A stretch of 53,137 nt of DNA from a virus. Taxonomy: Duplodnaviria; Caudoviricetes. Below, in pieces: positions 1 through 53,137 of this stretch. The notes under the pieces are model-generated. The model was given only the letters and a program-made list of their open reading frames with translations, searched no databases and was not told the origin of the DNA. Made by a program: the position numbers and the translations under genes. The DNA is taken from IMG/VR virus record IMGVR_UViG_3300011267_000017, positions 1 to 53,137 of that record. One strand, written 5' to 3'. Each line of letters starts with the position of its first letter. The first letter of the stretch is position 1.

Positions 1-1
1 T

Positions 2-1051
2 GCATCATTTTCAGAATTATATGCTGCTATTCAAAATACAGACGCATCAGCATCATTTGGGTATTTATGTGACTCATTTGGAAATAGAAATGCCTCTGGA
101 ACCTATTTTAAATTACCAGATCTTCGTGGAGAATTCTTAAGAGGATGGGATCATAATCGTGGAATTGATTTAAATAGAATAAATACAAGTGCTCAGGCGT
201 GCAGTGTTCAAACTCATAAACATGTTATGGGATGGGGAGAAATTACAGTTGGACCATTTGGAGGAACTGCCGAAAAAGGACATAAAGGAAGTGGTGATAG
301 TGATAATGATAATTACTATTATTATACAAATGATGGTAGTGATTATGGTAGCAATTCTCCAAATTCTACCGGAGTTGTAACTACCGAAACTCGGCCAAGA
401 AATGTTGCTGTAATGTACTGCATAAAATATTCCAATGTTACAAATTTTGCAACAAATGGAATAACTTTAGCAGGAGATGTTGTTGGTCCATCATCATCAT
501 CTAATGTTGTAAAAATTCAAAATATTCCGGTGACTTCTTCAGCACCAAGTCATGGACAAGTTTTACAATATAATAGTGGTTCGGGAAAATGGGTTCCAAG
601 CTCACTTGCCTCAAGTGGTTTAGTAGCATGGGCTACAATTCTAATTCCTACTGCTTCTAATTATAGTAGTGATAATGCTGCAACAGTAGCTAACGGAAAC
701 AGTCTTAATAAACCAATTATATTGAATAGTTATAATGTTAGTGATGTTTCGTGGACAGCACGTACTATTACTGCAAGTTTAAGTTTTTTAGGTACATTTC
801 CAGCTTCAAGAGTCAGACTTCAAGATGGTTCTGGAGTTCAAAATTTCTTAGTAACATTGACAAATGCTGCATCCAATTCAAATTACGCTTTAATTGGAAC
901 AGGATATGAACAACTAAGCGAAGCAAATAATGTTTTTCTATATCCGTTTCAACAAAGAACTACTACGCAATTTACAATGTCTTATTGTGGTCAAGGAGAT
1001 TGGTCTGGTGGAAATGAAATTGTTACTATAGCATTTGCGGTATATGCATAA
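2..1051 (+). CDS. Tail fibre protein with phage tail-collar domain (5' partial)
   Basis: The frame is open from base 2 into the listed 227..1051 ORF. It reads ...FSELYAAI...FKLPDLRGEFLRGWDHNRGID...THKH...ETRPRNVAVMYCIKY, the tail-collar signature. Confidence 0.85.
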   Translation, partial: ASFSELYAAIQNTDASASFGYLCDSFGNRNASGTYFKLPDLRGEFLRGWDHNRGIDLNRINTSAQACSVQTHKHVMGWGEITVGPFGGTAEKGHKGSGDSDNDNYYYYTNDGSDYGSNSPNSTGVVTTETRPRNVAVMYCIKYSNVTNFATNGITLAGDVVGPSSSSNVVKIQNIPVTSSAPSHGQVLQYNSGSGKWVPSSLASSGLVAWATILIPTASNYSSDNAATVANGNSLNKPIILNSYNVSDVSWTARTITASLSFLGTFPASRVRLQDGSGVQNFLVTLTNAASNSNYALIGTGYEQLSEANNVFLYPFQQRTTTQFTMSYCGQGDWSGGNEIVTIAFAVYA

Positions 1052-1110
1052 ATAAATGTGTAGATACTTATTGAAATAAAGTATTATGTAATATTTTACT
1101 TTTAATAGGA

Positions 1111-1118
1111 TATTTATA
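1111..1118 (+). promoter_or_regulatory. Candidate phage late promoter TATTTATA (variant TACTTATT at 1065-1072)
   Basis: Motif recurs in intergenic gaps upstream of structural genes; lies 4 nt before ATG 1123. Confidence 0.6.
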
Positions 1119-1122
1119 ACAC

Positions 1123-2094
1123 ATGAAAGACCAGATTTTAGATAAGCTTATTAGCTTTGATAAATTGTTAGGCATTACTGCTCTTATTATTGCTCTCGTC
1201 GCAGCTTTTTTCTCGGTATATGGAATAGCAACTCTTTTCGCTGGAGCGTTTACTCTGACCGCAATTATGGCTTCTGCATTAGAAGTTGGAAAATTAGTTA
1301 GTGTAACTTTTTTATATCGTTATTGGAAAAACACAAAGAAATTTCTTAAAATATACCTTAGCATTGCAACATTGACTTTAATGTTAGTTACATCTATAGG
1401 TATTTTTGGATATTTAAGTGCGGCATACCAAAAATCTTCTATTGAATTTAAAGCTAATCAAGAAAAAATTATCATGGTAGAAGGGCAAAAAACGTATTTA
1501 ATTGATAAAATAAATCAATCTAAAGAACGTATTAAAACTTTAAATGATGTTCGTAATCAACAAGAAGCAAGAATGACTGAAGCACTTACTAATACATTTT
1601 TGACTAGAAATCCTTTACAATTAAGACAACTTCAACAACAAACCGCAGATATGATTAGTTCAGCAGATGATAATATCAAATCTGAACAAGAACGTATTCA
1701 AACTACAACAGACGAAATTCAAAAAATTGATCAAAAAGTCAACGATATGAAATTTGCTTCTGCGGGAACAAAAGATATAAGAACATTTCAATTTGTAGCA
1801 GATCAATTTGGAACCACTCTTGATACAGTAGCAAAATGGTTTATTTGTACTTTAATATTTGTATTTGATCCATTGGCAGTAGCTCTTATTTTAGCGTACA
1901 ATGTAGTTTCTTATAAAAAAGATATTGTTAGTCCTATTGTAGATACAAAATCAGATTTAGACTCTTCAAAAAAGGAAATTATTCTTAATTCTACTATTCC
2001 AATAGAAAAAGTTGAAGCAATATCACCACAAGAAGTAATTCATTCTTCGGAACCATCAGTTAATTCAGATATTAAGAGAATGTTCAAGTTATAA
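1123..2094 (+). CDS. Membrane protein: three N-terminal TM helices, long coiled coil, C-terminal TM helix
   Basis: Hydrophobic segments at about aa 16-100 and 240-262 flank a Q/E/K-rich heptad region. Function unknown. Confidence 0.75.
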   Translation: MKDQILDKLISFDKLLGITALIIALVAAFFSVYGIATLFAGAFTLTAIMASALEVGKLVSVTFLYRYWKNTKKFLKIYLSIATLTLMLVTSIGIFGYLSAAYQKSSIEFKANQEKIIMVEGQKTYLIDKINQSKERIKTLNDVRNQQEARMTEALTNTFLTRNPLQLRQLQQQTADMISSADDNIKSEQERIQTTTDEIQKIDQKVNDMKFASAGTKDIRTFQFVADQFGTTLDTVAKWFICTLIFVFDPLAVALILAYNVVSYKKDIVSPIVDTKSDLDSSKKEIILNSTIPIEKVEAISPQEVIHSSEPSVNSDIKRMFKL

Positions 2095-2098
2095 TAAG

Positions 2099-2127
2099 TT
2101 GACAAATCGAGTTGATTGATATAGAAT
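2099..2127 (+). promoter_or_regulatory. Sigma70-type promoter TTGACA-17-TAGAAT
   Basis: TTGACA 2099-2104, 17-nt spacer, TAGAAT 2122-2127, in the gap before the late-sigma operon. Confidence 0.7.
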
Positions 2128-2212
2128 TACATAGATTTAAGTTATTTTTCTTTTCTCTTTCGTTAAGAAAAATATATGTATGGTCGGCTAGTATTAGAAA
2201 ACACAACTGATT

Positions 2213-2350
2213 ATGGATCAATTCGACATAAAATACATTTTAGAATTACTTAACGACGCTGTATCAGAAAAAGACTGGGATACAATCGACGAAGCACGAG
2301 AAACACTCAAAGAATTTTTGGATGTTGAACAAGCTTCTGAAGATGAATAA
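2213..2350 (+). CDS. Small acidic hypothetical protein (45 aa), not in the ORF track
   Basis: MDQFDIKYILELLNDAVSEKDWDTIDEARETLKEFLDVEQASEDE*; the stop TAA is 1 nt before the next ATG (2352). Confidence 0.65.
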   Translation: MDQFDIKYILELLNDAVSEKDWDTIDEARETLKEFLDVEQASEDE

Positions 2351-2351
2351 T

Positions 2352-2642
2352 ATGATTACATTTCTCTTAATTTTAGGTCTAATTATTTCTTTGGGATTAA
2401 ATATTGCTGCTTATAAACTTATCCGAAATCTCTTGAGAAAAATTTCTATCTATGAAAATTGGATACTAGAATTTAAACAGGATGTAACCGATACTTTATC
2501 ATTGATGAGAGCTATAGACAAACAAGGTGTCTTTGCTACATCATTAAATGAAAAGGGATTGTTTGAGTCGGATGATCAAGTAGGACAGATTTTTAAAGAA
2601 ATAATGAGCCTTATAGAGAAATTGAATGAAAGAACTCAATGA
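2352..2642 (+). CDS. Small N-terminally membrane-anchored hypothetical protein
   Basis: MITFLLILGLIISLGLNIAAY TM helix; start moved to 2352 by coupling with the upstream stop. Confidence 0.65.
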   Translation: MITFLLILGLIISLGLNIAAYKLIRNLLRKISIYENWILEFKQDVTDTLSLMRAIDKQGVFATSLNEKGLFESDDQVGQIFKEIMSLIEKLNERTQ

Positions 2643-2646
2643 CTCT

Positions 2647-3540
2647 ATGAAAAAACAAAAAAAAGTTACACATAAAAAGGCCATACATTCACAAACTAAA
2701 AAATCTAAGACACCCGTTAAACAACGACATAAAAAGTCTAAGACAGTAACACATGTTGTTGCTGTGAATGTAAATCCATTACCAACTTCTAAACCACGTA
2801 AAAAACGAGGTATAAATACAACTCGAATGTATTTTACGCAAGAAACAGAAGATGCCATTATTGCTTATAATAACGAAACAAATACTGATGTTCGTGAGAA
2901 AATCTTTCGAGAAAAAATTTATCAACCATTTCAAAAATTGGTTGAAAATGTTTTCAATACCTTTAAATTTTCATACTTTAGAACTGGACCACAAGATGTC
3001 CAAAAGGAATGTTTAACTCATCTTGTTGCAAATATGCACAAGTATGATCCAAATAGACAAAGTAAAACAGATCCTAATAAAAAAACAAAAGCATATTCAT
3101 ATTTTTCAATAATTGCAAAACATTATTTGATTTTGTTAAATAATACTATCTATAAAGAATTTAATCAAAATATAGAAATTAGTGAAGATAGAGATGAAAA
3201 TACCGTTCAATTACAACAAGAAGATAAATATTATGGTAATCAAGAAATGTCTGATTTCATAAAACTTGTCATTGAATTCTGGGAAAAGAACGTTAACAAA
3301 ATATTTACTAAACAACGCGATTTAAGTATTGCAAATGCAGTGGTAGAATTATTTAGGAATTCTGATCGTATAGATGCATTTAATAAAAAAGCATTGTATC
3401 TTTATATTCGTGAAATGGCCATGTGTAAAACTCAACAAATTACTAAAGTCATTAATAAAATGAAACAATATCACGATAATATACAAAAATCTTATTTGGA
3501 AAACGGTTACATAAACACTGACCGAACATCTACCTCTTAA
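2647..3540 (+). CDS. Phage sigma factor for late transcription (T4 gp55-like)
   Basis: Sigma region-2-like segment QKECLTHLVANMHKYDP...KAYSYFSIIAKHYLI resembles the gp55 (F/Y)DP...AYFT.I pattern; long basic N-terminal extension. Start may be 2626. Confidence 0.7.
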   Translation: MKKQKKVTHKKAIHSQTKKSKTPVKQRHKKSKTVTHVVAVNVNPLPTSKPRKKRGINTTRMYFTQETEDAIIAYNNETNTDVREKIFREKIYQPFQKLVENVFNTFKFSYFRTGPQDVQKECLTHLVANMHKYDPNRQSKTDPNKKTKAYSYFSIIAKHYLILLNNTIYKEFNQNIEISEDRDENTVQLQQEDKYYGNQEMSDFIKLVIEFWEKNVNKIFTKQRDLSIANAVVELFRNSDRIDAFNKKALYLYIREMAMCKTQQITKVINKMKQYHDNIQKSYLENGYINTDRTSTS

Positions 3541-3560
3541 AATGTTATTAAAATAACTTT

Positions 3561-3592
3561 GATGAACATGTTCAAAACTGAACATGTTCATC
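3561..3592. repeat. Perfect 14-bp inverted repeat made of two 12-bp palindromes TGAACATGTTCA
   Basis: GATGAACATGTTCA-AAAC-TGAACATGTTCATC, abutting TATTTATG at 3593-3600. Confidence 0.9.
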
Positions 3593-3605
3593 TATTTATG
3601 TACGT

Positions 3606-3992
3606 ATGGCAAATCTTGATTTTGAAGTATGTGATGGCAAATCGTTTCGCGATTTGTGTAAAGAAATAGTTGATCGTTCCCAAAGTAAAAAAGATCAACT
3701 GGATACCCTTTTATCAGATGTCCGTGGACATATAAAAAATGTAAATGATGCAGCTACATTTTTGCCGAGAATAAAAGAGTTACTTGAGGTAGGAATTAAA
3801 AATGACGAACAAATAATTAAACTTGTTGGCGTTCTTCAAAAGTTACAATCTACTCAATTAGAGACTTCGGGGGGAAGTGATGGGTTATTAACAGATGAAG
3901 AAAAAGATCAATTGTTACAAAACGCATTAAACAAAGAAATTAAAGACATCAAAAAAGTAGTTGAAAATTCTGATGTACCTAAAAATTCATAA
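3606..3992 (+). CDS. Helical hypothetical protein
   Basis: 128-aa ORF preceded by the late motif; 2 nt from the next gene. Confidence 0.75.
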   Translation: MANLDFEVCDGKSFRDLCKEIVDRSQSKKDQLDTLLSDVRGHIKNVNDAATFLPRIKELLEVGIKNDEQIIKLVGVLQKLQSTQLETSGGSDGLLTDEEKDQLLQNALNKEIKDIKKVVENSDVPKNS

Positions 3993-3994
3993 TT

Positions 3995-5563
3995 ATGGCA
4001 TATTGGAAACAAAGTTCAAAAAATACCCGTCAATTAGATAGTTTCGGATTGGCGACTAATAATTCTGGAGGAAGAAATTCATCTCCTACAGAATTTTATG
4101 AAATGGAACTCGGTGTAGTTTTGGATATAGTTTTAGATGAAAAACATCCTCTTTATCAAGTTAAAGAAAAATTACATTCTAAAATTGATGTCGATAGATG
4201 GCCAGCAGATTTAGAAGATAAACCTGCATTAAATACTGATAAAGATTTATCATGGATTGGAAGAGCATTAGTTAGACCATTAATTTCAGAAAAACTGACA
4301 GATAAAGACCAACTTTTATGGGCATATCCTTTAGAAGGAAATTTATCTGAATATCCTCTCATTAATGAATTAGTTGTATTAGTTTCTTATAGAGATCAAT
4401 TGTATTATACTAAAAAAGTAAATTATCATAATTGGCCGAATAATAATCTTGATTTTGCAATTCAACAAGCTACATCAGGAAAACCTAATACAGAGTTGTT
4501 TTCTAATTCTACATTAACAGGTAATAAAGAGTCCAAGACAAATTACAAAGGCGATACTGGATTTAAAGGATATGCCGGAAAATATTTTGTTTCAAACAAT
4601 AAAATACGAACAATAAAACGATTTGAAGGAGACTTACTTATAGAAAGTAGATTTGGTCAAACAATTCATATGACTGCATATGACTCCAATCGTTCAAATG
4701 ATGTAGGAGACTCTCGATATAAAGATTACAAAGATAGTGGTAATCCCATGATTATCATTCGCAATCGTCAACGACCATTAGTAAAATCGGGTCAAAAGCT
4801 AATTCCTCATAAAAAATTGCCACCTATTATTGGGACCGAACAAGAGAAAAATACAGGTGGGTATTTAGAAGAAAATATTAACCACGATGGTTCTACTATT
4901 GCAATTACTTCGGGTCAAACAATAAGTCAGTATGTTACGACTTGTTATAAAAAGATGTTTGGAGATGGAGAAGAAACAGTAAAATTTCAAGGTTCTACAT
5001 CTTTTAAAACTCCAATTTTGAATGGAGATCAAATTGTTATCAATTCAGATAGATTAGTTTTATCATCTCGTTACGGAGAAACTCTTCATTATTCAAAAAA
5101 ACGTTATGGTATTGTAACTGATAATGAATATACCGTAGATGCCCATCAACAAATTGTTTTAACTACAAATACAAAAACTGTAATTAATTCTCCTGCAATT
5201 TATCTTGGTGAATATGATATGACAAATGAACCAGTTTTATTAGGTCAAACTACTATAAATTGGTTGTACGAATTATGTAATTGGTTATTAACCCATACTC
5301 ATTGGCATAAACATTCTCATACTGACGCCGGAAAAGAGTCTCCATCTACAACACAATTACCAGTTGAAGTTCAACAATTAATTGCATTAAGAGATAAACT
5401 TCATACTTTACTTAGTCGAAGAGTATTTGTTACGGGTGGTGGCCTTGCTCCGGGCCAAAACGGGGGCAATATAATTGACGGTACTCCGCCCGTTAAAATA
5501 AGTACTGGTAATGGAGATGGTGTTCCCGGGGGATGGAAAGGTACTAACTTCAGACCATCATAA
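3995..5563 (+). CDS. Baseplate central spike/hub protein (gp5/gpV-like)
   Basis: OB-fold-like N-terminus (YPLINELVVLV), GDLLIESRFGQTI, beta-repeat region, His apex HTHWHKHSH; located just upstream of gp25/gp6. Confidence 0.65.
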   Translation: MAYWKQSSKNTRQLDSFGLATNNSGGRNSSPTEFYEMELGVVLDIVLDEKHPLYQVKEKLHSKIDVDRWPADLEDKPALNTDKDLSWIGRALVRPLISEKLTDKDQLLWAYPLEGNLSEYPLINELVVLVSYRDQLYYTKKVNYHNWPNNNLDFAIQQATSGKPNTELFSNSTLTGNKESKTNYKGDTGFKGYAGKYFVSNNKIRTIKRFEGDLLIESRFGQTIHMTAYDSNRSNDVGDSRYKDYKDSGNPMIIIRNRQRPLVKSGQKLIPHKKLPPIIGTEQEKNTGGYLEENINHDGSTIAITSGQTISQYVTTCYKKMFGDGEETVKFQGSTSFKTPILNGDQIVINSDRLVLSSRYGETLHYSKKRYGIVTDNEYTVDAHQQIVLTTNTKTVINSPAIYLGEYDMTNEPVLLGQTTINWLYELCNWLLTHTHWHKHSHTDAGKESPSTTQLPVEVQQLIALRDKLHTLLSRRVFVTGGGLAPGQNGGNIIDGTPPVKISTGNGDGVPGGWKGTNFRPS

Positions 5564-5577
5564 GGATATTTATACCT

Positions 5578-6195
5578 ATGAAAAAATCAGAAATTACACA
5601 ACTCACACAGATAATTGAGCATTTGGTTGCACGTGAAGTGCGTAAACAACTTCCAAAAATTATTTCAGAAGTATTCCAAAATGGCTTAAATAAGCCAGTT
5701 TTAACAGAAACTCAATCTGTTAAAAATATAGAAGAACCCATCAAGGAAAATGTAGAACAAAATGAATTAAAAACATCATTAAAAGAATTGTTTTCAGGAG
5801 TTACTCCGTCAATTCCATCCAATGACGGAGCATCTATTCAAAAAGTTCAAAAACAATATACTAAAAATCCTATTTTAAATCAAATTTTGAATGAAACCTC
5901 TGGAGATTTAAAGCAACGTGAACGAATGCATGGAGGAATGCCTATTGCTGCGGCTGGAATGTCAATGCCTTCTCCTATGGAATTGGCAGCAACAACAAAC
6001 ATTCCAATTTCAGCTCCGCCAGTATTATCTGAAGGTCAGGAAAGTCGTCATGCTCCAATGTCTGCATTACCAGAAGGAATTTCAGCATTAGATGTTGCTA
6101 AGGCAGGAATGGTTCCTGAAGCAGTAACTTCAGTTCTTACGAATTTTGATCGTATGAAAAAAATTCTTGAGCAATCTAAATCGAAACGACACTAA
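5578..6195 (+). CDS. Hypothetical protein (possible head-associated protein)
   Basis: 205-aa ORF with TATTTATA 3 nt upstream; contains LTE/IKE/LNE motifs. Confidence 0.7.
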   Translation: MKKSEITQLTQIIEHLVAREVRKQLPKIISEVFQNGLNKPVLTETQSVKNIEEPIKENVEQNELKTSLKELFSGVTPSIPSNDGASIQKVQKQYTKNPILNQILNETSGDLKQRERMHGGMPIAAAGMSMPSPMELAATTNIPISAPPVLSEGQESRHAPMSALPEGISALDVAKAGMVPEAVTSVLTNFDRMKKILEQSKSKRH

Positions 6196-6614
6196 TGCCT
6201 ATAGTAAAAAATACTCCCATCGGTATAAATCTACCTATTCAAGGTGGAAAAAATGGATATTTTGATCAATCCACGGATACATTCACTGCATATAGAATGA
6301 ATATTATCAATCTCATCCGAACAAATCCGGGTGAACGAAGAATGAACCCTACGTTTGGATGCCGTTTATGGAATATCGTATTTGAACCCAATGATGATTT
6401 TATTCCACAAAAAATAGAAAAAATAATTAAAGAAGATGTAGCACGATGGATACCCGGAGTAAGTGTAGACTCAGTAAACGTTAAATATTTTGAAAATGAC
6501 CAAAGTACAGATTTACGAGATATTTATAAATTGTACATCACAGTTGCATTTACAATTAGTACAATAAATCAATCGGATGTAGTAGAGATTATCCTTGATA
6601 AGAACAAGGTCTAA
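6195..6614 (+). CDS. gp25: Baseplate wedge subunit, GPW/gp25 family
   Basis: NLIRTNPGERRMNPTFGCRLWNIVFEP motif; size and position fit. Confidence 0.9.
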   Translation: MPIVKNTPIGINLPIQGGKNGYFDQSTDTFTAYRMNIINLIRTNPGERRMNPTFGCRLWNIVFEPNDDFIPQKIEKIIKEDVARWIPGVSVDSVNVKYFENDQSTDLRDIYKLYITVAFTISTINQSDVVEIILDKNKV

Positions 6615-6616
6615 TT

Positions 6617-8596
6617 ATGGCAAGCAATATACAAAAATCCTTTGCACCAAATAGCAAAGAAATCAGATATTTAAATCGAGATTTTTCTCAATTGAGAGAA
6701 GCTCTAATTAATTTTGCAAAGACCTATTTTCCAAATAGTTACAAAGATTTTTCTCCTGCTTCTCCGGGAATGATGTTTATTGAACAAGCTGCATATGTCG
6801 GAGATGTATTAAGTTATTATACAGACTATGCTTTTAAAGAAAGTATTTTAACAAGTGCTACTGAACGTAGAAACATAATTAATTTAGCTCGTTATCTTGG
6901 ATATAAGGTTAAACCATCTCGTGCATCTGCGGGAGTAGTTAATCTTTATCAACTTTGCCCAGCAGCAAATGATGGTCAAGGTAATTATTATCCTGACCCA
7001 AATTACATGTTATTGGTAAAGGAAAATACTCAATTTTCAAATAATGGGGGTTCATATTATATTCTTAATCAAGCAGTTGATTTTGAAGTTAGTTCTTCTA
7101 ATTCTCCTAGATTGGATAGTGTGTATTCAAGAACCTCTGATGGAACTCCTGAATTTTTCTTGCTTCAAAAATCTGGGAGTATAAGCTCAGGACAAATAGT
7201 AACTAAAGAAGTCGTTGTTACAACCCCAACCCCGTTTTATCAGATTACATTGGATGAAAGTAATGTATTAGGAATTTTAGATATTACAGACTTAGATAAT
7301 AATAAATGGTATGAAGTAGATTTCTTAGCTCAAGAGTTGGTACCTATAGCTGTTCCAAACGATGCACAATATGAAGGTTCATTAGAACAATATAAAGACT
7401 CTGTGCCTTATATTTTAAAGTACTTAAAAACTTCACGAAGATTTATTACATTGGTAGATGAGAACAATAATACAACGTTACAATTTGGAGCTGGAACAAA
7501 TGGAATAGATGATGAAATAGTTACATTTGACTCTAATTTAATTGGTGTTGGGTTGTCTAATATTAATAGTGTTAATGTTCCATTAGATCCAAGTAATTTT
7601 CTTAAAAATGAAAACTATGGTATTGCTCCTTTCAATACAACTTTAACTATAAGATATTTGATAGGTGGAGGATTACAATCTAATTGTCAAACAAATGAAA
7701 TAAAAAATGTCGTATCTGCTGAATTCGACAATCCGTCTGAAGGGTTATTGCCCGAACAAGTAGATTTACTAAATACAGTAAAAAATTCCTTACAAGTAAA
7801 TAATCCATCACCATGTATTGGTGGAAAAGACACCGAAACAGACGATGAAATAAAAATGAACGCAATGGCAAATTTTGCTGCACAGAATAGAACTGTAACT
7901 CAAAATGATTATTTAGTAAGAGTATATTCTTTGCCTGCAAAATTCGGGTCTGTAGCTAAAGCACAAGTAATTGCAGATACTAATTTACAAGTTGGAGTAA
8001 ATAAAATTTTAGTTGGTTCTATAGACCAAAACAATGTGGCTAATGTAACGGATAATAGTAATTCAAACTTTTTTAGAAAATTAGCATATGATATAACAAA
8101 TCCATTTTCCATTAATGTTTATTTATTATCATATGATGCAAACAAAAAATTAGTCCAACCAAATGACGCAGTAATAACTAATCTGATAACTTACTTAAAG
8201 CAATCCAGAATGATAACAGATGGAGTTAATGTAATTGATGGTTATGTTATTAATATTGGTGTGGAATTTACTATTACAGTTTACAAAGGATTTAATAAGA
8301 AAGATGTTTTATTGAATTGTATTCAAACTGTTCAAAACTTTTTCAATATAGACAATTGGAATTTTTCTCAACCAATTAATCTAAGTCAGTTGCAATTGGA
8401 AATTGCAAAAGTTGATGGGGTTCAATCGGTTGTAAACTTAAAAATAACAAATAAAACTGCATTGGATGGAAATTATTCATCTGTTGAATACGATATAGAT
8501 GCAGCTACAAAAAATGGAATTATTTATCCTTCAGTAGATCCATCTATTTTTGAAGTTAAATACCCTGACAGCGACATTAAAGGATCAGTATTATAA
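6617..8596 (+). CDS. gp6: Baseplate wedge protein (T4 gp6 / baseplate J-like)
   Basis: RDFSQLREALI, AYVGDVLSYY, LARYLGYK, LQFGAG, GGKDTETDDEIK, AQNRTVTQNDY motifs. Confidence 0.9.
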   Translation: MASNIQKSFAPNSKEIRYLNRDFSQLREALINFAKTYFPNSYKDFSPASPGMMFIEQAAYVGDVLSYYTDYAFKESILTSATERRNIINLARYLGYKVKPSRASAGVVNLYQLCPAANDGQGNYYPDPNYMLLVKENTQFSNNGGSYYILNQAVDFEVSSSNSPRLDSVYSRTSDGTPEFFLLQKSGSISSGQIVTKEVVVTTPTPFYQITLDESNVLGILDITDLDNNKWYEVDFLAQELVPIAVPNDAQYEGSLEQYKDSVPYILKYLKTSRRFITLVDENNNTTLQFGAGTNGIDDEIVTFDSNLIGVGLSNINSVNVPLDPSNFLKNENYGIAPFNTTLTIRYLIGGGLQSNCQTNEIKNVVSAEFDNPSEGLLPEQVDLLNTVKNSLQVNNPSPCIGGKDTETDDEIKMNAMANFAAQNRTVTQNDYLVRVYSLPAKFGSVAKAQVIADTNLQVGVNKILVGSIDQNNVANVTDNSNSNFFRKLAYDITNPFSINVYLLSYDANKKLVQPNDAVITNLITYLKQSRMITDGVNVIDGYVINIGVEFTITVYKGFNKKDVLLNCIQTVQNFFNIDNWNFSQPINLSQLQLEIAKVDGVQSVVNLKITNKTALDGNYSSVEYDIDAATKNGIIYPSVDPSIFEVKYPDSDIKGSVL

Positions 8597-8597
8597 T

Positions 8598-10754
8598 ATG
8601 CATCACTTTATCTATCCAACTAAAGATACATACATCACTAATAGAACACAGATGGATGATAAGAATTTCGGCATAGACGAACTTCTTCAAATCGGTACTA
8701 GTAATGTTCTTGTCAGAACTTTAAATACTACGAAAGATTATTCTTATACAGATGTTATTTTTAATAATCAACAAGTAACATATTTTGTTGGGGTATTTAC
8801 AGGTTCATTTTTAGGAAATGTTTCATTTGCAAGTGGAAGTATTTCTGGAAGTGGAATTGCATTTAGTGCATCTTATTTCAGTGGTTCTATAGATGGAACT
8901 GGTTCAATTGGAAGTGGAAGTTTCGGTAATCCTACATCCGGAAGTTCTATTGTAGGATATATAACTGGGTCAATTATTACATCTGCTACCATCGGATTTT
9001 TTATAGGTGAACTTACAGGTTCATCCGGTTGTTTAAATGGAACAGGTTCAGGAATTGATACTAGAAACGATCAAAATTGGTCAGTAAATTCAACTAAACA
9101 CGTAGATAGAACCTTGTTACAATTTAATTTATCTACTATATCTGCATCAATTGCGAATGGGAGTATTATAAATCCAAAATTTATTTTAAGATTAAAAGTT
9201 TGTAATGAATATAGTCTTCCAATTTCATATACCATTTATGCTTTACCAATAAGTCAAAGCTGGAATATGGGAAATGGATATTTTTCTGATGGAGGTTCGG
9301 AAACCGGAGTTGATTGGAAATATAGAGACAATAAAGATGAAACATTATGGTATACGACATTTGTATCTAGTTCTCGGCCTGCAATAGATTTTATTTCAAA
9401 TCCTTCGTTAGTATCGGCTTCGTTTTCTTATGGAGGAGGAACATTCTATACCTCCAGTTGGTGTTCTCAAAGTTTTAATTATGAGTCTTCGGATATAAAC
9501 ATGGACATTACATCTATGGTTATGGCGTGGATTAGTGGTAGTATTCCAAATGAAGGATTAATTTTACTTCATTCTGATGAACTCCAGACTACTGGTTCTG
9601 GGTTTATTCTGAATTTTTATAGCAGAGACACTAATACTATTTATGCACCGTATTTAGATACAATGTGGGATGATGTTACATCAACATTTTCAACGGGAAG
9701 TGTATCTACATCTAGTGTTACAATTATAACTGCTTCATCGGGAATAACAGCCTCAGTTCAAAGTGGATCTACATTTACAATATCAGGAGGAATTAGCGGA
9801 AGTTTTTCGGCCAGCGCATTTTTAACTTTTTCAGGAAGTACATCACCAGAAATTTCTGCAAGTGGAATTATAAGTGGAACCGGATTATCTGGAAATATAC
9901 TCGGGCTTCCAATATTTGGATTTATATCTGCATCTGTGTCAGCATCAGCATCAACCGTCACGGGTCCATGTGGTAATACATTTAATGCTCAAATAACAAC
10001 AGGATCATTCTATACAGGTATTTTTAGCGGAAGTATATTTACTGCGTATTATGTAGATTATAAGTTTGAAAATGCATTTCTAACTGGTTCATGGACTCCA
10101 GATGCATTGTATGGATCACGAGTTTATATTGCCATACCATCTGAAATTGATCCTTATTCATATGCAATCATCCAAGGTAAATATGTAAATGGAAAAGCTC
10201 TTGGAACTTATACATTGTCAGGTTCAAATAGTGCAAGTTTTAATGGTCAGTTTGTTGATGGAAATCTTCTTGGGGGGGTATTATCATTACAATTAAGTGG
10301 AAGTATTGTTACATCATCTTATCTCTACACAAGTAGTGTTGAAATGACTTCTAGTGTTTTAAGTCAATTAGATACAACTAGACCATTTGTAGTGTCTATT
10401 TTTAATGTCAAACCAACATATAAAGCTGGAGACATTATTAAAATAAACGTTTTTGGAAGAAAGCAATTTCCATTAAAAACATTTGGAAAATCAACCCAAC
10501 AAGTTCAATATCTTGTTCCTGAATTCCTACCAACATCGTCTTATTATGCTCTGAAAGATACAGAGACTGGTGAAATTATCATGAATTTTGATAGTTATAC
10601 TAGAATAGGATGTGAATATCCAAATGGCAACTATTTTGAACTTGATACAACAAGTTTGCCACAAGAAAGATATTATACATTACTTATACGTGTAGATGAT
10701 GGTCAAACAATCTATACGATTGATACTGGTAAGGCATTTAAAGTAACAAGATAA
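8598..10754 (+). CDS. Virion structural protein, S/G/T-rich, with DNRLRE-like beta-sandwich motifs
   Basis: YPTKDTYI..NFG.DELLQIG, RTLLQFNLS, PNEGLIL..FYSRDT..P.L motifs interrupted by SGS/TGS-rich inserts; start at 8598 just after the gp6 stop. Confidence 0.7.
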   Translation: MHHFIYPTKDTYITNRTQMDDKNFGIDELLQIGTSNVLVRTLNTTKDYSYTDVIFNNQQVTYFVGVFTGSFLGNVSFASGSISGSGIAFSASYFSGSIDGTGSIGSGSFGNPTSGSSIVGYITGSIITSATIGFFIGELTGSSGCLNGTGSGIDTRNDQNWSVNSTKHVDRTLLQFNLSTISASIANGSIINPKFILRLKVCNEYSLPISYTIYALPISQSWNMGNGYFSDGGSETGVDWKYRDNKDETLWYTTFVSSSRPAIDFISNPSLVSASFSYGGGTFYTSSWCSQSFNYESSDINMDITSMVMAWISGSIPNEGLILLHSDELQTTGSGFILNFYSRDTNTIYAPYLDTMWDDVTSTFSTGSVSTSSVTIITASSGITASVQSGSTFTISGGISGSFSASAFLTFSGSTSPEISASGIISGTGLSGNILGLPIFGFISASVSASASTVTGPCGNTFNAQITTGSFYTGIFSGSIFTAYYVDYKFENAFLTGSWTPDALYGSRVYIAIPSEIDPYSYAIIQGKYVNGKALGTYTLSGSNSASFNGQFVDGNLLGGVLSLQLSGSIVTSSYLYTSSVEMTSSVLSQLDTTRPFVVSIFNVKPTYKAGDIIKINVFGRKQFPLKTFGKSTQQVQYLVPEFLPTSSYYALKDTETGEIIMNFDSYTRIGCEYPNGNYFELDTTSLPQERYYTLLIRVDDGQTIYTIDTGKAFKVTR

Positions 10755-10755
10755 T

Positions 10756-11211
10756 ATGAGCGATTTTTCGCAAAATTTAAATAATTTTCAGAGATATGGA
10801 GAGTATAAATACAGTTTTGATACTGTAGGAAATCTAACTTTCAATAGTTCTTCTGCTAATTTTAATCAAGTATATCTTGCATTACCTCTTCAAAATGTTA
10901 TTTATAATAATAACAAAATAAAAACATTTTTTAATGTTGAATTTGAAGAATTTATCTCTCAGCCAATAGGTAATTCAGTAGAAATAACAAGTTCGTTAGA
11001 AACACAATTCCAAGTTATTCAACAAGAAAATATTTCATTGAAAACCCAATTGGATGATTTGATCTTTCAAAATGAAACAAGTGGTTCCTTAGCAGATCAA
11101 ATGGCAATTAAACAAGTAATTTTAGAATTGCGAAAAGCATTGGGACAAGGACGAGTAGAGTCTGATTTTTCCGATACATTTCCATATACTTCAATTAAAA
11201 AAACCACGTAA
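10756..11211 (+). CDS. Hypothetical baseplate-cluster protein
   Basis: 151-aa ORF tightly coupled (1-nt gaps) in the baseplate operon. Confidence 0.75.
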   Translation: MSDFSQNLNNFQRYGEYKYSFDTVGNLTFNSSSANFNQVYLALPLQNVIYNNNKIKTFFNVEFEEFISQPIGNSVEITSSLETQFQVIQQENISLKTQLDDLIFQNETSGSLADQMAIKQVILELRKALGQGRVESDFSDTFPYTSIKKTT

Positions 11212-11212
11212 T

Positions 11213-14200
11213 ATGGAATTTACATCTTATCCATTAGTAGCACAAAATACTGCGAGTTTAAACACAGGTTCCTATTTAAACCGAACGGAATATACTTTAT
11301 TTGTTAATGGATACGCTCCCGATTTATGGTTTGGGGTTTCTTCTAATGATGTTATAGAATTTGGAACGTGGGATAGAGAAAAAAACTTTGTTGGATGGAA
11401 TGTACTAAACCAATCTAAAAGTTTTAATGAAATTACACTTTCATATTTGAATACGTTAGATTTTCCTGTAACATATTCTTATTCTGAACTTCTTACAGAC
11501 TTCATTCTTTATAAAAATGAAAGTGTGTTGGTAAGTCCTGTAGACCAACTAAAACAAGCAACTGGATTAACTGAAGGTAGTTTTCATTTCGTGTACAATT
11601 TTGCCCGCGAAATGGCAGGAAATATAAATTTTCCTCTTATTATAAAAGAAATTTCCCCTTCTCGTAAAGAACTTAAGTTGTTACCATTAAGCAGTTCTGA
11701 TGCATCTTACGAAGCATTTTGTAAACATGAAGTGTTGTTGAGAGATGTCTCTCCATTGTATTTGCAATCTATAAAAACATGTCCATACGAACAGATTTAT
11801 ACAAAAGTAAATAAAAATTACCAATCAGAAATAAATACAATAAAATCAGTATTCTTTTTGAATACTGATGGAGCTATCATAAATTTCCTTAAGAATTTGT
11901 ACGAGGATTTTGTTATTTTTACTACAACTCCTAAACAACTTCAATTTGGAGTAACTAGTAATACCGATAGATTAATTCGTATTCAAGGAATTCAAACCTA
12001 TTTTAACAATTATTTGTTATCCAATTCTAATAAAGTGGTAAGTTTTTCTGAAATAGATAAACAATTTAATGGATTTGTTTCGGCATCTATTGAAAGAAAA
12101 TTTTCACCAATTGGGGAACATCCATCGGAACAATATATAAAGGCGAAGTCATTTGTATACGACTTTTTTACAAAGTATTATTACCAACCAATTTCTGATA
12201 CATTAACCAAAACATATAATGAAAAATATTATTCGTTTTTGAAAAATGGATTAAACTTTGGTAATAATAGAATTCTTCCAATTTTAAACACTGGTGTAAT
12301 GGATGAAAGACAAATTTCCTCTGATCCATTAACACTATTGATTAAATTACCGGAAGAATTGCCAAATGACATAATGTCACAAACTCATTGTTGGGTTTCA
12401 AACATTTCATTGTCTCCATATGTTGTAAATGCTATTATTCGTACGTCCAATAGTAAGATTGTTCATAAAATTGGATCTCCTAATTTTTCGTTACCTATTC
12501 CTAATGTAAGCTTAACAAATACTAATATTTCTTACACAGCAGCAGATTTACAAACCAGTGATGAAATTGATCGTGAATTAGTTATTAGTAAAAATTTATC
12601 CGAACTAAATGTAGACTATACTGATTTTAAAAACTTTATCGTATTTTCTTCGGCAGAATTAAGATTGAAAATTTTTAAAAATAAAACGATTAATTTATCT
12701 GCGTTAAGTTCCTCTATACAAGTTTTAAATTCTAAAAATACTCAATTTTTTGCCGCAAGTGGAAGTAATTATCCATTTTACATTCAAGAAAAAGATAGAA
12801 TACAAAGTCAAATTGATGAAATCGTAGACTCCTTTGATGGATATGAGTCATATCTTTATAGAAGTGGAAAATACATCTATTCTGGCAGTGGATTTATAAG
12901 TTCCAGTTATGTTTCTGAGAATGATATATCTGCCAGTTATTATGACAAAATAAATCGTGACAGTTTAATTAACAATTGTCCATCTCATGTTTTAGCAGAC
13001 TCGAAAAATGACGACTATATCATTTTTCTTTCAATGGTAGGACATTTCTTTGATACAATTTATACATACATTTCTAATCTTCCATCTGAAAAACAAGTAG
13101 GACAAAGTGCAACCGAAGAATTTACTAGACGAGTTGTTGACTATATGATGGAAACATTCGGATGGAGTTTAGATGACTCCTTGGAACAATCATCGTTAAT
13201 TAACAATTATTTGACTTCTGAACAAATCAGTAGTTTAAATGTTATGTCTGCTGAAGATCGTCTTAAAGCAATCCGCAATAGATTGTTTTCAAATCTTCCT
13301 CAAATTTACAAAACAAAAGGTACTGAGGAAGCTGTCCGATTATTATTAGCATGTTATGGTATTCCATCTGTATTATTAAATGTTAGAGAATATGGTGGAG
13401 TAAATTATACTGATGACTCCGCAGCCTATACTACTTACGAAAGAGCTTATTTATATCAATGGAATACTTCTTCTATTCAAGATACATTTAGAATAAATTC
13501 TCCATCTAATGCAAAGACCTTTCTTACTAAACTTTGTATTGAAAGTTCTACGCCATATACCTATGAAAATGAACAGATATTGTTTGGTCGTGTAACTGGT
13601 TCAGCTTCATCATCATCTCTATCTGGTTCTGGAGATTGGGCGGTGGGATTTGTTCGTATTCCGAAAAAAAATAGTGGAAAAATATTTTTCCGAATTGGTT
13701 ATAAAGGAGATGAACAATTCAAAATATATAGTCCAGAAGTTCCAATTTTTGATGGTCAAGTTTACAGCATAATGCTTCGTAGAAACATACCTTCAAGTGA
13801 ATATGAATTTAATACGAATACAGACTCAATTCCGTGTCGTTATGATCTTTATGTTCAGAGAAATGAATTTGGTAGACGAGCAGTTTATTTAACTGCAAGT
13901 AAAATTTGCTATACAGCATCTGTAAATGAATTATTTGATGTAAGTCCAGTAAGTTCTTCCATAATGATTGGTGGATGGTTTTCAAATCTTAATGGACAAG
14001 GATTTACAGGAGCTATGGATAAATGGCAAATGTGGTATGATCCTATTACAGATAGTAATTTTGAAGATTATGTCAATCATATAAATTCTTATAGCTTTAG
14101 TGGATCTCGTTCTGCTGAACAATCATTATTGTTCAGAATGCATACGGATTATCCATTCGATTTACGTCAAATTGAGTCTGGTTCTATTATTCCAAATGGG

Positions 14201-15928
14201 TTTAATGGAATAAGTGGAACAGCTTCGGCATGGATTGGAAAATGGAGAAATGGAAATCCTTATTATGCTATTAATTCAACTACAAAACAAGAAAATGTTT
14301 TTGATTTAGTAAACGCAGTTTCTTTAAATTTAATGGTGAATACAAATGCTTGGCAAGGAGCACAAACATTAGTATATGACTCTGCATCCTGTCAGTATGT
14401 ATCACAATCAACATATCCATATCAATTTAAAGTTATTGATTATCCTAGTACTCTTGGAACATCAAAATATGGTCCAAACAAATTTAGAAATGAAAAAATA
14501 CGTCACATTTCTCAATCAGTAGCAACTCGTTTTGATGATAAAGCTAGGTCTACTTATGTAACGGCTAATAGTACTGCTCCAGACTCTAATCAAGTTGGAT
14601 TTTTTGTTGATCCACAAGATTTTAAAAATAAAGACATGGTTAGATTTTTCGGTAATTATGATTTTATGGATGCTATTGGCAATCCAAACAACCAATTTTC
14701 TGGAAGTTATGATGTTCTTCGTAATTTTAGAAACGTTTATGCAAGAAGTAAAAATGAATATAGTGGAAGCCGAACATTGTTTAATGAATTATTAACATTG
14801 TATAAGTTGTATTTTAATAGTTCTATATTTGATGCAATTAAAAATTTGGTTCCTGCTCGTTCTAATACTTTGGTTGGAGTAATTGTCGAACCAACTGTTC
14901 TCGAACGACCAAAATATCATGCAAAACCTGTTTACAGTGAAGCAAACACTGGTTCAGTGTTTTATGCAGATATAACAGCATCTAAATATTTTCGCGATCC
15001 AAATACAAAAATAATGGCAATGAGTTTTGATTTAGGGTATTCCGACTTTAATATAAATACTTCTTCTATGACTGGATTTAATACATCCAGTCTTCCAAAC
15101 AATTTGGGAATGGATATTGATGTTGCCTATATCAATCTTCCCAGTATATCTTATCCTGTTAATTATTTACCAAATGGAACTTATATTTCAGATGTTCCGG
15201 ATCAATTTCAAATGGGACATTTTGGATCTCTCAGTGGTATAATTGATATAAGAGCAGGAGATTTGACAAATGGAAGAATGTTATATGATATGACAAAAAA
15301 TTTCACTCCAACTGGATCAACTACTGTTTATTTGTTGAAACGTTGGAAGAAATATGACGTTTATGGAAAAAGTGGTTCTTGGAATAGAACAGAAATTCCA
15401 AATCAAAATTTATATTCATCCAGTTCGATTTATTTATATGATTACGTAGTAGTATCGGAAGATTTCTTCAATTCTATAGCCTATACAGCATCATTCATAG
15501 ACTCTACTCCCGGCAATCCGGGGTCAGAATATTCTCCGACACAAAATCTATGGACACATAGTCCAAATACATTTAAAAACAGTCCGAATGCATCGGTTAA
15601 CAATTATTTGTTAACTCGTTATTCAAATGGGGTAAGAGACATTTATGGAAATCCAGTTATTTTGACTGATAAAGGAGAATATTTTGAAATTGTTGGGGGA
15701 TACCCTAGAAATCATTTTACTCATAAAAGAGATTTATTTTCATTATATCAGCTTACTACTTATGGAAAGTATAATGGAATAATTACATCTGGTTCTTATC
15801 GTAGAAATAGACAAACAATTGATACTACTGTTGGAATAGATGGATTAGAAGATGGTACACCTCCTATCCAAATAACACAGGTTGGTAATTTAAACCTTAT
15901 TCAGAGTGATAACGTAATTAACCACTAA
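11213..15928 (+). CDS. Large baseplate wedge protein (gp7 / P2 gpI-like core)
   Basis: 1571 aa; IYKTKGTEEAVRLLLACYG resembles the gpI/gp7 KGT motif; a LamG-like segment follows. Confidence 0.65.
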   Translation: MEFTSYPLVAQNTASLNTGSYLNRTEYTLFVNGYAPDLWFGVSSNDVIEFGTWDREKNFVGWNVLNQSKSFNEITLSYLNTLDFPVTYSYSELLTDFILYKNESVLVSPVDQLKQATGLTEGSFHFVYNFAREMAGNINFPLIIKEISPSRKELKLLPLSSSDASYEAFCKHEVLLRDVSPLYLQSIKTCPYEQIYTKVNKNYQSEINTIKSVFFLNTDGAIINFLKNLYEDFVIFTTTPKQLQFGVTSNTDRLIRIQGIQTYFNNYLLSNSNKVVSFSEIDKQFNGFVSASIERKFSPIGEHPSEQYIKAKSFVYDFFTKYYYQPISDTLTKTYNEKYYSFLKNGLNFGNNRILPILNTGVMDERQISSDPLTLLIKLPEELPNDIMSQTHCWVSNISLSPYVVNAIIRTSNSKIVHKIGSPNFSLPIPNVSLTNTNISYTAADLQTSDEIDRELVISKNLSELNVDYTDFKNFIVFSSAELRLKIFKNKTINLSALSSSIQVLNSKNTQFFAASGSNYPFYIQEKDRIQSQIDEIVDSFDGYESYLYRSGKYIYSGSGFISSSYVSENDISASYYDKINRDSLINNCPSHVLADSKNDDYIIFLSMVGHFFDTIYTYISNLPSEKQVGQSATEEFTRRVVDYMMETFGWSLDDSLEQSSLINNYLTSEQISSLNVMSAEDRLKAIRNRLFSNLPQIYKTKGTEEAVRLLLACYGIPSVLLNVREYGGVNYTDDSAAYTTYERAYLYQWNTSSIQDTFRINSPSNAKTFLTKLCIESSTPYTYENEQILFGRVTGSASSSSLSGSGDWAVGFVRIPKKNSGKIFFRIGYKGDEQFKIYSPEVPIFDGQVYSIMLRRNIPSSEYEFNTNTDSIPCRYDLYVQRNEFGRRAVYLTASKICYTASVNELFDVSPVSSSIMIGGWFSNLNGQGFTGAMDKWQMWYDPITDSNFEDYVNHINSYSFSGSRSAEQSLLFRMHTDYPFDLRQIESGSIIPNGFNGISGTASAWIGKWRNGNPYYAINSTTKQENVFDLVNAVSLNLMVNTNAWQGAQTLVYDSASCQYVSQSTYPYQFKVIDYPSTLGTSKYGPNKFRNEKIRHISQSVATRFDDKARSTYVTANSTAPDSNQVGFFVDPQDFKNKDMVRFFGNYDFMDAIGNPNNQFSGSYDVLRNFRNVYARSKNEYSGSRTLFNELLTLYKLYFNSSIFDAIKNLVPARSNTLVGVIVEPTVLERPKYHAKPVYSEANTGSVFYADITASKYFRDPNTKIMAMSFDLGYSDFNINTSSMTGFNTSSLPNNLGMDIDVAYINLPSISYPVNYLPNGTYISDVPDQFQMGHFGSLSGIIDIRAGDLTNGRMLYDMTKNFTPTGSTTVYLLKRWKKYDVYGKSGSWNRTEIPNQNLYSSSSIYLYDYVVVSEDFFNSIAYTASFIDSTPGNPGSEYSPTQNLWTHSPNTFKNSPNASVNNYLLTRYSNGVRDIYGNPVILTDKGEYFEIVGGYPRNHFTHKRDLFSLYQLTTYGKYNGIITSGSYRRNRQTIDTTVGIDGLEDGTPPIQITQVGNLNLIQSDNVINH

Positions 15929-15985
15929 ACAGTAAAAAATGGGTTTTGAGTGATACTTATTAATGAGTACTCTTTATAAAAACGT

Positions 15986-16630
15986 ATGGCCTACATAGAC
16001 AATCAAACAATTACAGTTGATGCGGTTTTAACGAAAAAAGGTCGTGAACTTCTCGCAAAAACAGGCAATTTAAACATTACATCATTCGCTTTAGCCGATG
16101 ATGAAATTGATTATACCCTTTACGATCCAAATCATCCAAATGGAAGTGCATTTTATGATATAGCACTACGTAATACTCCTATTTTTGAACCATTGACCGA
16201 CGAAACTCAAGTAATGAAGTATAAATTGGTTACGTTAAACCAAGGAGTTACTTCTATTCCAGTTGTTAACATTGCACAAGATAAAATTTTGGTAACACGT
16301 GATTATACGGGGGATATTGTTATTAGTCCATCTACCAATCCAGCATATGATTTGCAAATGGGATATACTGCAATTCTTGGAAATAAAAATGTTGGAACTT
16401 TAATTGTTCAAGAAACCAATTCTATTAATTCTGTTTCTAGCACGATTTCTACTTTTGCTGGAGATATAAATACAACCAGTGCTCAGGTTGTAGTTGGAAA
16501 TAAATTCCGATTTGTTCCAAATAGTAGTCTTGGAAAAACAACCACAACAAATTTAACCATTATTGGAAATGAGTCGGGAGCCAGTACTTCCATTGAAGTT
16601 ACGGTTACTGTTCCAACATCCACTACCTAA
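15986..16630 (+). CDS. Baseplate/tail-fibre attachment protein
   Basis: AVLTKKGRELLA...ITSFALADD resembles the N-terminal half of the P2 gpH/DUF3751 fibre-attachment domain; TACTTATT at 15954-15961 upstream. Confidence 0.6.
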   Translation: MAYIDNQTITVDAVLTKKGRELLAKTGNLNITSFALADDEIDYTLYDPNHPNGSAFYDIALRNTPIFEPLTDETQVMKYKLVTLNQGVTSIPVVNIAQDKILVTRDYTGDIVISPSTNPAYDLQMGYTAILGNKNVGTLIVQETNSINSVSSTISTFAGDINTTSAQVVVGNKFRFVPNSSLGKTTTTNLTIIGNESGASTSIEVTVTVPTSTT

Positions 16631-16639
16631 TAGAAGTAT

Positions 16640-17776
16640 ATGATATTCAATCAATTTGATCCTAATCAAGATATAGTTGCTGGTCGTACTACTCGGGTCG
16701 CAAGTGGATTTTGGCCAAGTGGATTGACTAGTCATAGTCAAAGTCAATTTGTAGACGATTTTTGGTCATTGACTGGCTCAGTAGGAACACCTTCGTATGG
16801 TACATCTGTATATGATGTTCGTCGCACGATGTATTATGCAAATGTGTTCCCTGATGGAACGTATTTCCAAAATAATGATCCTTATTTTTCAGTTACATAT
16901 GGAAACATTGCTGGTAATTTAGGGAGTGGTTCATTTTCTTTAGAGTCTGCGAGTATTCAAGCATCTCCTACAAAAGCTGTTTACACCCAATACAAAAACA
17001 TGTTGCTTGGTTCTGCTGATTTGGACGGAATGTTTACTATGCAAAGCGGTAGTACAACCGTATCTGCAACTGATATTTGGGTAATAACATTTTCTACCTT
17101 TAAAATGAAGGATAAAATAGATGAAGGATTACTTCAACTTTCATTTAGTGGTTCTAGTGGAAGTGTTACATTGATTGATAATTCTCCATATCTTAGTCAA
17201 ACTCAAACTGTGTATCAATTAATTGCTGGAAATTTAGCAAGTCCTCCATCTACTCCTACTTATGAAGGATTAGGATTATTTTATCCAGCAAATGGAATTA
17301 TTATTCTTAATGCAGCATTACTTGCACAAAAATTAGGAATTTCTTCTACTGTTGGAGTAAATCCGAATTCGGGAGGTCCGGGAACTAATTCTTCATGGAT
17401 TTATAATTCTGGGTTGGAGTCTACAAGTTCATACACTTATAATCATAAAACTTTAATTGAGTCTATGAAACTTGCTAATTCTACAATGAATGTTCGTAGA
17501 AGTGAATTTGTTCCGTCACGTCATTATTTCATTCGTGTAAAAAATAGAGATTTTAACTACAGTAATAATCCAACATATGTGTATGATGGAACGGACGGAG
17601 TTCATTCTAAAGGAACCATTCGCAATACAGATTTCATTAATGATCCAAAAACATATATTACAACTATTGGACTATATAATGATAGTAATGAATTGGTAGC
17701 TGTTGCAAAATTAAGTAGACCAGCAGTTAAATCATTTGACAGCGAATTACTTATCAAAGTCAGACTCGATTTTTAA
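16640..17776 (+). CDS. Baseplate/tail-fibre attachment protein
   Basis: C-terminal YITTIGLYNDSNELVAVAKLSRP..K resembles the C-terminal half of the gpH/DUF3751-type domain. Confidence 0.65.
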   Translation: MIFNQFDPNQDIVAGRTTRVASGFWPSGLTSHSQSQFVDDFWSLTGSVGTPSYGTSVYDVRRTMYYANVFPDGTYFQNNDPYFSVTYGNIAGNLGSGSFSLESASIQASPTKAVYTQYKNMLLGSADLDGMFTMQSGSTTVSATDIWVITFSTFKMKDKIDEGLLQLSFSGSSGSVTLIDNSPYLSQTQTVYQLIAGNLASPPSTPTYEGLGLFYPANGIIILNAALLAQKLGISSTVGVNPNSGGPGTNSSWIYNSGLESTSSYTYNHKTLIESMKLANSTMNVRRSEFVPSRHYFIRVKNRDFNYSNNPTYVYDGTDGVHSKGTIRNTDFINDPKTYITTIGLYNDSNELVAVAKLSRPAVKSFDSELLIKVRLDF

Positions 17777-17787
17777 TAATTGAATGA

Positions 17788-20085
17788 ATGATAAAAAATA
17801 TCAATCATCAAAACTTTTTGACGACGCCATTCGTTGCGTATAAAAGTTGGCAACTGTACAATAATAATAGTGATGAATTGGTTATTCTTGAACCAACCAG
17901 TTCAGAAGATACGGTAGCACTTGAATTTTTGGATTATTCTTCGGGAACGGGTTCTTTTGTAAATACTGAATGTAGTATTGCATTGGAACAACAAAGTGAA
18001 GACTTAGCTAAATTTCAAGAAGGAAAAACTGGTTCTGGAATTTTTTATCCAGAAATTGAAGAACAAAATGCAGATGGTACTTTCAAGCGATTAATTTACT
18101 CCCAAATAAAGTCTGCATTTTACAATTCATATAAAAATCCAATACAAATTTTTGGTGTGGAAAATATTGATTTTCCTCTTTCACAAACCTTTAGAGATCT
18201 TTCAAGTCAAATACGCATATTTACTATACCAAGACAAGTATTTGGTGAAAAATTAATAGAAAATTCTGTACAATTAAATGATACTTCGTTAGATGATAAT
18301 ATAAAAATTAAAGATGATGGTTATCAAAATTTAATCGCTCATAGCAATATTTTTTCTAAAATACAAGAAATTAGAAATTTTGGAAACAACATATTTTTTG
18401 GAACTTCATCTTATTTATGTTATACAAGTTCAAGTGGAGTTGTTTGTTTAACTTTAGATAGTTCTTTTACACTCACACCAGTTGTAGATACTTCATACAC
18501 AAATGTTACATACATTACTCCGGCTACTGACGCATCAACAAATAGAATTGTAGTGTCTGATTACGGATTTCACTTAACTGATGGTAATAGAAGAATAAGA
18601 AATACTTGGTTTGTAGATACAACTACAAATACTACATTAAATGTTTATACATCATCTAACATTCATTTTCAATCTAATAAAAATGCATTATATGCTATAT
18701 CAAATGGAACAAAAAGTTTTTATGCAATGAATGATGGAACCGGAAGTCCCGATTTTACAAATACATTATCTCCAGTTCATAGTTTGTTAAAATTTTCATC
18801 TAATGGACAATTAATATCAACGATTACCATGTCATTTACCGGAATAGTAGATTTTACTAATTCATCTGGGTCATTATGGCTATTTAATCGTTCTGGTTCA
18901 AACTCACTTATACAACAATATAATCCGAACACTGATACTATTATTTCATCAAGAACAATTGGAAATTATACAGGTAATTTTATAGGAAATGGTGTTTATG
19001 AATATTCATGGGGAACTATTAATTCATCAAATGATGTTACAAATAATGTTTATCAACTTTATGTAACAGCAATTTCCGGAAGTGATATTGTCGATGTATT
19101 TAATATAGAAAATGGAAATTTCAATCACGTAGGATCTTTAAATTTAACTGATGGAGTTACATATGGTGGTTGGACAGGCGGCATAGCCTATGCTTCAATA
19201 AATCAAAAAATTTATATTGGAGTATATGGCCCAAATCCGGATTATTCTCCTTGGATTTTAGAAGTAAATTCATCTACGCTGAATGTCGATGCAATTATTG
19301 ATTTAAGTCCAATGACAGCAAGTTTAACTGGATTTCCAAATGCAAACACTATTGTTTATAATCCTGTATCAACCGCATTGGTTGTAATGGGATTGTCTGG
19401 CCCAATCGTTGTAATTAATCCAATTACACACGAATTAGTTTGTGGATTGGACGTTAATTTCTGGGGAGGTCTTGGTCTTTCTGCCGGGCCATCGGGAGGA
19501 ACTATATACGCGGCAACTTATCAAGATACTGCGGGATCAGCAACAGGTTCAATACGTATTTATAACCCAATTCATTTCCCAACAATCACCAGTTACGACA
19601 TTTTATTAGCAGCTCAAGGAACTTCATCTATTCCTCAAATAAACTTGAGTTGGTCATATGGAGGTTCTCCTGCGAATTATTTTTCATTACAACGTTCACT
19701 TGATAGTGGAGCATCTTGGGGGTATTCTATACAACTAAACATAACTTCTTCAAGTTATATAGACACTATCAATTCTGGTTCTGGAACTTATTATTATAGA
19801 CTTGCAGCGGTTACATCAACCTTAACTCAATCATATAGTAATGTAGTTACAACATCTATTGTATTTATAGAAGATACATTTGCATCTTATACCGCGAATA
19901 TTAATGCATACACTTTACCTACAATGAATGGAGGAACAGGATGGAATGGAAATGGTTATTTAAGCTCGTCTACGGCAATATCTTTGACTGCGTTAGAACC
20001 TATGACTGGTTATCCATTAGGCCCAGCAACAAGTAGTCAAATGAATGGGGGAACTGGCTGGGACACTGGATCAATATTCACATAA
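17788..20085 (+). CDS. Virion protein with beta-propeller and Fn3-like domains (putative receptor-binding)
   Basis: Repeated propeller-like blades, then INLSWSY..YFSLQRSLDSG..YYYRLAAV (Fn3-like), and two C-terminal MNGGTGW repeats. Confidence 0.65.
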   Translation: MIKNINHQNFLTTPFVAYKSWQLYNNNSDELVILEPTSSEDTVALEFLDYSSGTGSFVNTECSIALEQQSEDLAKFQEGKTGSGIFYPEIEEQNADGTFKRLIYSQIKSAFYNSYKNPIQIFGVENIDFPLSQTFRDLSSQIRIFTIPRQVFGEKLIENSVQLNDTSLDDNIKIKDDGYQNLIAHSNIFSKIQEIRNFGNNIFFGTSSYLCYTSSSGVVCLTLDSSFTLTPVVDTSYTNVTYITPATDASTNRIVVSDYGFHLTDGNRRIRNTWFVDTTTNTTLNVYTSSNIHFQSNKNALYAISNGTKSFYAMNDGTGSPDFTNTLSPVHSLLKFSSNGQLISTITMSFTGIVDFTNSSGSLWLFNRSGSNSLIQQYNPNTDTIISSRTIGNYTGNFIGNGVYEYSWGTINSSNDVTNNVYQLYVTAISGSDIVDVFNIENGNFNHVGSLNLTDGVTYGGWTGGIAYASINQKIYIGVYGPNPDYSPWILEVNSSTLNVDAIIDLSPMTASLTGFPNANTIVYNPVSTALVVMGLSGPIVVINPITHELVCGLDVNFWGGLGLSAGPSGGTIYAATYQDTAGSATGSIRIYNPIHFPTITSYDILLAAQGTSSIPQINLSWSYGGSPANYFSLQRSLDSGASWGYSIQLNITSSSYIDTINSGSGTYYYRLAAVTSTLTQSYSNVVTTSIVFIEDTFASYTANINAYTLPTMNGGTGWNGNGYLSSSTAISLTALEPMTGYPLGPATSSQMNGGTGWDTGSIFT

Positions 20086-20086
20086 T

Positions 20087-20767
20087 ATGGGAACTGCAAT
20101 AATTACATCATCTATTGATTTTGGCGGAACTATTTTACAAGAAAAAAATGGACAATATAGTCGTACATTATCTATTGGAAACAATTATAATGTTATTCGA
20201 GCAGGAGCCTTGGTTTCATTTGATAATAGTGGGGGTAATTTTAGCGAATATCTAATATTTGGAATTATAAATTCTGGAGATAATCTTGTAGCTGGAACTC
20301 CATTATCCCATACTAGATATTTTTATTCAGGAAATACCTATTTGTATGCCGGAGGATCATTACCTAGTTATTCGGCAAATAATATGGGAATGGGAAGTCA
20401 TAGAAATGGAACATTTACATTAGGAGGCTTATTTAATATGCCTAGCAATTTTGGAATTCCTACTATAGATGGAACTATAAAAAGACGGGGATTAATTGGA
20501 TTTCAATTTGATAAAACTACTGGGTCAAGATGGACAATGGATGGATTTATGGGAGACAAATATCTTGATTATAATTATACAGATTTACAAACCTTTTTAA
20601 ATTATGGTTCTTGTATAGGAAAGCCCGTTTATAAGGGGAATTCTCAACCTGCATGGACCACAAATACGAATGAAACTACAGGAAAATTGGACACTATAGC
20701 TATACACTGGGCAAATACAACATATGGCTTATATTTATACGCAATGGGTGTATCAACACTCTCGTAA
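20087..20767 (+). CDS. Putative virion beta-sandwich protein, paralog A
   Basis: Aligns by eye over its full length with the next ORF; start 20087 is 1 nt after the upstream stop. Confidence 0.7.
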   Translation: MGTAIITSSIDFGGTILQEKNGQYSRTLSIGNNYNVIRAGALVSFDNSGGNFSEYLIFGIINSGDNLVAGTPLSHTRYFYSGNTYLYAGGSLPSYSANNMGMGSHRNGTFTLGGLFNMPSNFGIPTIDGTIKRRGLIGFQFDKTTGSRWTMDGFMGDKYLDYNYTDLQTFLNYGSCIGKPVYKGNSQPAWTTNTNETTGKLDTIAIHWANTTYGLYLYAMGVSTLS

Positions 20768-20770
20768 TAT

Positions 20771-21466
20771 ATGGCTGCTATTATATCAACAGGTTCTTTG
20801 AATTTGAGTGGGTCTAATTGTATGAGATTGACCGAGGACACTTTGTCCAGACGAATGGAAATTGGAAACAATTGGAATGTATTACGTATCGGAGCATTAG
20901 TTTCTATAGAACCAAGAAGTGGAAGTACTGATTTAACCTCTGGAGAAGAAACTCAATTGGGAGTAACTTACATAGCAGACAATTTGTTGTCTCACTCAAT
21001 AGTAGTTTTATTTGGTAATGGATCTACATTTTATAGTGGAAGTTATCCTAGAATGTCTGGTGGACAAATGGATATTGAGTTTAAACACAGTGGTTCATTA
21101 TCTGTTTATAATTTATCTGGACAATTCACTAATGGGTATGGAATTCCTGTGTTAACAGGTTCTATTGGAAGGCGAGGATTTCTCGGCCTAACCGTTGATA
21201 AACATAATGATCCGGGAATTTATTCAGCTAGTATTACGTTTGGGACGGCATCTGTAGATTACAATTTAAATGATTTACATGAATGGCTTTTAACTGGAGC
21301 AGTATCTGGTAATGGAAGAAATATTTTGACTAGTACGTATCAAACATTTAATGCAACTGAAACCAGTGGAGCACTAAATACAATCCTAGCATATCAACAT
21401 AATTTTAATTCGACCGTTGGATGGACAACACAATGGTATTCCATTGGTGCATTAAAAATATCATAA
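20771..21466 (+). CDS. Putative virion beta-sandwich protein, paralog B
   Basis: SRRMEIGNNWNVLRIGALVS vs SRTLSIGNNYNVIRAGALVS; GIP.....RRG..G...DK; DYN..DL...L..G are shared with paralog A. Confidence 0.75.
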   Translation: MAAIISTGSLNLSGSNCMRLTEDTLSRRMEIGNNWNVLRIGALVSIEPRSGSTDLTSGEETQLGVTYIADNLLSHSIVVLFGNGSTFYSGSYPRMSGGQMDIEFKHSGSLSVYNLSGQFTNGYGIPVLTGSIGRRGFLGLTVDKHNDPGIYSASITFGTASVDYNLNDLHEWLLTGAVSGNGRNILTSTYQTFNATETSGALNTILAYQHNFNSTVGWTTQWYSIGALKIS

Positions 21467-21473
21467 TCACATT

Positions 21474-23894
21474 ATGTTTTTAACAATTAAAAATGAAAAT
21501 TATGGATACGCAGTAGCAACGTATGGCGACTATGTATGCGTGTCAAATCCCACGTTTATAAGATATTCTTTAGCAACATCCAGTGTAGTAAGAACTGGTT
21601 CTGTAGATTTTTATAGATATAATAAGAATACTGACGAGCATGATTTAATTGGAACTCTTCAATTTGTTTCTCCGGTATTGAATATTTTGTTAGCAGGCCA
21701 AACTGGTTCAATTCCATCTCAAAAATCACCATTACATACTGAAATAAACAATACGGGGTTAACTCAAAATAAAGATATTGAAATTGATAAAAATAATTAT
21801 ACATCGTCACTTGAAAATGGATTTGGCATATCATTAGACATGTACGATAAATTATTAATTGCTGGATCTCCATATTATACTCAGAACGTAAATACTAGTG
21901 CCAGCAGTTTTACTACTTCGGGTTCATTAGTAAATGTATTCGATTTAGGATTAAGTGAATTAATTTCATATACAACTCAAAGCGATGCATATGTTTATTC
22001 TTTAGAAAATCCGGACGAAAATGTAACAGAGTCATTTGGAAGGTCTGTTTCTATAAATAGTTCTTGGATTGCAATAGGTTCACCATATGTTAGCAGTTCA
22101 AATGGGATGGTATATTTGTTTAGAAACACATCAACTGGAAGCAATTATAATTGGGAATTATTTCAAAAATTACAAGCATCTGGGTCATCTATAACAGGTT
22201 CTATGTTTGGATGGAGTTTAAAATTAAATAAACAAAGTGGATCATTTAGTGGAAGTTTAGTTGTTGGTTGTGGAAATCCAATTGCAGGCGAAGCTTTTTA
22301 TTTTGAATTGATCAGTGGTAGTTGGATACAAACATATAAATTTACTGCTGACAGACAAACAAAATATCCATTAACATTTGGAAATTTTGATCCATACGAG
22401 GCAATAATGAACATAACCAATGGTTATGGGTATTCGGTTTCCACATTTGGAACAACGGTGGTTGTTGGAGAATATTTAGATAGATCTGTATATGAATTCA
22501 GTGGTTCATCTTTGTACCAACAAGGCTCGGTTTCTATCTATGAAAAATGTTCGGGTAATACTACTAGGTTTTCATTAGCATTAAAATCGTATGGTTCATC
22601 ATCAATATTAAAAAATAATTGTCTGGGATACTCAGTAGATGTCTATGCAAATAATGTAATTGCCGGAATACCAAAAACAGATCATTTATCCATGACATCC
22701 TGTTATATTGGAGGGACTTTATCACAATTACATAATTGCCCTGATACGTTAGATACAACAGTATTAGGTCAAGTAGTATTATATCAAAAAAATACTGGTT
22801 CTGGAAATTGGGAATTGATTAATATCTATCAAAAAAAGAAAAAATTTCTAAACACCTATAAAGCCTTTGGTAATTCCGTTGCAATTAATGGAAGATCCAT
22901 GGTCGTTGGAGCACCAATGCTGTTATCAGATAATAATAGGGAGATTAATCTGACTGTAACGGAAAGTAATGGAGTTTCACTAGGAGATATTTCGGGAAAG
23001 TCATATATTTACAATCTTAACAATCTTCAACCAGAATTTCATGTTGGAAATGTTTTTTATAGAAATGGAAAAATAATTCTTATGACTTCAGGGTCAACAT
23101 TTGATGGATTATTTCTTAATCCATTTAATTCAAATACCTATCAATATGATTTAGAATTTAAGGGAAAACATACAATTTTTGAAAAACAAGTAATTTGTTC
23201 TGTTAATTCGGGTGAATTTAATGTAAGTACAAATCCATCTGCTACAACAAAATTAACATCTTCATTGGACATCAATAAAAATGGCTCGTTTGACTTTCAA
23301 GACATAGATGTAATATTGCGTTATATGCAATATAAGAATACATCCTTGCTTGGGTTAACTGTTTCTACTGATTGGAGTTCTTCTATTGTAACCACAGATG
23401 ATGAAAAAAATGTATTAAACTATTATCAATCAAATCCTGCTTACGACATTAATCATACATCTCAAGTAACAAGTGAAAGCATTGTAAGATGGGAAACTAC
23501 AGATACATGGGTTCAAGACATGTTGGATTTAAATCAAGATAATAAAATTGATACTCGGGATATGAGTATTATTTGGAAGTACTTTACAAATAGATTGACT
23601 CAAGAAAATTATAGCAAATTTATTACGCCCGCATGTCAACGAAAACTTTTTAGTGATATTATCGATCATTTAAATTATCTTAGTCAAAAGACAGCAAAAC
23701 CTCAAATTAACAGTCAGTTTTTGAATTATGAACGTTTAACTTCAAATGATAAAACTGGGTCGTATTTGACTCCAATGGTAACAACTATTGGACTATATAG
23801 TGGATTAGATTTAGTAGCAGTAGCGAAGTTGGGAATGCCAATTAAAATAACTCCCGAACTTCCTATAAATTTTGTAGTTAAAATGGACTATTGA
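21474..23894 (+). CDS. Baseplate protein with FG-GAP propeller, dockerin/EF-hand-like motifs and a fibre-attachment C-terminus
   Basis: Repeats FGISL..LIAGSP, FGRSV..IAIGSP, FGNSV..VVGAP; DINKNGSFDFQD and DLNQDNKIDTRD; C-terminus VTTIGLYSGLDLVAVAKL is paralogous to 16640..17776. Confidence 0.75.
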   Translation: MFLTIKNENYGYAVATYGDYVCVSNPTFIRYSLATSSVVRTGSVDFYRYNKNTDEHDLIGTLQFVSPVLNILLAGQTGSIPSQKSPLHTEINNTGLTQNKDIEIDKNNYTSSLENGFGISLDMYDKLLIAGSPYYTQNVNTSASSFTTSGSLVNVFDLGLSELISYTTQSDAYVYSLENPDENVTESFGRSVSINSSWIAIGSPYVSSSNGMVYLFRNTSTGSNYNWELFQKLQASGSSITGSMFGWSLKLNKQSGSFSGSLVVGCGNPIAGEAFYFELISGSWIQTYKFTADRQTKYPLTFGNFDPYEAIMNITNGYGYSVSTFGTTVVVGEYLDRSVYEFSGSSLYQQGSVSIYEKCSGNTTRFSLALKSYGSSSILKNNCLGYSVDVYANNVIAGIPKTDHLSMTSCYIGGTLSQLHNCPDTLDTTVLGQVVLYQKNTGSGNWELINIYQKKKKFLNTYKAFGNSVAINGRSMVVGAPMLLSDNNREINLTVTESNGVSLGDISGKSYIYNLNNLQPEFHVGNVFYRNGKIILMTSGSTFDGLFLNPFNSNTYQYDLEFKGKHTIFEKQVICSVNSGEFNVSTNPSATTKLTSSLDINKNGSFDFQDIDVILRYMQYKNTSLLGLTVSTDWSSSIVTTDDEKNVLNYYQSNPAYDINHTSQVTSESIVRWETTDTWVQDMLDLNQDNKIDTRDMSIIWKYFTNRLTQENYSKFITPACQRKLFSDIIDHLNYLSQKTAKPQINSQFLNYERLTSNDKTGSYLTPMVTTIGLYSGLDLVAVAKLGMPIKITPELPINFVVKMDY

Positions 23895-23924
23895 TTAATA
23901 TTTATAATAAACAACTGATAATAT

Positions 23925-24233
23925 ATGCCAACTCCAAATCAAAGACCATCGTTAACGACTAATCTTGAAAGCCGATATGCAACTCAACGTGCAGGAGGAG
24001 CTTTTGAGGTTAAACAACGTTTAAAAGCTCCCGGTAAGTCACCACAAACGGGAGATAGAATGCCAATTAATGGCAATGAACGATTGTATTCGGAAGATGA
24101 TTTCGCTGTTAAGCAACAATTAGGGGTTACTGAACTTTTAGATGCTAGAGAAGCAAATACCTCTAGTGCTCCAAAATCCAAGGAAATGTCGCTATATATT
24201 CGCGGATTTAACAATCAAAAGTATAAAGGTTAA
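23925..24233 (+). CDS. Hypothetical protein
   Basis: 102-aa ORF with TATTTATA at 23899-23906. Confidence 0.7.
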   Translation: MPTPNQRPSLTTNLESRYATQRAGGAFEVKQRLKAPGKSPQTGDRMPINGNERLYSEDDFAVKQQLGVTELLDAREANTSSAPKSKEMSLYIRGFNNQKYKG

Positions 24234-24256
24234 TTCTTAAAATATAAAAATCTACT

Positions 24257-24296
24257 ACATCCTTTCATTGTATATGTAACTACAATGAAAGGATGT
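24257..24296 (+). promoter_or_regulatory. Perfect 16-bp hairpin with a late motif (TATATGTA) at its loop and the resolvase initiation region in its 3' arm
   Basis: ACATCCTTTCATTGTA-TATGTAAC-TACAATGAAAGGATGT. Confidence 0.8.
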
Positions 24297-24802
24297 TTTC
24301 ATTTATGACTCTTGGTTTTGATGCAAGTACAACAACATGTGGGTGGGCGTTTTATAATGGAGTTGATATTTTAGATGCTGGATTTATTGACATTTCCAAG
24401 TATGATACAAATAAACAAAAGACAATTTGTGTTATAACAGCGATACAATCTAATCCTCATTTAGTAGAAACTACTAAAATTAATCTTGAAGCCGCCTTAT
24501 CAGGGTTTTTCCGAGGACGGACGAGTCAACAGACCATCATCAAGCTGGCACGGTTTAATGCAGTCTTTGAATATATCATCTCCGAAACATTAAAAATACC
24601 CGTTAATCTTGTTAGTGTAACAACAGCTCGCAAAAATGTTTTTGGAAAATGTAGAGTAAAGGGAACTGACCCAAAAGAATATGTAAAGCAACAATTATCA
24701 TTGAAATTGGACTTGACAAAATTTGATAAGTTGAATAAGATTGGTAATTGGGACCAACGAAATGCAGATATGTATGACGCAATGGTCATGGCGATGGCTT
24801 AA
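24293..24802 (+). CDS. RuvC-like Holliday junction resolvase
   Basis: LGFDASTTTCGWA, INLE, ARKNVFG..K, ADMYDA: RNase H-fold acidic residues. Start may be 24305. Confidence 0.8.
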   Translation: MFSFMTLGFDASTTTCGWAFYNGVDILDAGFIDISKYDTNKQKTICVITAIQSNPHLVETTKINLEAALSGFFRGRTSQQTIIKLARFNAVFEYIISETLKIPVNLVSVTTARKNVFGKCRVKGTDPKEYVKQQLSLKLDLTKFDKLNKIGNWDQRNADMYDAMVMAMA

Positions 24803-24805
24803 CCT

Positions 24806-25012
24806 ATGAAAGAGATAACAATTACATGTGACCGATGTGGAAAAGTAGTTCACGGAGGAATTGATGAAATCAACGGAATTACGGCGGGATTTTATGATGT
24901 TTCTAACGGATCGTGGTCACAATTCGCTCGTTGGGAAGAAGAACGTATTTGTGATGCATGTATGCATTCTGATCCTAAATATCATAGAATGTATAATATT
25001 GGAAATGAATGA
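24806..25012 (+). CDS. Small zinc-finger protein
   Basis: CDRCG...ICDAC (two CxxC pairs); coupled to both neighbours. Confidence 0.7.
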   Translation: MKEITITCDRCGKVVHGGIDEINGITAGFYDVSNGSWSQFARWEEERICDACMHSDPKYHRMYNIGNE

Positions 25013-25290
25013 AAGAGGGGTTTGTTTATATCATTTCAAATCCAGCCCATCCCGGATTTTTAAAAATTGGGGTTACTCAAGACATTAAATCACGCCTTCA
25101 TGTATATCAAACTTCGGACCCAAAACGCAAATACAAGGTAGAATATTATATTTTTCATCCAGATTGTTATCGAGCTGAAAAAGAAATTAAAGAAATGATG
25201 CATTATTTTGCTAAAAGCATACGTAATGAGTGGTATGAAGTAGATTTGGGAATTGCTAAAGTTCGTTTAGACGAAACACTTGAGCATTAA
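25009..25290 (+). CDS. GIY-YIG superfamily (T5orf172-like) protein
   Basis: GFVYIISNP..PGFLKIGVT..RL..YQT..P...E...H....NEWY. Confidence 0.8.
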   Translation: MKEGFVYIISNPAHPGFLKIGVTQDIKSRLHVYQTSDPKRKYKVEYYIFHPDCYRAEKEIKEMMHYFAKSIRNEWYEVDLGIAKVRLDETLEH

Positions 25291-25332
25291 AATAAGTTGA
25301 AATTTTGATTTTATAGAGTAATATGATAACAA

Positions 25333-26292
25333 ATGCTCGTACAGTCAGAACTCATAGGTATCTTCAATGAACTGTTAAATCAGACTGCAAAACTCCGAAA
25401 AGGAGGCATTCAAGCTACGTACCATTGTCCTTTTTGTGCCGACAAAAATTTAGCTACTCAAAAGTTGGAAATTGCTCTTTCCGGACCAAAAGTTGGAAAT
25501 TATCACTGTTGGAGATGTAACACTAAAGGACGTAGTTTTGGAAGTTTATTAAAACGACTTAATGCATCCCAACATTATAGAGATGCTATTTTTAAATTAA
25601 CAGGGGATATTAGAGCAATACGACAAAAACGAACAAATGACACTCATGAGTTTGTAAAATTGCCGGAAGAATTTCTACCACTTTCAAAACCAAATTCATC
25701 TGTAGAATATAAGAATGCATTAGCCTACTTAAAACGTAGAGGCATATTAAGAGAAGATATTTTGCGATACAATATTGGATATTGTGAGGAAGGGGACTAT
25801 GCATTTCATATCGTTATTCCTTCATATGACGCAGATGGAAAATTAAATTTTTATGTCGGTCGTAGATATTATGATACAGAAGGAGCAATACCACATAAAA
25901 AAGCAGAATTTCCGATGGATGAAATAATTGGATTTGAGAGCTTTATTAACTATGATTATCCAATTAGTTTATGTGAAGGTGCATTCGATGCAATTGCTAT
26001 TCGGAATAATGCAGTTCCTCTTTTTGGAAAATTTCCGTCAAAAAGACTAAGACAAAACTTAATAATTCATGGAGTTAAACGAGTTAATATGGTATTGGAT
26101 GATGATGCATTAAAAGATGCTATTAAAAATTATGAGTTATTAGTTAAAGATGTTCCCGGAATTACGGTTCATTTAGTAAAATTAAGTGGAAAAGACCCAT
26201 CAAAATTAGGATTTAAAAAGACTCATAAACTTATCCGCGAAGCTCCTGAATTTACTGAAACAGATTTATTTAGATACAAGTTACAAATATGA
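25333..26292 (+). CDS. DNA primase (Zn finger + TOPRIM)
   Basis: CPFC...HCWRC zinc finger, YLKRRGI, CEGAFDAIAI, LDDDA, KDP. Confidence 0.9.
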   Translation: MLVQSELIGIFNELLNQTAKLRKGGIQATYHCPFCADKNLATQKLEIALSGPKVGNYHCWRCNTKGRSFGSLLKRLNASQHYRDAIFKLTGDIRAIRQKRTNDTHEFVKLPEEFLPLSKPNSSVEYKNALAYLKRRGILREDILRYNIGYCEEGDYAFHIVIPSYDADGKLNFYVGRRYYDTEGAIPHKKAEFPMDEIIGFESFINYDYPISLCEGAFDAIAIRNNAVPLFGKFPSKRLRQNLIIHGVKRVNMVLDDDALKDAIKNYELLVKDVPGITVHLVKLSGKDPSKLGFKKTHKLIREAPEFTETDLFRYKLQI

Positions 26293-26606
26293 GTTATGTA
26301 ATTTCATGGTTGATTGTATCAGTAATGTTTTTTGCAATTGGAGAATATTTCTCCAAATCATGGGCGTTACAGCCTACAATTGAAAAAGCAATTGTATTGG
26401 TAATTATGTATGTTTTAGGTACCGTTGCATGGCTACCAGCTATATATCGAGGACAAATTATTTCAATTGTGGGTACAATTTGGTCCGTCATGTCATTATT
26501 AACTACATTGTTTGTTGGCATTGTAATATTTCATGAAACATTAACATTAAACCAATTGATAGGAATGATAATGGCATTCCTATCAATTATTTTATTAAGC
26601 ATATGA
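26289..26606 (+). CDS. SMR/DMT-family 4-TM small membrane transporter
   Basis: 105 aa, four hydrophobic helices, Glu in TM1 (FAIGEYFSK), GIVIFHETLT..QLIG motif. Confidence 0.7.
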   Translation: MSYVISWLIVSVMFFAIGEYFSKSWALQPTIEKAIVLVIMYVLGTVAWLPAIYRGQIISIVGTIWSVMSLLTTLFVGIVIFHETLTLNQLIGMIMAFLSIILLSI

Positions 26607-26743
26607 CCTCTGAAATTAAAGAACTATTATACGACATTCAAAATTGGATGATAGATAACGATTATGAATGTGGTAATGAAGGTAGTGAATTATACATCCG
26701 AATTGAAAAACTTTTATCCAACAACCCTGAACAACATGATTAA
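26603..26743 (+). CDS. Small hypothetical protein (46 aa), not in the ORF track
   Basis: MTSEIKELLYDIQNWMIDNDYECGNEGSELYIRIEKLLSNNPEQHD*; ATGA overlap upstream, overlaps ATG 26736 downstream. Confidence 0.55.
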   Translation: MTSEIKELLYDIQNWMIDNDYECGNEGSELYIRIEKLLSNNPEQHD

Positions 26744-29700
26744 TTTATTAAAATCTCCTATTCAAAAATACACACATGTCATTCAAATTGCGGATATTCA
26801 TATTCGTTTAAATAAACGTCATGACGAATATCGGGAAGTATTTAATGTACTTTATAGTAAGATAAAAACTACTCCGGAAACCACAGTCATCGCTTTGGTT
26901 GGAGATGTGTTTCATAGTAAATCCGATTTAAGTCCTGAATGTGTTCAAATGGCGACTGAATTCTTTAAAAATTTAGCAGATCTTCGTCCATTGGTTTTAG
27001 TAGCTGGAAATCATGATGCCACATTGTCAAATAAAAATAGATTGGATAGTTTAACTCCAATTGTAGATGCACTTAATCATTCTAATTTATTTTATTTGAA
27101 AACAAACGGACTTTATGGATTTGGAAATATTTTGTGGAATAATATGGGAGTATTTGATCCTCCGGAAAATTATATCAAAGGCCAAGATATTCCTGCACTT
27201 TATAGAAATCAATACGAACATGTTATTGCGTTATTTCATGGAGCTGTAGACAAGGCAGCATTAGAAACCGGATATGCTATTAGTAATCCAGCAATCATGA
27301 CACCTTTGTTTGATTGGCATGATATTGCAATGTTGGGGGATATTCATAAGACGCAAGATCTTCAAGAATATAATCCTGACCAAAATAAACCATGTGTGCA
27401 TTATGTAGGAAGTATGATCCAACAAAATCATGGTGAAGGACTTAAAGGGCATGGATATTCGATGTGGGATCTTAAAACTCGTTCATATCAATTTTATGAA
27501 TTAGAAAATGAATTTGGGTATTTTACTATTGATATTCATAAGGGTCAAGTTACTACCAATCTTTCGGATCTACCCAAGAAGGTTCATCTTAGATTGAAAT
27601 GTCACGAAACTATTGCTTCTGAAGTAAAAAGTATAATTGCTAAATTAAAAGAGCGAGTACAAATCATTGAAATTGCATATGTCCGAATGGATCAAGAAGC
27701 GGAGAAAAAAGACTTTATTCCCTTATGTAAAGATATTGTTTTAACAGATTTAAGTAATGTAGAATATCAAAATCGACTAGTTAAAGAGTTTCTTGAAAAG
27801 AAACTTAAGATTGTAGATACCGATAAAATCGAAGCTATTCTTAAAATCAATCGTAGTAATAATTTATTGATTAAACGAGACGAATTTGCACGTAATTTGA
27901 AATGGAAACCTATCCGATTTGAATGGGACAATATGTTTACATACGGTGAAGGTAATGTGATTGATTTCACATCTATGGATGGCGTATATGGTATTTTTGG
28001 TCCAAATAGAGCAGGAAAATCCAGTATTATTTCGGCTATCCTATTTTGCTTATTTGACAAATTTGATCGTGGGTCTAAGGGATTACATGTACGAAATGCA
28101 CAATCAACAACCTTCCGGTGTAAACTGGAGTTTGACATCGCTGGAACACGATATTTCATTGAAAGAAATGGGGAAACAACTCGTTCTGGAAATGTTAAAG
28201 TAGATGTATCATTTTGGAAAGAAGTCAATGGGATAAAAGAAGAATTAGATGGAACCGCTCGCCGAGATACAAATGACATCATTAGAGACTATATTGGAAA
28301 CTATGACGATTTTATTCTCACAGCAGCATCATTCCAAACAGCAAAAAACAACGTCTCATTTATTGACTTAGGAAATAGTGAACGAAAAGACCTATTGGTT
28401 CAATTCATCGGCCTCAATATTTTTGATCGTCTCCATGAGTCTGCCAACGAACGTAATAAAGAATTGAATACCATTTTGAAACTTCATAAGGATAAGAATT
28501 ATCCCCACGAAAAGTCTCAAAATGAAAGTGCTCTAGCTCATGCGAATACACTAATTGACGAAATCAATAAGCAAGTTGAAAGTCTTAAGAAGCAAATTGA
28601 GGATGTCAATGATCAGATTGTATTTGAAACATCCAATCTAATTAAACTGGAAGAGGATGTACCAACAAATGTTGAGCAACTTAATGACCGTAAAATATCT
28701 GTAGAAACTTCTGTTCGTCAGAAGAAAAATGCATTAGAAGATTTCCGAAAACTTCTTGTAGAGAAGGAAGCCGAAGTATTAGAAATTACAGCTAAAATTC
28801 AACAAATAGAAACTTCTAATCTTGTAGAGAGCCACAAGACTTATAAGACACTTACAGAAAAAATCAATGATTTAAAACAGAAAATCGATCTTAAAAAGAT
28901 TGAAGTAAAGGGGAAAATTGAAAAGGTAGAAAGACTTAAAACCTATGAATATGATCCAAATTGTAAGTATTGTATCAGCAATTCTTTTGTTCAAGATGCA
29001 ATGCAAGCAAAAACGGAATTAACTAAGGATAAAAAAGAAACCGACCACATGGTTAGAGCCTTAGAAAAATTGCGGGAAGAATATACTAATTATCAATGGG
29101 TTGAAAAGGCATACGAAACTTATACCAAATTATTAAATGAACGTAGTAAAGTAAAGGATGAATGTGGAGTCTTGTCACGTAATATTATCGTTGCTACAAA
29201 TGATTTGGAGAAACTGGAAACCAATTTGAAAATAGTTACACATCAAATTGAATTGTATCATAGAAATGAGGTTTCTGTAGAAAATAATGCCAAGGTTCAA
29301 GCCAAAATATCTGCCTATAAAAACACTTTGACACGATTAGATGTTGACTTGCAAAAACAAAATAGACAATTAATAGAACTGTCTGGAAAGAGGGAATTGT
29401 TTAAGAGCAATATTGATAAATTGACAATAACTATGAAAGAAATCCAAGAGTTGGAATATGAGTTTGACTCGTATCAATTTTATCTTTCATCGGTTGGGAG
29501 AGATGGTATTCCCTACCAAGTTATCTGTAACACAGTTCCGGAAATTGAAAAAGAAGTCAACTCTATCCTTTCTCAGGTGGTTGATTATACCATTCAATTC
29601 GAGACTGATGGAAAGAATGTTGTCCCCTATGTTGTTTATGATTACGGTAGATGGCCAATCGAACTTACTTCTGGATTTGAACGATTTGTCGCATCGGTTG

Positions 29701-29942
29701 CTATTCGGGTAGCCTTGACAAATGTATCCAATCTTCCAAAATGTAGTTTTCTTGCTCTTGATGAAGGGTTTGGAACTTTAGACCCAGAACATTTGGCAAG
29801 TATGTACACTCTCTTTTCAGTTCTTAAAAGCAACTTTGATTTTATTCTGGTAATATCTCATTTGGATGCTCTCAAAGATGCGGTGGATAAGCAAATTGAA
29901 ATAAAACGGGAAGGAAACTTCTCTAAGGTTATTTTCGAGTAA
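26736..29942 (+). CDS. Fused SbcD/Mre11 (gp47) - SbcC/Rad50 (gp46) recombination nuclease/ATPase
   Basis: ADIH, GDVFH, GNHD, FHG, GDIH phosphoesterase motifs; Walker A GPNRAGKSS, hook CKYC, signature TSGFE, Walker B LDEGFGTLD, ISH. Confidence 0.92.
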   Translation: MINLLKSPIQKYTHVIQIADIHIRLNKRHDEYREVFNVLYSKIKTTPETTVIALVGDVFHSKSDLSPECVQMATEFFKNLADLRPLVLVAGNHDATLSNKNRLDSLTPIVDALNHSNLFYLKTNGLYGFGNILWNNMGVFDPPENYIKGQDIPALYRNQYEHVIALFHGAVDKAALETGYAISNPAIMTPLFDWHDIAMLGDIHKTQDLQEYNPDQNKPCVHYVGSMIQQNHGEGLKGHGYSMWDLKTRSYQFYELENEFGYFTIDIHKGQVTTNLSDLPKKVHLRLKCHETIASEVKSIIAKLKERVQIIEIAYVRMDQEAEKKDFIPLCKDIVLTDLSNVEYQNRLVKEFLEKKLKIVDTDKIEAILKINRSNNLLIKRDEFARNLKWKPIRFEWDNMFTYGEGNVIDFTSMDGVYGIFGPNRAGKSSIISAILFCLFDKFDRGSKGLHVRNAQSTTFRCKLEFDIAGTRYFIERNGETTRSGNVKVDVSFWKEVNGIKEELDGTARRDTNDIIRDYIGNYDDFILTAASFQTAKNNVSFIDLGNSERKDLLVQFIGLNIFDRLHESANERNKELNTILKLHKDKNYPHEKSQNESALAHANTLIDEINKQVESLKKQIEDVNDQIVFETSNLIKLEEDVPTNVEQLNDRKISVETSVRQKKNALEDFRKLLVEKEAEVLEITAKIQQIETSNLVESHKTYKTLTEKINDLKQKIDLKKIEVKGKIEKVERLKTYEYDPNCKYCISNSFVQDAMQAKTELTKDKKETDHMVRALEKLREEYTNYQWVEKAYETYTKLLNERSKVKDECGVLSRNIIVATNDLEKLETNLKIVTHQIELYHRNEVSVENNAKVQAKISAYKNTLTRLDVDLQKQNRQLIELSGKRELFKSNIDKLTITMKEIQELEYEFDSYQFYLSSVGRDGIPYQVICNTVPEIEKEVNSILSQVVDYTIQFETDGKNVVPYVVYDYGRWPIELTSGFERFVASVAIRVALTNVSNLPKCSFLALDEGFGTLDPEHLASMYTLFSVLKSNFDFILVISHLDALKDAVDKQIEIKREGNFSKVIFE

Positions 29943-29957
29943 TCTAGTTAAAATAAA

Positions 29958-29991
29958 GCCATACAAGTATTTATAGATATACTCGTATGGC
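29958..29991 (+). promoter_or_regulatory. 13-bp hairpin (1 mismatch) containing TATTTATA and burying ATG 29987
   Basis: GCCATACAAGTAT-TTATAGAT-ATACTCGTATGGC. Confidence 0.75.
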
Positions 29992-32263
29992 AAACCAATT
30001 ACTTTCAAGTTTCGGTAAAAAGGGGGTAGATTTAGGGCTGGATACAATGCTGGTTGATATTGAAGATACCAGTTATTTATCTAAATATTTTGCAATTGCC
30101 GAATTTAATCCAGTTTTTACTGGCGGTAAAAATCCTGTAGCCTTTAATGGAACAAATCTTCTCAAAGAGGGGTCGGAAATTAAGGTTGAATGCATTGACT
30201 CCAATGGTAATTCTTTGTATATTGAACGACCAAAAAGTACCACTCAATTTACTGATGTTGCTAAATTCATTGTTTCCGTTCATGTTTATAATGAAACTTA
30301 TAATGGTCCTGCAAAATTCATTCTTATAGGAACAACCACAAAGGGAGAAATTGTTAGATGGAAATCAGATATTACAATCGATAAAACAGTTCAAAATTCA
30401 TCTAAAGTAAGGTTCTTTAATAAACCAACCCTAGAAGTTAGACCTCTTTTATATCCTGTAGTAGATACTAATATTGGTTCTTCGTTAACTTATCAATATT
30501 CATTTACAGGTTCTTTATCTGCATATGCAGTTGATCCAAAACGAGACACCTCTCGTAAAACAATTAATCCTAAAAAAACTGATATAGATTATAGAGTAAT
30601 TCTTAATGTAAACGATATAGACTCAGGACCACAATTATATCCAACCAAGTCGTTTAATACGCAAATGGAAGGGCAACCATTTTTTATAACAACTAAGAAT
30701 GTTCAATTTCCTTTTTCATATATTGATAGGCAAACATTTACCACTGGATCTTTTAAAGTAAAAAAAGTTATAGATAGTAAGACATTACAACTTAGTGATG
30801 CATTTTTTTATCCTTATAATCAAAATCAAATAGTTTCTAATATTAATTTTGGTACGTTTACAGCTTCTTATAAATGGGTAGCATATAATACTGCCTCAGA
30901 CTCGTATCAAAAATATGTTCCTCTTTCAGGGTCTCCTATTTTTATTAAACAATCATATGCAGAAATTGTTTATAGAAATTTAAAAACATTTTCTGGATTT
31001 GTAGCAAGACACAAATTATATAGAAAAAGCTTGGTGTATCCGGGAGATTTTCAATTGATTTCAGATGAACCATTGGGAGCATCAGAATTATTGGTTGATC
31101 CAATTACATCTAATAAAACATATAATCAACTAGGGATGTTTTATAATCAAGCTCATATTAACAAATATTGGTATGCTTCTTCTGGATCTATAAGATTATC
31201 AATGTCTCATTCAGTAACTCCAATGATTAATGCAATGAAAATTGCATCTCCAAATGGAACTTGGGCAGATGGAGAAACCTATGTAATTGTTAAAAACTCT
31301 TCCGAAGGAATTGTAAATAATGAAATTTATTATGCTTATGAAAGTTCATCTGTAAACAATTTAACGGGTTCCTCATATAATTCTAATTTTGTAAATTTAA
31401 AAGCTGGTTCATTATATGTTTTATCTACAAATGTTATCATAGAAAAGCCAAAAAATGCTACCAATTCCAAAGTATCATTTTATTTCACAAGTTCTATAGC
31501 GTCTATTACTAAAGAAAAAGATTACATAAGTCCATTTGGATTAAAAATCGGAGAAATATCTACTAAAGAAGAAACAACATTTAAGACATTTAAAGAAAAA
31601 CAAATGTTATTTTTTACGCCATCCGATGATTATTATGGAACATTAGTAATTGTACCTACCAATTGTAATGTTACCCTATCCGATTTATCTATAAAAGTTT
31701 ATGGGGATTATGGATTTTCTCCAGACATATTGTTTTCTAAAGTACCCTTTAGTATTAATGTTCCAAACGAAGGATTTATTATAAAGGCAGAATTGTTTGA
31801 TGTCAATTCTACATTAGTTTATTCAGACCTTCAAACCATTCAATCATTTGATGTTAATGGTGAAAGCTTATTTGTATATATTCCAAACTCAAATATAGAT
31901 CCTACAAAAGTTCAGTTTGTATCTGGAAGCTTGACTATTTCTCAAAGTTTATTTCTACCAAATTTGACATCTTGTCCTTCTGTAGATACTAGATTGATAG
32001 CTTGGAGGGTGCCTACACATTCTCCTCCCAGAAATACTGAGGGAGGACTATGTTACACTAATGTTTCACAATTAGAAATAGATGATACTGCGGGAGGAAC
32101 ATCTATTGTTGGAGATTATATTAAATTAGCGACTGTAGCATTTTCTGGTTCAGGACTAGTAGAAAGTATAGCTACTGCACTTTCTATAAAATATGATGGA
32201 AGTACCAATAAAGGAAGAAAGATAATTATTAACAATTCTGGGTCAAAGACAACATATCCATAA
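29987..32263 (+). CDS. Putative virion structural protein
   Basis: 758 aa, beta-rich, with TGS/SGS motifs and a late motif upstream. Confidence 0.65.
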   Translation: MANQLLSSFGKKGVDLGLDTMLVDIEDTSYLSKYFAIAEFNPVFTGGKNPVAFNGTNLLKEGSEIKVECIDSNGNSLYIERPKSTTQFTDVAKFIVSVHVYNETYNGPAKFILIGTTTKGEIVRWKSDITIDKTVQNSSKVRFFNKPTLEVRPLLYPVVDTNIGSSLTYQYSFTGSLSAYAVDPKRDTSRKTINPKKTDIDYRVILNVNDIDSGPQLYPTKSFNTQMEGQPFFITTKNVQFPFSYIDRQTFTTGSFKVKKVIDSKTLQLSDAFFYPYNQNQIVSNINFGTFTASYKWVAYNTASDSYQKYVPLSGSPIFIKQSYAEIVYRNLKTFSGFVARHKLYRKSLVYPGDFQLISDEPLGASELLVDPITSNKTYNQLGMFYNQAHINKYWYASSGSIRLSMSHSVTPMINAMKIASPNGTWADGETYVIVKNSSEGIVNNEIYYAYESSSVNNLTGSSYNSNFVNLKAGSLYVLSTNVIIEKPKNATNSKVSFYFTSSIASITKEKDYISPFGLKIGEISTKEETTFKTFKEKQMLFFTPSDDYYGTLVIVPTNCNVTLSDLSIKVYGDYGFSPDILFSKVPFSINVPNEGFIIKAELFDVNSTLVYSDLQTIQSFDVNGESLFVYIPNSNIDPTKVQFVSGSLTISQSLFLPNLTSCPSVDTRLIAWRVPTHSPPRNTEGGLCYTNVSQLEIDDTAGGTSIVGDYIKLATVAFSGSGLVESIATALSIKYDGSTNKGRKIIINNSGSKTTYP

Positions 32264-32318
32264 TCTTTCCAATTTTTGCTTATATGTACACATGTACGGA
32301 AAGGTTTACACTTAAGTT

Positions 32319-32984
32319 ATGAAACGAGCTTCTGGAAAAAGTAACATTGCAATAGTAAAAGATTATTTAGATGGAGTTAGACCATTTACGCAAATTTCTA
32401 TGCATATTGATGAGAATAAAAAGCATAGAAAAGAAGGTGAAAAATGGAAAGATGTTAATGGTATTGAGTGGGAAAGAAAAAAAGGTAAAAATATACGATT
32501 AACAAAAACACAAGGGGATATTATACGAGAAGCTATTGGAAATACCTTAAATTGTAAAAAATGTGGGCTTCAATATAAATGGGGAAATAGATACGATACT
32601 AAGTTTCTTCGTAAAACTGGAGTTTGTTATGAATGTATTGTAGAATATGAAACTAAACTCAGAATACTTGGATTATATGAAATTTATGAAAGGTATCATC
32701 TCGCATCTCGGGAACTCGGAGAATTAAAAGAAATGAGAGAGAAATTCAAAGAAACCATAGAATATTTTAATAGAACCGATGGGGATATTGTAAAATTTGC
32801 AGAAACAGAATACGATGAAAACATTGTGTGGAAAAATACAAATAAGGATAAAATTGTATCAGATGCTATTGCAGACTTAGAAAAAATTGAAAAATTAATA
32901 GCTACCGGGGAAGAATTATTGCCTAAGTTTAAACAAGAATACTTAGACGGAGTTCAAAAATACAATTTAGAATTTTATGTCTGA
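32319..32984 (+). CDS. Hypothetical Zn-binding protein upstream of terminase
   Basis: CKKC...CYEC; overlaps the terminase start; TATATGTA at 32281-32288. Confidence 0.7.
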   Translation: MKRASGKSNIAIVKDYLDGVRPFTQISMHIDENKKHRKEGEKWKDVNGIEWERKKGKNIRLTKTQGDIIREAIGNTLNCKKCGLQYKWGNRYDTKFLRKTGVCYECIVEYETKLRILGLYEIYERYHLASRELGELKEMREKFKETIEYFNRTDGDIVKFAETEYDENIVWKNTNKDKIVSDAIADLEKIEKLIATGEELLPKFKQEYLDGVQKYNLEFYV

Positions 32985-34629
32985 TAAACCTCAATTGTCA
33001 TTTCAAGACATTATTAAAGAAGAGTACAAGAAGTGTGCAGCATCTCCAGTGTACTTCATGAAACATTATGTAAAAATTCAACATCCTATTAGAGGTACAA
33101 TTTTCTTTAACTTGTATCAATTTCAGGAACAAACTCTTCAAGATTTTGCAGACTATAAGTTCAATATTATTTTGAAATCTCGTCAGATGGGTATTTCAAC
33201 CTTAGTAGCCGCATATTCCTTATGGACAATGATATTCAATAAAGATAAGAATATTTTATTGATTTCATTAAAACAAGAAGACGCAAAGGAAGTTATTACT
33301 AAAGTTAGATTTGCTAATGAAAATCTTCCTACATGGTTAAAAGTGAAATGTCTTGAAGATAATCGTCTTTCTCTTAAATTAGCAAATGGGTCAAGTATTA
33401 AAGCAGCATCTACCACTAAAAAATCCGGAGTTGGTCAAGCACTTTCATTGTTAATTATTGACGAAGCTGGTCTTATTGAAGAAGCAGAAGAACTTTGGAC
33501 TTCTGCTCAACCTACATTGTCTACTGGTGGTAATGCAATTATTCTTTCTACTCCTCGTGGTGTTGGTAATTGGTTTCATAAAATGTGGGTGGGAGCAGAA
33601 GAAGGTGGAAATCCCGAAAAGAAAATAGGAAAAAATGGGTTTCATCCAATAAAATTACCATGGTATCTTCATCCTGATCGTGATCAAACTTGGCGAGAAG
33701 TTGAAGGTGCAAAACAAGGCAATCCTAAAAAAGCTGCACAGGAATTTGATTGTGATTTTATTGCAACTGGTGATAACGTAATAGATCTTGGAGTTGTTAC
33801 ATGGTATAAAAAATCAAAACAACGTGATCCAGTAGATATTCGAGGAATAGACAAAGGTCTTTGGCAATGGCAATTTCCTGATTATAGCCATGCTTATTTG
33901 GTTTGTGCGGACGTTGCACGAGGAGATGGATCTGATTTTTCTGCATGTCATGTATTGGATATTTCATTAGAAACTCCAACACAAGTTGCTGAGTACAAAG
34001 GCAATCTAGGAACAAAAGACTATGGAAATTTTTTAGTAGCTCTTTCAACTGAGTATAATAATGCATTATTAATTGTAGAACGTGAAAACGTGGGATGGGC
34101 TACACTTCAAGCTATTATTGATCGTGAATATGGTAATCTTTTCTATTCATCCGCAGATTTGAAATATGTAGATGTTCAACGACAGTTATCTAATCATTAT
34201 AATACTGAAGATAAGAAATTAGTTCCCGGATTTAGCACTAATATTAAAACCAGACCATTGGTAATTGCTCATCTTGAACAATTTCTTAGGGAAAAGGCTA
34301 TAGATATATTTTCTACAAGAACATTGGCGGAAATGGAAACTTTTATTTGGAAAAATGGAAAAGCTCAAGCAATGGAAGGATATAATGATGATTTAATTAT
34401 GTCTTTAGGAATTGGATTATGGGTTAGAGATACTGCTTTAAGATTAAGACAAGAAGGTATTGATTTAACAAAAGCAGCATTGGGACAAATTGGTAGGAAT
34501 AAAATAGATACAGCTCCTGTTTACAAATCTACACAAAATCAAATTGGCAAAAAAGCATGGGAAATGCCCACAGGCCGAACTGGGTATGGAAATCAAACAT
34601 CTGAGGATATACGATGGTTATTGGGTTAA
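32977..34629 (+). CDS. gp17: Terminase large subunit (T4 gp17-like)
   Basis: LYQFQ, KSRQMGIST Walker A, IIDEAG, STPRG, ADVARGDGSDFS, GYNDDLIMS. Confidence 0.95.
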   Translation: MSDKPQLSFQDIIKEEYKKCAASPVYFMKHYVKIQHPIRGTIFFNLYQFQEQTLQDFADYKFNIILKSRQMGISTLVAAYSLWTMIFNKDKNILLISLKQEDAKEVITKVRFANENLPTWLKVKCLEDNRLSLKLANGSSIKAASTTKKSGVGQALSLLIIDEAGLIEEAEELWTSAQPTLSTGGNAIILSTPRGVGNWFHKMWVGAEEGGNPEKKIGKNGFHPIKLPWYLHPDRDQTWREVEGAKQGNPKKAAQEFDCDFIATGDNVIDLGVVTWYKKSKQRDPVDIRGIDKGLWQWQFPDYSHAYLVCADVARGDGSDFSACHVLDISLETPTQVAEYKGNLGTKDYGNFLVALSTEYNNALLIVERENVGWATLQAIIDREYGNLFYSSADLKYVDVQRQLSNHYNTEDKKLVPGFSTNIKTRPLVIAHLEQFLREKAIDIFSTRTLAEMETFIWKNGKAQAMEGYNDDLIMSLGIGLWVRDTALRLRQEGIDLTKAALGQIGRNKIDTAPVYKSTQNQIGKKAWEMPTGRTGYGNQTSEDIRWLLG

Positions 34630-34694
34630 AATCCGATATTTATAATGGGGATTTATCCCAAAACACATACACATAACGTAAAATATAGAATAAT

Positions 34695-36770
34695 ATGCCA
34701 ACGCCAAATCAACAACCATTTGAGGATGAAATTTTAGATGTAAAAAAACAGTCTTTATATGCAAGACTGAAACGTCTGTTTTCTACGGACGTTATTGTAC
34801 GTAATGTTGGTGGAAAACAAATTAAAGTTAAAGACACTGACAATATCATGTATGCAACGGATCGCAATTCTTTGCGAGACCGTTTCAATCGTATTCGCTC
34901 GACGGCTTATAATGCATATACTCGCGATTTTTCATTATCTTATCAAGCAGCAAGAATGGATTTATTTCGCGATTATGATACAATGGATATGGACCCAATT
35001 ATATCATCTGCATTAGACATTTATGCAGATGAATGTCTTACCTATAATGAGTTGGGTAAAATGCTTACCGTTCATTCAAATAATAACAATGTCAAGCAAA
35101 TTCTTGAAAACTTATTTGATGAAATTTTAAATATTCGGTTTAATCTTTGGTCATGGGTTCGTAACATGTGTAAATATGGGGATTTTTATCTTAAACTGTA
35201 TATTACTCCTGAATACGGAATTTATATGGTAGAACCTATTTCGGCATATAATGTCGAACGTATTGAGAATTCAGATCCATATAATAAACGTTATGTAAAG
35301 TTTCAAATTCGCCCAACAGATACTGCTCAATCCGAAGTTTTAGAAAATTATGAAATGGCGCATTTTCGCCTGATGTCCGATAGTAATTTTTTACCTTATG
35401 GAAAAGGTATGATTGAAGGTGGAAGACGTGTATGGAAACAATTATCTTTGATGGAAGATGCAATGTTAATTAATCGTATCATGCGTGCTCCAGAAAAGAG
35501 AATTTTCTATACTGACATTGGAAACATCCCGCCTGCCGAAGTAGATAACTATATGGAAAAACTCATCGGTAAGATGAAAAAAACTCCATATATGGACGAA
35601 CAAACAGGAGAATATAATCTTAGATTTAATCTTCAAAATATGATTGAAGATTATTATATTCCTGTTCGTGGTAGTGATAGTGGAACAAAAATTGATACAT
35701 TGCCGGGGATGGAATGGACTGGAACGGAAGATATAGAATATCTTCGTAATAAATTAATGGCTGCATTGAAAATTCCAAAAGCATTTTTAGGATATGAAGA
35801 AGGAATATCTGGAAAAGCAACCTTAGCTTCTGAAGATGTTAGATTTGCGAGAACTATTCAACGATTACAACGTATTATTACCTCTGAATTAACAAAAATT
35901 GCAATTGTTCATTTGTATGCTCAGGGATATAGAGATGATAGTTTAGTCGATTTTGAACTTGAACTCACTAATCCTTCTACAATTTTTGAAAAAGAAAAAA
36001 TTGAAATATGGTCTGATAAAGTATCGGTTGCTACAGATATGATAGAGAATAAGTTGTTCTCTTATGACTGGATCTATAAAAATGTATTCAATATGTCTGA
36101 AGATGATATTAAAGAAATCAGAGATCAGATTGTTGAAGATGCAAAACAAAAATACAGATTTGCTTCAATTGAAGAAGACGGTGAAGATCCTGCAAAACCA
36201 TTCAAAAAAATCGGTGGACATGGTGGGGATGATGATGAAGAGGGTGGGGGAGACGACGATTTGGGGGGACTGCCGGGTATTGGAGGACTTAGTAAAGGAG
36301 GCGGGGGTGGAATAAAAGGCTTAGGTGGAGATGAAGAAGGTGAAGACAAGGGAGAAGGAGAAGGAGAAGGGGATGAAGAAGCTCCAAACCTTGGTGGTCC
36401 CGAGGGAGAACCCGAAGATTTAGTCAAAGAAACTAAATTAGAAAGAGATCAAAGTGGAGAACATAAGGCATCAAGTCATCCATTTGGAGAAGATCCATTA
36501 GGACACAATGAACTTTTAGCAAAAACTCGTAAAAATAGTGAAGGAAAAAAGAAAAGCGAGATTTCTCATAATTACGAAAAGGGGTCGCCTCTTAGACTTC
36601 AAGAACATAAGCCTGTAATTACTAATAAAAAAAGGGCAAATTCAGATATGATAGATAGTTTGTCTGAATTTCTTAAAAAAACTAGGACAGATACTAAAAA
36701 AGAATTGATTAAAGAAACTCAGGCAACAGGAAGTCGTTCGATGTTGGATGAAAGGAATATCTTGGAATAA
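34695..36770 (+). CDS. gp20: Portal vertex protein (T4 gp20-like)
   Basis: QLSLMEDAMLINRIMRAPEKRIFY, EDYYIPVRG, IDTLPG, ALKIP; long Gly/acidic C-terminal tail; TATTTATA at 34637-34644. Confidence 0.95.
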   Translation: MPTPNQQPFEDEILDVKKQSLYARLKRLFSTDVIVRNVGGKQIKVKDTDNIMYATDRNSLRDRFNRIRSTAYNAYTRDFSLSYQAARMDLFRDYDTMDMDPIISSALDIYADECLTYNELGKMLTVHSNNNNVKQILENLFDEILNIRFNLWSWVRNMCKYGDFYLKLYITPEYGIYMVEPISAYNVERIENSDPYNKRYVKFQIRPTDTAQSEVLENYEMAHFRLMSDSNFLPYGKGMIEGGRRVWKQLSLMEDAMLINRIMRAPEKRIFYTDIGNIPPAEVDNYMEKLIGKMKKTPYMDEQTGEYNLRFNLQNMIEDYYIPVRGSDSGTKIDTLPGMEWTGTEDIEYLRNKLMAALKIPKAFLGYEEGISGKATLASEDVRFARTIQRLQRIITSELTKIAIVHLYAQGYRDDSLVDFELELTNPSTIFEKEKIEIWSDKVSVATDMIENKLFSYDWIYKNVFNMSEDDIKEIRDQIVEDAKQKYRFASIEEDGEDPAKPFKKIGGHGGDDDEEGGGDDDLGGLPGIGGLSKGGGGGIKGLGGDEEGEDKGEGEGEGDEEAPNLGGPEGEPEDLVKETKLERDQSGEHKASSHPFGEDPLGHNELLAKTRKNSEGKKKSEISHNYEKGSPLRLQEHKPVITNKKRANSDMIDSLSEFLKKTRTDTKKELIKETQATGSRSMLDERNILE

Positions 36771-36852
36771 GTCGAACGTACATGAATATTGAATGAATTT
36801 TGAATTTTCATACTCATATTTATAATTAAGTTGAAGAGTAAAGTCTAATACT

Positions 36853-37737
36853 ATGCAGAAAAGAATGCGCCATTCAAAGTTTAGAAATACCGGCATTCTG
36901 TTTGAATTGCTTACTAAGCAAGTAACAGCAGATATTATTGCGGGGAAAGAAACATCTATCGCCAAAGATCTTTTACACAAATACTTTAGGGAAAACACAG
37001 AACTTGGGCGAGAGTGGCAACTGTATAGTTCATTATTAAATGAAAAAATTAAAGATGATCCTCATGCAGAAAGATTTATAAATGTTGTTCTTGAAGCAAG
37101 AAAGAAATTAAACAATAAAAGATTGACACAACTCAAATATGATTTAATAAAAGAAATAAAAAGTTCTTATCCTATAGATGAAATGTTGAAGGCTCCTGTA
37201 AGAAATTATCGTGTATTAGCCTCCATTTATAAAATTTTTGAAGACGTAGTATCCTCGGATTGTAAGTTTGATGTCAAAGAAGTGTATCAATCTAAAAACT
37301 GCATAGTAGAACACGTCGTTGACAAACCAAAGGTTACACGTTCCGAAGACGAACTAATCAACTATTATCAAACCCAAACTGAGGATATACGTCTTCTTAC
37401 TTATAAACTTCTGGTTGAGAAGTTCAATGAAAAATACTCCGGAGTTCTTGATGATGGACAGAAGTCAGTTTTACGTGAATATATTTGTAATGTTGCTAAT
37501 ACAAATCAATTTGATATTTTTGTAAAATCAAAGGTTACAGAAATTAAAAAATCGCTCACGGAAATGATCGATAAAATTAAAGACTCCGATGTGACTAAAA
37601 TCAAAATCCGTGAAGTTGTTCATCAATTGGACAAAATTAATCCCGGCAAGCTCGTCAAGGACAATCACGTTATGGTTTTAATGCTCTCTTACGAATTGCT
37701 AAAAGAAGTTAAACAGCAACTCGAAGGGGCAAAATGA
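36853..37737 (+). CDS. Helical head-cluster hypothetical protein
   Basis: 294 aa after the portal; TATTTATA at 36817-36824. Confidence 0.75.
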   Translation: MQKRMRHSKFRNTGILFELLTKQVTADIIAGKETSIAKDLLHKYFRENTELGREWQLYSSLLNEKIKDDPHAERFINVVLEARKKLNNKRLTQLKYDLIKEIKSSYPIDEMLKAPVRNYRVLASIYKIFEDVVSSDCKFDVKEVYQSKNCIVEHVVDKPKVTRSEDELINYYQTQTEDIRLLTYKLLVEKFNEKYSGVLDDGQKSVLREYICNVANTNQFDIFVKSKVTEIKKSLTEMIDKIKDSDVTKIKIREVVHQLDKINPGKLVKDNHVMVLMLSYELLKEVKQQLEGAK

Positions 37738-39029
37738 AAATAGATGTTAGTATACTTCAGCAATTAGCACCAACTTATGGTGTACAACCATTACAAGCTG
37801 TTCCACAAGTTATCTTAGCAATCAATGCAGGTGCATCAGAGCAAGCTCCTTCTGAGGCCGAAACTATTTTATCTGAGGCAGGTTATACATGGGCAGAAAA
37901 TATGTTAGGTTATAAAAATGGAGAACAACTGGTATTTTTTATCACTGCTCCACAACAGCCTTTTTTTGTTTGGATTTGGAAAAAATCATTGATGAGAGCA
38001 TTTGACTCTTCACAAAAACTTGCTAAATGGGTAATTGGTGACGAAAAATATCCTGAAGGAAAAGGCAACAAATTTATGGCATTGTATTCCAAAGCTATTG
38101 GAGGAGATGACATGGATCGTTCTAAAGGAGGAGATATTACTTTTACCGGAACAGGCGAACGTTCTAATGATTATAAATCAAGTAAAGTTGATCCTACAGA
38201 TGCATTGATTGCCAAACTGACAAAACAAGCTGGATCATCTAAAAAACTTCCATCAGACATAATGATTGATGTGGGCTTGAAAGCTAAAAAAGAAAAAAAT
38301 GATAAGCTTCTTAATTTTTTGAAAACAATATCTCCAATAAAAGAAGAAAAATTAAAACGTTCTCAGTTGGAAACATTAATCAAAGAAATAATTAGAGGAA
38401 TTTTGTCGGAAGGGGTTATAGATCCTATACGAAAAAGCGATCCAGATGCATTTCATTATGCCTCTCAAGTATGGGGAAAAAATAATTGGAGAATTGGAGA
38501 TAGTAGAAAAACGAAATATGGAACCGTCTATAAAATGGTAATTAATAAGCCGATAAGTCGGTTTTTATGGCTTACTCCAAAAGGTGAATGGAAAGCATTA
38601 GATCCAAAAACAAGAACGTGGAATGTTATACAATCGGTTTCTGAAATGTCTGGAACTTCAGCAACAGCACCGATTTCAACTCCTATCGCCTTTAAAAAAA
38701 GTGTGGACGAAGGCGATGAAGCTGATGCTGTAAATGATATGTGGGCAGTTTCTGATGATGATTTAGATGCCCATGGAATGAAGGACAAATATTCCAAAAA
38801 ATTTAAGTCTAATGATAAATCAAAGAAACAAGGAATAGCTAAAGTAAAAGGAAAAGAAATTCCAATTGATGAAATGACTACTACCGGTGATGTATCAGGG
38901 TATAATATTCCCGGAGCATTTGCAAAGAAAGGTGGTAGTCAAAAAGGATTAGAAGGGTCCGCTGCATTGGGATTTACCTTAACTCCTACTGGAGAAAAGG
39001 ATATGCAACGTCAGGCCGATAAAATATGA
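37734..39029 (+). CDS. Hypothetical protein (probable internal head protein)
   Basis: Modular, with LETLIKEII and the repeated E-M-(S/T)..T.....P.AF motif. Confidence 0.7.
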   Translation: MKIDVSILQQLAPTYGVQPLQAVPQVILAINAGASEQAPSEAETILSEAGYTWAENMLGYKNGEQLVFFITAPQQPFFVWIWKKSLMRAFDSSQKLAKWVIGDEKYPEGKGNKFMALYSKAIGGDDMDRSKGGDITFTGTGERSNDYKSSKVDPTDALIAKLTKQAGSSKKLPSDIMIDVGLKAKKEKNDKLLNFLKTISPIKEEKLKRSQLETLIKEIIRGILSEGVIDPIRKSDPDAFHYASQVWGKNNWRIGDSRKTKYGTVYKMVINKPISRFLWLTPKGEWKALDPKTRTWNVIQSVSEMSGTSATAPISTPIAFKKSVDEGDEADAVNDMWAVSDDDLDAHGMKDKYSKKFKSNDKSKKQGIAKVKGKEIPIDEMTTTGDVSGYNIPGAFAKKGGSQKGLEGSAALGFTLTPTGEKDMQRQADKI

Positions 39030-39808
39030 TTAATCTCAAACGCATAATTGAACAACAAGGAGCAAATGGTCAATTTTATGACCTTGGTAGAGATTTTTCG
39101 ACTTTTACACGTGCTATTGATGGCAGTTTTGATCAGATTAAACAAAAATTTGAACAGGTTATAGGTTCTAAGTTGAATGGTAAGCGTGTTCGTGCCAGAG
39201 CATCCCGTGGATATAAACAGTATGTAAAGGATTATGAATTCGATATATCACGTATTACATTAGATGATTATTATGATAATTACGTAGTTGTTGCACATGA
39301 TAATTCTACTCCTAAACCAAAAGAGTATTTTCTTAAACCCGGCTTTAAAATTCAAATCTTAGGCGTGGCAAATGGACAGCCATCACAAGGTTCAAAAGAA
39401 CTAGAGAAATCACAATCAACGACTTCGATTGGACAACAAGTTAAAGAAACAAAATCAAACTCTGGTTATGATGCATATTCAATTGATACGATTGAACAAG
39501 ATATTAAAAAATGGATTTCAAAAATTCTTCTTAAACCCGAAACAGCTATCCGCGATTTCATAAAGGGATTAGGTTGGTTAAAAAATTTGGGACATGGAAC
39601 TAGTGTTGCAATGTTTGATTTAAAACTTCCAGTAAATGGAGTTAAAATTCCACTTACGAAGGAAAATCTTGAACAATTAGTTAGAAGTGCAAATAAAAAC
39701 GGAACGATTTCTATTACTTACGACATCGTAAGTGTTACACCCGATGAACATCGTGAAGACGTAGTAGTTAGGGTAAAGAAAACAATGAAAGATCAATCAG
39801 CATTATGA
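39026..39808 (+). CDS. Hypothetical protein
   Basis: 260 aa with ATGA overlaps on both sides; begins MINLKRIIE. Confidence 0.7.
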   Translation: MINLKRIIEQQGANGQFYDLGRDFSTFTRAIDGSFDQIKQKFEQVIGSKLNGKRVRARASRGYKQYVKDYEFDISRITLDDYYDNYVVVAHDNSTPKPKEYFLKPGFKIQILGVANGQPSQGSKELEKSQSTTSIGQQVKETKSNSGYDAYSIDTIEQDIKKWISKILLKPETAIRDFIKGLGWLKNLGHGTSVAMFDLKLPVNGVKIPLTKENLEQLVRSANKNGTISITYDIVSVTPDEHREDVVVRVKKTMKDQSAL

Positions 39809-40437
39809 ATAACGATAAAAAACTTCTTTTGGAGTGCATAACTTTTGAAGCAGATCCAGATTTGCTTAAAGAGTCGGCAAATAATGCAAATCAACCATTT
39901 AGGGTGAAAGGTGTTTTACAACGTAAAGGTAAAAAGAACCAAAATGGTAGAATTTATCCTGACGAGGTTCTTATTCGTGAAGCAACAAAATATACACAAA
40001 CATTTATTACTGACCGAAGAGCAATGGGAGAATTAGATCATCCAGAAAGTTCAGTTGTTAACTTAAAAAATGTTTCTCACAATGTTATTGAAATGCATTG
40101 GGAAGGTGACGATTTAGTTGGAACTGTTGAAGTTCTTACTACTCCCAACGGAAATATTCTTCGAGAATTGTTTCGTAATGGCATTAAATTGGGAATTTCC
40201 AGTCGTGGACTTGGTTCATTGAAGAAAATTTCTGAAAATGCTGCTATTGTTGGTGATGATTTTGAATTGATTGCATTTGATTTCGTATCCAATCCATCCA
40301 CACAAGGAGCATTTATGTCTCCAGTAGCACAAGGCGGAGCAATTTCTCTTGCTGAAGGAGTTGTTAAAAATCCAATCACAAATCGTTGGGAAAGAAGTAA
40401 TGACATCATTAGAAACATTTTGTCCGAATTAGGATAA
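39805..40437 (+). CDS. gp21: Prohead core protease (T4 gp21-like)
   Basis: KNQNGRIYP, GELDHP, VSH, GISSRGLGS, DFVSNPST. Confidence 0.95.
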   Translation: MNNDKKLLLECITFEADPDLLKESANNANQPFRVKGVLQRKGKKNQNGRIYPDEVLIREATKYTQTFITDRRAMGELDHPESSVVNLKNVSHNVIEMHWEGDDLVGTVEVLTTPNGNILRELFRNGIKLGISSRGLGSLKKISENAAIVGDDFELIAFDFVSNPSTQGAFMSPVAQGGAISLAEGVVKNPITNRWERSNDIIRNILSELG

Positions 40438-40439
40438 TT

Positions 40440-40685
40440 ATGAAAATATTTGAAAATATCGGCGGAAATAACTTCAAACTTACGACCGAAGTTAATGGAG
40501 TAGTAGATGATTTTGGAAAAGTACAAGGAGCAGTTGGCGCTCCCGGATCACTTGAACGAGTTAAAATAGAATATCCAAAACACATCTCCATTCTGGCCAA
40601 ATTGTTTTCTAAAGTAACTTCACAAATGGAACAAGACAATATTATTCAAGCTGCTCGTGAAGAAGCTAAGAAATTGTCTGAATAA
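40440..40685 (+). CDS. Hypothetical protein
   Basis: 81-aa ORF 2 nt after the protease stop. Confidence 0.6.
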   Translation: MKIFENIGGNNFKLTTEVNGVVDDFGKVQGAVGAPGSLERVKIEYPKHISILAKLFSKVTSQMEQDNIIQAAREEAKKLSE

Positions 40686-40698
40686 ATTAAGATTAGTT

Positions 40699-41115
40699 AT
40701 GTGTCCAATACAATTCAAATCATTGATTAAAGAATGTATGATTGAAGTTTTAAAGGAAAGACTTCAAACATATGAAGCATTTGATCCGACGAGTTGTGGC
40801 CCCAATCCAGAAGCTACCGAAGGACAATCTGTTGAAAATCCGTATGCTGCATGGAATGCAAAAATGCGTACCATGGAAGAAACTAAAGATGATGGATTTA
40901 ATGAGTTTCGTCAGGAACTTGGTGTTGATAGGGTAAATGAATTTCTTGCAAAATTTGGATTAGGACCAAATTATAAGCCTTCCAAACGCAAAACTTATCC
41001 ATGTCCTAAATGTAAAAAAACAAATGCAGTTTATAAAGAAGAACATGCTGATACTGATATGAATGAAATGGTATTGGAATGTCCAGACTGTGGTCATTGT
41101 TCCGAAGATATATAA
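40699..41115 (+). CDS. Hypothetical protein with C-terminal Zn ribbon
   Basis: FKSLIKECMIEVLKE N-terminus; CPKC...CPDCG. Confidence 0.65.
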   Translation: MCPIQFKSLIKECMIEVLKERLQTYEAFDPTSCGPNPEATEGQSVENPYAAWNAKMRTMEETKDDGFNEFRQELGVDRVNEFLAKFGLGPNYKPSKRKTYPCPKCKKTNAVYKEEHADTDMNEMVLECPDCGHCSEDI

Positions 41116-41158
41116 TAACTTTACTTCATCTTGAATTTCGCATATCATTCTTGACCGT

Positions 41159-42103
41159 ATGCGAGATTTTCTATTCACTTACGACAACATTTGTCTTCGA
41201 CCAAAATATTCTGAGTTGCCATCTCGCTCAGAAGCCGATACATCTACAACGTTTTTAGGCAAAACGTTTAAGCTTCCCATTATCCCTGCAAATATGCAGG
41301 ACGTTATTTCATGGGAACTTGCTGCGGCATTATCACAGAACAAATATTGTTATGTCATGCACCGATTTGGTAATGCAAATAGCAATGTTCCTGCCTATAT
41401 TACAGCGTTCTCAGAACTTCTTAGTGTAAGTATTGGCGTCAATGACCCATCCAAGCACGAATTGGATGCTTTTGCAAACGAAGGACGTATCCCAGATTTA
41501 ATCACAATTGACGTTGCTCATGGTCATCATTCTAAAGTCAAAGAAATGATTAACTTTGTACATCAGAACTTCCCGAACAAATCGAAGATTATTGCCGGTA
41601 ATGTTGCTACCGCAGATGGATATAAATACCTGTGTGACATGGGAGCGGACGCAGTGAAGGTCGGGATTGGAGGAGGTTCTATTTGCAGCACTCGCTATAA
41701 GACCGGGTTTCATCTTCCAACAGCGTATTCTGTTTGGGAATGTGCGAATAAAGGAGATCGAGACATTCCTATCATTGCGGATGGTGGAGCAACCCATTTT
41801 GGAGATGTTGCCAAAGCTTTAGTATTGGGCGCTGACATGGTTATGTCAGGACGCTGGTTCGCAGAATGTATTGACTCGCCTGCACGTATTCACGATGGAA
41901 AGAAAATCTATCGGGGGTCTACTTCATTTGAGTCCAAAGGACACAACAATCATATTGAAGGTTATACCCTTCAAATTACGGGTGGATGTAAATATTCCGA
42001 ACGGTTGATTGAACTTCAACAGGCTCTTCAAAGTAGCATATCATATGCTGGTGGAACTGACTTAAAATGTTTCCGTAATGTTGAATGGGAAATATTGTCA
42101 TAA
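41159..42103 (+). CDS. GMP reductase / IMP dehydrogenase family (no CBS domains)
   Basis: [27 protein letters not shown] (catalytic Cys), [25 protein letters not shown]. GuaC vs GuaB not resolved. Confidence 0.9.
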
Positions 42104-42390
42104 TGGACTACGACATTCTAATTGAAGGTCTCAAGACTCGTGGCTTCCAAGATACAGAAGGTATCTGTAATCGTGGGCATTGCCATAAAGATGAAATGCA
42201 TTTTATTTTAGTCACCGATGGACTTGTCATCTACAGTAACTTTTGGGATTGGCGAGCATGTTGTAAAAAAGCCAACGATTTCGGAGGCGTTGAAGGTGGA
42301 CTGTGTGAAGTATGGTGTCTTGAACCATCTGAATATGATACACATACAAAAGTATTTTCTTTTGAGGAGTTGGATTTCATAATCTCTTGA
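42103..42390 (+). CDS. Hypothetical Cys-rich protein
   Basis: TAATG coupling to the upstream gene. Confidence 0.6.
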   Translation: MDYDILIEGLKTRGFQDTEGICNRGHCHKDEMHFILVTDGLVIYSNFWDWRACCKKANDFGGVEGGLCEVWCLEPSEYDTHTKVFSFEELDFIIS

Positions 42391-42414
42391 TTTTTTATAG
42401 AGTTTTGTTATGAT
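42387..42414 (+). promoter_or_regulatory. Sigma70-type promoter TTGATT-16-(TG)TATGAT, predicted leaderless
   Basis: The -10 ends 6 nt before ATG 42421. Confidence 0.55.
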
Positions 42415-42420
42415 ATTAGC

Positions 42421-42945
42421 ATGAAAAGAAGTGACCGTATTCGTAAAGATGCTGAACGCACGATGGGAAAGATCCGTGCAATAACTCGCCATATTCGTAA
42501 TGTGGAAGACAATTGTCTTATTCTTGGTGAGCGACTGATTAACAATGGTGAGATTGAATTGGGGCATAAACTGATCGCCAATGGACATATTCATGATGCG
42601 TCAAAATTCCACGGAATTGAGTGGGAACAAATGGCTCCCGGAGAAGCATCTAACGAAGAAGGTGCCAAGCTGAAACTAAAACTGGCAGTTCAGCATCACA
42701 ACCGAACAAATCCCCATCATCCTGAGTATTGGGGAACAATCCATCTCATGCCGAGACTTTATCTTGCAGAAATGGTAGCAGATTGGAAAGCAAGAAGCGA
42801 AGAGTTTGGAACCTCATTGCGAGATTGGATTGATGAACAAGCGACGAAACGATTTGGCTTTACAAAGGAAGAAAAGATTTACCAAGAAATCATGGAGTTT
42901 GTCAATTTACTTTGTGAGAAACCATTTGAAAATTTGTCCAAATGA
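42421..42945 (+). CDS. HD-like metal-dependent hydrolase (DUF5662-like)
   Basis: HI..V, HDASK, HHNRTNPHHPEYW, EMVADW. Confidence 0.75.
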   Translation: MKRSDRIRKDAERTMGKIRAITRHIRNVEDNCLILGERLINNGEIELGHKLIANGHIHDASKFHGIEWEQMAPGEASNEEGAKLKLKLAVQHHNRTNPHHPEYWGTIHLMPRLYLAEMVADWKARSEEFGTSLRDWIDEQATKRFGFTKEEKIYQEIMEFVNLLCEKPFENLSK

Positions 42946-42951
42946 TTGCGA

Positions 42952-42979
42952 TTGACATTTAAGCAAAAATCGCTATAGT
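42952..42979 (+). promoter_or_regulatory. Sigma70-type promoter TTGACA-16-TATAGT, predicted leaderless
   Basis: The -10 ends 6 nt before ATG 42986. Confidence 0.65.
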
Positions 42980-42985
42980 CATCGC

Positions 42986-44149
42986 ATGAACCTTGAATGG
43001 CTTAATCAAAATACGATCTATGTCACTCTCCATGGCTCTCAAGCTTATGGACTTGCCAATGAATTTAGCGACGTGGACGTAAAGGGCATTTGCATCCCTC
43101 CTCGGGAAGTTGAGTATAACCTGTATCATCGCTTTGAACAGGCGGAAAATCCTGTAGGATTGGAAGCACAGCTTTCCCATCTAAAGAACCCAAAGAACCC
43201 GAAGTTTGAAAGCTCGGTTTATTCTTTGAGAAAGTTCTTTTTGCTCGCCGCAGAAGTCAATCCAAACATTATCGAATTGTTGTGGACGGACCCGAAGGAC
43301 CATTTTGTGTTCAAGAGTCCGATGGAAAAGATCATCGCCAATCGCAATCTATTTCTATCCAACAAGGCTCGTTATACCTTTGCAGGATATGCTTGTGCTC
43401 AAGCAAAGAAGATTGAGCGGCATCGAAAGTGGATTGTGTTGGGCGAAGTTAAGCCTCCATCTAGGGAGGAATTCGGTCTTCCATCTACTCCCCCAAAGGG
43501 TGTTGAAGAAGTCTTTGGCTTTATAAAGAGCAAGGTTGAACAGTGGAACCTTAACCAATTTCCTCTGGAAGAAATGCAACGTAGTGAGTTGAAGGATACC
43601 ATCTGGGAACTTCTGACAACTCTTACGGAACGTGAAATTTCCGTGGCAAATTGGCCAGATCGGTATGCTGAAGGAGTCATCTTTAAGATGCAGAAGGAAT
43701 TCAATCTTAAGGATGAAGTCGTCGCCTTCATCAATGCTGAACGGGCATATGCTAAGGCAAAGCAAGTTTACGACAGTTGGGTATCTTGGAAGAAGGAACG
43801 AAATCCTGCTCGTCGTGAGTTAGAAGAGAAGTCTGGTTATGACACAAAGCACGCCAGCCATCTTGTTCGTCTCATGCGTATGGGATATGAAATCCTTACG
43901 ACCGGAGAAGTCATTGTCAAGCGTCCAGACCGTGAAGAACTTCTTGCCATTAAGAATGGTGCTTGGAGTTATGAAAAGGTCATGGAATACAAGGATGAAA
44001 TTGAAAGCAAGCTTGAAGCTGAATATGCTCGCCAAAAACAACTTGTTGCCGAAGGTAAGCCAACGCCACTTCCTCGGGAAGTTAATAAGGAAAAGCTGAA
44101 CGCATTGTATCATCAGCTTTATGAAGAGTATTGGAACAATAATGCTTAA
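42986..44149 (+). CDS. DNA polymerase beta superfamily nucleotidyltransferase (Nuc-transf/RlaP-like)
   Basis: GSQAYGLA...SDVDVKG, NPNIIELL, YDTKHASHLVRL, ELLAIKNG. Confidence 0.85.
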   Translation: MNLEWLNQNTIYVTLHGSQAYGLANEFSDVDVKGICIPPREVEYNLYHRFEQAENPVGLEAQLSHLKNPKNPKFESSVYSLRKFFLLAAEVNPNIIELLWTDPKDHFVFKSPMEKIIANRNLFLSNKARYTFAGYACAQAKKIERHRKWIVLGEVKPPSREEFGLPSTPPKGVEEVFGFIKSKVEQWNLNQFPLEEMQRSELKDTIWELLTTLTEREISVANWPDRYAEGVIFKMQKEFNLKDEVVAFINAERAYAKAKQVYDSWVSWKKERNPARRELEEKSGYDTKHASHLVRLMRMGYEILTTGEVIVKRPDREELLAIKNGAWSYEKVMEYKDEIESKLEAEYARQKQLVAEGKPTPLPREVNKEKLNALYHQLYEEYWNNNA

Positions 44150-44165
44150 CACTCAATAACATTGC

Positions 44166-44208
44166 AAAACAGACTTCTTCTCGGAGAAGTCTGTTTTCTT
44201 TTTTTTTT
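44166..44208 (+). terminator. Rho-independent terminator
   Basis: AAAACAGACTTCT-TCTCGG-AGAAGTCTGTTTT followed by a long T run. Confidence 0.8.
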
Positions 44209-44577
44209 ATGAAATACGAAGACAATTTAATTGCCCAACCAGTATCTAAAGAGTTTGATAAACTTACAGAAGAAATTCATAAGACCTATCCTAAAGCTTC
44301 GGGATGGTTGCCATTTAATACATATGATATGGTTCAATGCGGGTATCCATTTCCTAACCATGGAGAAATGGTAAAACGTTCAGATGGGGGAACTAATTCC
44401 AAAGGAGAACTTATTCCCTCCACGGGAATGTGGTGTAAAGTAGAAGATGTCATGAAAATTATAAATGAATTAAAATTTAAAAATTCATGTTTACATAATG
44501 ATACTTTTACAGAAAATGGAATAAAAATTTGTAAACAATGTAATACACATATAGAAATTACAAGTTACAGGGATTGA
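44209..44577 (+). CDS. Hypothetical protein
   Basis: 122-aa ORF with C-terminal CLH...CKQC. Confidence 0.6.
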   Translation: MKYEDNLIAQPVSKEFDKLTEEIHKTYPKASGWLPFNTYDMVQCGYPFPNHGEMVKRSDGGTNSKGELIPSTGMWCKVEDVMKIINELKFKNSCLHNDTFTENGIKICKQCNTHIEITSYRD

Positions 44578-44580
44578 TTT

Positions 44581-44737
44581 ATGACGTGGGTCATTACTAT
44601 TTTCAACGTACAGACCAAAAAAGGGTCGGGTAATATCCACTGAACATCCAGAAGCAATAGATGAGCATGAAGGTTTACTGGATGAAAACGAAGTAATGTT
44701 TATAAACGAGTTAGAAGGTAATGTCGAACCACGTTAA
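44581..44737 (+). pseudogene. Small gene apparently split by a 1-nt frameshift at the A6 run 44617-44622
   Basis: MTWVITIFNVQTKK continues in the +1 frame as GRVISTEHPEAIDEHEGLLDENEVMFINELEGNVEPR*; that frame has no upstream start of its own. Confidence 0.4.
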
Positions 44738-45239
44738 CATAGAAAATGACGAAGTAACTGTTCCATATTATGCCATTCATAGCGATGGTAAGATTTGCGG
44801 GTTCTTTGGACAATTCAGATTTCTCAGTAATTTTTACATACTAAACAATGGAGTTTGGTTTGAAGACCTTACATATCCTTCCGTAGAACATGCATATCAG
44901 GCAGCAAAATGGCCATTAAATCAACGCACTCAATTCTTAGATGTAACTTCTGGACAAGCAAAGAAGTTGGGAAAACTGGCACCTAATTTCAATGCCAAAA
45001 AATGGAATAAAAACAAAACAGAATTAATGCGGAGCCTTGTTCATCAAAAGTTTGAAAAGAACCTTAATCTTCGTAAAATGCTCATGCTAATGGAAGACTA
45101 TATTCTCGAAGAACGTAATTCTTGGGGAGATTGTTTTTGGGGAACAAATGAACAAGGAGAAGGTGACAATCACCTTGGTAAGATCCTCATGAATATTCGG
45201 GATAAATTTATTGCTATGGAACGCAAGAATGAATTCTGA
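44721..45239 (+). CDS. NADAR family protein (YbiA-like)
   Basis: FLSNFY, YPSVEHAYQAAK, AKKLG, KF, D.FWG, G.NHLGKILM.IR. Confidence 0.9.
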   Translation: MSNHVNIENDEVTVPYYAIHSDGKICGFFGQFRFLSNFYILNNGVWFEDLTYPSVEHAYQAAKWPLNQRTQFLDVTSGQAKKLGKLAPNFNAKKWNKNKTELMRSLVHQKFEKNLNLRKMLMLMEDYILEERNSWGDCFWGTNEQGEGDNHLGKILMNIRDKFIAMERKNEF

Positions 45240-45240
45240 A

Positions 45241-45269
45241 TTGACAAGGTACCATAGATTTGTTATGTT
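45241..45269 (+). promoter_or_regulatory. Sigma70-type promoter TTGACA-17-(TG)TATGTT
   Basis: Consensus -35, extended -10, 9 nt before ATG 45279. Confidence 0.6.
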
Positions 45270-45278
45270 ACTATAACA

Positions 45279-45779
45279 ATGCAGACATTTTTAGTTTACC
45301 CAAACTATCTTCAATCCATGCGATGCCTTGATAAATACCGATTGGGAAATCAGGTATGGCGAGAGGGATTAACTCTTCTTCGGGGAGGATGGCCAAATCA
45401 CCCAGCGTCTCGTATGTGGAAAGGTCATGAATACCACCTTGGATTATATCTGTTGGATGGACTTAAAGTATTGGAAGAACGAGGAAAAGTTTATCCAGAA
45501 GTTAGACATAAAATAGAAATCGAAATGATAAAATTTTCAAATACTGGTGCTCCACATTGGCTTGGCGATGAAGCCTTTCATGCATCTCATCGCAGCAATC
45601 TTTTGAGAAAAGTAACAGAAGCAATCCAAAAAGCAAAAGAAGCCATTAAAAGAGATAATCCACGTAGACATCATTATATGAAAGTAGCTGATTATGTTAA
45701 GTCGTGGTATTCTCAATTTGAATGGACTGAAATTGATAATTTGCCATATGTTTGGCCAACATCCACAAAAGCTTTATGA
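45279..45779 (+). CDS. Pyrimidine-dimer DNA glycosylase-like protein (DenV / MSMEG_6728-like)
   Basis: MQTFL.YP...S..LD..RLG.Q..E, GWPNHPA..MW.G, P.WLG....H.SHRSNLLRK, LPYVWP. Confidence 0.75.
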   Translation: MQTFLVYPNYLQSMRCLDKYRLGNQVWREGLTLLRGGWPNHPASRMWKGHEYHLGLYLLDGLKVLEERGKVYPEVRHKIEIEMIKFSNTGAPHWLGDEAFHASHRSNLLRKVTEAIQKAKEAIKRDNPRRHHYMKVADYVKSWYSQFEWTEIDNLPYVWPTSTKAL

Positions 45780-46093
45780 AAATTGAACATGTAGATGGAA
45801 GGGTTGTAGACACAACTAATATGACAGATATTGATGCTCTCTTATTGGAAGAGAGTAAAAAACTTCAGGAATTGTATGCAAAATACAATCGGCAATTATT
45901 TCTTGCCGGGGAAGTTAAAGCAACGCCAGAGTCCCCCGCAAGGTCAGGAGTAGTCTTTTTCCATGTTGGAAATCCCGATGATAAAGAACTCGGTAAAGCG
46001 TGGAATACATATTTTTGGAGACTCAATGCATTTATCATGCAAATGAGTAACGGAAATTTGTTTATTGGACATACTAATCCTCCACAGGAATGA
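45776..46093 (+). CDS. Hypothetical protein
   Basis: ATGA overlaps on both sides. Confidence 0.65.
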   Translation: MKIEHVDGRVVDTTNMTDIDALLLEESKKLQELYAKYNRQLFLAGEVKATPESPARSGVVFFHVGNPDDKELGKAWNTYFWRLNAFIMQMSNGNLFIGHTNPPQE

Positions 46094-46806
46094 TTGCAAA
46101 GAACATTGTTATTCATGGAGACAGCCGAACGGAATTGAAAAATCTTCCGAATGGTTGTATTGATTTATGCGTTACGTCGCCTCCGTATAAAGATTGTGAT
46201 GGATATTCAGATGATCTTATTAAAGATGTATTTGCTGAAATCTATCGTCTTCAACGAGACAACACACTTTTGTTTGTAAACTTTGGACATTTAGCTGAAG
46301 ACAAATTTCGACCATATCGTGTGTGTTCTATAATCATGGATATTGGTTATAAACTTAACGACACTATTGTTTGGGTCAAAAATCATTACAAACCAATTCA
46401 AGGCAAACGGCGAGTAAACAATTTGACAGAATTTATTTTTCTTCTTTACAAAGGTAACATGCCAGAATTGGACAGACTGGCATTAGGCATTCAGTACAAA
46501 GACAAGTCCAATGCAAAACGGTTTAGTGGCGGTAGAGATTTGAAATGTGCAGGAAATGTCTGGTACATCAATTATCCCACTATCAACAGTTCTGATGAAA
46601 AACTCCACAATGACAGATTTCCTGTAGAGTTGCCGGAGAGATGCATAAAACTTTGTGGTTATCCTATGGAAACAGTTTTAGATCCATTTTTTGGATCAGG
46701 TACAACTGGATTGGCAGCTAAGAACTTAGGAAAGTCCTATATCGGAGTGGAGAAATCCGATAGCCACTACACAGTTGCTATTCAACGATTAAACAGTGGA
46801 AGTTGA
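46090..46806 (+). CDS. DNA methyltransferase, beta class (SPPY, probable N4-cytosine)
   Basis: VTSPPY motif IV N-terminal, H..RFP.ELPERCI, VLDPFFGSGTT motif I C-terminal. Confidence 0.9.
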   Translation: MIAKNIVIHGDSRTELKNLPNGCIDLCVTSPPYKDCDGYSDDLIKDVFAEIYRLQRDNTLLFVNFGHLAEDKFRPYRVCSIIMDIGYKLNDTIVWVKNHYKPIQGKRRVNNLTEFIFLLYKGNMPELDRLALGIQYKDKSNAKRFSGGRDLKCAGNVWYINYPTINSSDEKLHNDRFPVELPERCIKLCGYPMETVLDPFFGSGTTGLAAKNLGKSYIGVEKSDSHYTVAIQRLNSGS

Positions 46807-47190
46807 TTTAGATTTTCTATTTCTTTTATCTTTTTCTAATTGTAATACCGTGAGATACGCAGCAATTTTTAATTCTTCTGGAGAGAACGTTTTTAAATCT
46901 TGATTAGGATTAGTAGAAGATAATTGGGGTATTGGTCGGCCCATTTGTTTAAACATATCTTCCTTATGTCTATTACATATTCCATGTGATACTCCTACAT
47001 TTGGAAGTCCCAATTCTTTTTCACAAAATGAACAAGAATGAAACAAAAGTTGTTTAATAGCAGCCTGACGTTCTTTTGGAAGAGCACGAAATTGCTGTAC
47101 GAGAATTTTCTTTTGTTCCGGAGATAATGTCGGAACTTCTCGTTTATGTAGAAGATGCCCGAATTTTTTTTGTAGTTCTTCGGGAGACAT
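46789..47190 (-). CDS. Zn-binding hypothetical protein (CSFC...SHGIC..H); may be reached by -1 frameshift from the upstream gene
   Basis: Own ATG at 47190 is possible; the frame stays open back through the A9 run at 47263-47271. Confidence 0.6.
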   Translation of the reverse strand: MSPEELQKKFGHLLHKREVPTLSPEQKKILVQQFRALPKERQAAIKQLLFHSCSFCEKELGLPNVGVSHGICNRHKEDMFKQMGRPIPQLSSTNPNQDLKTFSPEELKIAAYLTVLQLEKDKRNRKSKSTSTV

Positions 47191-47210
47191 TTGTGCCAGA
47201 GCACCCTCGT

Positions 47211-47684
47211 TTACTGAGGAGGTTCTGTCAAGCCCTTTTTCGGAGAAGTTTCTGGGGTTGGCTTTTTTTTTAGATCGTAGTAACGACCGAGAACATGACC
47301 GATGTCTTGATAAGCAACTCCTAATTGTTGCATTTTTCCATAACACTCTTTTGCAATTTTCCCGTATTCCATAACTCTCTTTTTAAGTTCTTTCATGTCA
47401 CGTTTGACAATATCTTGCTGAAACCAATCTCCACATTCATTTAATGCATATGCTTCTGCAAGTTCACAAAGTTCTGTCATTGCACGTGCGGAATTCACAA
47501 TAGCTTCTTCATTACGGATGGCTTGACCATAATTTTCAAACATAGATGCCATTTCCATAAGCTTCTTTTTTTGTTCGGCAGAAAGTTTTGGGGTTTCATC
47601 TTTTCCAAATCCCTTATCTGGAATTTTTCCAAGATTTTCCACAATGCGTTTAAGAGTGAATTTCGTTGTTTTAGGAGTACTCAT
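47211..47684 (-). CDS. Helical head-cluster hypothetical protein
   Basis: TATTTATA on the minus strand (47688-47695) 3 nt before the ATG. Confidence 0.75.
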   Translation of the reverse strand: MSTPKTTKFTLKRIVENLGKIPDKGFGKDETPKLSAEQKKKLMEMASMFENYGQAIRNEEAIVNSARAMTELCELAEAYALNECGDWFQQDIVKRDMKELKKRVMEYGKIAKECYGKMQQLGVAYQDIGHVLGRYYDLKKKPTPETSPKKGLTEPPQ

Positions 47685-47710
47685 AGCTATAAATATAGTT
47701 CAAAACTTTG

Positions 47711-48034
47711 TTATTTCAAGTTTTTGTCTATTTCGGGTTGAGCATAGTGATCAAAAAAATCAATTACATCATTAAAGGTTTTAAACCTTTTCTTTTCTTT
47801 ATCAGGTTCTTCTATAAAAAAGAAATCATGAGGTTTTCCATGTTCATCTGTATCTTTCTTTTTATAAATTGTAATTTTTGGATCTTTAGCTGTTATCATA
47901 TGATGATCATCTGCAAATTCAAATCCCATAGTTACTAAATGATCAACATCTGGCCAACGCCAATTATCAACATTGATAAGTCCGTCTTTATTCTCGTCAG
48001 AAATAGAATTTAATAGTTCGGTTAACTTTATCAT
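47711..48034 (-). CDS. Hypothetical protein
   Basis: Starts MIKLTELL; ATGA overlap with the upstream gene. Confidence 0.7.
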   Translation of the reverse strand: MIKLTELLNSISDENKDGLINVDNWRWPDVDHLVTMGFEFADDHHMITAKDPKITIYKKKDTDEHGKPHDFFFIEEPDKEKKRFKTFNDVIDFFDHYAQPEIDKNLK

Positions 48035-48648
48035 AGGTCTAATTTTATTAAAAAATCGGATAATACATTTGCTCCATCTACATCATTTATAAATGTAACT
48101 GACTTTGTAATACGTATTGGATCGTTAACCGTTAATTCATCTTCAGATGTTTCTTGTTCAGCCACATTACCTTCTGGTTCAGCTTCTTCATCTGCTCGTT
48201 CATGTTTTGCAAAAGCAGTCCAACAAAATTGTCCACCTTCTTTTAACTTTTTAATAACCGTAGTGTCATTTGTTCCAAAATCATCAGTAGTTTCATATTT
48301 TACAAAGTATTTGTCATGTTGAGTAGGCTTTGAATTTTTATAATTAATAATTGATTGTTGTTCTTTAGGAGTGAATTCAATCCCACGGTGTTGATTTACA
48401 TAACTATCAAAATCCGATTTTGTATCGAATGTTTTTGCAATAACATTTCTTTCTGTAGGTATTTCTTCAGAAACTAGATTATCAGGATTTGTAATATCTG
48501 TTTCTCCACCCGTATTCCCCGTATATTCTTCCTTTAATTTCTTCAAACCTATAAGCAATTTTCGTTTTTGTTCATCAGTTAATTGTTCCTTCATATTAAC
48601 AATATTTCGAAGGCGGGAGAGCTTGGCTTCTGTGAGCATATATTTCAT
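48031..48648 (-). CDS. Hypothetical protein
   Basis: Start reassigned to 48648 (MKYMLTE), 5 nt after a minus-strand TATTTATC at 48654-48661. Confidence 0.7.
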   Translation of the reverse strand: MKYMLTEAKLSRLRNIVNMKEQLTDEQKRKLLIGLKKLKEEYTGNTGGETDITNPDNLVSEEIPTERNVIAKTFDTKSDFDSYVNQHRGIEFTPKEQQSIINYKNSKPTQHDKYFVKYETTDDFGTNDTTVIKKLKEGGQFCWTAFAKHERADEEAEPEGNVAEQETSEDELTVNDPIRITKSVTFINDVDGANVLSDFLIKLDL

Positions 48649-48818
48649 CAATAGATAAATATCTACAAATATTTGATTTTTCGTTTTTTTGGACATACTT
48701 ATTATACAGAATGCCGCATCTCTATATGCTGCCCGCCGATCCTCCATTGGATCACTTGTTGAATAACCTTCATTGAAGTTTGAATAACTTCAGAAAAACC
48801 TAATAAGGAAATTAATTT

Positions 48819-50177
48819 ATGGATAGCAATTTGTTAAAAGAAGCTATCGCAGATGCTAAGGCAGTTCGTCAAACCGCGCTTGCCAATGCAAAAGTTGCGT
48901 TGGAAGAAGCATTTTCCGAACGTTATCATGCGATGTTTGCAGAAAAATTAAAAGAAGAAGCTACTATGGAAGAAGCTCCAAAAGCTGAAGCTGAAAGTGT
49001 TAAGCCAACAGAAGAACCTGTTAGCACTCAAGAAATAGATGAGCTGATTAAAGAATTAGAAGCTGAAGTTGGTGGTGAACAACCACTTGCTGAACCAGAT
49101 GCTGACGACATTGGAGCTGTTCCTCCTGTCGCACCAGTTGCTGGAGCAGTAACAACTCCCGGTGCTCCTGTTCCTCCAGTTGCAACAGTTGCTCCCGGAG
49201 CTGAAGTTCCAATTGCTCCCGGAGCTGAAGTTCCTCTTGCTCCTGCGCCAACAGCGGGTGCAGGCGTACCTCCCGCACCAGTTGCTCCTACCGCACCAGA
49301 AGCACCAGTTAAAGGCGGTCCTTCAACCCCTCCATCTGACGTTCCTCCAGCTCCTGAAGAAACCGATGAAGACGTTGATTTGGATGCACTTTTGGAAAGC
49401 TTGAAAGAAGAAATTGGTGAAGAAAAAGAAGAAAAGGAAGAAGAGAAGAAACTTGATGAAGATAAGAAACTTAGTTCTTCCGGTATTGGTGGGAATAAAG
49501 CAGGTGGTTCTGATAATAAGAAACCATCTACATCTGCATCTGCAAGCTCTCATGTAGAGTCTGGTGGTTGTAAAGATCACGGAGTTCCAGAAGGAAAAAG
49601 TGTAACTAAAGATGCTACAGAAGCTTCTCGTCCAAACGAAGGCTCCAATGCTACTTCTACTAATCAATCCACTCCATCTATGGGTGGTCAATCGGGTCCA
49701 GCTCTTAAAGCTTCTCGTCCAAATTCCAAAGGTGACTTTGAGAATACGACTAAGATAAATGAAGAGAATGAAACCCTTAAGAAACAACTTAATGAAGCTG
49801 AAGAAGTCATTAAGTATGTTAAAACACAGCTTAATGAGGTCAACCTGTTGAATGCTAAACTGCTTTACACGAACAAGCTGTTTAAGGAATACAACATGAA
49901 TAATGAGCAGAAGATGCGCGTTGTTGAAATGTTTGATCTCGCAAAGAACGTTCGTGAAGTGAAACTGACTTACGCTAACATTGCAGAGTCGTTGAATTTC
50001 AGTGGAACTGAAAAGAAGAAAACTGCTCCAGCAGCTTCTTCGGTTCAATCTATCACTGAAGGTCTCGCATCCAAGCCAGTCGGAGGAACGAAGCCATCTA
50101 CTCAGATAATTTCTGAAAGTAAGGCTTCGGGCATGGTCTCTAAATTCCAAAAACTCGCAGGAATTAAGAGAGTCTAA
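48819..50177 (+). CDS. Prohead core scaffolding protein (gp22-like)
   Basis: Immediately precedes the MCP; coiled-coil ends, many (L/I)xE sites, Pro/Ala-rich middle; TACTTATT at 48696-48703. Confidence 0.8.
   Translation: MDSNLLKEAIADAKAVRQTALANAKVALEEAFSERYHAMFAEKLKEEATMEEAPKAEAESVKPTEEPVSTQEIDELIKELEAEVGGEQPLAEPDADDIGAVPPVAPVAGAVTTPGAPVPPVATVAPGAEVPIAPGAEVPLAPAPTAGAGVPPAPVAPTAPEAPVKGGPSTPPSDVPPAPEETDEDVDLDALLESLKEEIGEEKEEKEEEKKLDEDKKLSSSGIGGNKAGGSDNKKPSTSASASSHVESGGCKDHGVPEGKSVTKDATEASRPNEGSNATSTNQSTPSMGGQSGPALKASRPNSKGDFENTTKINEENETLKKQLNEAEEVIKYVKTQLNEVNLLNAKLLYTNKLFKEYNMNNEQKMRVVEMFDLAKNVREVKLTYANIAESLNFSGTEKKKTAPAASSVQSITEGLASKPVGGTKPSTQIISESKASGMVSKFQKLAGIKRV
49189..49234 (+). repeat. 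22-nt direct repeat, period 24 (APGAEVP x2)
   Basis: TTGCTCCCGGAGCTGAAGTTCC at 49189 and 49213. Confidence 0.85.
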
Positions 50178-50231
50178 GACAACAGCGAGTAAAATTAAAC
50201 CCTCTGTAAATAAGAGAAAAACAAGAAAATT

Positions 50232-51962
50232 ATGGAAAACGTAAAAGAATTGTTGACCAATGCTCTTAACCCACAAGCACGCCTTATGGCAGAAACTCGT
50301 GGTCTTGTCTCTAAATGGGAAAAGACTGGATTGCTTGAAGGACTTAAGAATGACATTGAGAAATCAAATATGTCTGTTTTGCTTGAAAACCAAGCAAAGC
50401 AACTGATTGAAGAGTCCTCCGTGACCGGAACTCAGGGAAATTCTGAGCAATGGGCAGGTGTCGCACTTCCTCTCGTTCGTCGTGTATTCGCCGAAATCGC
50501 AGCTAAGGAATTCGTCTCTGTTCAGCCTATGAACCTTCCTTCGGGTCTCGTGTTCTACTTGGACTTTAAGTATGGCACTAATCAAGGAGCATTCTCCGCA
50601 GATAGCGTATCGAACTACTCTTCGTTGTTCGGTGGAACTGGTGTAAAATCTGGTTCAACTGATCAACCAACTGGTGGTCTTTATGGTCCCGGTCGCTTTG
50701 GATATTCTGTTAATGACACGACTCTTCGTGCTGTTACAGTATCCGTTGGCACTGCATCTTTGGCAGACATCAACTTTGACACTGGTAATTCCAATGATCC
50801 AGTTAATCAAACGATCTCTTCCTCCTATGCTGGTGGAACTCTGTACACCTTGACTACTAACGGATTGACCGCAGCAGCAATTGCTGCTTCTGGTTCTTAT
50901 CCTGACCTTAACGGTGTTCGTTCGTTTGTTCTGCAAAATAGTGCAGGAACTAATGCACAATTCGTCACCTACTTCCCCGGGTTCACTCGTATCAATGGTA
51001 CGGATGTAACCTTCGTCGTAAGTGCATCGAATGCTAACATGGCTGTATTGACTGGTTCTGGTGCTAACCTTAGCACTGCATCCGTTATTATCAGCTTACA
51101 ACCAAAAGATACCTCTCGTGGTGACTTTGAAGATCGTTTGGGTGCATCTACAACTGCAACCGATACTGGTCTTAACAAAGACATTGGTATCCCTGAAGTT
51201 AACCTTGAATTGCGCTCTGAGCCTATCGTGGCTAAGACTCGTAAGCTGAAGGCTGTTTGGACTCCAGAACTTGCTCAAGACTTGAACGCCTATCACAGTG
51301 TAGACGCTGAAGCTGAGTTGACTGCTCTGTTGTCTGAGTATGTTTCTATGGAAATCGACCTCGAAATCCTTGACATGCTGATTAACAACGCTCCAGCAAT
51401 TAACAAGGAACGTTGGAGTGCTCGTCTGAACCGTGAAATCATTAAGACCGGTGTTAACACTTACCAAGTGGTTGATCAAACAACCGCAGGTGCTGGTGGT
51501 TATTACACCAAGGCAACTTGGTACCAAACCCTTGGTAACAAGATCCAAAAGGTCTCTAATAAGATCCATCAGTTGACCCTCCGTGGTGGTGCTAACTTCA
51601 TGGTCGTTGGACCAGATGTTGCAACTATCCTTGAGTCCATTCCGGGCTTTGTCGTGAACACCGATGGTGACTCTGCTAAGTTCGCAATGGGCGTCAGCCG
51701 TGTTGGAAGCTTCGCAAGCCGCTTCCAAGTCTATAAGAACCCATACATGCAGGAAAACCTGATTTTGTTGGGCTTCCGTGGAAATAACTTCCTCGAAACT
51801 GGCGCAGTGTATTCTCCATACATTCCGCTCATCCAGACTCCTCTGGTTTACGATCCAGTCAACTTCACTCCAAGACGTGGTGTCATGACCCGTTATGCGA
51901 AGAAGATTGTTCGCCCAGAGTTCTACGGTTTAATCTACGTGGCAGACACGAACCAAGTCTAA
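50232..51962 (+). CDS. gp23: Major capsid protein (T4 gp23-like)
   Basis: LLENQ, LPLVRR, VQPMNLPSGLVFYL, AKTRKLKAVWTPELAQDL, YSPYIPL, FTPRRGVMTRY. Confidence 0.97.
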   Translation: MENVKELLTNALNPQARLMAETRGLVSKWEKTGLLEGLKNDIEKSNMSVLLENQAKQLIEESSVTGTQGNSEQWAGVALPLVRRVFAEIAAKEFVSVQPMNLPSGLVFYLDFKYGTNQGAFSADSVSNYSSLFGGTGVKSGSTDQPTGGLYGPGRFGYSVNDTTLRAVTVSVGTASLADINFDTGNSNDPVNQTISSSYAGGTLYTLTTNGLTAAAIAASGSYPDLNGVRSFVLQNSAGTNAQFVTYFPGFTRINGTDVTFVVSASNANMAVLTGSGANLSTASVIISLQPKDTSRGDFEDRLGASTTATDTGLNKDIGIPEVNLELRSEPIVAKTRKLKAVWTPELAQDLNAYHSVDAEAELTALLSEYVSMEIDLEILDMLINNAPAINKERWSARLNREIIKTGVNTYQVVDQTTAGAGGYYTKATWYQTLGNKIQKVSNKIHQLTLRGGANFMVVGPDVATILESIPGFVVNTDGDSAKFAMGVSRVGSFASRFQVYKNPYMQENLILLGFRGNNFLETGAVYSPYIPLIQTPLVYDPVNFTPRRGVMTRYAKKIVRPEFYGLIYVADTNQV

Positions 51963-51984
51963 TCTTAGATTTGGAAATAATCAC

Positions 51985-52011
51985 AGAGCCGCCTTCGGGC
52001 GGCTCTTTTTT
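51985..52011 (+). terminator. Rho-independent terminator with cUUCGg tetraloop
   Basis: AGAGCCGCC-TTCG-GGCGGCTCT-TTTTT after the MCP stop. Confidence 0.92.
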
Positions 52012-52025
52012 GTACAAATTTATTC

Positions 52026-52054
52026 TTGCTTTACAAGTCATAACTTGTTATGGT
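52026..52054 (+). promoter_or_regulatory. Sigma70-type promoter TTGCTT-17-(TG)TATGGT
   Basis: Extended -10, 8 nt before ATG 52063, inside an 8-bp hairpin. Confidence 0.55.
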
Positions 52055-52062
52055 AGTCAGTT

Positions 52063-52926
52063 ATGAAACCATATTGGATAATTGAAAATTTTGTTAAAGA
52101 ACCTTCATTTAAAGAACTTTCTGCCGCAGCAAAGGAATTAAATTATCCTTTCCTAGAAATTAACGGAGATTATTCTCCAACTTTACTACGAGAAACTTTA
52201 AAATTTCTGTATTTGTCAGAGGCTAAAGTTCCTGTATACGATAATCAATGTGTTATTGTTAATGGGTCCATTAAAATGTGTAAATTAATAGCAGAAGAAT
52301 TACAAATCGGATGCTATCCCATTGTATTCTCTACATTTAACAACTACAAATGTTCTGCGTATTATTCTCATTTTGGTGAATACTTGTTTAATGACAAATA
52401 TTGTTTAATGTCATTGAAAGAAATAGCTCGTCAAAAATATGATGTGTGGGGTCATTATGGTAAAGATGGTTTAATATTTATTCGTCCAGACTCAGGTGAA
52501 AAAACTTTTCAAGCAGGATTACTTGATATAATTGATTTAGCAACATTATGGGACTCCAATAAAGATGTCGAACATGAACTCATGTTGGTATCAACTCCAA
52601 AAAACATTTTATGGGAAGGCCGATTTATAGTGTCTCGAAGTAAAGGAATAATCGCATATTCCACATATCGTTTTCAAGGAAAGGTAACAATTATTCCAAG
52701 TGTTCCTGTTGAAACTGTTAAGTTTTGTGAAGAACTTTTAGAAAAAACTACATATACTCCAGATCCTGTGTTTTGTTTCGATATTTGTCAAGATAATGAT
52801 AAAAATTGTTGGCTTATGGAACTAACAAGTTTTTCAAGTGCAGGATTATATGCTACTAATAAAAAGAATATCATACAATCTGTATCTGAAATAGCCATTA
52901 ACGAGTGGAAGAAACAAGGCAGATAA
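52063..52926 (+). CDS. ATP-grasp protein (R2K/DUF4343-like)
   Basis: FIRPDSGEKTF, EGRFIV, FCFDI...LMELTSFSSAGLY. Confidence 0.75.
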   Translation: MKPYWIIENFVKEPSFKELSAAAKELNYPFLEINGDYSPTLLRETLKFLYLSEAKVPVYDNQCVIVNGSIKMCKLIAEELQIGCYPIVFSTFNNYKCSAYYSHFGEYLFNDKYCLMSLKEIARQKYDVWGHYGKDGLIFIRPDSGEKTFQAGLLDIIDLATLWDSNKDVEHELMLVSTPKNILWEGRFIVSRSKGIIAYSTYRFQGKVTIIPSVPVETVKFCEELLEKTTYTPDPVFCFDICQDNDKNCWLMELTSFSSAGLYATNKKNIIQSVSEIAINEWKKQGR

Positions 52927-53022
52927 TTATAAAATCATATATCTACAATAGATAAATAGTAATTGCCGAAGTTTAAGCTTCATACGTTCATATTTATATG
53001 TGACGTATGATCAAGTAAACAT

Positions 53023-53137
53023 ATGAGAGGAAAACAAATAGATTTGAGTGGAAAGAAATATGGGTCTTTAACTGTGCAATCTATAGCCGACAAATCATTC
53101 TGGAAAACACCCAGTAGTCACTGGATTTGTAAATGTG
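53023..53137 (+). CDS. N-terminus of a probable HNH/AP2-type homing endonuclease (3' partial)
   Basis: MRGKQIDLSGKKYGSLTV...HWICKC matches the DL.G.(R/K)(F/Y)G.LTV...W.C.CDCG module. Confidence 0.6.
   Translation, partial: MRGKQIDLSGKKYGSLTVQSIADKSFWKTPSSHWICKC

Follow-up and report, generated by a model that had tools for sequence, protein, structure and literature searches.

Putative start-codon locks with a promoter inside the hairpin at a few genes of an uncultured, distantly T4-like myophage

INTRODUCTION

Do the inverted repeats that surround promoters and start codons in this phage genome hide the start codons on RNA that reads through from upstream, and is this done throughout the genome or at a few genes? 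The window, that is, the whole stretch of DNA analyzed here, is a 53-kb contig of an uncultured, AT-rich myophage that is distantly T4-like. The phage has T4-type head, portal, terminase and baseplate genes, and the isolates closest to it are Flavobacterium phage immuto, Microcystis phage Mel-JY01 and Rhodothermus phage RM378. An initial annotation cited ten such repeats and proposed that a T4 device is extended here to late and sigma70 promoters alike, as a genome-wide insulator against read-through.

The T4 device is described in PMC3014915 and PMC2988022, in whose relevant passages the genes e, soc, 49 and I-TevI have their translation initiation region sequestered in a hairpin whose 5' part contains a late promoter. 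The same type of hairpin is assigned there to I-TevII, I-TevIII, segB and Aeh1 mobE (PMC3014915, PMC2988022), and according to PMC2988022 the T4 cases are all late genes. The precedent, as stated in the initial annotation, agrees with these passages.

RESULTS

Inverted repeats were confirmed at all ten cited positions. Each was folded as RNA against 200 dinucleotide shuffles, and four (24257, 29958, 41134 and 52980) beat 200/200 shuffles with z-scores from -4.3 to -7.7, four were marginal (32262, 34621, 42947 and 45260) and two lay at chance level (5559 and 52038), these z-scores being post hoc because the coordinates had been picked by eye. Furthermore, when the interval -45..+15 was folded in an unbiased scan at each of the 48 called + strand starts, z < -3.5 was obtained at six of the 22 starts with a gap of at least 25 nt (3606, 24293, 26664, 29987, 41159 and 44209) versus 0/26 coupled starts (Fisher p = 0.006); the remaining 16 gapped starts had a mean z of -0.37. 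Two of the six strong starts, 3606 and 44209, reflect upstream terminator-type hairpins that leave the AUG untouched. The hairpins are thus non-random. The mean P(AUG paired) was equal between gapped and coupled starts (0.57 versus 0.58; shuffles 0.46 and 0.47).

The promoter motifs are real. The late motif TATTTATA occurs in 14 + strand copies in the window (its reverse complement in 7), half of which (7/14) begin 11-58 nt ahead of a called ATG, and an eighth copy, at 52991, precedes the ATGs at 53007 and 53023. Across 314 upstream gaps of the phage family, late-motif 7-mers are 32- to 65-fold enriched relative to coding sequence and TATATGT is enriched 24-fold; the late-motif class is also found in a cultured relative. 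Generic sigma70-like matches showed no enrichment over shuffles (106 versus 113.7, 88 versus 103.6 and 38 versus 37.0), so the sigma70 assignments rest on position and ortholog conservation. We infer that this class may be early; there are relatives that infect Flavobacterium, and the known promoters of that genus differ. Late motifs end 3-5 nt before the ATG in 30 of 90 non-redundant cases, with 6.0 expected under even spacing, and sigma70-like -10 hexamers end 6-8 nt before it in 14 of 26 (6.5 expected). CATATG is self-complementary, and a promoter motif and a start context that both bear ATATG pair for free, so some TATATGTA-type cases are inflated.

The hairpin at 29958..29991 (+ strand; z -7.73, 0/200 shuffles as stable) appears to lock the 758-aa gene 29987-32263. 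Its arms (29958-29969 and 29980-29991) pair at 12 of 13 arm positions, with one C/A mismatch; TATTTATA at 29968-29975 covers the end of the 5' arm and the loop, and the ATG at 29987 lies within the 3' arm, with a P(AUG paired) of 1.00. The hairpin ends at the ATG in 16 of 22 orthologs (12/18 plus 4/4 further ones), and an AUG hairpin is missing from 6/22. A swap test on 17 sequences gave -14.21 for native versus about -9 kcal/mol for swapped arms (0/20000 permutations at four cut points). Sense and antisense folding showed no significant asymmetry over all 17 sequences (p = 0.15), significance being reached only with 11 sequences that had been chosen because they had a hairpin and whose spans followed the sense fold.

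A comparable arrangement precedes the IMPDH/GMP-reductase-family gene 41159-42103 (Pfam PF00478, E 2e-55), where the hairpin at 41134..41168 (+ strand; z -4.28, 0/200 shuffles) has arms at 41134-41144 and 41158-41168 that form 11 bp with one G-U. A sigma70-like -35 (TTTACT, 41120-41125) is followed by a -10 (TATCAT, 41143-41148) over the end of the 5' arm and the loop, and the ATG at 41159 lies within the 3' arm. In the 12 sequences of this family, the native MFE was -15.12 versus -8.33 kcal/mol (sd 3.46) for chimeras (0/20000 permutations), and the AUG was paired with P of at least 0.9 in 10/12, with lower values in L083 (0.73) and L085 (0.41). Across the 12 orthologs, at least five different arm sequences preserve the pairing, among them CGAGAT/ATCTCG, CAAGAT/ATCTTG, CAACAA/TTGTTG and CACCAAAA/TTTTGGTG; pair types vary at positions -4, -3, +5 and +7, with CG in five, UA in five and GC in one at +5. 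Folding is more stable on the sense than on the antisense strand (-15.1 versus -13.0 kcal/mol, 9/12, p = 0.010) because of G-U pairs. Downstream of the 3' arm, U-rich codons (4-7 U within 7-8 nt) follow in the window and in several orthologs, which would permit some termination. Judged by this comparison of relatives, 29958 and 41134 are conserved putative start-codon locks, in which both arms change and the pairing is kept.

The other two strong repeats differ from these. The perfect 16-bp hairpin of 24257..24304 (24257-24272/24281-24296, then TTTCATTT at 24297-24304; + strand; z -7.47, 0/200 shuffles) lies between the tail-module gene 23925-24233 and a RuvC-like resolvase gene, with TATATGTA at 24271-24278 over the end of its 5' arm and its loop. 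The ATG in its 3' arm (24293), taken earlier as the start, is probably not used, as 37/37 inspected orthologs start M-x-L-G-(F/L)-D in alignment with the ATG at 24305; in orthologs the ATG lies 20-37 nt past the stem found at this place. We rejected 24257 as a lock because the true start is outside the stem and the site is listed as terminator-like; a terminator-like hairpin whose loop contains a promoter motif describes it better. At 52980..53010 (+ strand; z -4.86, 0/200 shuffles), an 8-bp perfect hairpin (arms 52980-52987/53003-53010) encloses TATTTATA at 52991-52998. It had been described as excluding the ATG, yet its 3' arm contains ATG 53007, which opens a 3-codon ORF, ATGATCAAGTAA, the remnant of a gene start that L143 and L147 retain intact; the ORF after the remnant begins at 53023 and runs off the window. 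Palindromes occur at this place in two of five relatives (10 bp including the start ATG in L144, 7 bp around the motif in L147), and the window hairpin may be a partly decayed copy of the device.

The remaining cited sites, all on the + strand, gave less. At 45260..45279 (z -2.82, 3/200), an 8-bp A/U-rich hairpin over the -10 TATGTT reaches the A of the ATG (45279) of a DenV-like gene; its duplex energy of -9.9 kcal/mol is among the stronger ones of the sigma70 class, the sole ortholog found (L160) keeps the promoter with no evident hairpin, and the site is a possible, weak lock. Two candidates were not supported as locks: 42947..42986 (z -1.90, 9/200), over the TTGACA-16-TATAGT promoter of an RlaP-like gene, with a P(AUG paired) of 0.33 and -6.55 kcal/mol in 12 non-redundant orthologs versus -6.8 to -7.2 in chimeras (p 0.66-0.89), and 32262..32306 (z -1.91, 5/200), upstream of gene 32319-32984, with a P(AUG paired) of 0.13 and -4.36 in 23 orthologs versus -5.00 kcal/mol in chimeras (p 0.96). 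The hairpin at 34621..34661 (z -1.97, 8/200) encloses the late motif 34637-34644 ahead of the portal gene and is not conserved: of 14 non-redundant regions upstream of portal genes, two (those of the window and L028) have a strongly enclosing structure, and the others have hairpins downstream of the motif or none. Chimeras are more structured than the native portal start region. At chance level are CATAAGG..CCTATG at 5559..5580 (z -1.04, 30/200; z 0.10 in the start scan), around the late motif 5567-5574 that ends 3 nt ahead of ATG 5578, and the 8-bp repeat TCATAACT..AGTTATGA at 52038..52066 (z -1.07, 28/200), around the -10 of gene 52063, where the upstream regions of five orthologs differ and have no such repeat.

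Beyond the cited sites, 90 non-redundant late promoters of the family were not shifted as a group relative to chimeric controls (p = 0.43); the class has only a heavier tail, with 9/90 at or below -10 kcal/mol versus 4.2% of chimeras. For the sigma70 class the family-wide result depended on the measure (duplex energy p = 0.002, ddG p = 0.015, pair probability p = 0.38). Six control gene families, among them the families of 32262, 34621 and 42947, had no native structure excess, two ortholog families among these three being less structured than chimeras, and a palindrome centered on the late motif is rare (9/142). With two of the ten cited sites at chance, four marginal, the control families negative and no late-class shift, the genome-wide insulator is not supported; T4-type logic in both promoter classes survives at 29958 (late) and 41134 (sigma70-like) but does not generalize across the genome. 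Two further points of the initial annotation were corrected: the genome is not strictly one-stranded, with minus-strand ORFs at 46789-48747, and rather than only two clear terminators, there are + strand terminator-like hairpins at gene ends at 3561, 24257, 44166 and 51985, plus one at 26554 (+ strand) within the end of ORF 26289-26606.

DISCUSSION

We consider it fairly probable that the promoter-in-hairpin structures act as start-codon locks, with translation blocked on read-through RNA and free on the gene's own RNA. The lock genes would sit where transcription modules run together without a terminator: at 29958, a late gene behind primase and SbcCD-like replication/recombination genes would use the lock, and at 41134, a sigma70-type GMP-reductase-like gene behind late head genes. 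Apart from the hairpins themselves, the scans flagged nothing terminator-like on the + strand of the 44-nt and 43-nt gaps. The 3' arm would consist of the start codon and first codons, and the 5' arm would overlap the promoter element of the gene or lie directly upstream of it. Read-through RNA, which we infer to exist, would carry both arms and bury the AUG. RNA from the gene's own promoter would begin 0-6 nt ahead of the AUG in the TATTTATA and sigma70 designs and inside the 5' arm in the TATATGTA design; in either case it would miss the 5' arm and leave the AUG free. Computed with assumed transcription start points, the predicted P(AUG paired) was 0.91 on read-through versus 0.48 on own RNA (n = 12, p = 0.0017) and, in a second set, 0.73 versus 0.42 (n = 21, p = 0.0001).

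The same hairpins could instead be intrinsic terminators or attenuators against the polymerase of the upstream module that overlap the next promoter by chance, RNA begun inside escaping as it has no 5' arm. The site at 24257 fits this well: it appears in the terminator scan with 16 pairs and the tail TTTCATTTAT, its true start is outside the stem, and at that place the orthologs L093 and L095 have canonical GC-rich terminators, and L096, L100 and L101 a hairpin that is followed by a T-run and bears a CTATGTAT- or CTATATAT-type motif in its loop. As the next promoter motif sits in its loop, RNA begun inside 24257 would be unable to form that hairpin. The 41134 hairpin is also followed by UUUUCUAUUC in the window, and several orthologs are U-rich past the last paired base. 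Against this, 29958 and 52980 have no + strand U-run and are omitted by the + strand terminator scans; in the few bases scored past the stem, orthologs of gene 41159 have only 2 U (L003, L032) or 3 U (L085, L004); the strong GC-rich stems of L161 and L166 at the 29958 place precede GGCACAAUUA-type sequence; and the AUG itself is in the stem in most orthologs, in a conserved register that a terminator does not need. We regard termination as an unlikely general explanation. That the repeats arise mostly by chance, from AT-rich DNA and partly self-complementary motifs (TAT..ATA, CATATG) and the ATG, with no dedicated device, is quite unlikely. It agrees with the chance-level and marginal cited sites, the missing family-wide shift for late promoters and for pair probability, the negative control families and the rarity of motif-centered palindromes. 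Nevertheless, four sites beat every shuffle, arm sequences beyond the motifs change together, and chimeras keep the motifs and the ATG, yet native sequences are 5-7 kcal/mol more stable in two families; at 29958 and 41134 the swap tests refute chance.

Two further readings place the function elsewhere. The hairpins could be 5'-terminal stabilizers or processing sites of the gene's own mRNA, begun upstream of the 5' arm, setting RNA half-life instead of gating translation. An inner GC-rich stem would indeed stay on the 5' end of the own RNA in the TATATGTA-type orthologs of gene 29987 (L134, L138, L161, L166 and L170), and the portal-gene leaders of relatives have a small hairpin directly past the late motif; promoter-like motifs are nevertheless found only inside the hairpins, none upstream, and burying the AUG of the sole translatable RNA would defeat expression, which makes this very unlikely. 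Highly improbable, in our view, is a role of the repeats as DNA, whether they are bound by a dimeric regulator as a palindromic operator at the promoter or change promoter opening through a cruciform or a single-strand hairpin. Their operator-like place, flanking or overlapping the -10 or late motif, would suit it, as would the nonsignificant strand difference over all 17 sequences at gene 29987. However, the pairing is conserved and the arm sequences are not, the reverse of what a protein site would show, G-U pairs favor sense-strand folding in the gene 41159 family, and the 3' arm keeps to the AUG and not to a constant spacing from the promoter. Early promoters of phage N4 are DNA hairpins recognized by the virion RNA polymerase, with a conserved short stem and loop. 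They resemble the present sites in having an inverted repeat at the promoter, but here the arms vary freely, the 3' arm is anchored at the AUG and the G-U pairs favor an RNA reading.

The start-codon lock shares with T4 the burial of the translation start on long RNAs, an own promoter in the 5' arm or loop that would yield RNA without the 5' arm, and the restriction to few genes. It differs in that there is no Shine-Dalgarno sequence to hide, and the AUG with the first codons makes up the 3' arm; TATTTATA or TATATGTA serves as the late motif in place of TATAAATA; the genes' own transcripts are predicted to have no leader or almost none; and one robust case is a sigma70-type promoter behind late head genes. 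The mechanism was shown for T4 and is proposed here from sequence. The crowding of late motifs and -10 hexamers just ahead of the ATG recalls leaderless bacterial and phage mRNAs with a 5'-terminal AUG, but the start points are predicted here, and Shine-Dalgarno sequences are almost absent from window genes, 26 coupled ones evidently being translated from internal AUGs without them; a leaderless start is therefore not needed for translation in this phage. The site at 24257-24304 resembles intrinsic terminators in its long stem and T-rich tail at a gene end where relatives hold canonical terminators; it departs from them in the promoter motif in its loop, and 29958 and 52980 in having no U-tract and including an ATG.

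From the negative control families and the absence of a late-class shift, it follows that the lock is gene-specific and lies at module borders. The device was known already from T4, and the proposal for this phage is partly confirmed: promoter motifs lie inside hairpins at a few genes, where the lock would act at the borders of gene blocks.

Genome context and promoter motifs

The window is an entire contig of 53,137 bases (G+C, 29 to 45%) carrying T4-type genes for a baseplate wedge, portal, prohead protease, large terminase, and major head protein, together with a primase, a fused SbcD/SbcC-like nuclease, and a RuvC-like resolvase. Auxiliary genes encode an IMPDH/GMP-reductase-family protein, a DenV-like glycosylase, an RlaP-like nucleotidyltransferase, and a NADAR protein. 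No gene for a gp55-like late sigma factor or a gp33-like protein is present on the contig. Among named phages, Flavobacterium phage immuto and Microcystis phage Mel-JY01 come closest, with about 50% identity at the protein level, and the head protein has a 39% match to Rhodothermus phage RM378; a megablast search with the window returned no near-identical phage record. The genome had been described as one-stranded, which is true of nearly all genes (+ strand) but not of a minus-strand block at 46789-48747, where three ORFs without a family match break the layout. G+C climbs from about 32% to 38 to 45% across 48-52 kb, the region of the scaffold-like and major head genes. The SbcD-like (metallophosphatase) and SbcC-like (AAA_23/SMC_N) parts form one 1092-aa ORF at 26664-29942, while the T4 counterparts are two genes, 47 and 46.

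The motif TATTTATA occurs 14 times on the + strand of the window, and its reverse complement 7 times. Seven of the 14 copies begin 11 to 58 nt 5' of a called ATG, and an eighth (52991) precedes ATGs 53007 and 53023. In 80 related loci retrieved via the portal protein, the gene strand carries 220 copies of the motif and the opposite strand 107, and its 7-mers were enriched 32- to 65-fold in 314 upstream gaps relative to coding sequence; TATATGT, TATGTAT, and ATATGTA reached 15- to 24-fold in the same comparison. The cultured phage immuto has cTATTTATA 5' of terminase, portal, and other late genes, and the variant TATATGTA stands in for TATTTATA at orthologous positions. From position and conservation, we infer that both forms represent a late-type promoter. 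Among the listed results of literature searches, no paper dealt with transcription in the immuto lineage or described TATTTATA as a promoter of a phage. Sigma70-like hexamer pairs as such were not enriched over shuffles in the window; such pairs lie directly 5' of ATGs 25333, 41159, 42421, 42986, 45279, and 52063, with similarly placed counterparts in the orthologs of four of these six genes. Canonical TTGACA-N16/17-TATAAT-type promoters precede auxiliary genes of the window, although the nearest cultured relative infects a Flavobacterium, and Flavobacterium's own promoters are of another type than TTGACA/TATAAT; the host may therefore be a different one, or another sigma factor may be in use.

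A Shine-Dalgarno sequence is almost never present 5' of the starts in the window. The late motif ends 3 to 5 nt before the ATG in 30 of 90 nonredundant family sites (6.0 expected), an arrangement seen at 1111-1125 and 5567-5580 in the window and family-wide in the related loci L001-L080, and sigma70-like -10 hexamers end 6 to 8 nt before the ATG in 14 of 26 sites (6.5 expected). These are the distances at which a transcript would be expected to start at the AUG itself, which suggests that leaderless mRNAs may be widespread in this phage lineage without Shine-Dalgarno sequences. Separately, the portal-gene leader contains a conserved CA-repeat element, ACACATACACA, 20 to 30 nt before the ATG (34645-34694 in the window), present in the portal upstream regions of L001, L002, L004, L033, L034, and L037. 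Relatives often have a small hairpin that separates the late motif from this element, and ACACATA is 24-fold enriched in upstream gaps.

Stability of the promoter-associated hairpins

The initial annotation had listed ten inverted repeats as promoter-in-hairpin sites, and all ten are present. When the fold stability of each was compared with 200 dinucleotide shuffles, four were nonrandom, with 0 of 200 shuffles as stable: 24257-24296 (z = -7.47), 29958-29991 (z = -7.73), 41134-41168 (z = -4.28), and 52980-53010 (z = -4.86). The repeats at 45260 (z = -2.82), 34621 (z = -1.97), 32262 (z = -1.91), and 42947 (z = -1.90) were marginal, and those at 52038 (z = -1.07) and 5559 (z = -1.04) were at chance level. 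The hairpins at 29958 and 41134 have the AUG in the 3' arm, with a P(AUG paired) of 1.00 in each (z of -7.7 and -4.3). No start codon was found in a stable 3' arm at 5559, 32262, 42947, or 52038, nor at 24257, where the ATG in the stem is probably not the start. Overall, the list resolves into two solid locks (RNA hairpins with the gene's own promoter in the 5' arm or loop and the start codon in the 3' arm), a terminator-like hairpin that contains a promoter motif, what looks like a decayed copy of the device, and six structures that are weak or at chance level. The hairpin enclosing the portal promoter (34621) was rejected as a conserved feature, being seen in only 2 of 14 cases, and one ortholog was found for the DenV-like gene (site 45260).

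Positions -45 to +15 were also folded, without preselection, around all 48 called starts. Strong structure (z < -3.5) was confined to gapped starts, defined by a gap of at least 25 nt (6/22, versus 0/26 coupled starts; Fisher p = 0.006), but the mean P(AUG paired) was alike in both groups (gapped, 0.57; coupled, 0.58). The remaining 16 gapped starts resemble shuffles, and two of the six strong ones (3606 and 44209) have ordinary terminator-type upstream hairpins. At 3561-3608, a perfect 14-bp hairpin is directly followed by TATTTATGTA and, 3 nt on, by ATG 3606, which is the plain order of terminator-like hairpin, promoter motif, and start. Scanning the whole stretch by raw MFE proved uninformative, with 193 segments at or below -11 kcal/mol, mostly in GC-richer coding sequence.

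Two hairpins outside the original list were also observed. One, at 26548-26594, has 20-nt arms with 90% complementarity and lies inside the end of ORF 26289-26606. The other, at 26631-26674, covers ATG 26664 of the SbcCD-like ORF (z = -4.83); the start there is uncertain, a 46-codon ORF (26603-26743) overlaps it, and orthologs could not be aligned at this gene start.

Compensatory changes at two gene starts

The hairpin at 41134 covers the start of the IMPDH/GMP-reductase-family gene (g41159, 41159-42103), and the position of its -10 hexamer, TATCAT at 41143-41148, fits an own promoter inside the hairpin. We compared 12 upstream regions of this gene (window, L003, L004, L032, L037, L081-L085, L088, and L090). 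In all 12, the AUG pairs with bases that immediately precede the -10 hexamer or belong to it, with a probability of at least 0.9 in 10 of them. The arms themselves differ between lineages (ATCTCG/CGAGAT, ATCTTG/CAAGAT, TTGTTG/CAACAA, TTTGG/CCAAA, and TTTTGGTG/CACCAAAA), so that codons 2 and 3 and the promoter spacer change together; the pair at position +5 is CG five times, UA five times, and GC once. RNAalifold on a MAFFT alignment of these regions gave no consensus structure because the arms are in different registers in each lineage, and alignment-free swap tests were used in place of an alignment consensus. Native arm combinations had a mean of -15.12 kcal/mol, against -8.33 kcal/mol (sd, 3.46) for all chimeras, and the native mean was attained in 0 of 20,000 permutations. 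The sense strand also folds better than the antisense (-15.1 versus -13.0 kcal/mol; 9/12; p = 0.010), an advantage that points to RNA, since G-U pairs count on the sense strand only.

A similar result was obtained for the hairpin at 29958, which precedes a 758-aa gene (g29987, 29987-32263). Its protein has no PHROG, Pfam, or PDB sequence match, the sole match being an unnamed viral cluster in Atlas (0.78). Hairpins of -11.9 to -27.4 kcal/mol, with a 3' arm ending at or within 3 nt of the ATG, were present in 12 of 18 orthologs and in 4 of 4 further ones from metagenome contigs; the other six orthologs had no hairpin at the ATG. Two designs were distinguished. The first places TATTTATA at the hairpin apex or within the 5' arm (window, L037, L003, L054, and L140), and its position in the window, 29968-29975, fits an own promoter inside the hairpin. 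In the second (L134, L137, L138, L161, L166, and L170), the base of the 5' arm consists of ATATGTAT, whose partner is ATACATAT(G), and the inner G+C-rich stem thus enclosed is itself variable. Across 17 sequences, native pairing was again stronger than in chimeras (-14.21 versus -8.7 to -9.5 kcal/mol; 0/20,000 permutations; four cut points), and changes in both arms were seen among the relatives of g29987 as well as of g41159. The strand asymmetry over all 17 sequences was not significant (p = 0.15).

Terminator-like and probably rearranged hairpins

Hairpins with the features of an intrinsic terminator (a G+C-containing stem, an immediately adjoining U-tract, and a position where a transcription unit ends) were identified on the + strand at 24257-24304, 3561, 44166, and 51985; the hairpins at 29958, 41134, and 52980 did not qualify. 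In the gap of 44 nt at 29958 and that of 43 nt at 41134, no + strand terminator-like site was flagged besides the hairpins themselves. The 24257 stem is followed by TTTCATTT and was classed as terminator-like, with TATATGTA at 24271-24278 inside the hairpin. All 37 inspected orthologs of the RuvC-like resolvase downstream (from 41 loci) start with M-x-L-G-(F/L)-D, aligned to window ATG 24305, 9 nt beyond the stem. Since the orthologs start at the equivalent of 24305, the ATG within the stem (24293) is probably not the start, and the longest-ORF start of this gene is probably wrong. At the same place, L093 and L095 have canonical terminators with the motif after them, and L096, L100, and L101 have a long hairpin and a T-run, with an CTATGTAT-type motif in the loop and the ATG 20 to 37 nt past the stem. 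We read the 24257 hairpin as a terminator with the next promoter in its loop, which in the window may add some occlusion of the start region, the AUG being 9 nt from the stem.

The hairpin at 52980 had been described as enclosing a promoter without an ATG, which does not hold, as its 3' arm contains ATG 53007. This ATG opens only ATGATCAAGTAA, three codons left over from a gene start; L143 and L147 retain that start intact, and in them ATGATCAA, also found in the window remnant, begins the full gene. The window ORF from 53023 (MRGKQIDLSGKKYGSLTV...) matches the gene that follows the motif in L142. Related structures include a 10-bp hairpin incorporating the start ATG in L144 and a 7-bp palindrome around the motif in L147. 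From these comparisons, 52980 appears to be another instance of the device, at a gene start altered by later rearrangement. The arrangement of 53007-53137 suggests a gene replacement or insertion.

Extent of the device across the family

The proposal that promoter-in-hairpin structures form a genome-wide insulator against read-through was not borne out: promoter-bearing starts are not generally more locked than coupled or control starts. The family-wide set comprised promoter-like sites with an ATG opening an ORF of at least 60 codons in the window and 80 loci (160 late, 38 sigma70-like, and 12 TATATGTA sites; 90, 26, and 10 nonredundant). Chimeras, joining the upstream part of each site to the downstream parts of others with motifs, ATG, and composition kept, served as the control. 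Pair probability did not differ significantly from chimeras in the sigma70 class (0.388 versus 0.364; p = 0.38) or the late class (0.389 versus 0.349; p = 0.059). By duplex energy, sigma70 sites were modestly more complementary (-8.45 versus -6.97 kcal/mol; p = 0.002; ddG p = 0.015), and late sites (n = 90) showed no difference (-5.85 versus -5.48 kcal/mol; p = 0.43), with a heavier tail in the late class (9/90 at or below -10 kcal/mol, versus 4.2% of chimeras). A motif-centered palindrome was rejected as a general feature of late promoters, with at least 3 flanking pairs in 9 of 142 sites against 0.7 to 3.5% of slid controls; none occurred among 78 late-motif copies away from gene starts.

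Swap tests on individual genes, named by start coordinate where no function is given, were negative for g32319 (p = 0.96), terminase (0.14), portal (0.996), g36853 (0.97), g39026 (0.52), protease (0.63), and the RlaP-like g42986 (0.66 to 0.89). The lock is therefore gene specific; if anything, the start regions of portal, g36853, and g32319 are kept open.

Proposed mechanism and significance

The strong hairpins stand at changes of motif class: from tail genes to the resolvase and primase block (24257), from the SbcCD-like gene to a late block (29958), from head genes to a sigma70-type auxiliary block (41134), and from a sigma70-type gene to the late motif (52980). Start points were assumed to lie five bases past the late motif or at the seventh base following the -10 hexamer. 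On such short RNAs, the predicted P(AUG paired) was 0.48 instead of 0.91 (n = 12; p = 0.0017) and 0.42 instead of 0.73 (n = 21; p = 0.0001), which is the shuffle level. The gene's own transcript would begin inside the hairpin, without the 5' arm, and its AUG would be freed; leaders of 0 to 6 nt are predicted for the designs with TATTTATA or a sigma70-type promoter.

The proposed mechanism matches the one described for T4 genes e, soc, 49, and I-TevI, as well as for several homing-endonuclease genes (PMC3014915 and PMC2988022). According to PMC2988022, every T4 gene of this kind is late and is carried on polycistronic RNA of the early or middle class. Judging from motif-based temporal classes, the gene order at 29958 fits this scheme, with a late gene behind the primase and SbcCD genes, but 41134 departs from the T4 cases given in PMC2988022, as a sigma70-type promoter sits behind head genes rather than a late gene on early RNA. 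The lineage also differs from T4 in its late motif, in locking starts without a Shine-Dalgarno sequence, and in its near-leaderless predicted release forms. The gene at 24257, encoding a Holliday-junction resolvase, brings to mind gene 49, one of the T4 hairpin genes named in PMC3014915.

The initial interpretation is partly supported and the underlying observation partly confirmed, within the limit that the device belongs to a handful of genes at module borders and is no genome-wide insulator. For annotation, the resolvase case cautions against taking a first ATG as the start when it lies in a stem (24293). Selection in the lineage preserves pairing while both arms, first protein codons included, drift, and 29958 and 41134 offer two concrete testable sites with natural compensatory variants. 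T4-style coupling of translation to a gene's own promoter appears to extend far past the T-even phages, reaching an environmental lineage whose late motif is of another type and which has no ribosome-binding sequences. A broader reading, which we put forward tentatively and consider rather unlikely, is that in this lineage of T4-like phages, whose hosts would make no use of Shine-Dalgarno sequences, the lock works in both temporal directions. The late gene at 29958 would then be silent on early read-through RNA and the sigma70-driven GMP-reductase-like gene at 41134 off on late read-through RNA, the release form being a leaderless or near-leaderless mRNA, as about one-third of the family's late promoters seem to make. 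If this were true, transcript identity, besides transcript presence, would be a general timing layer in these phages.
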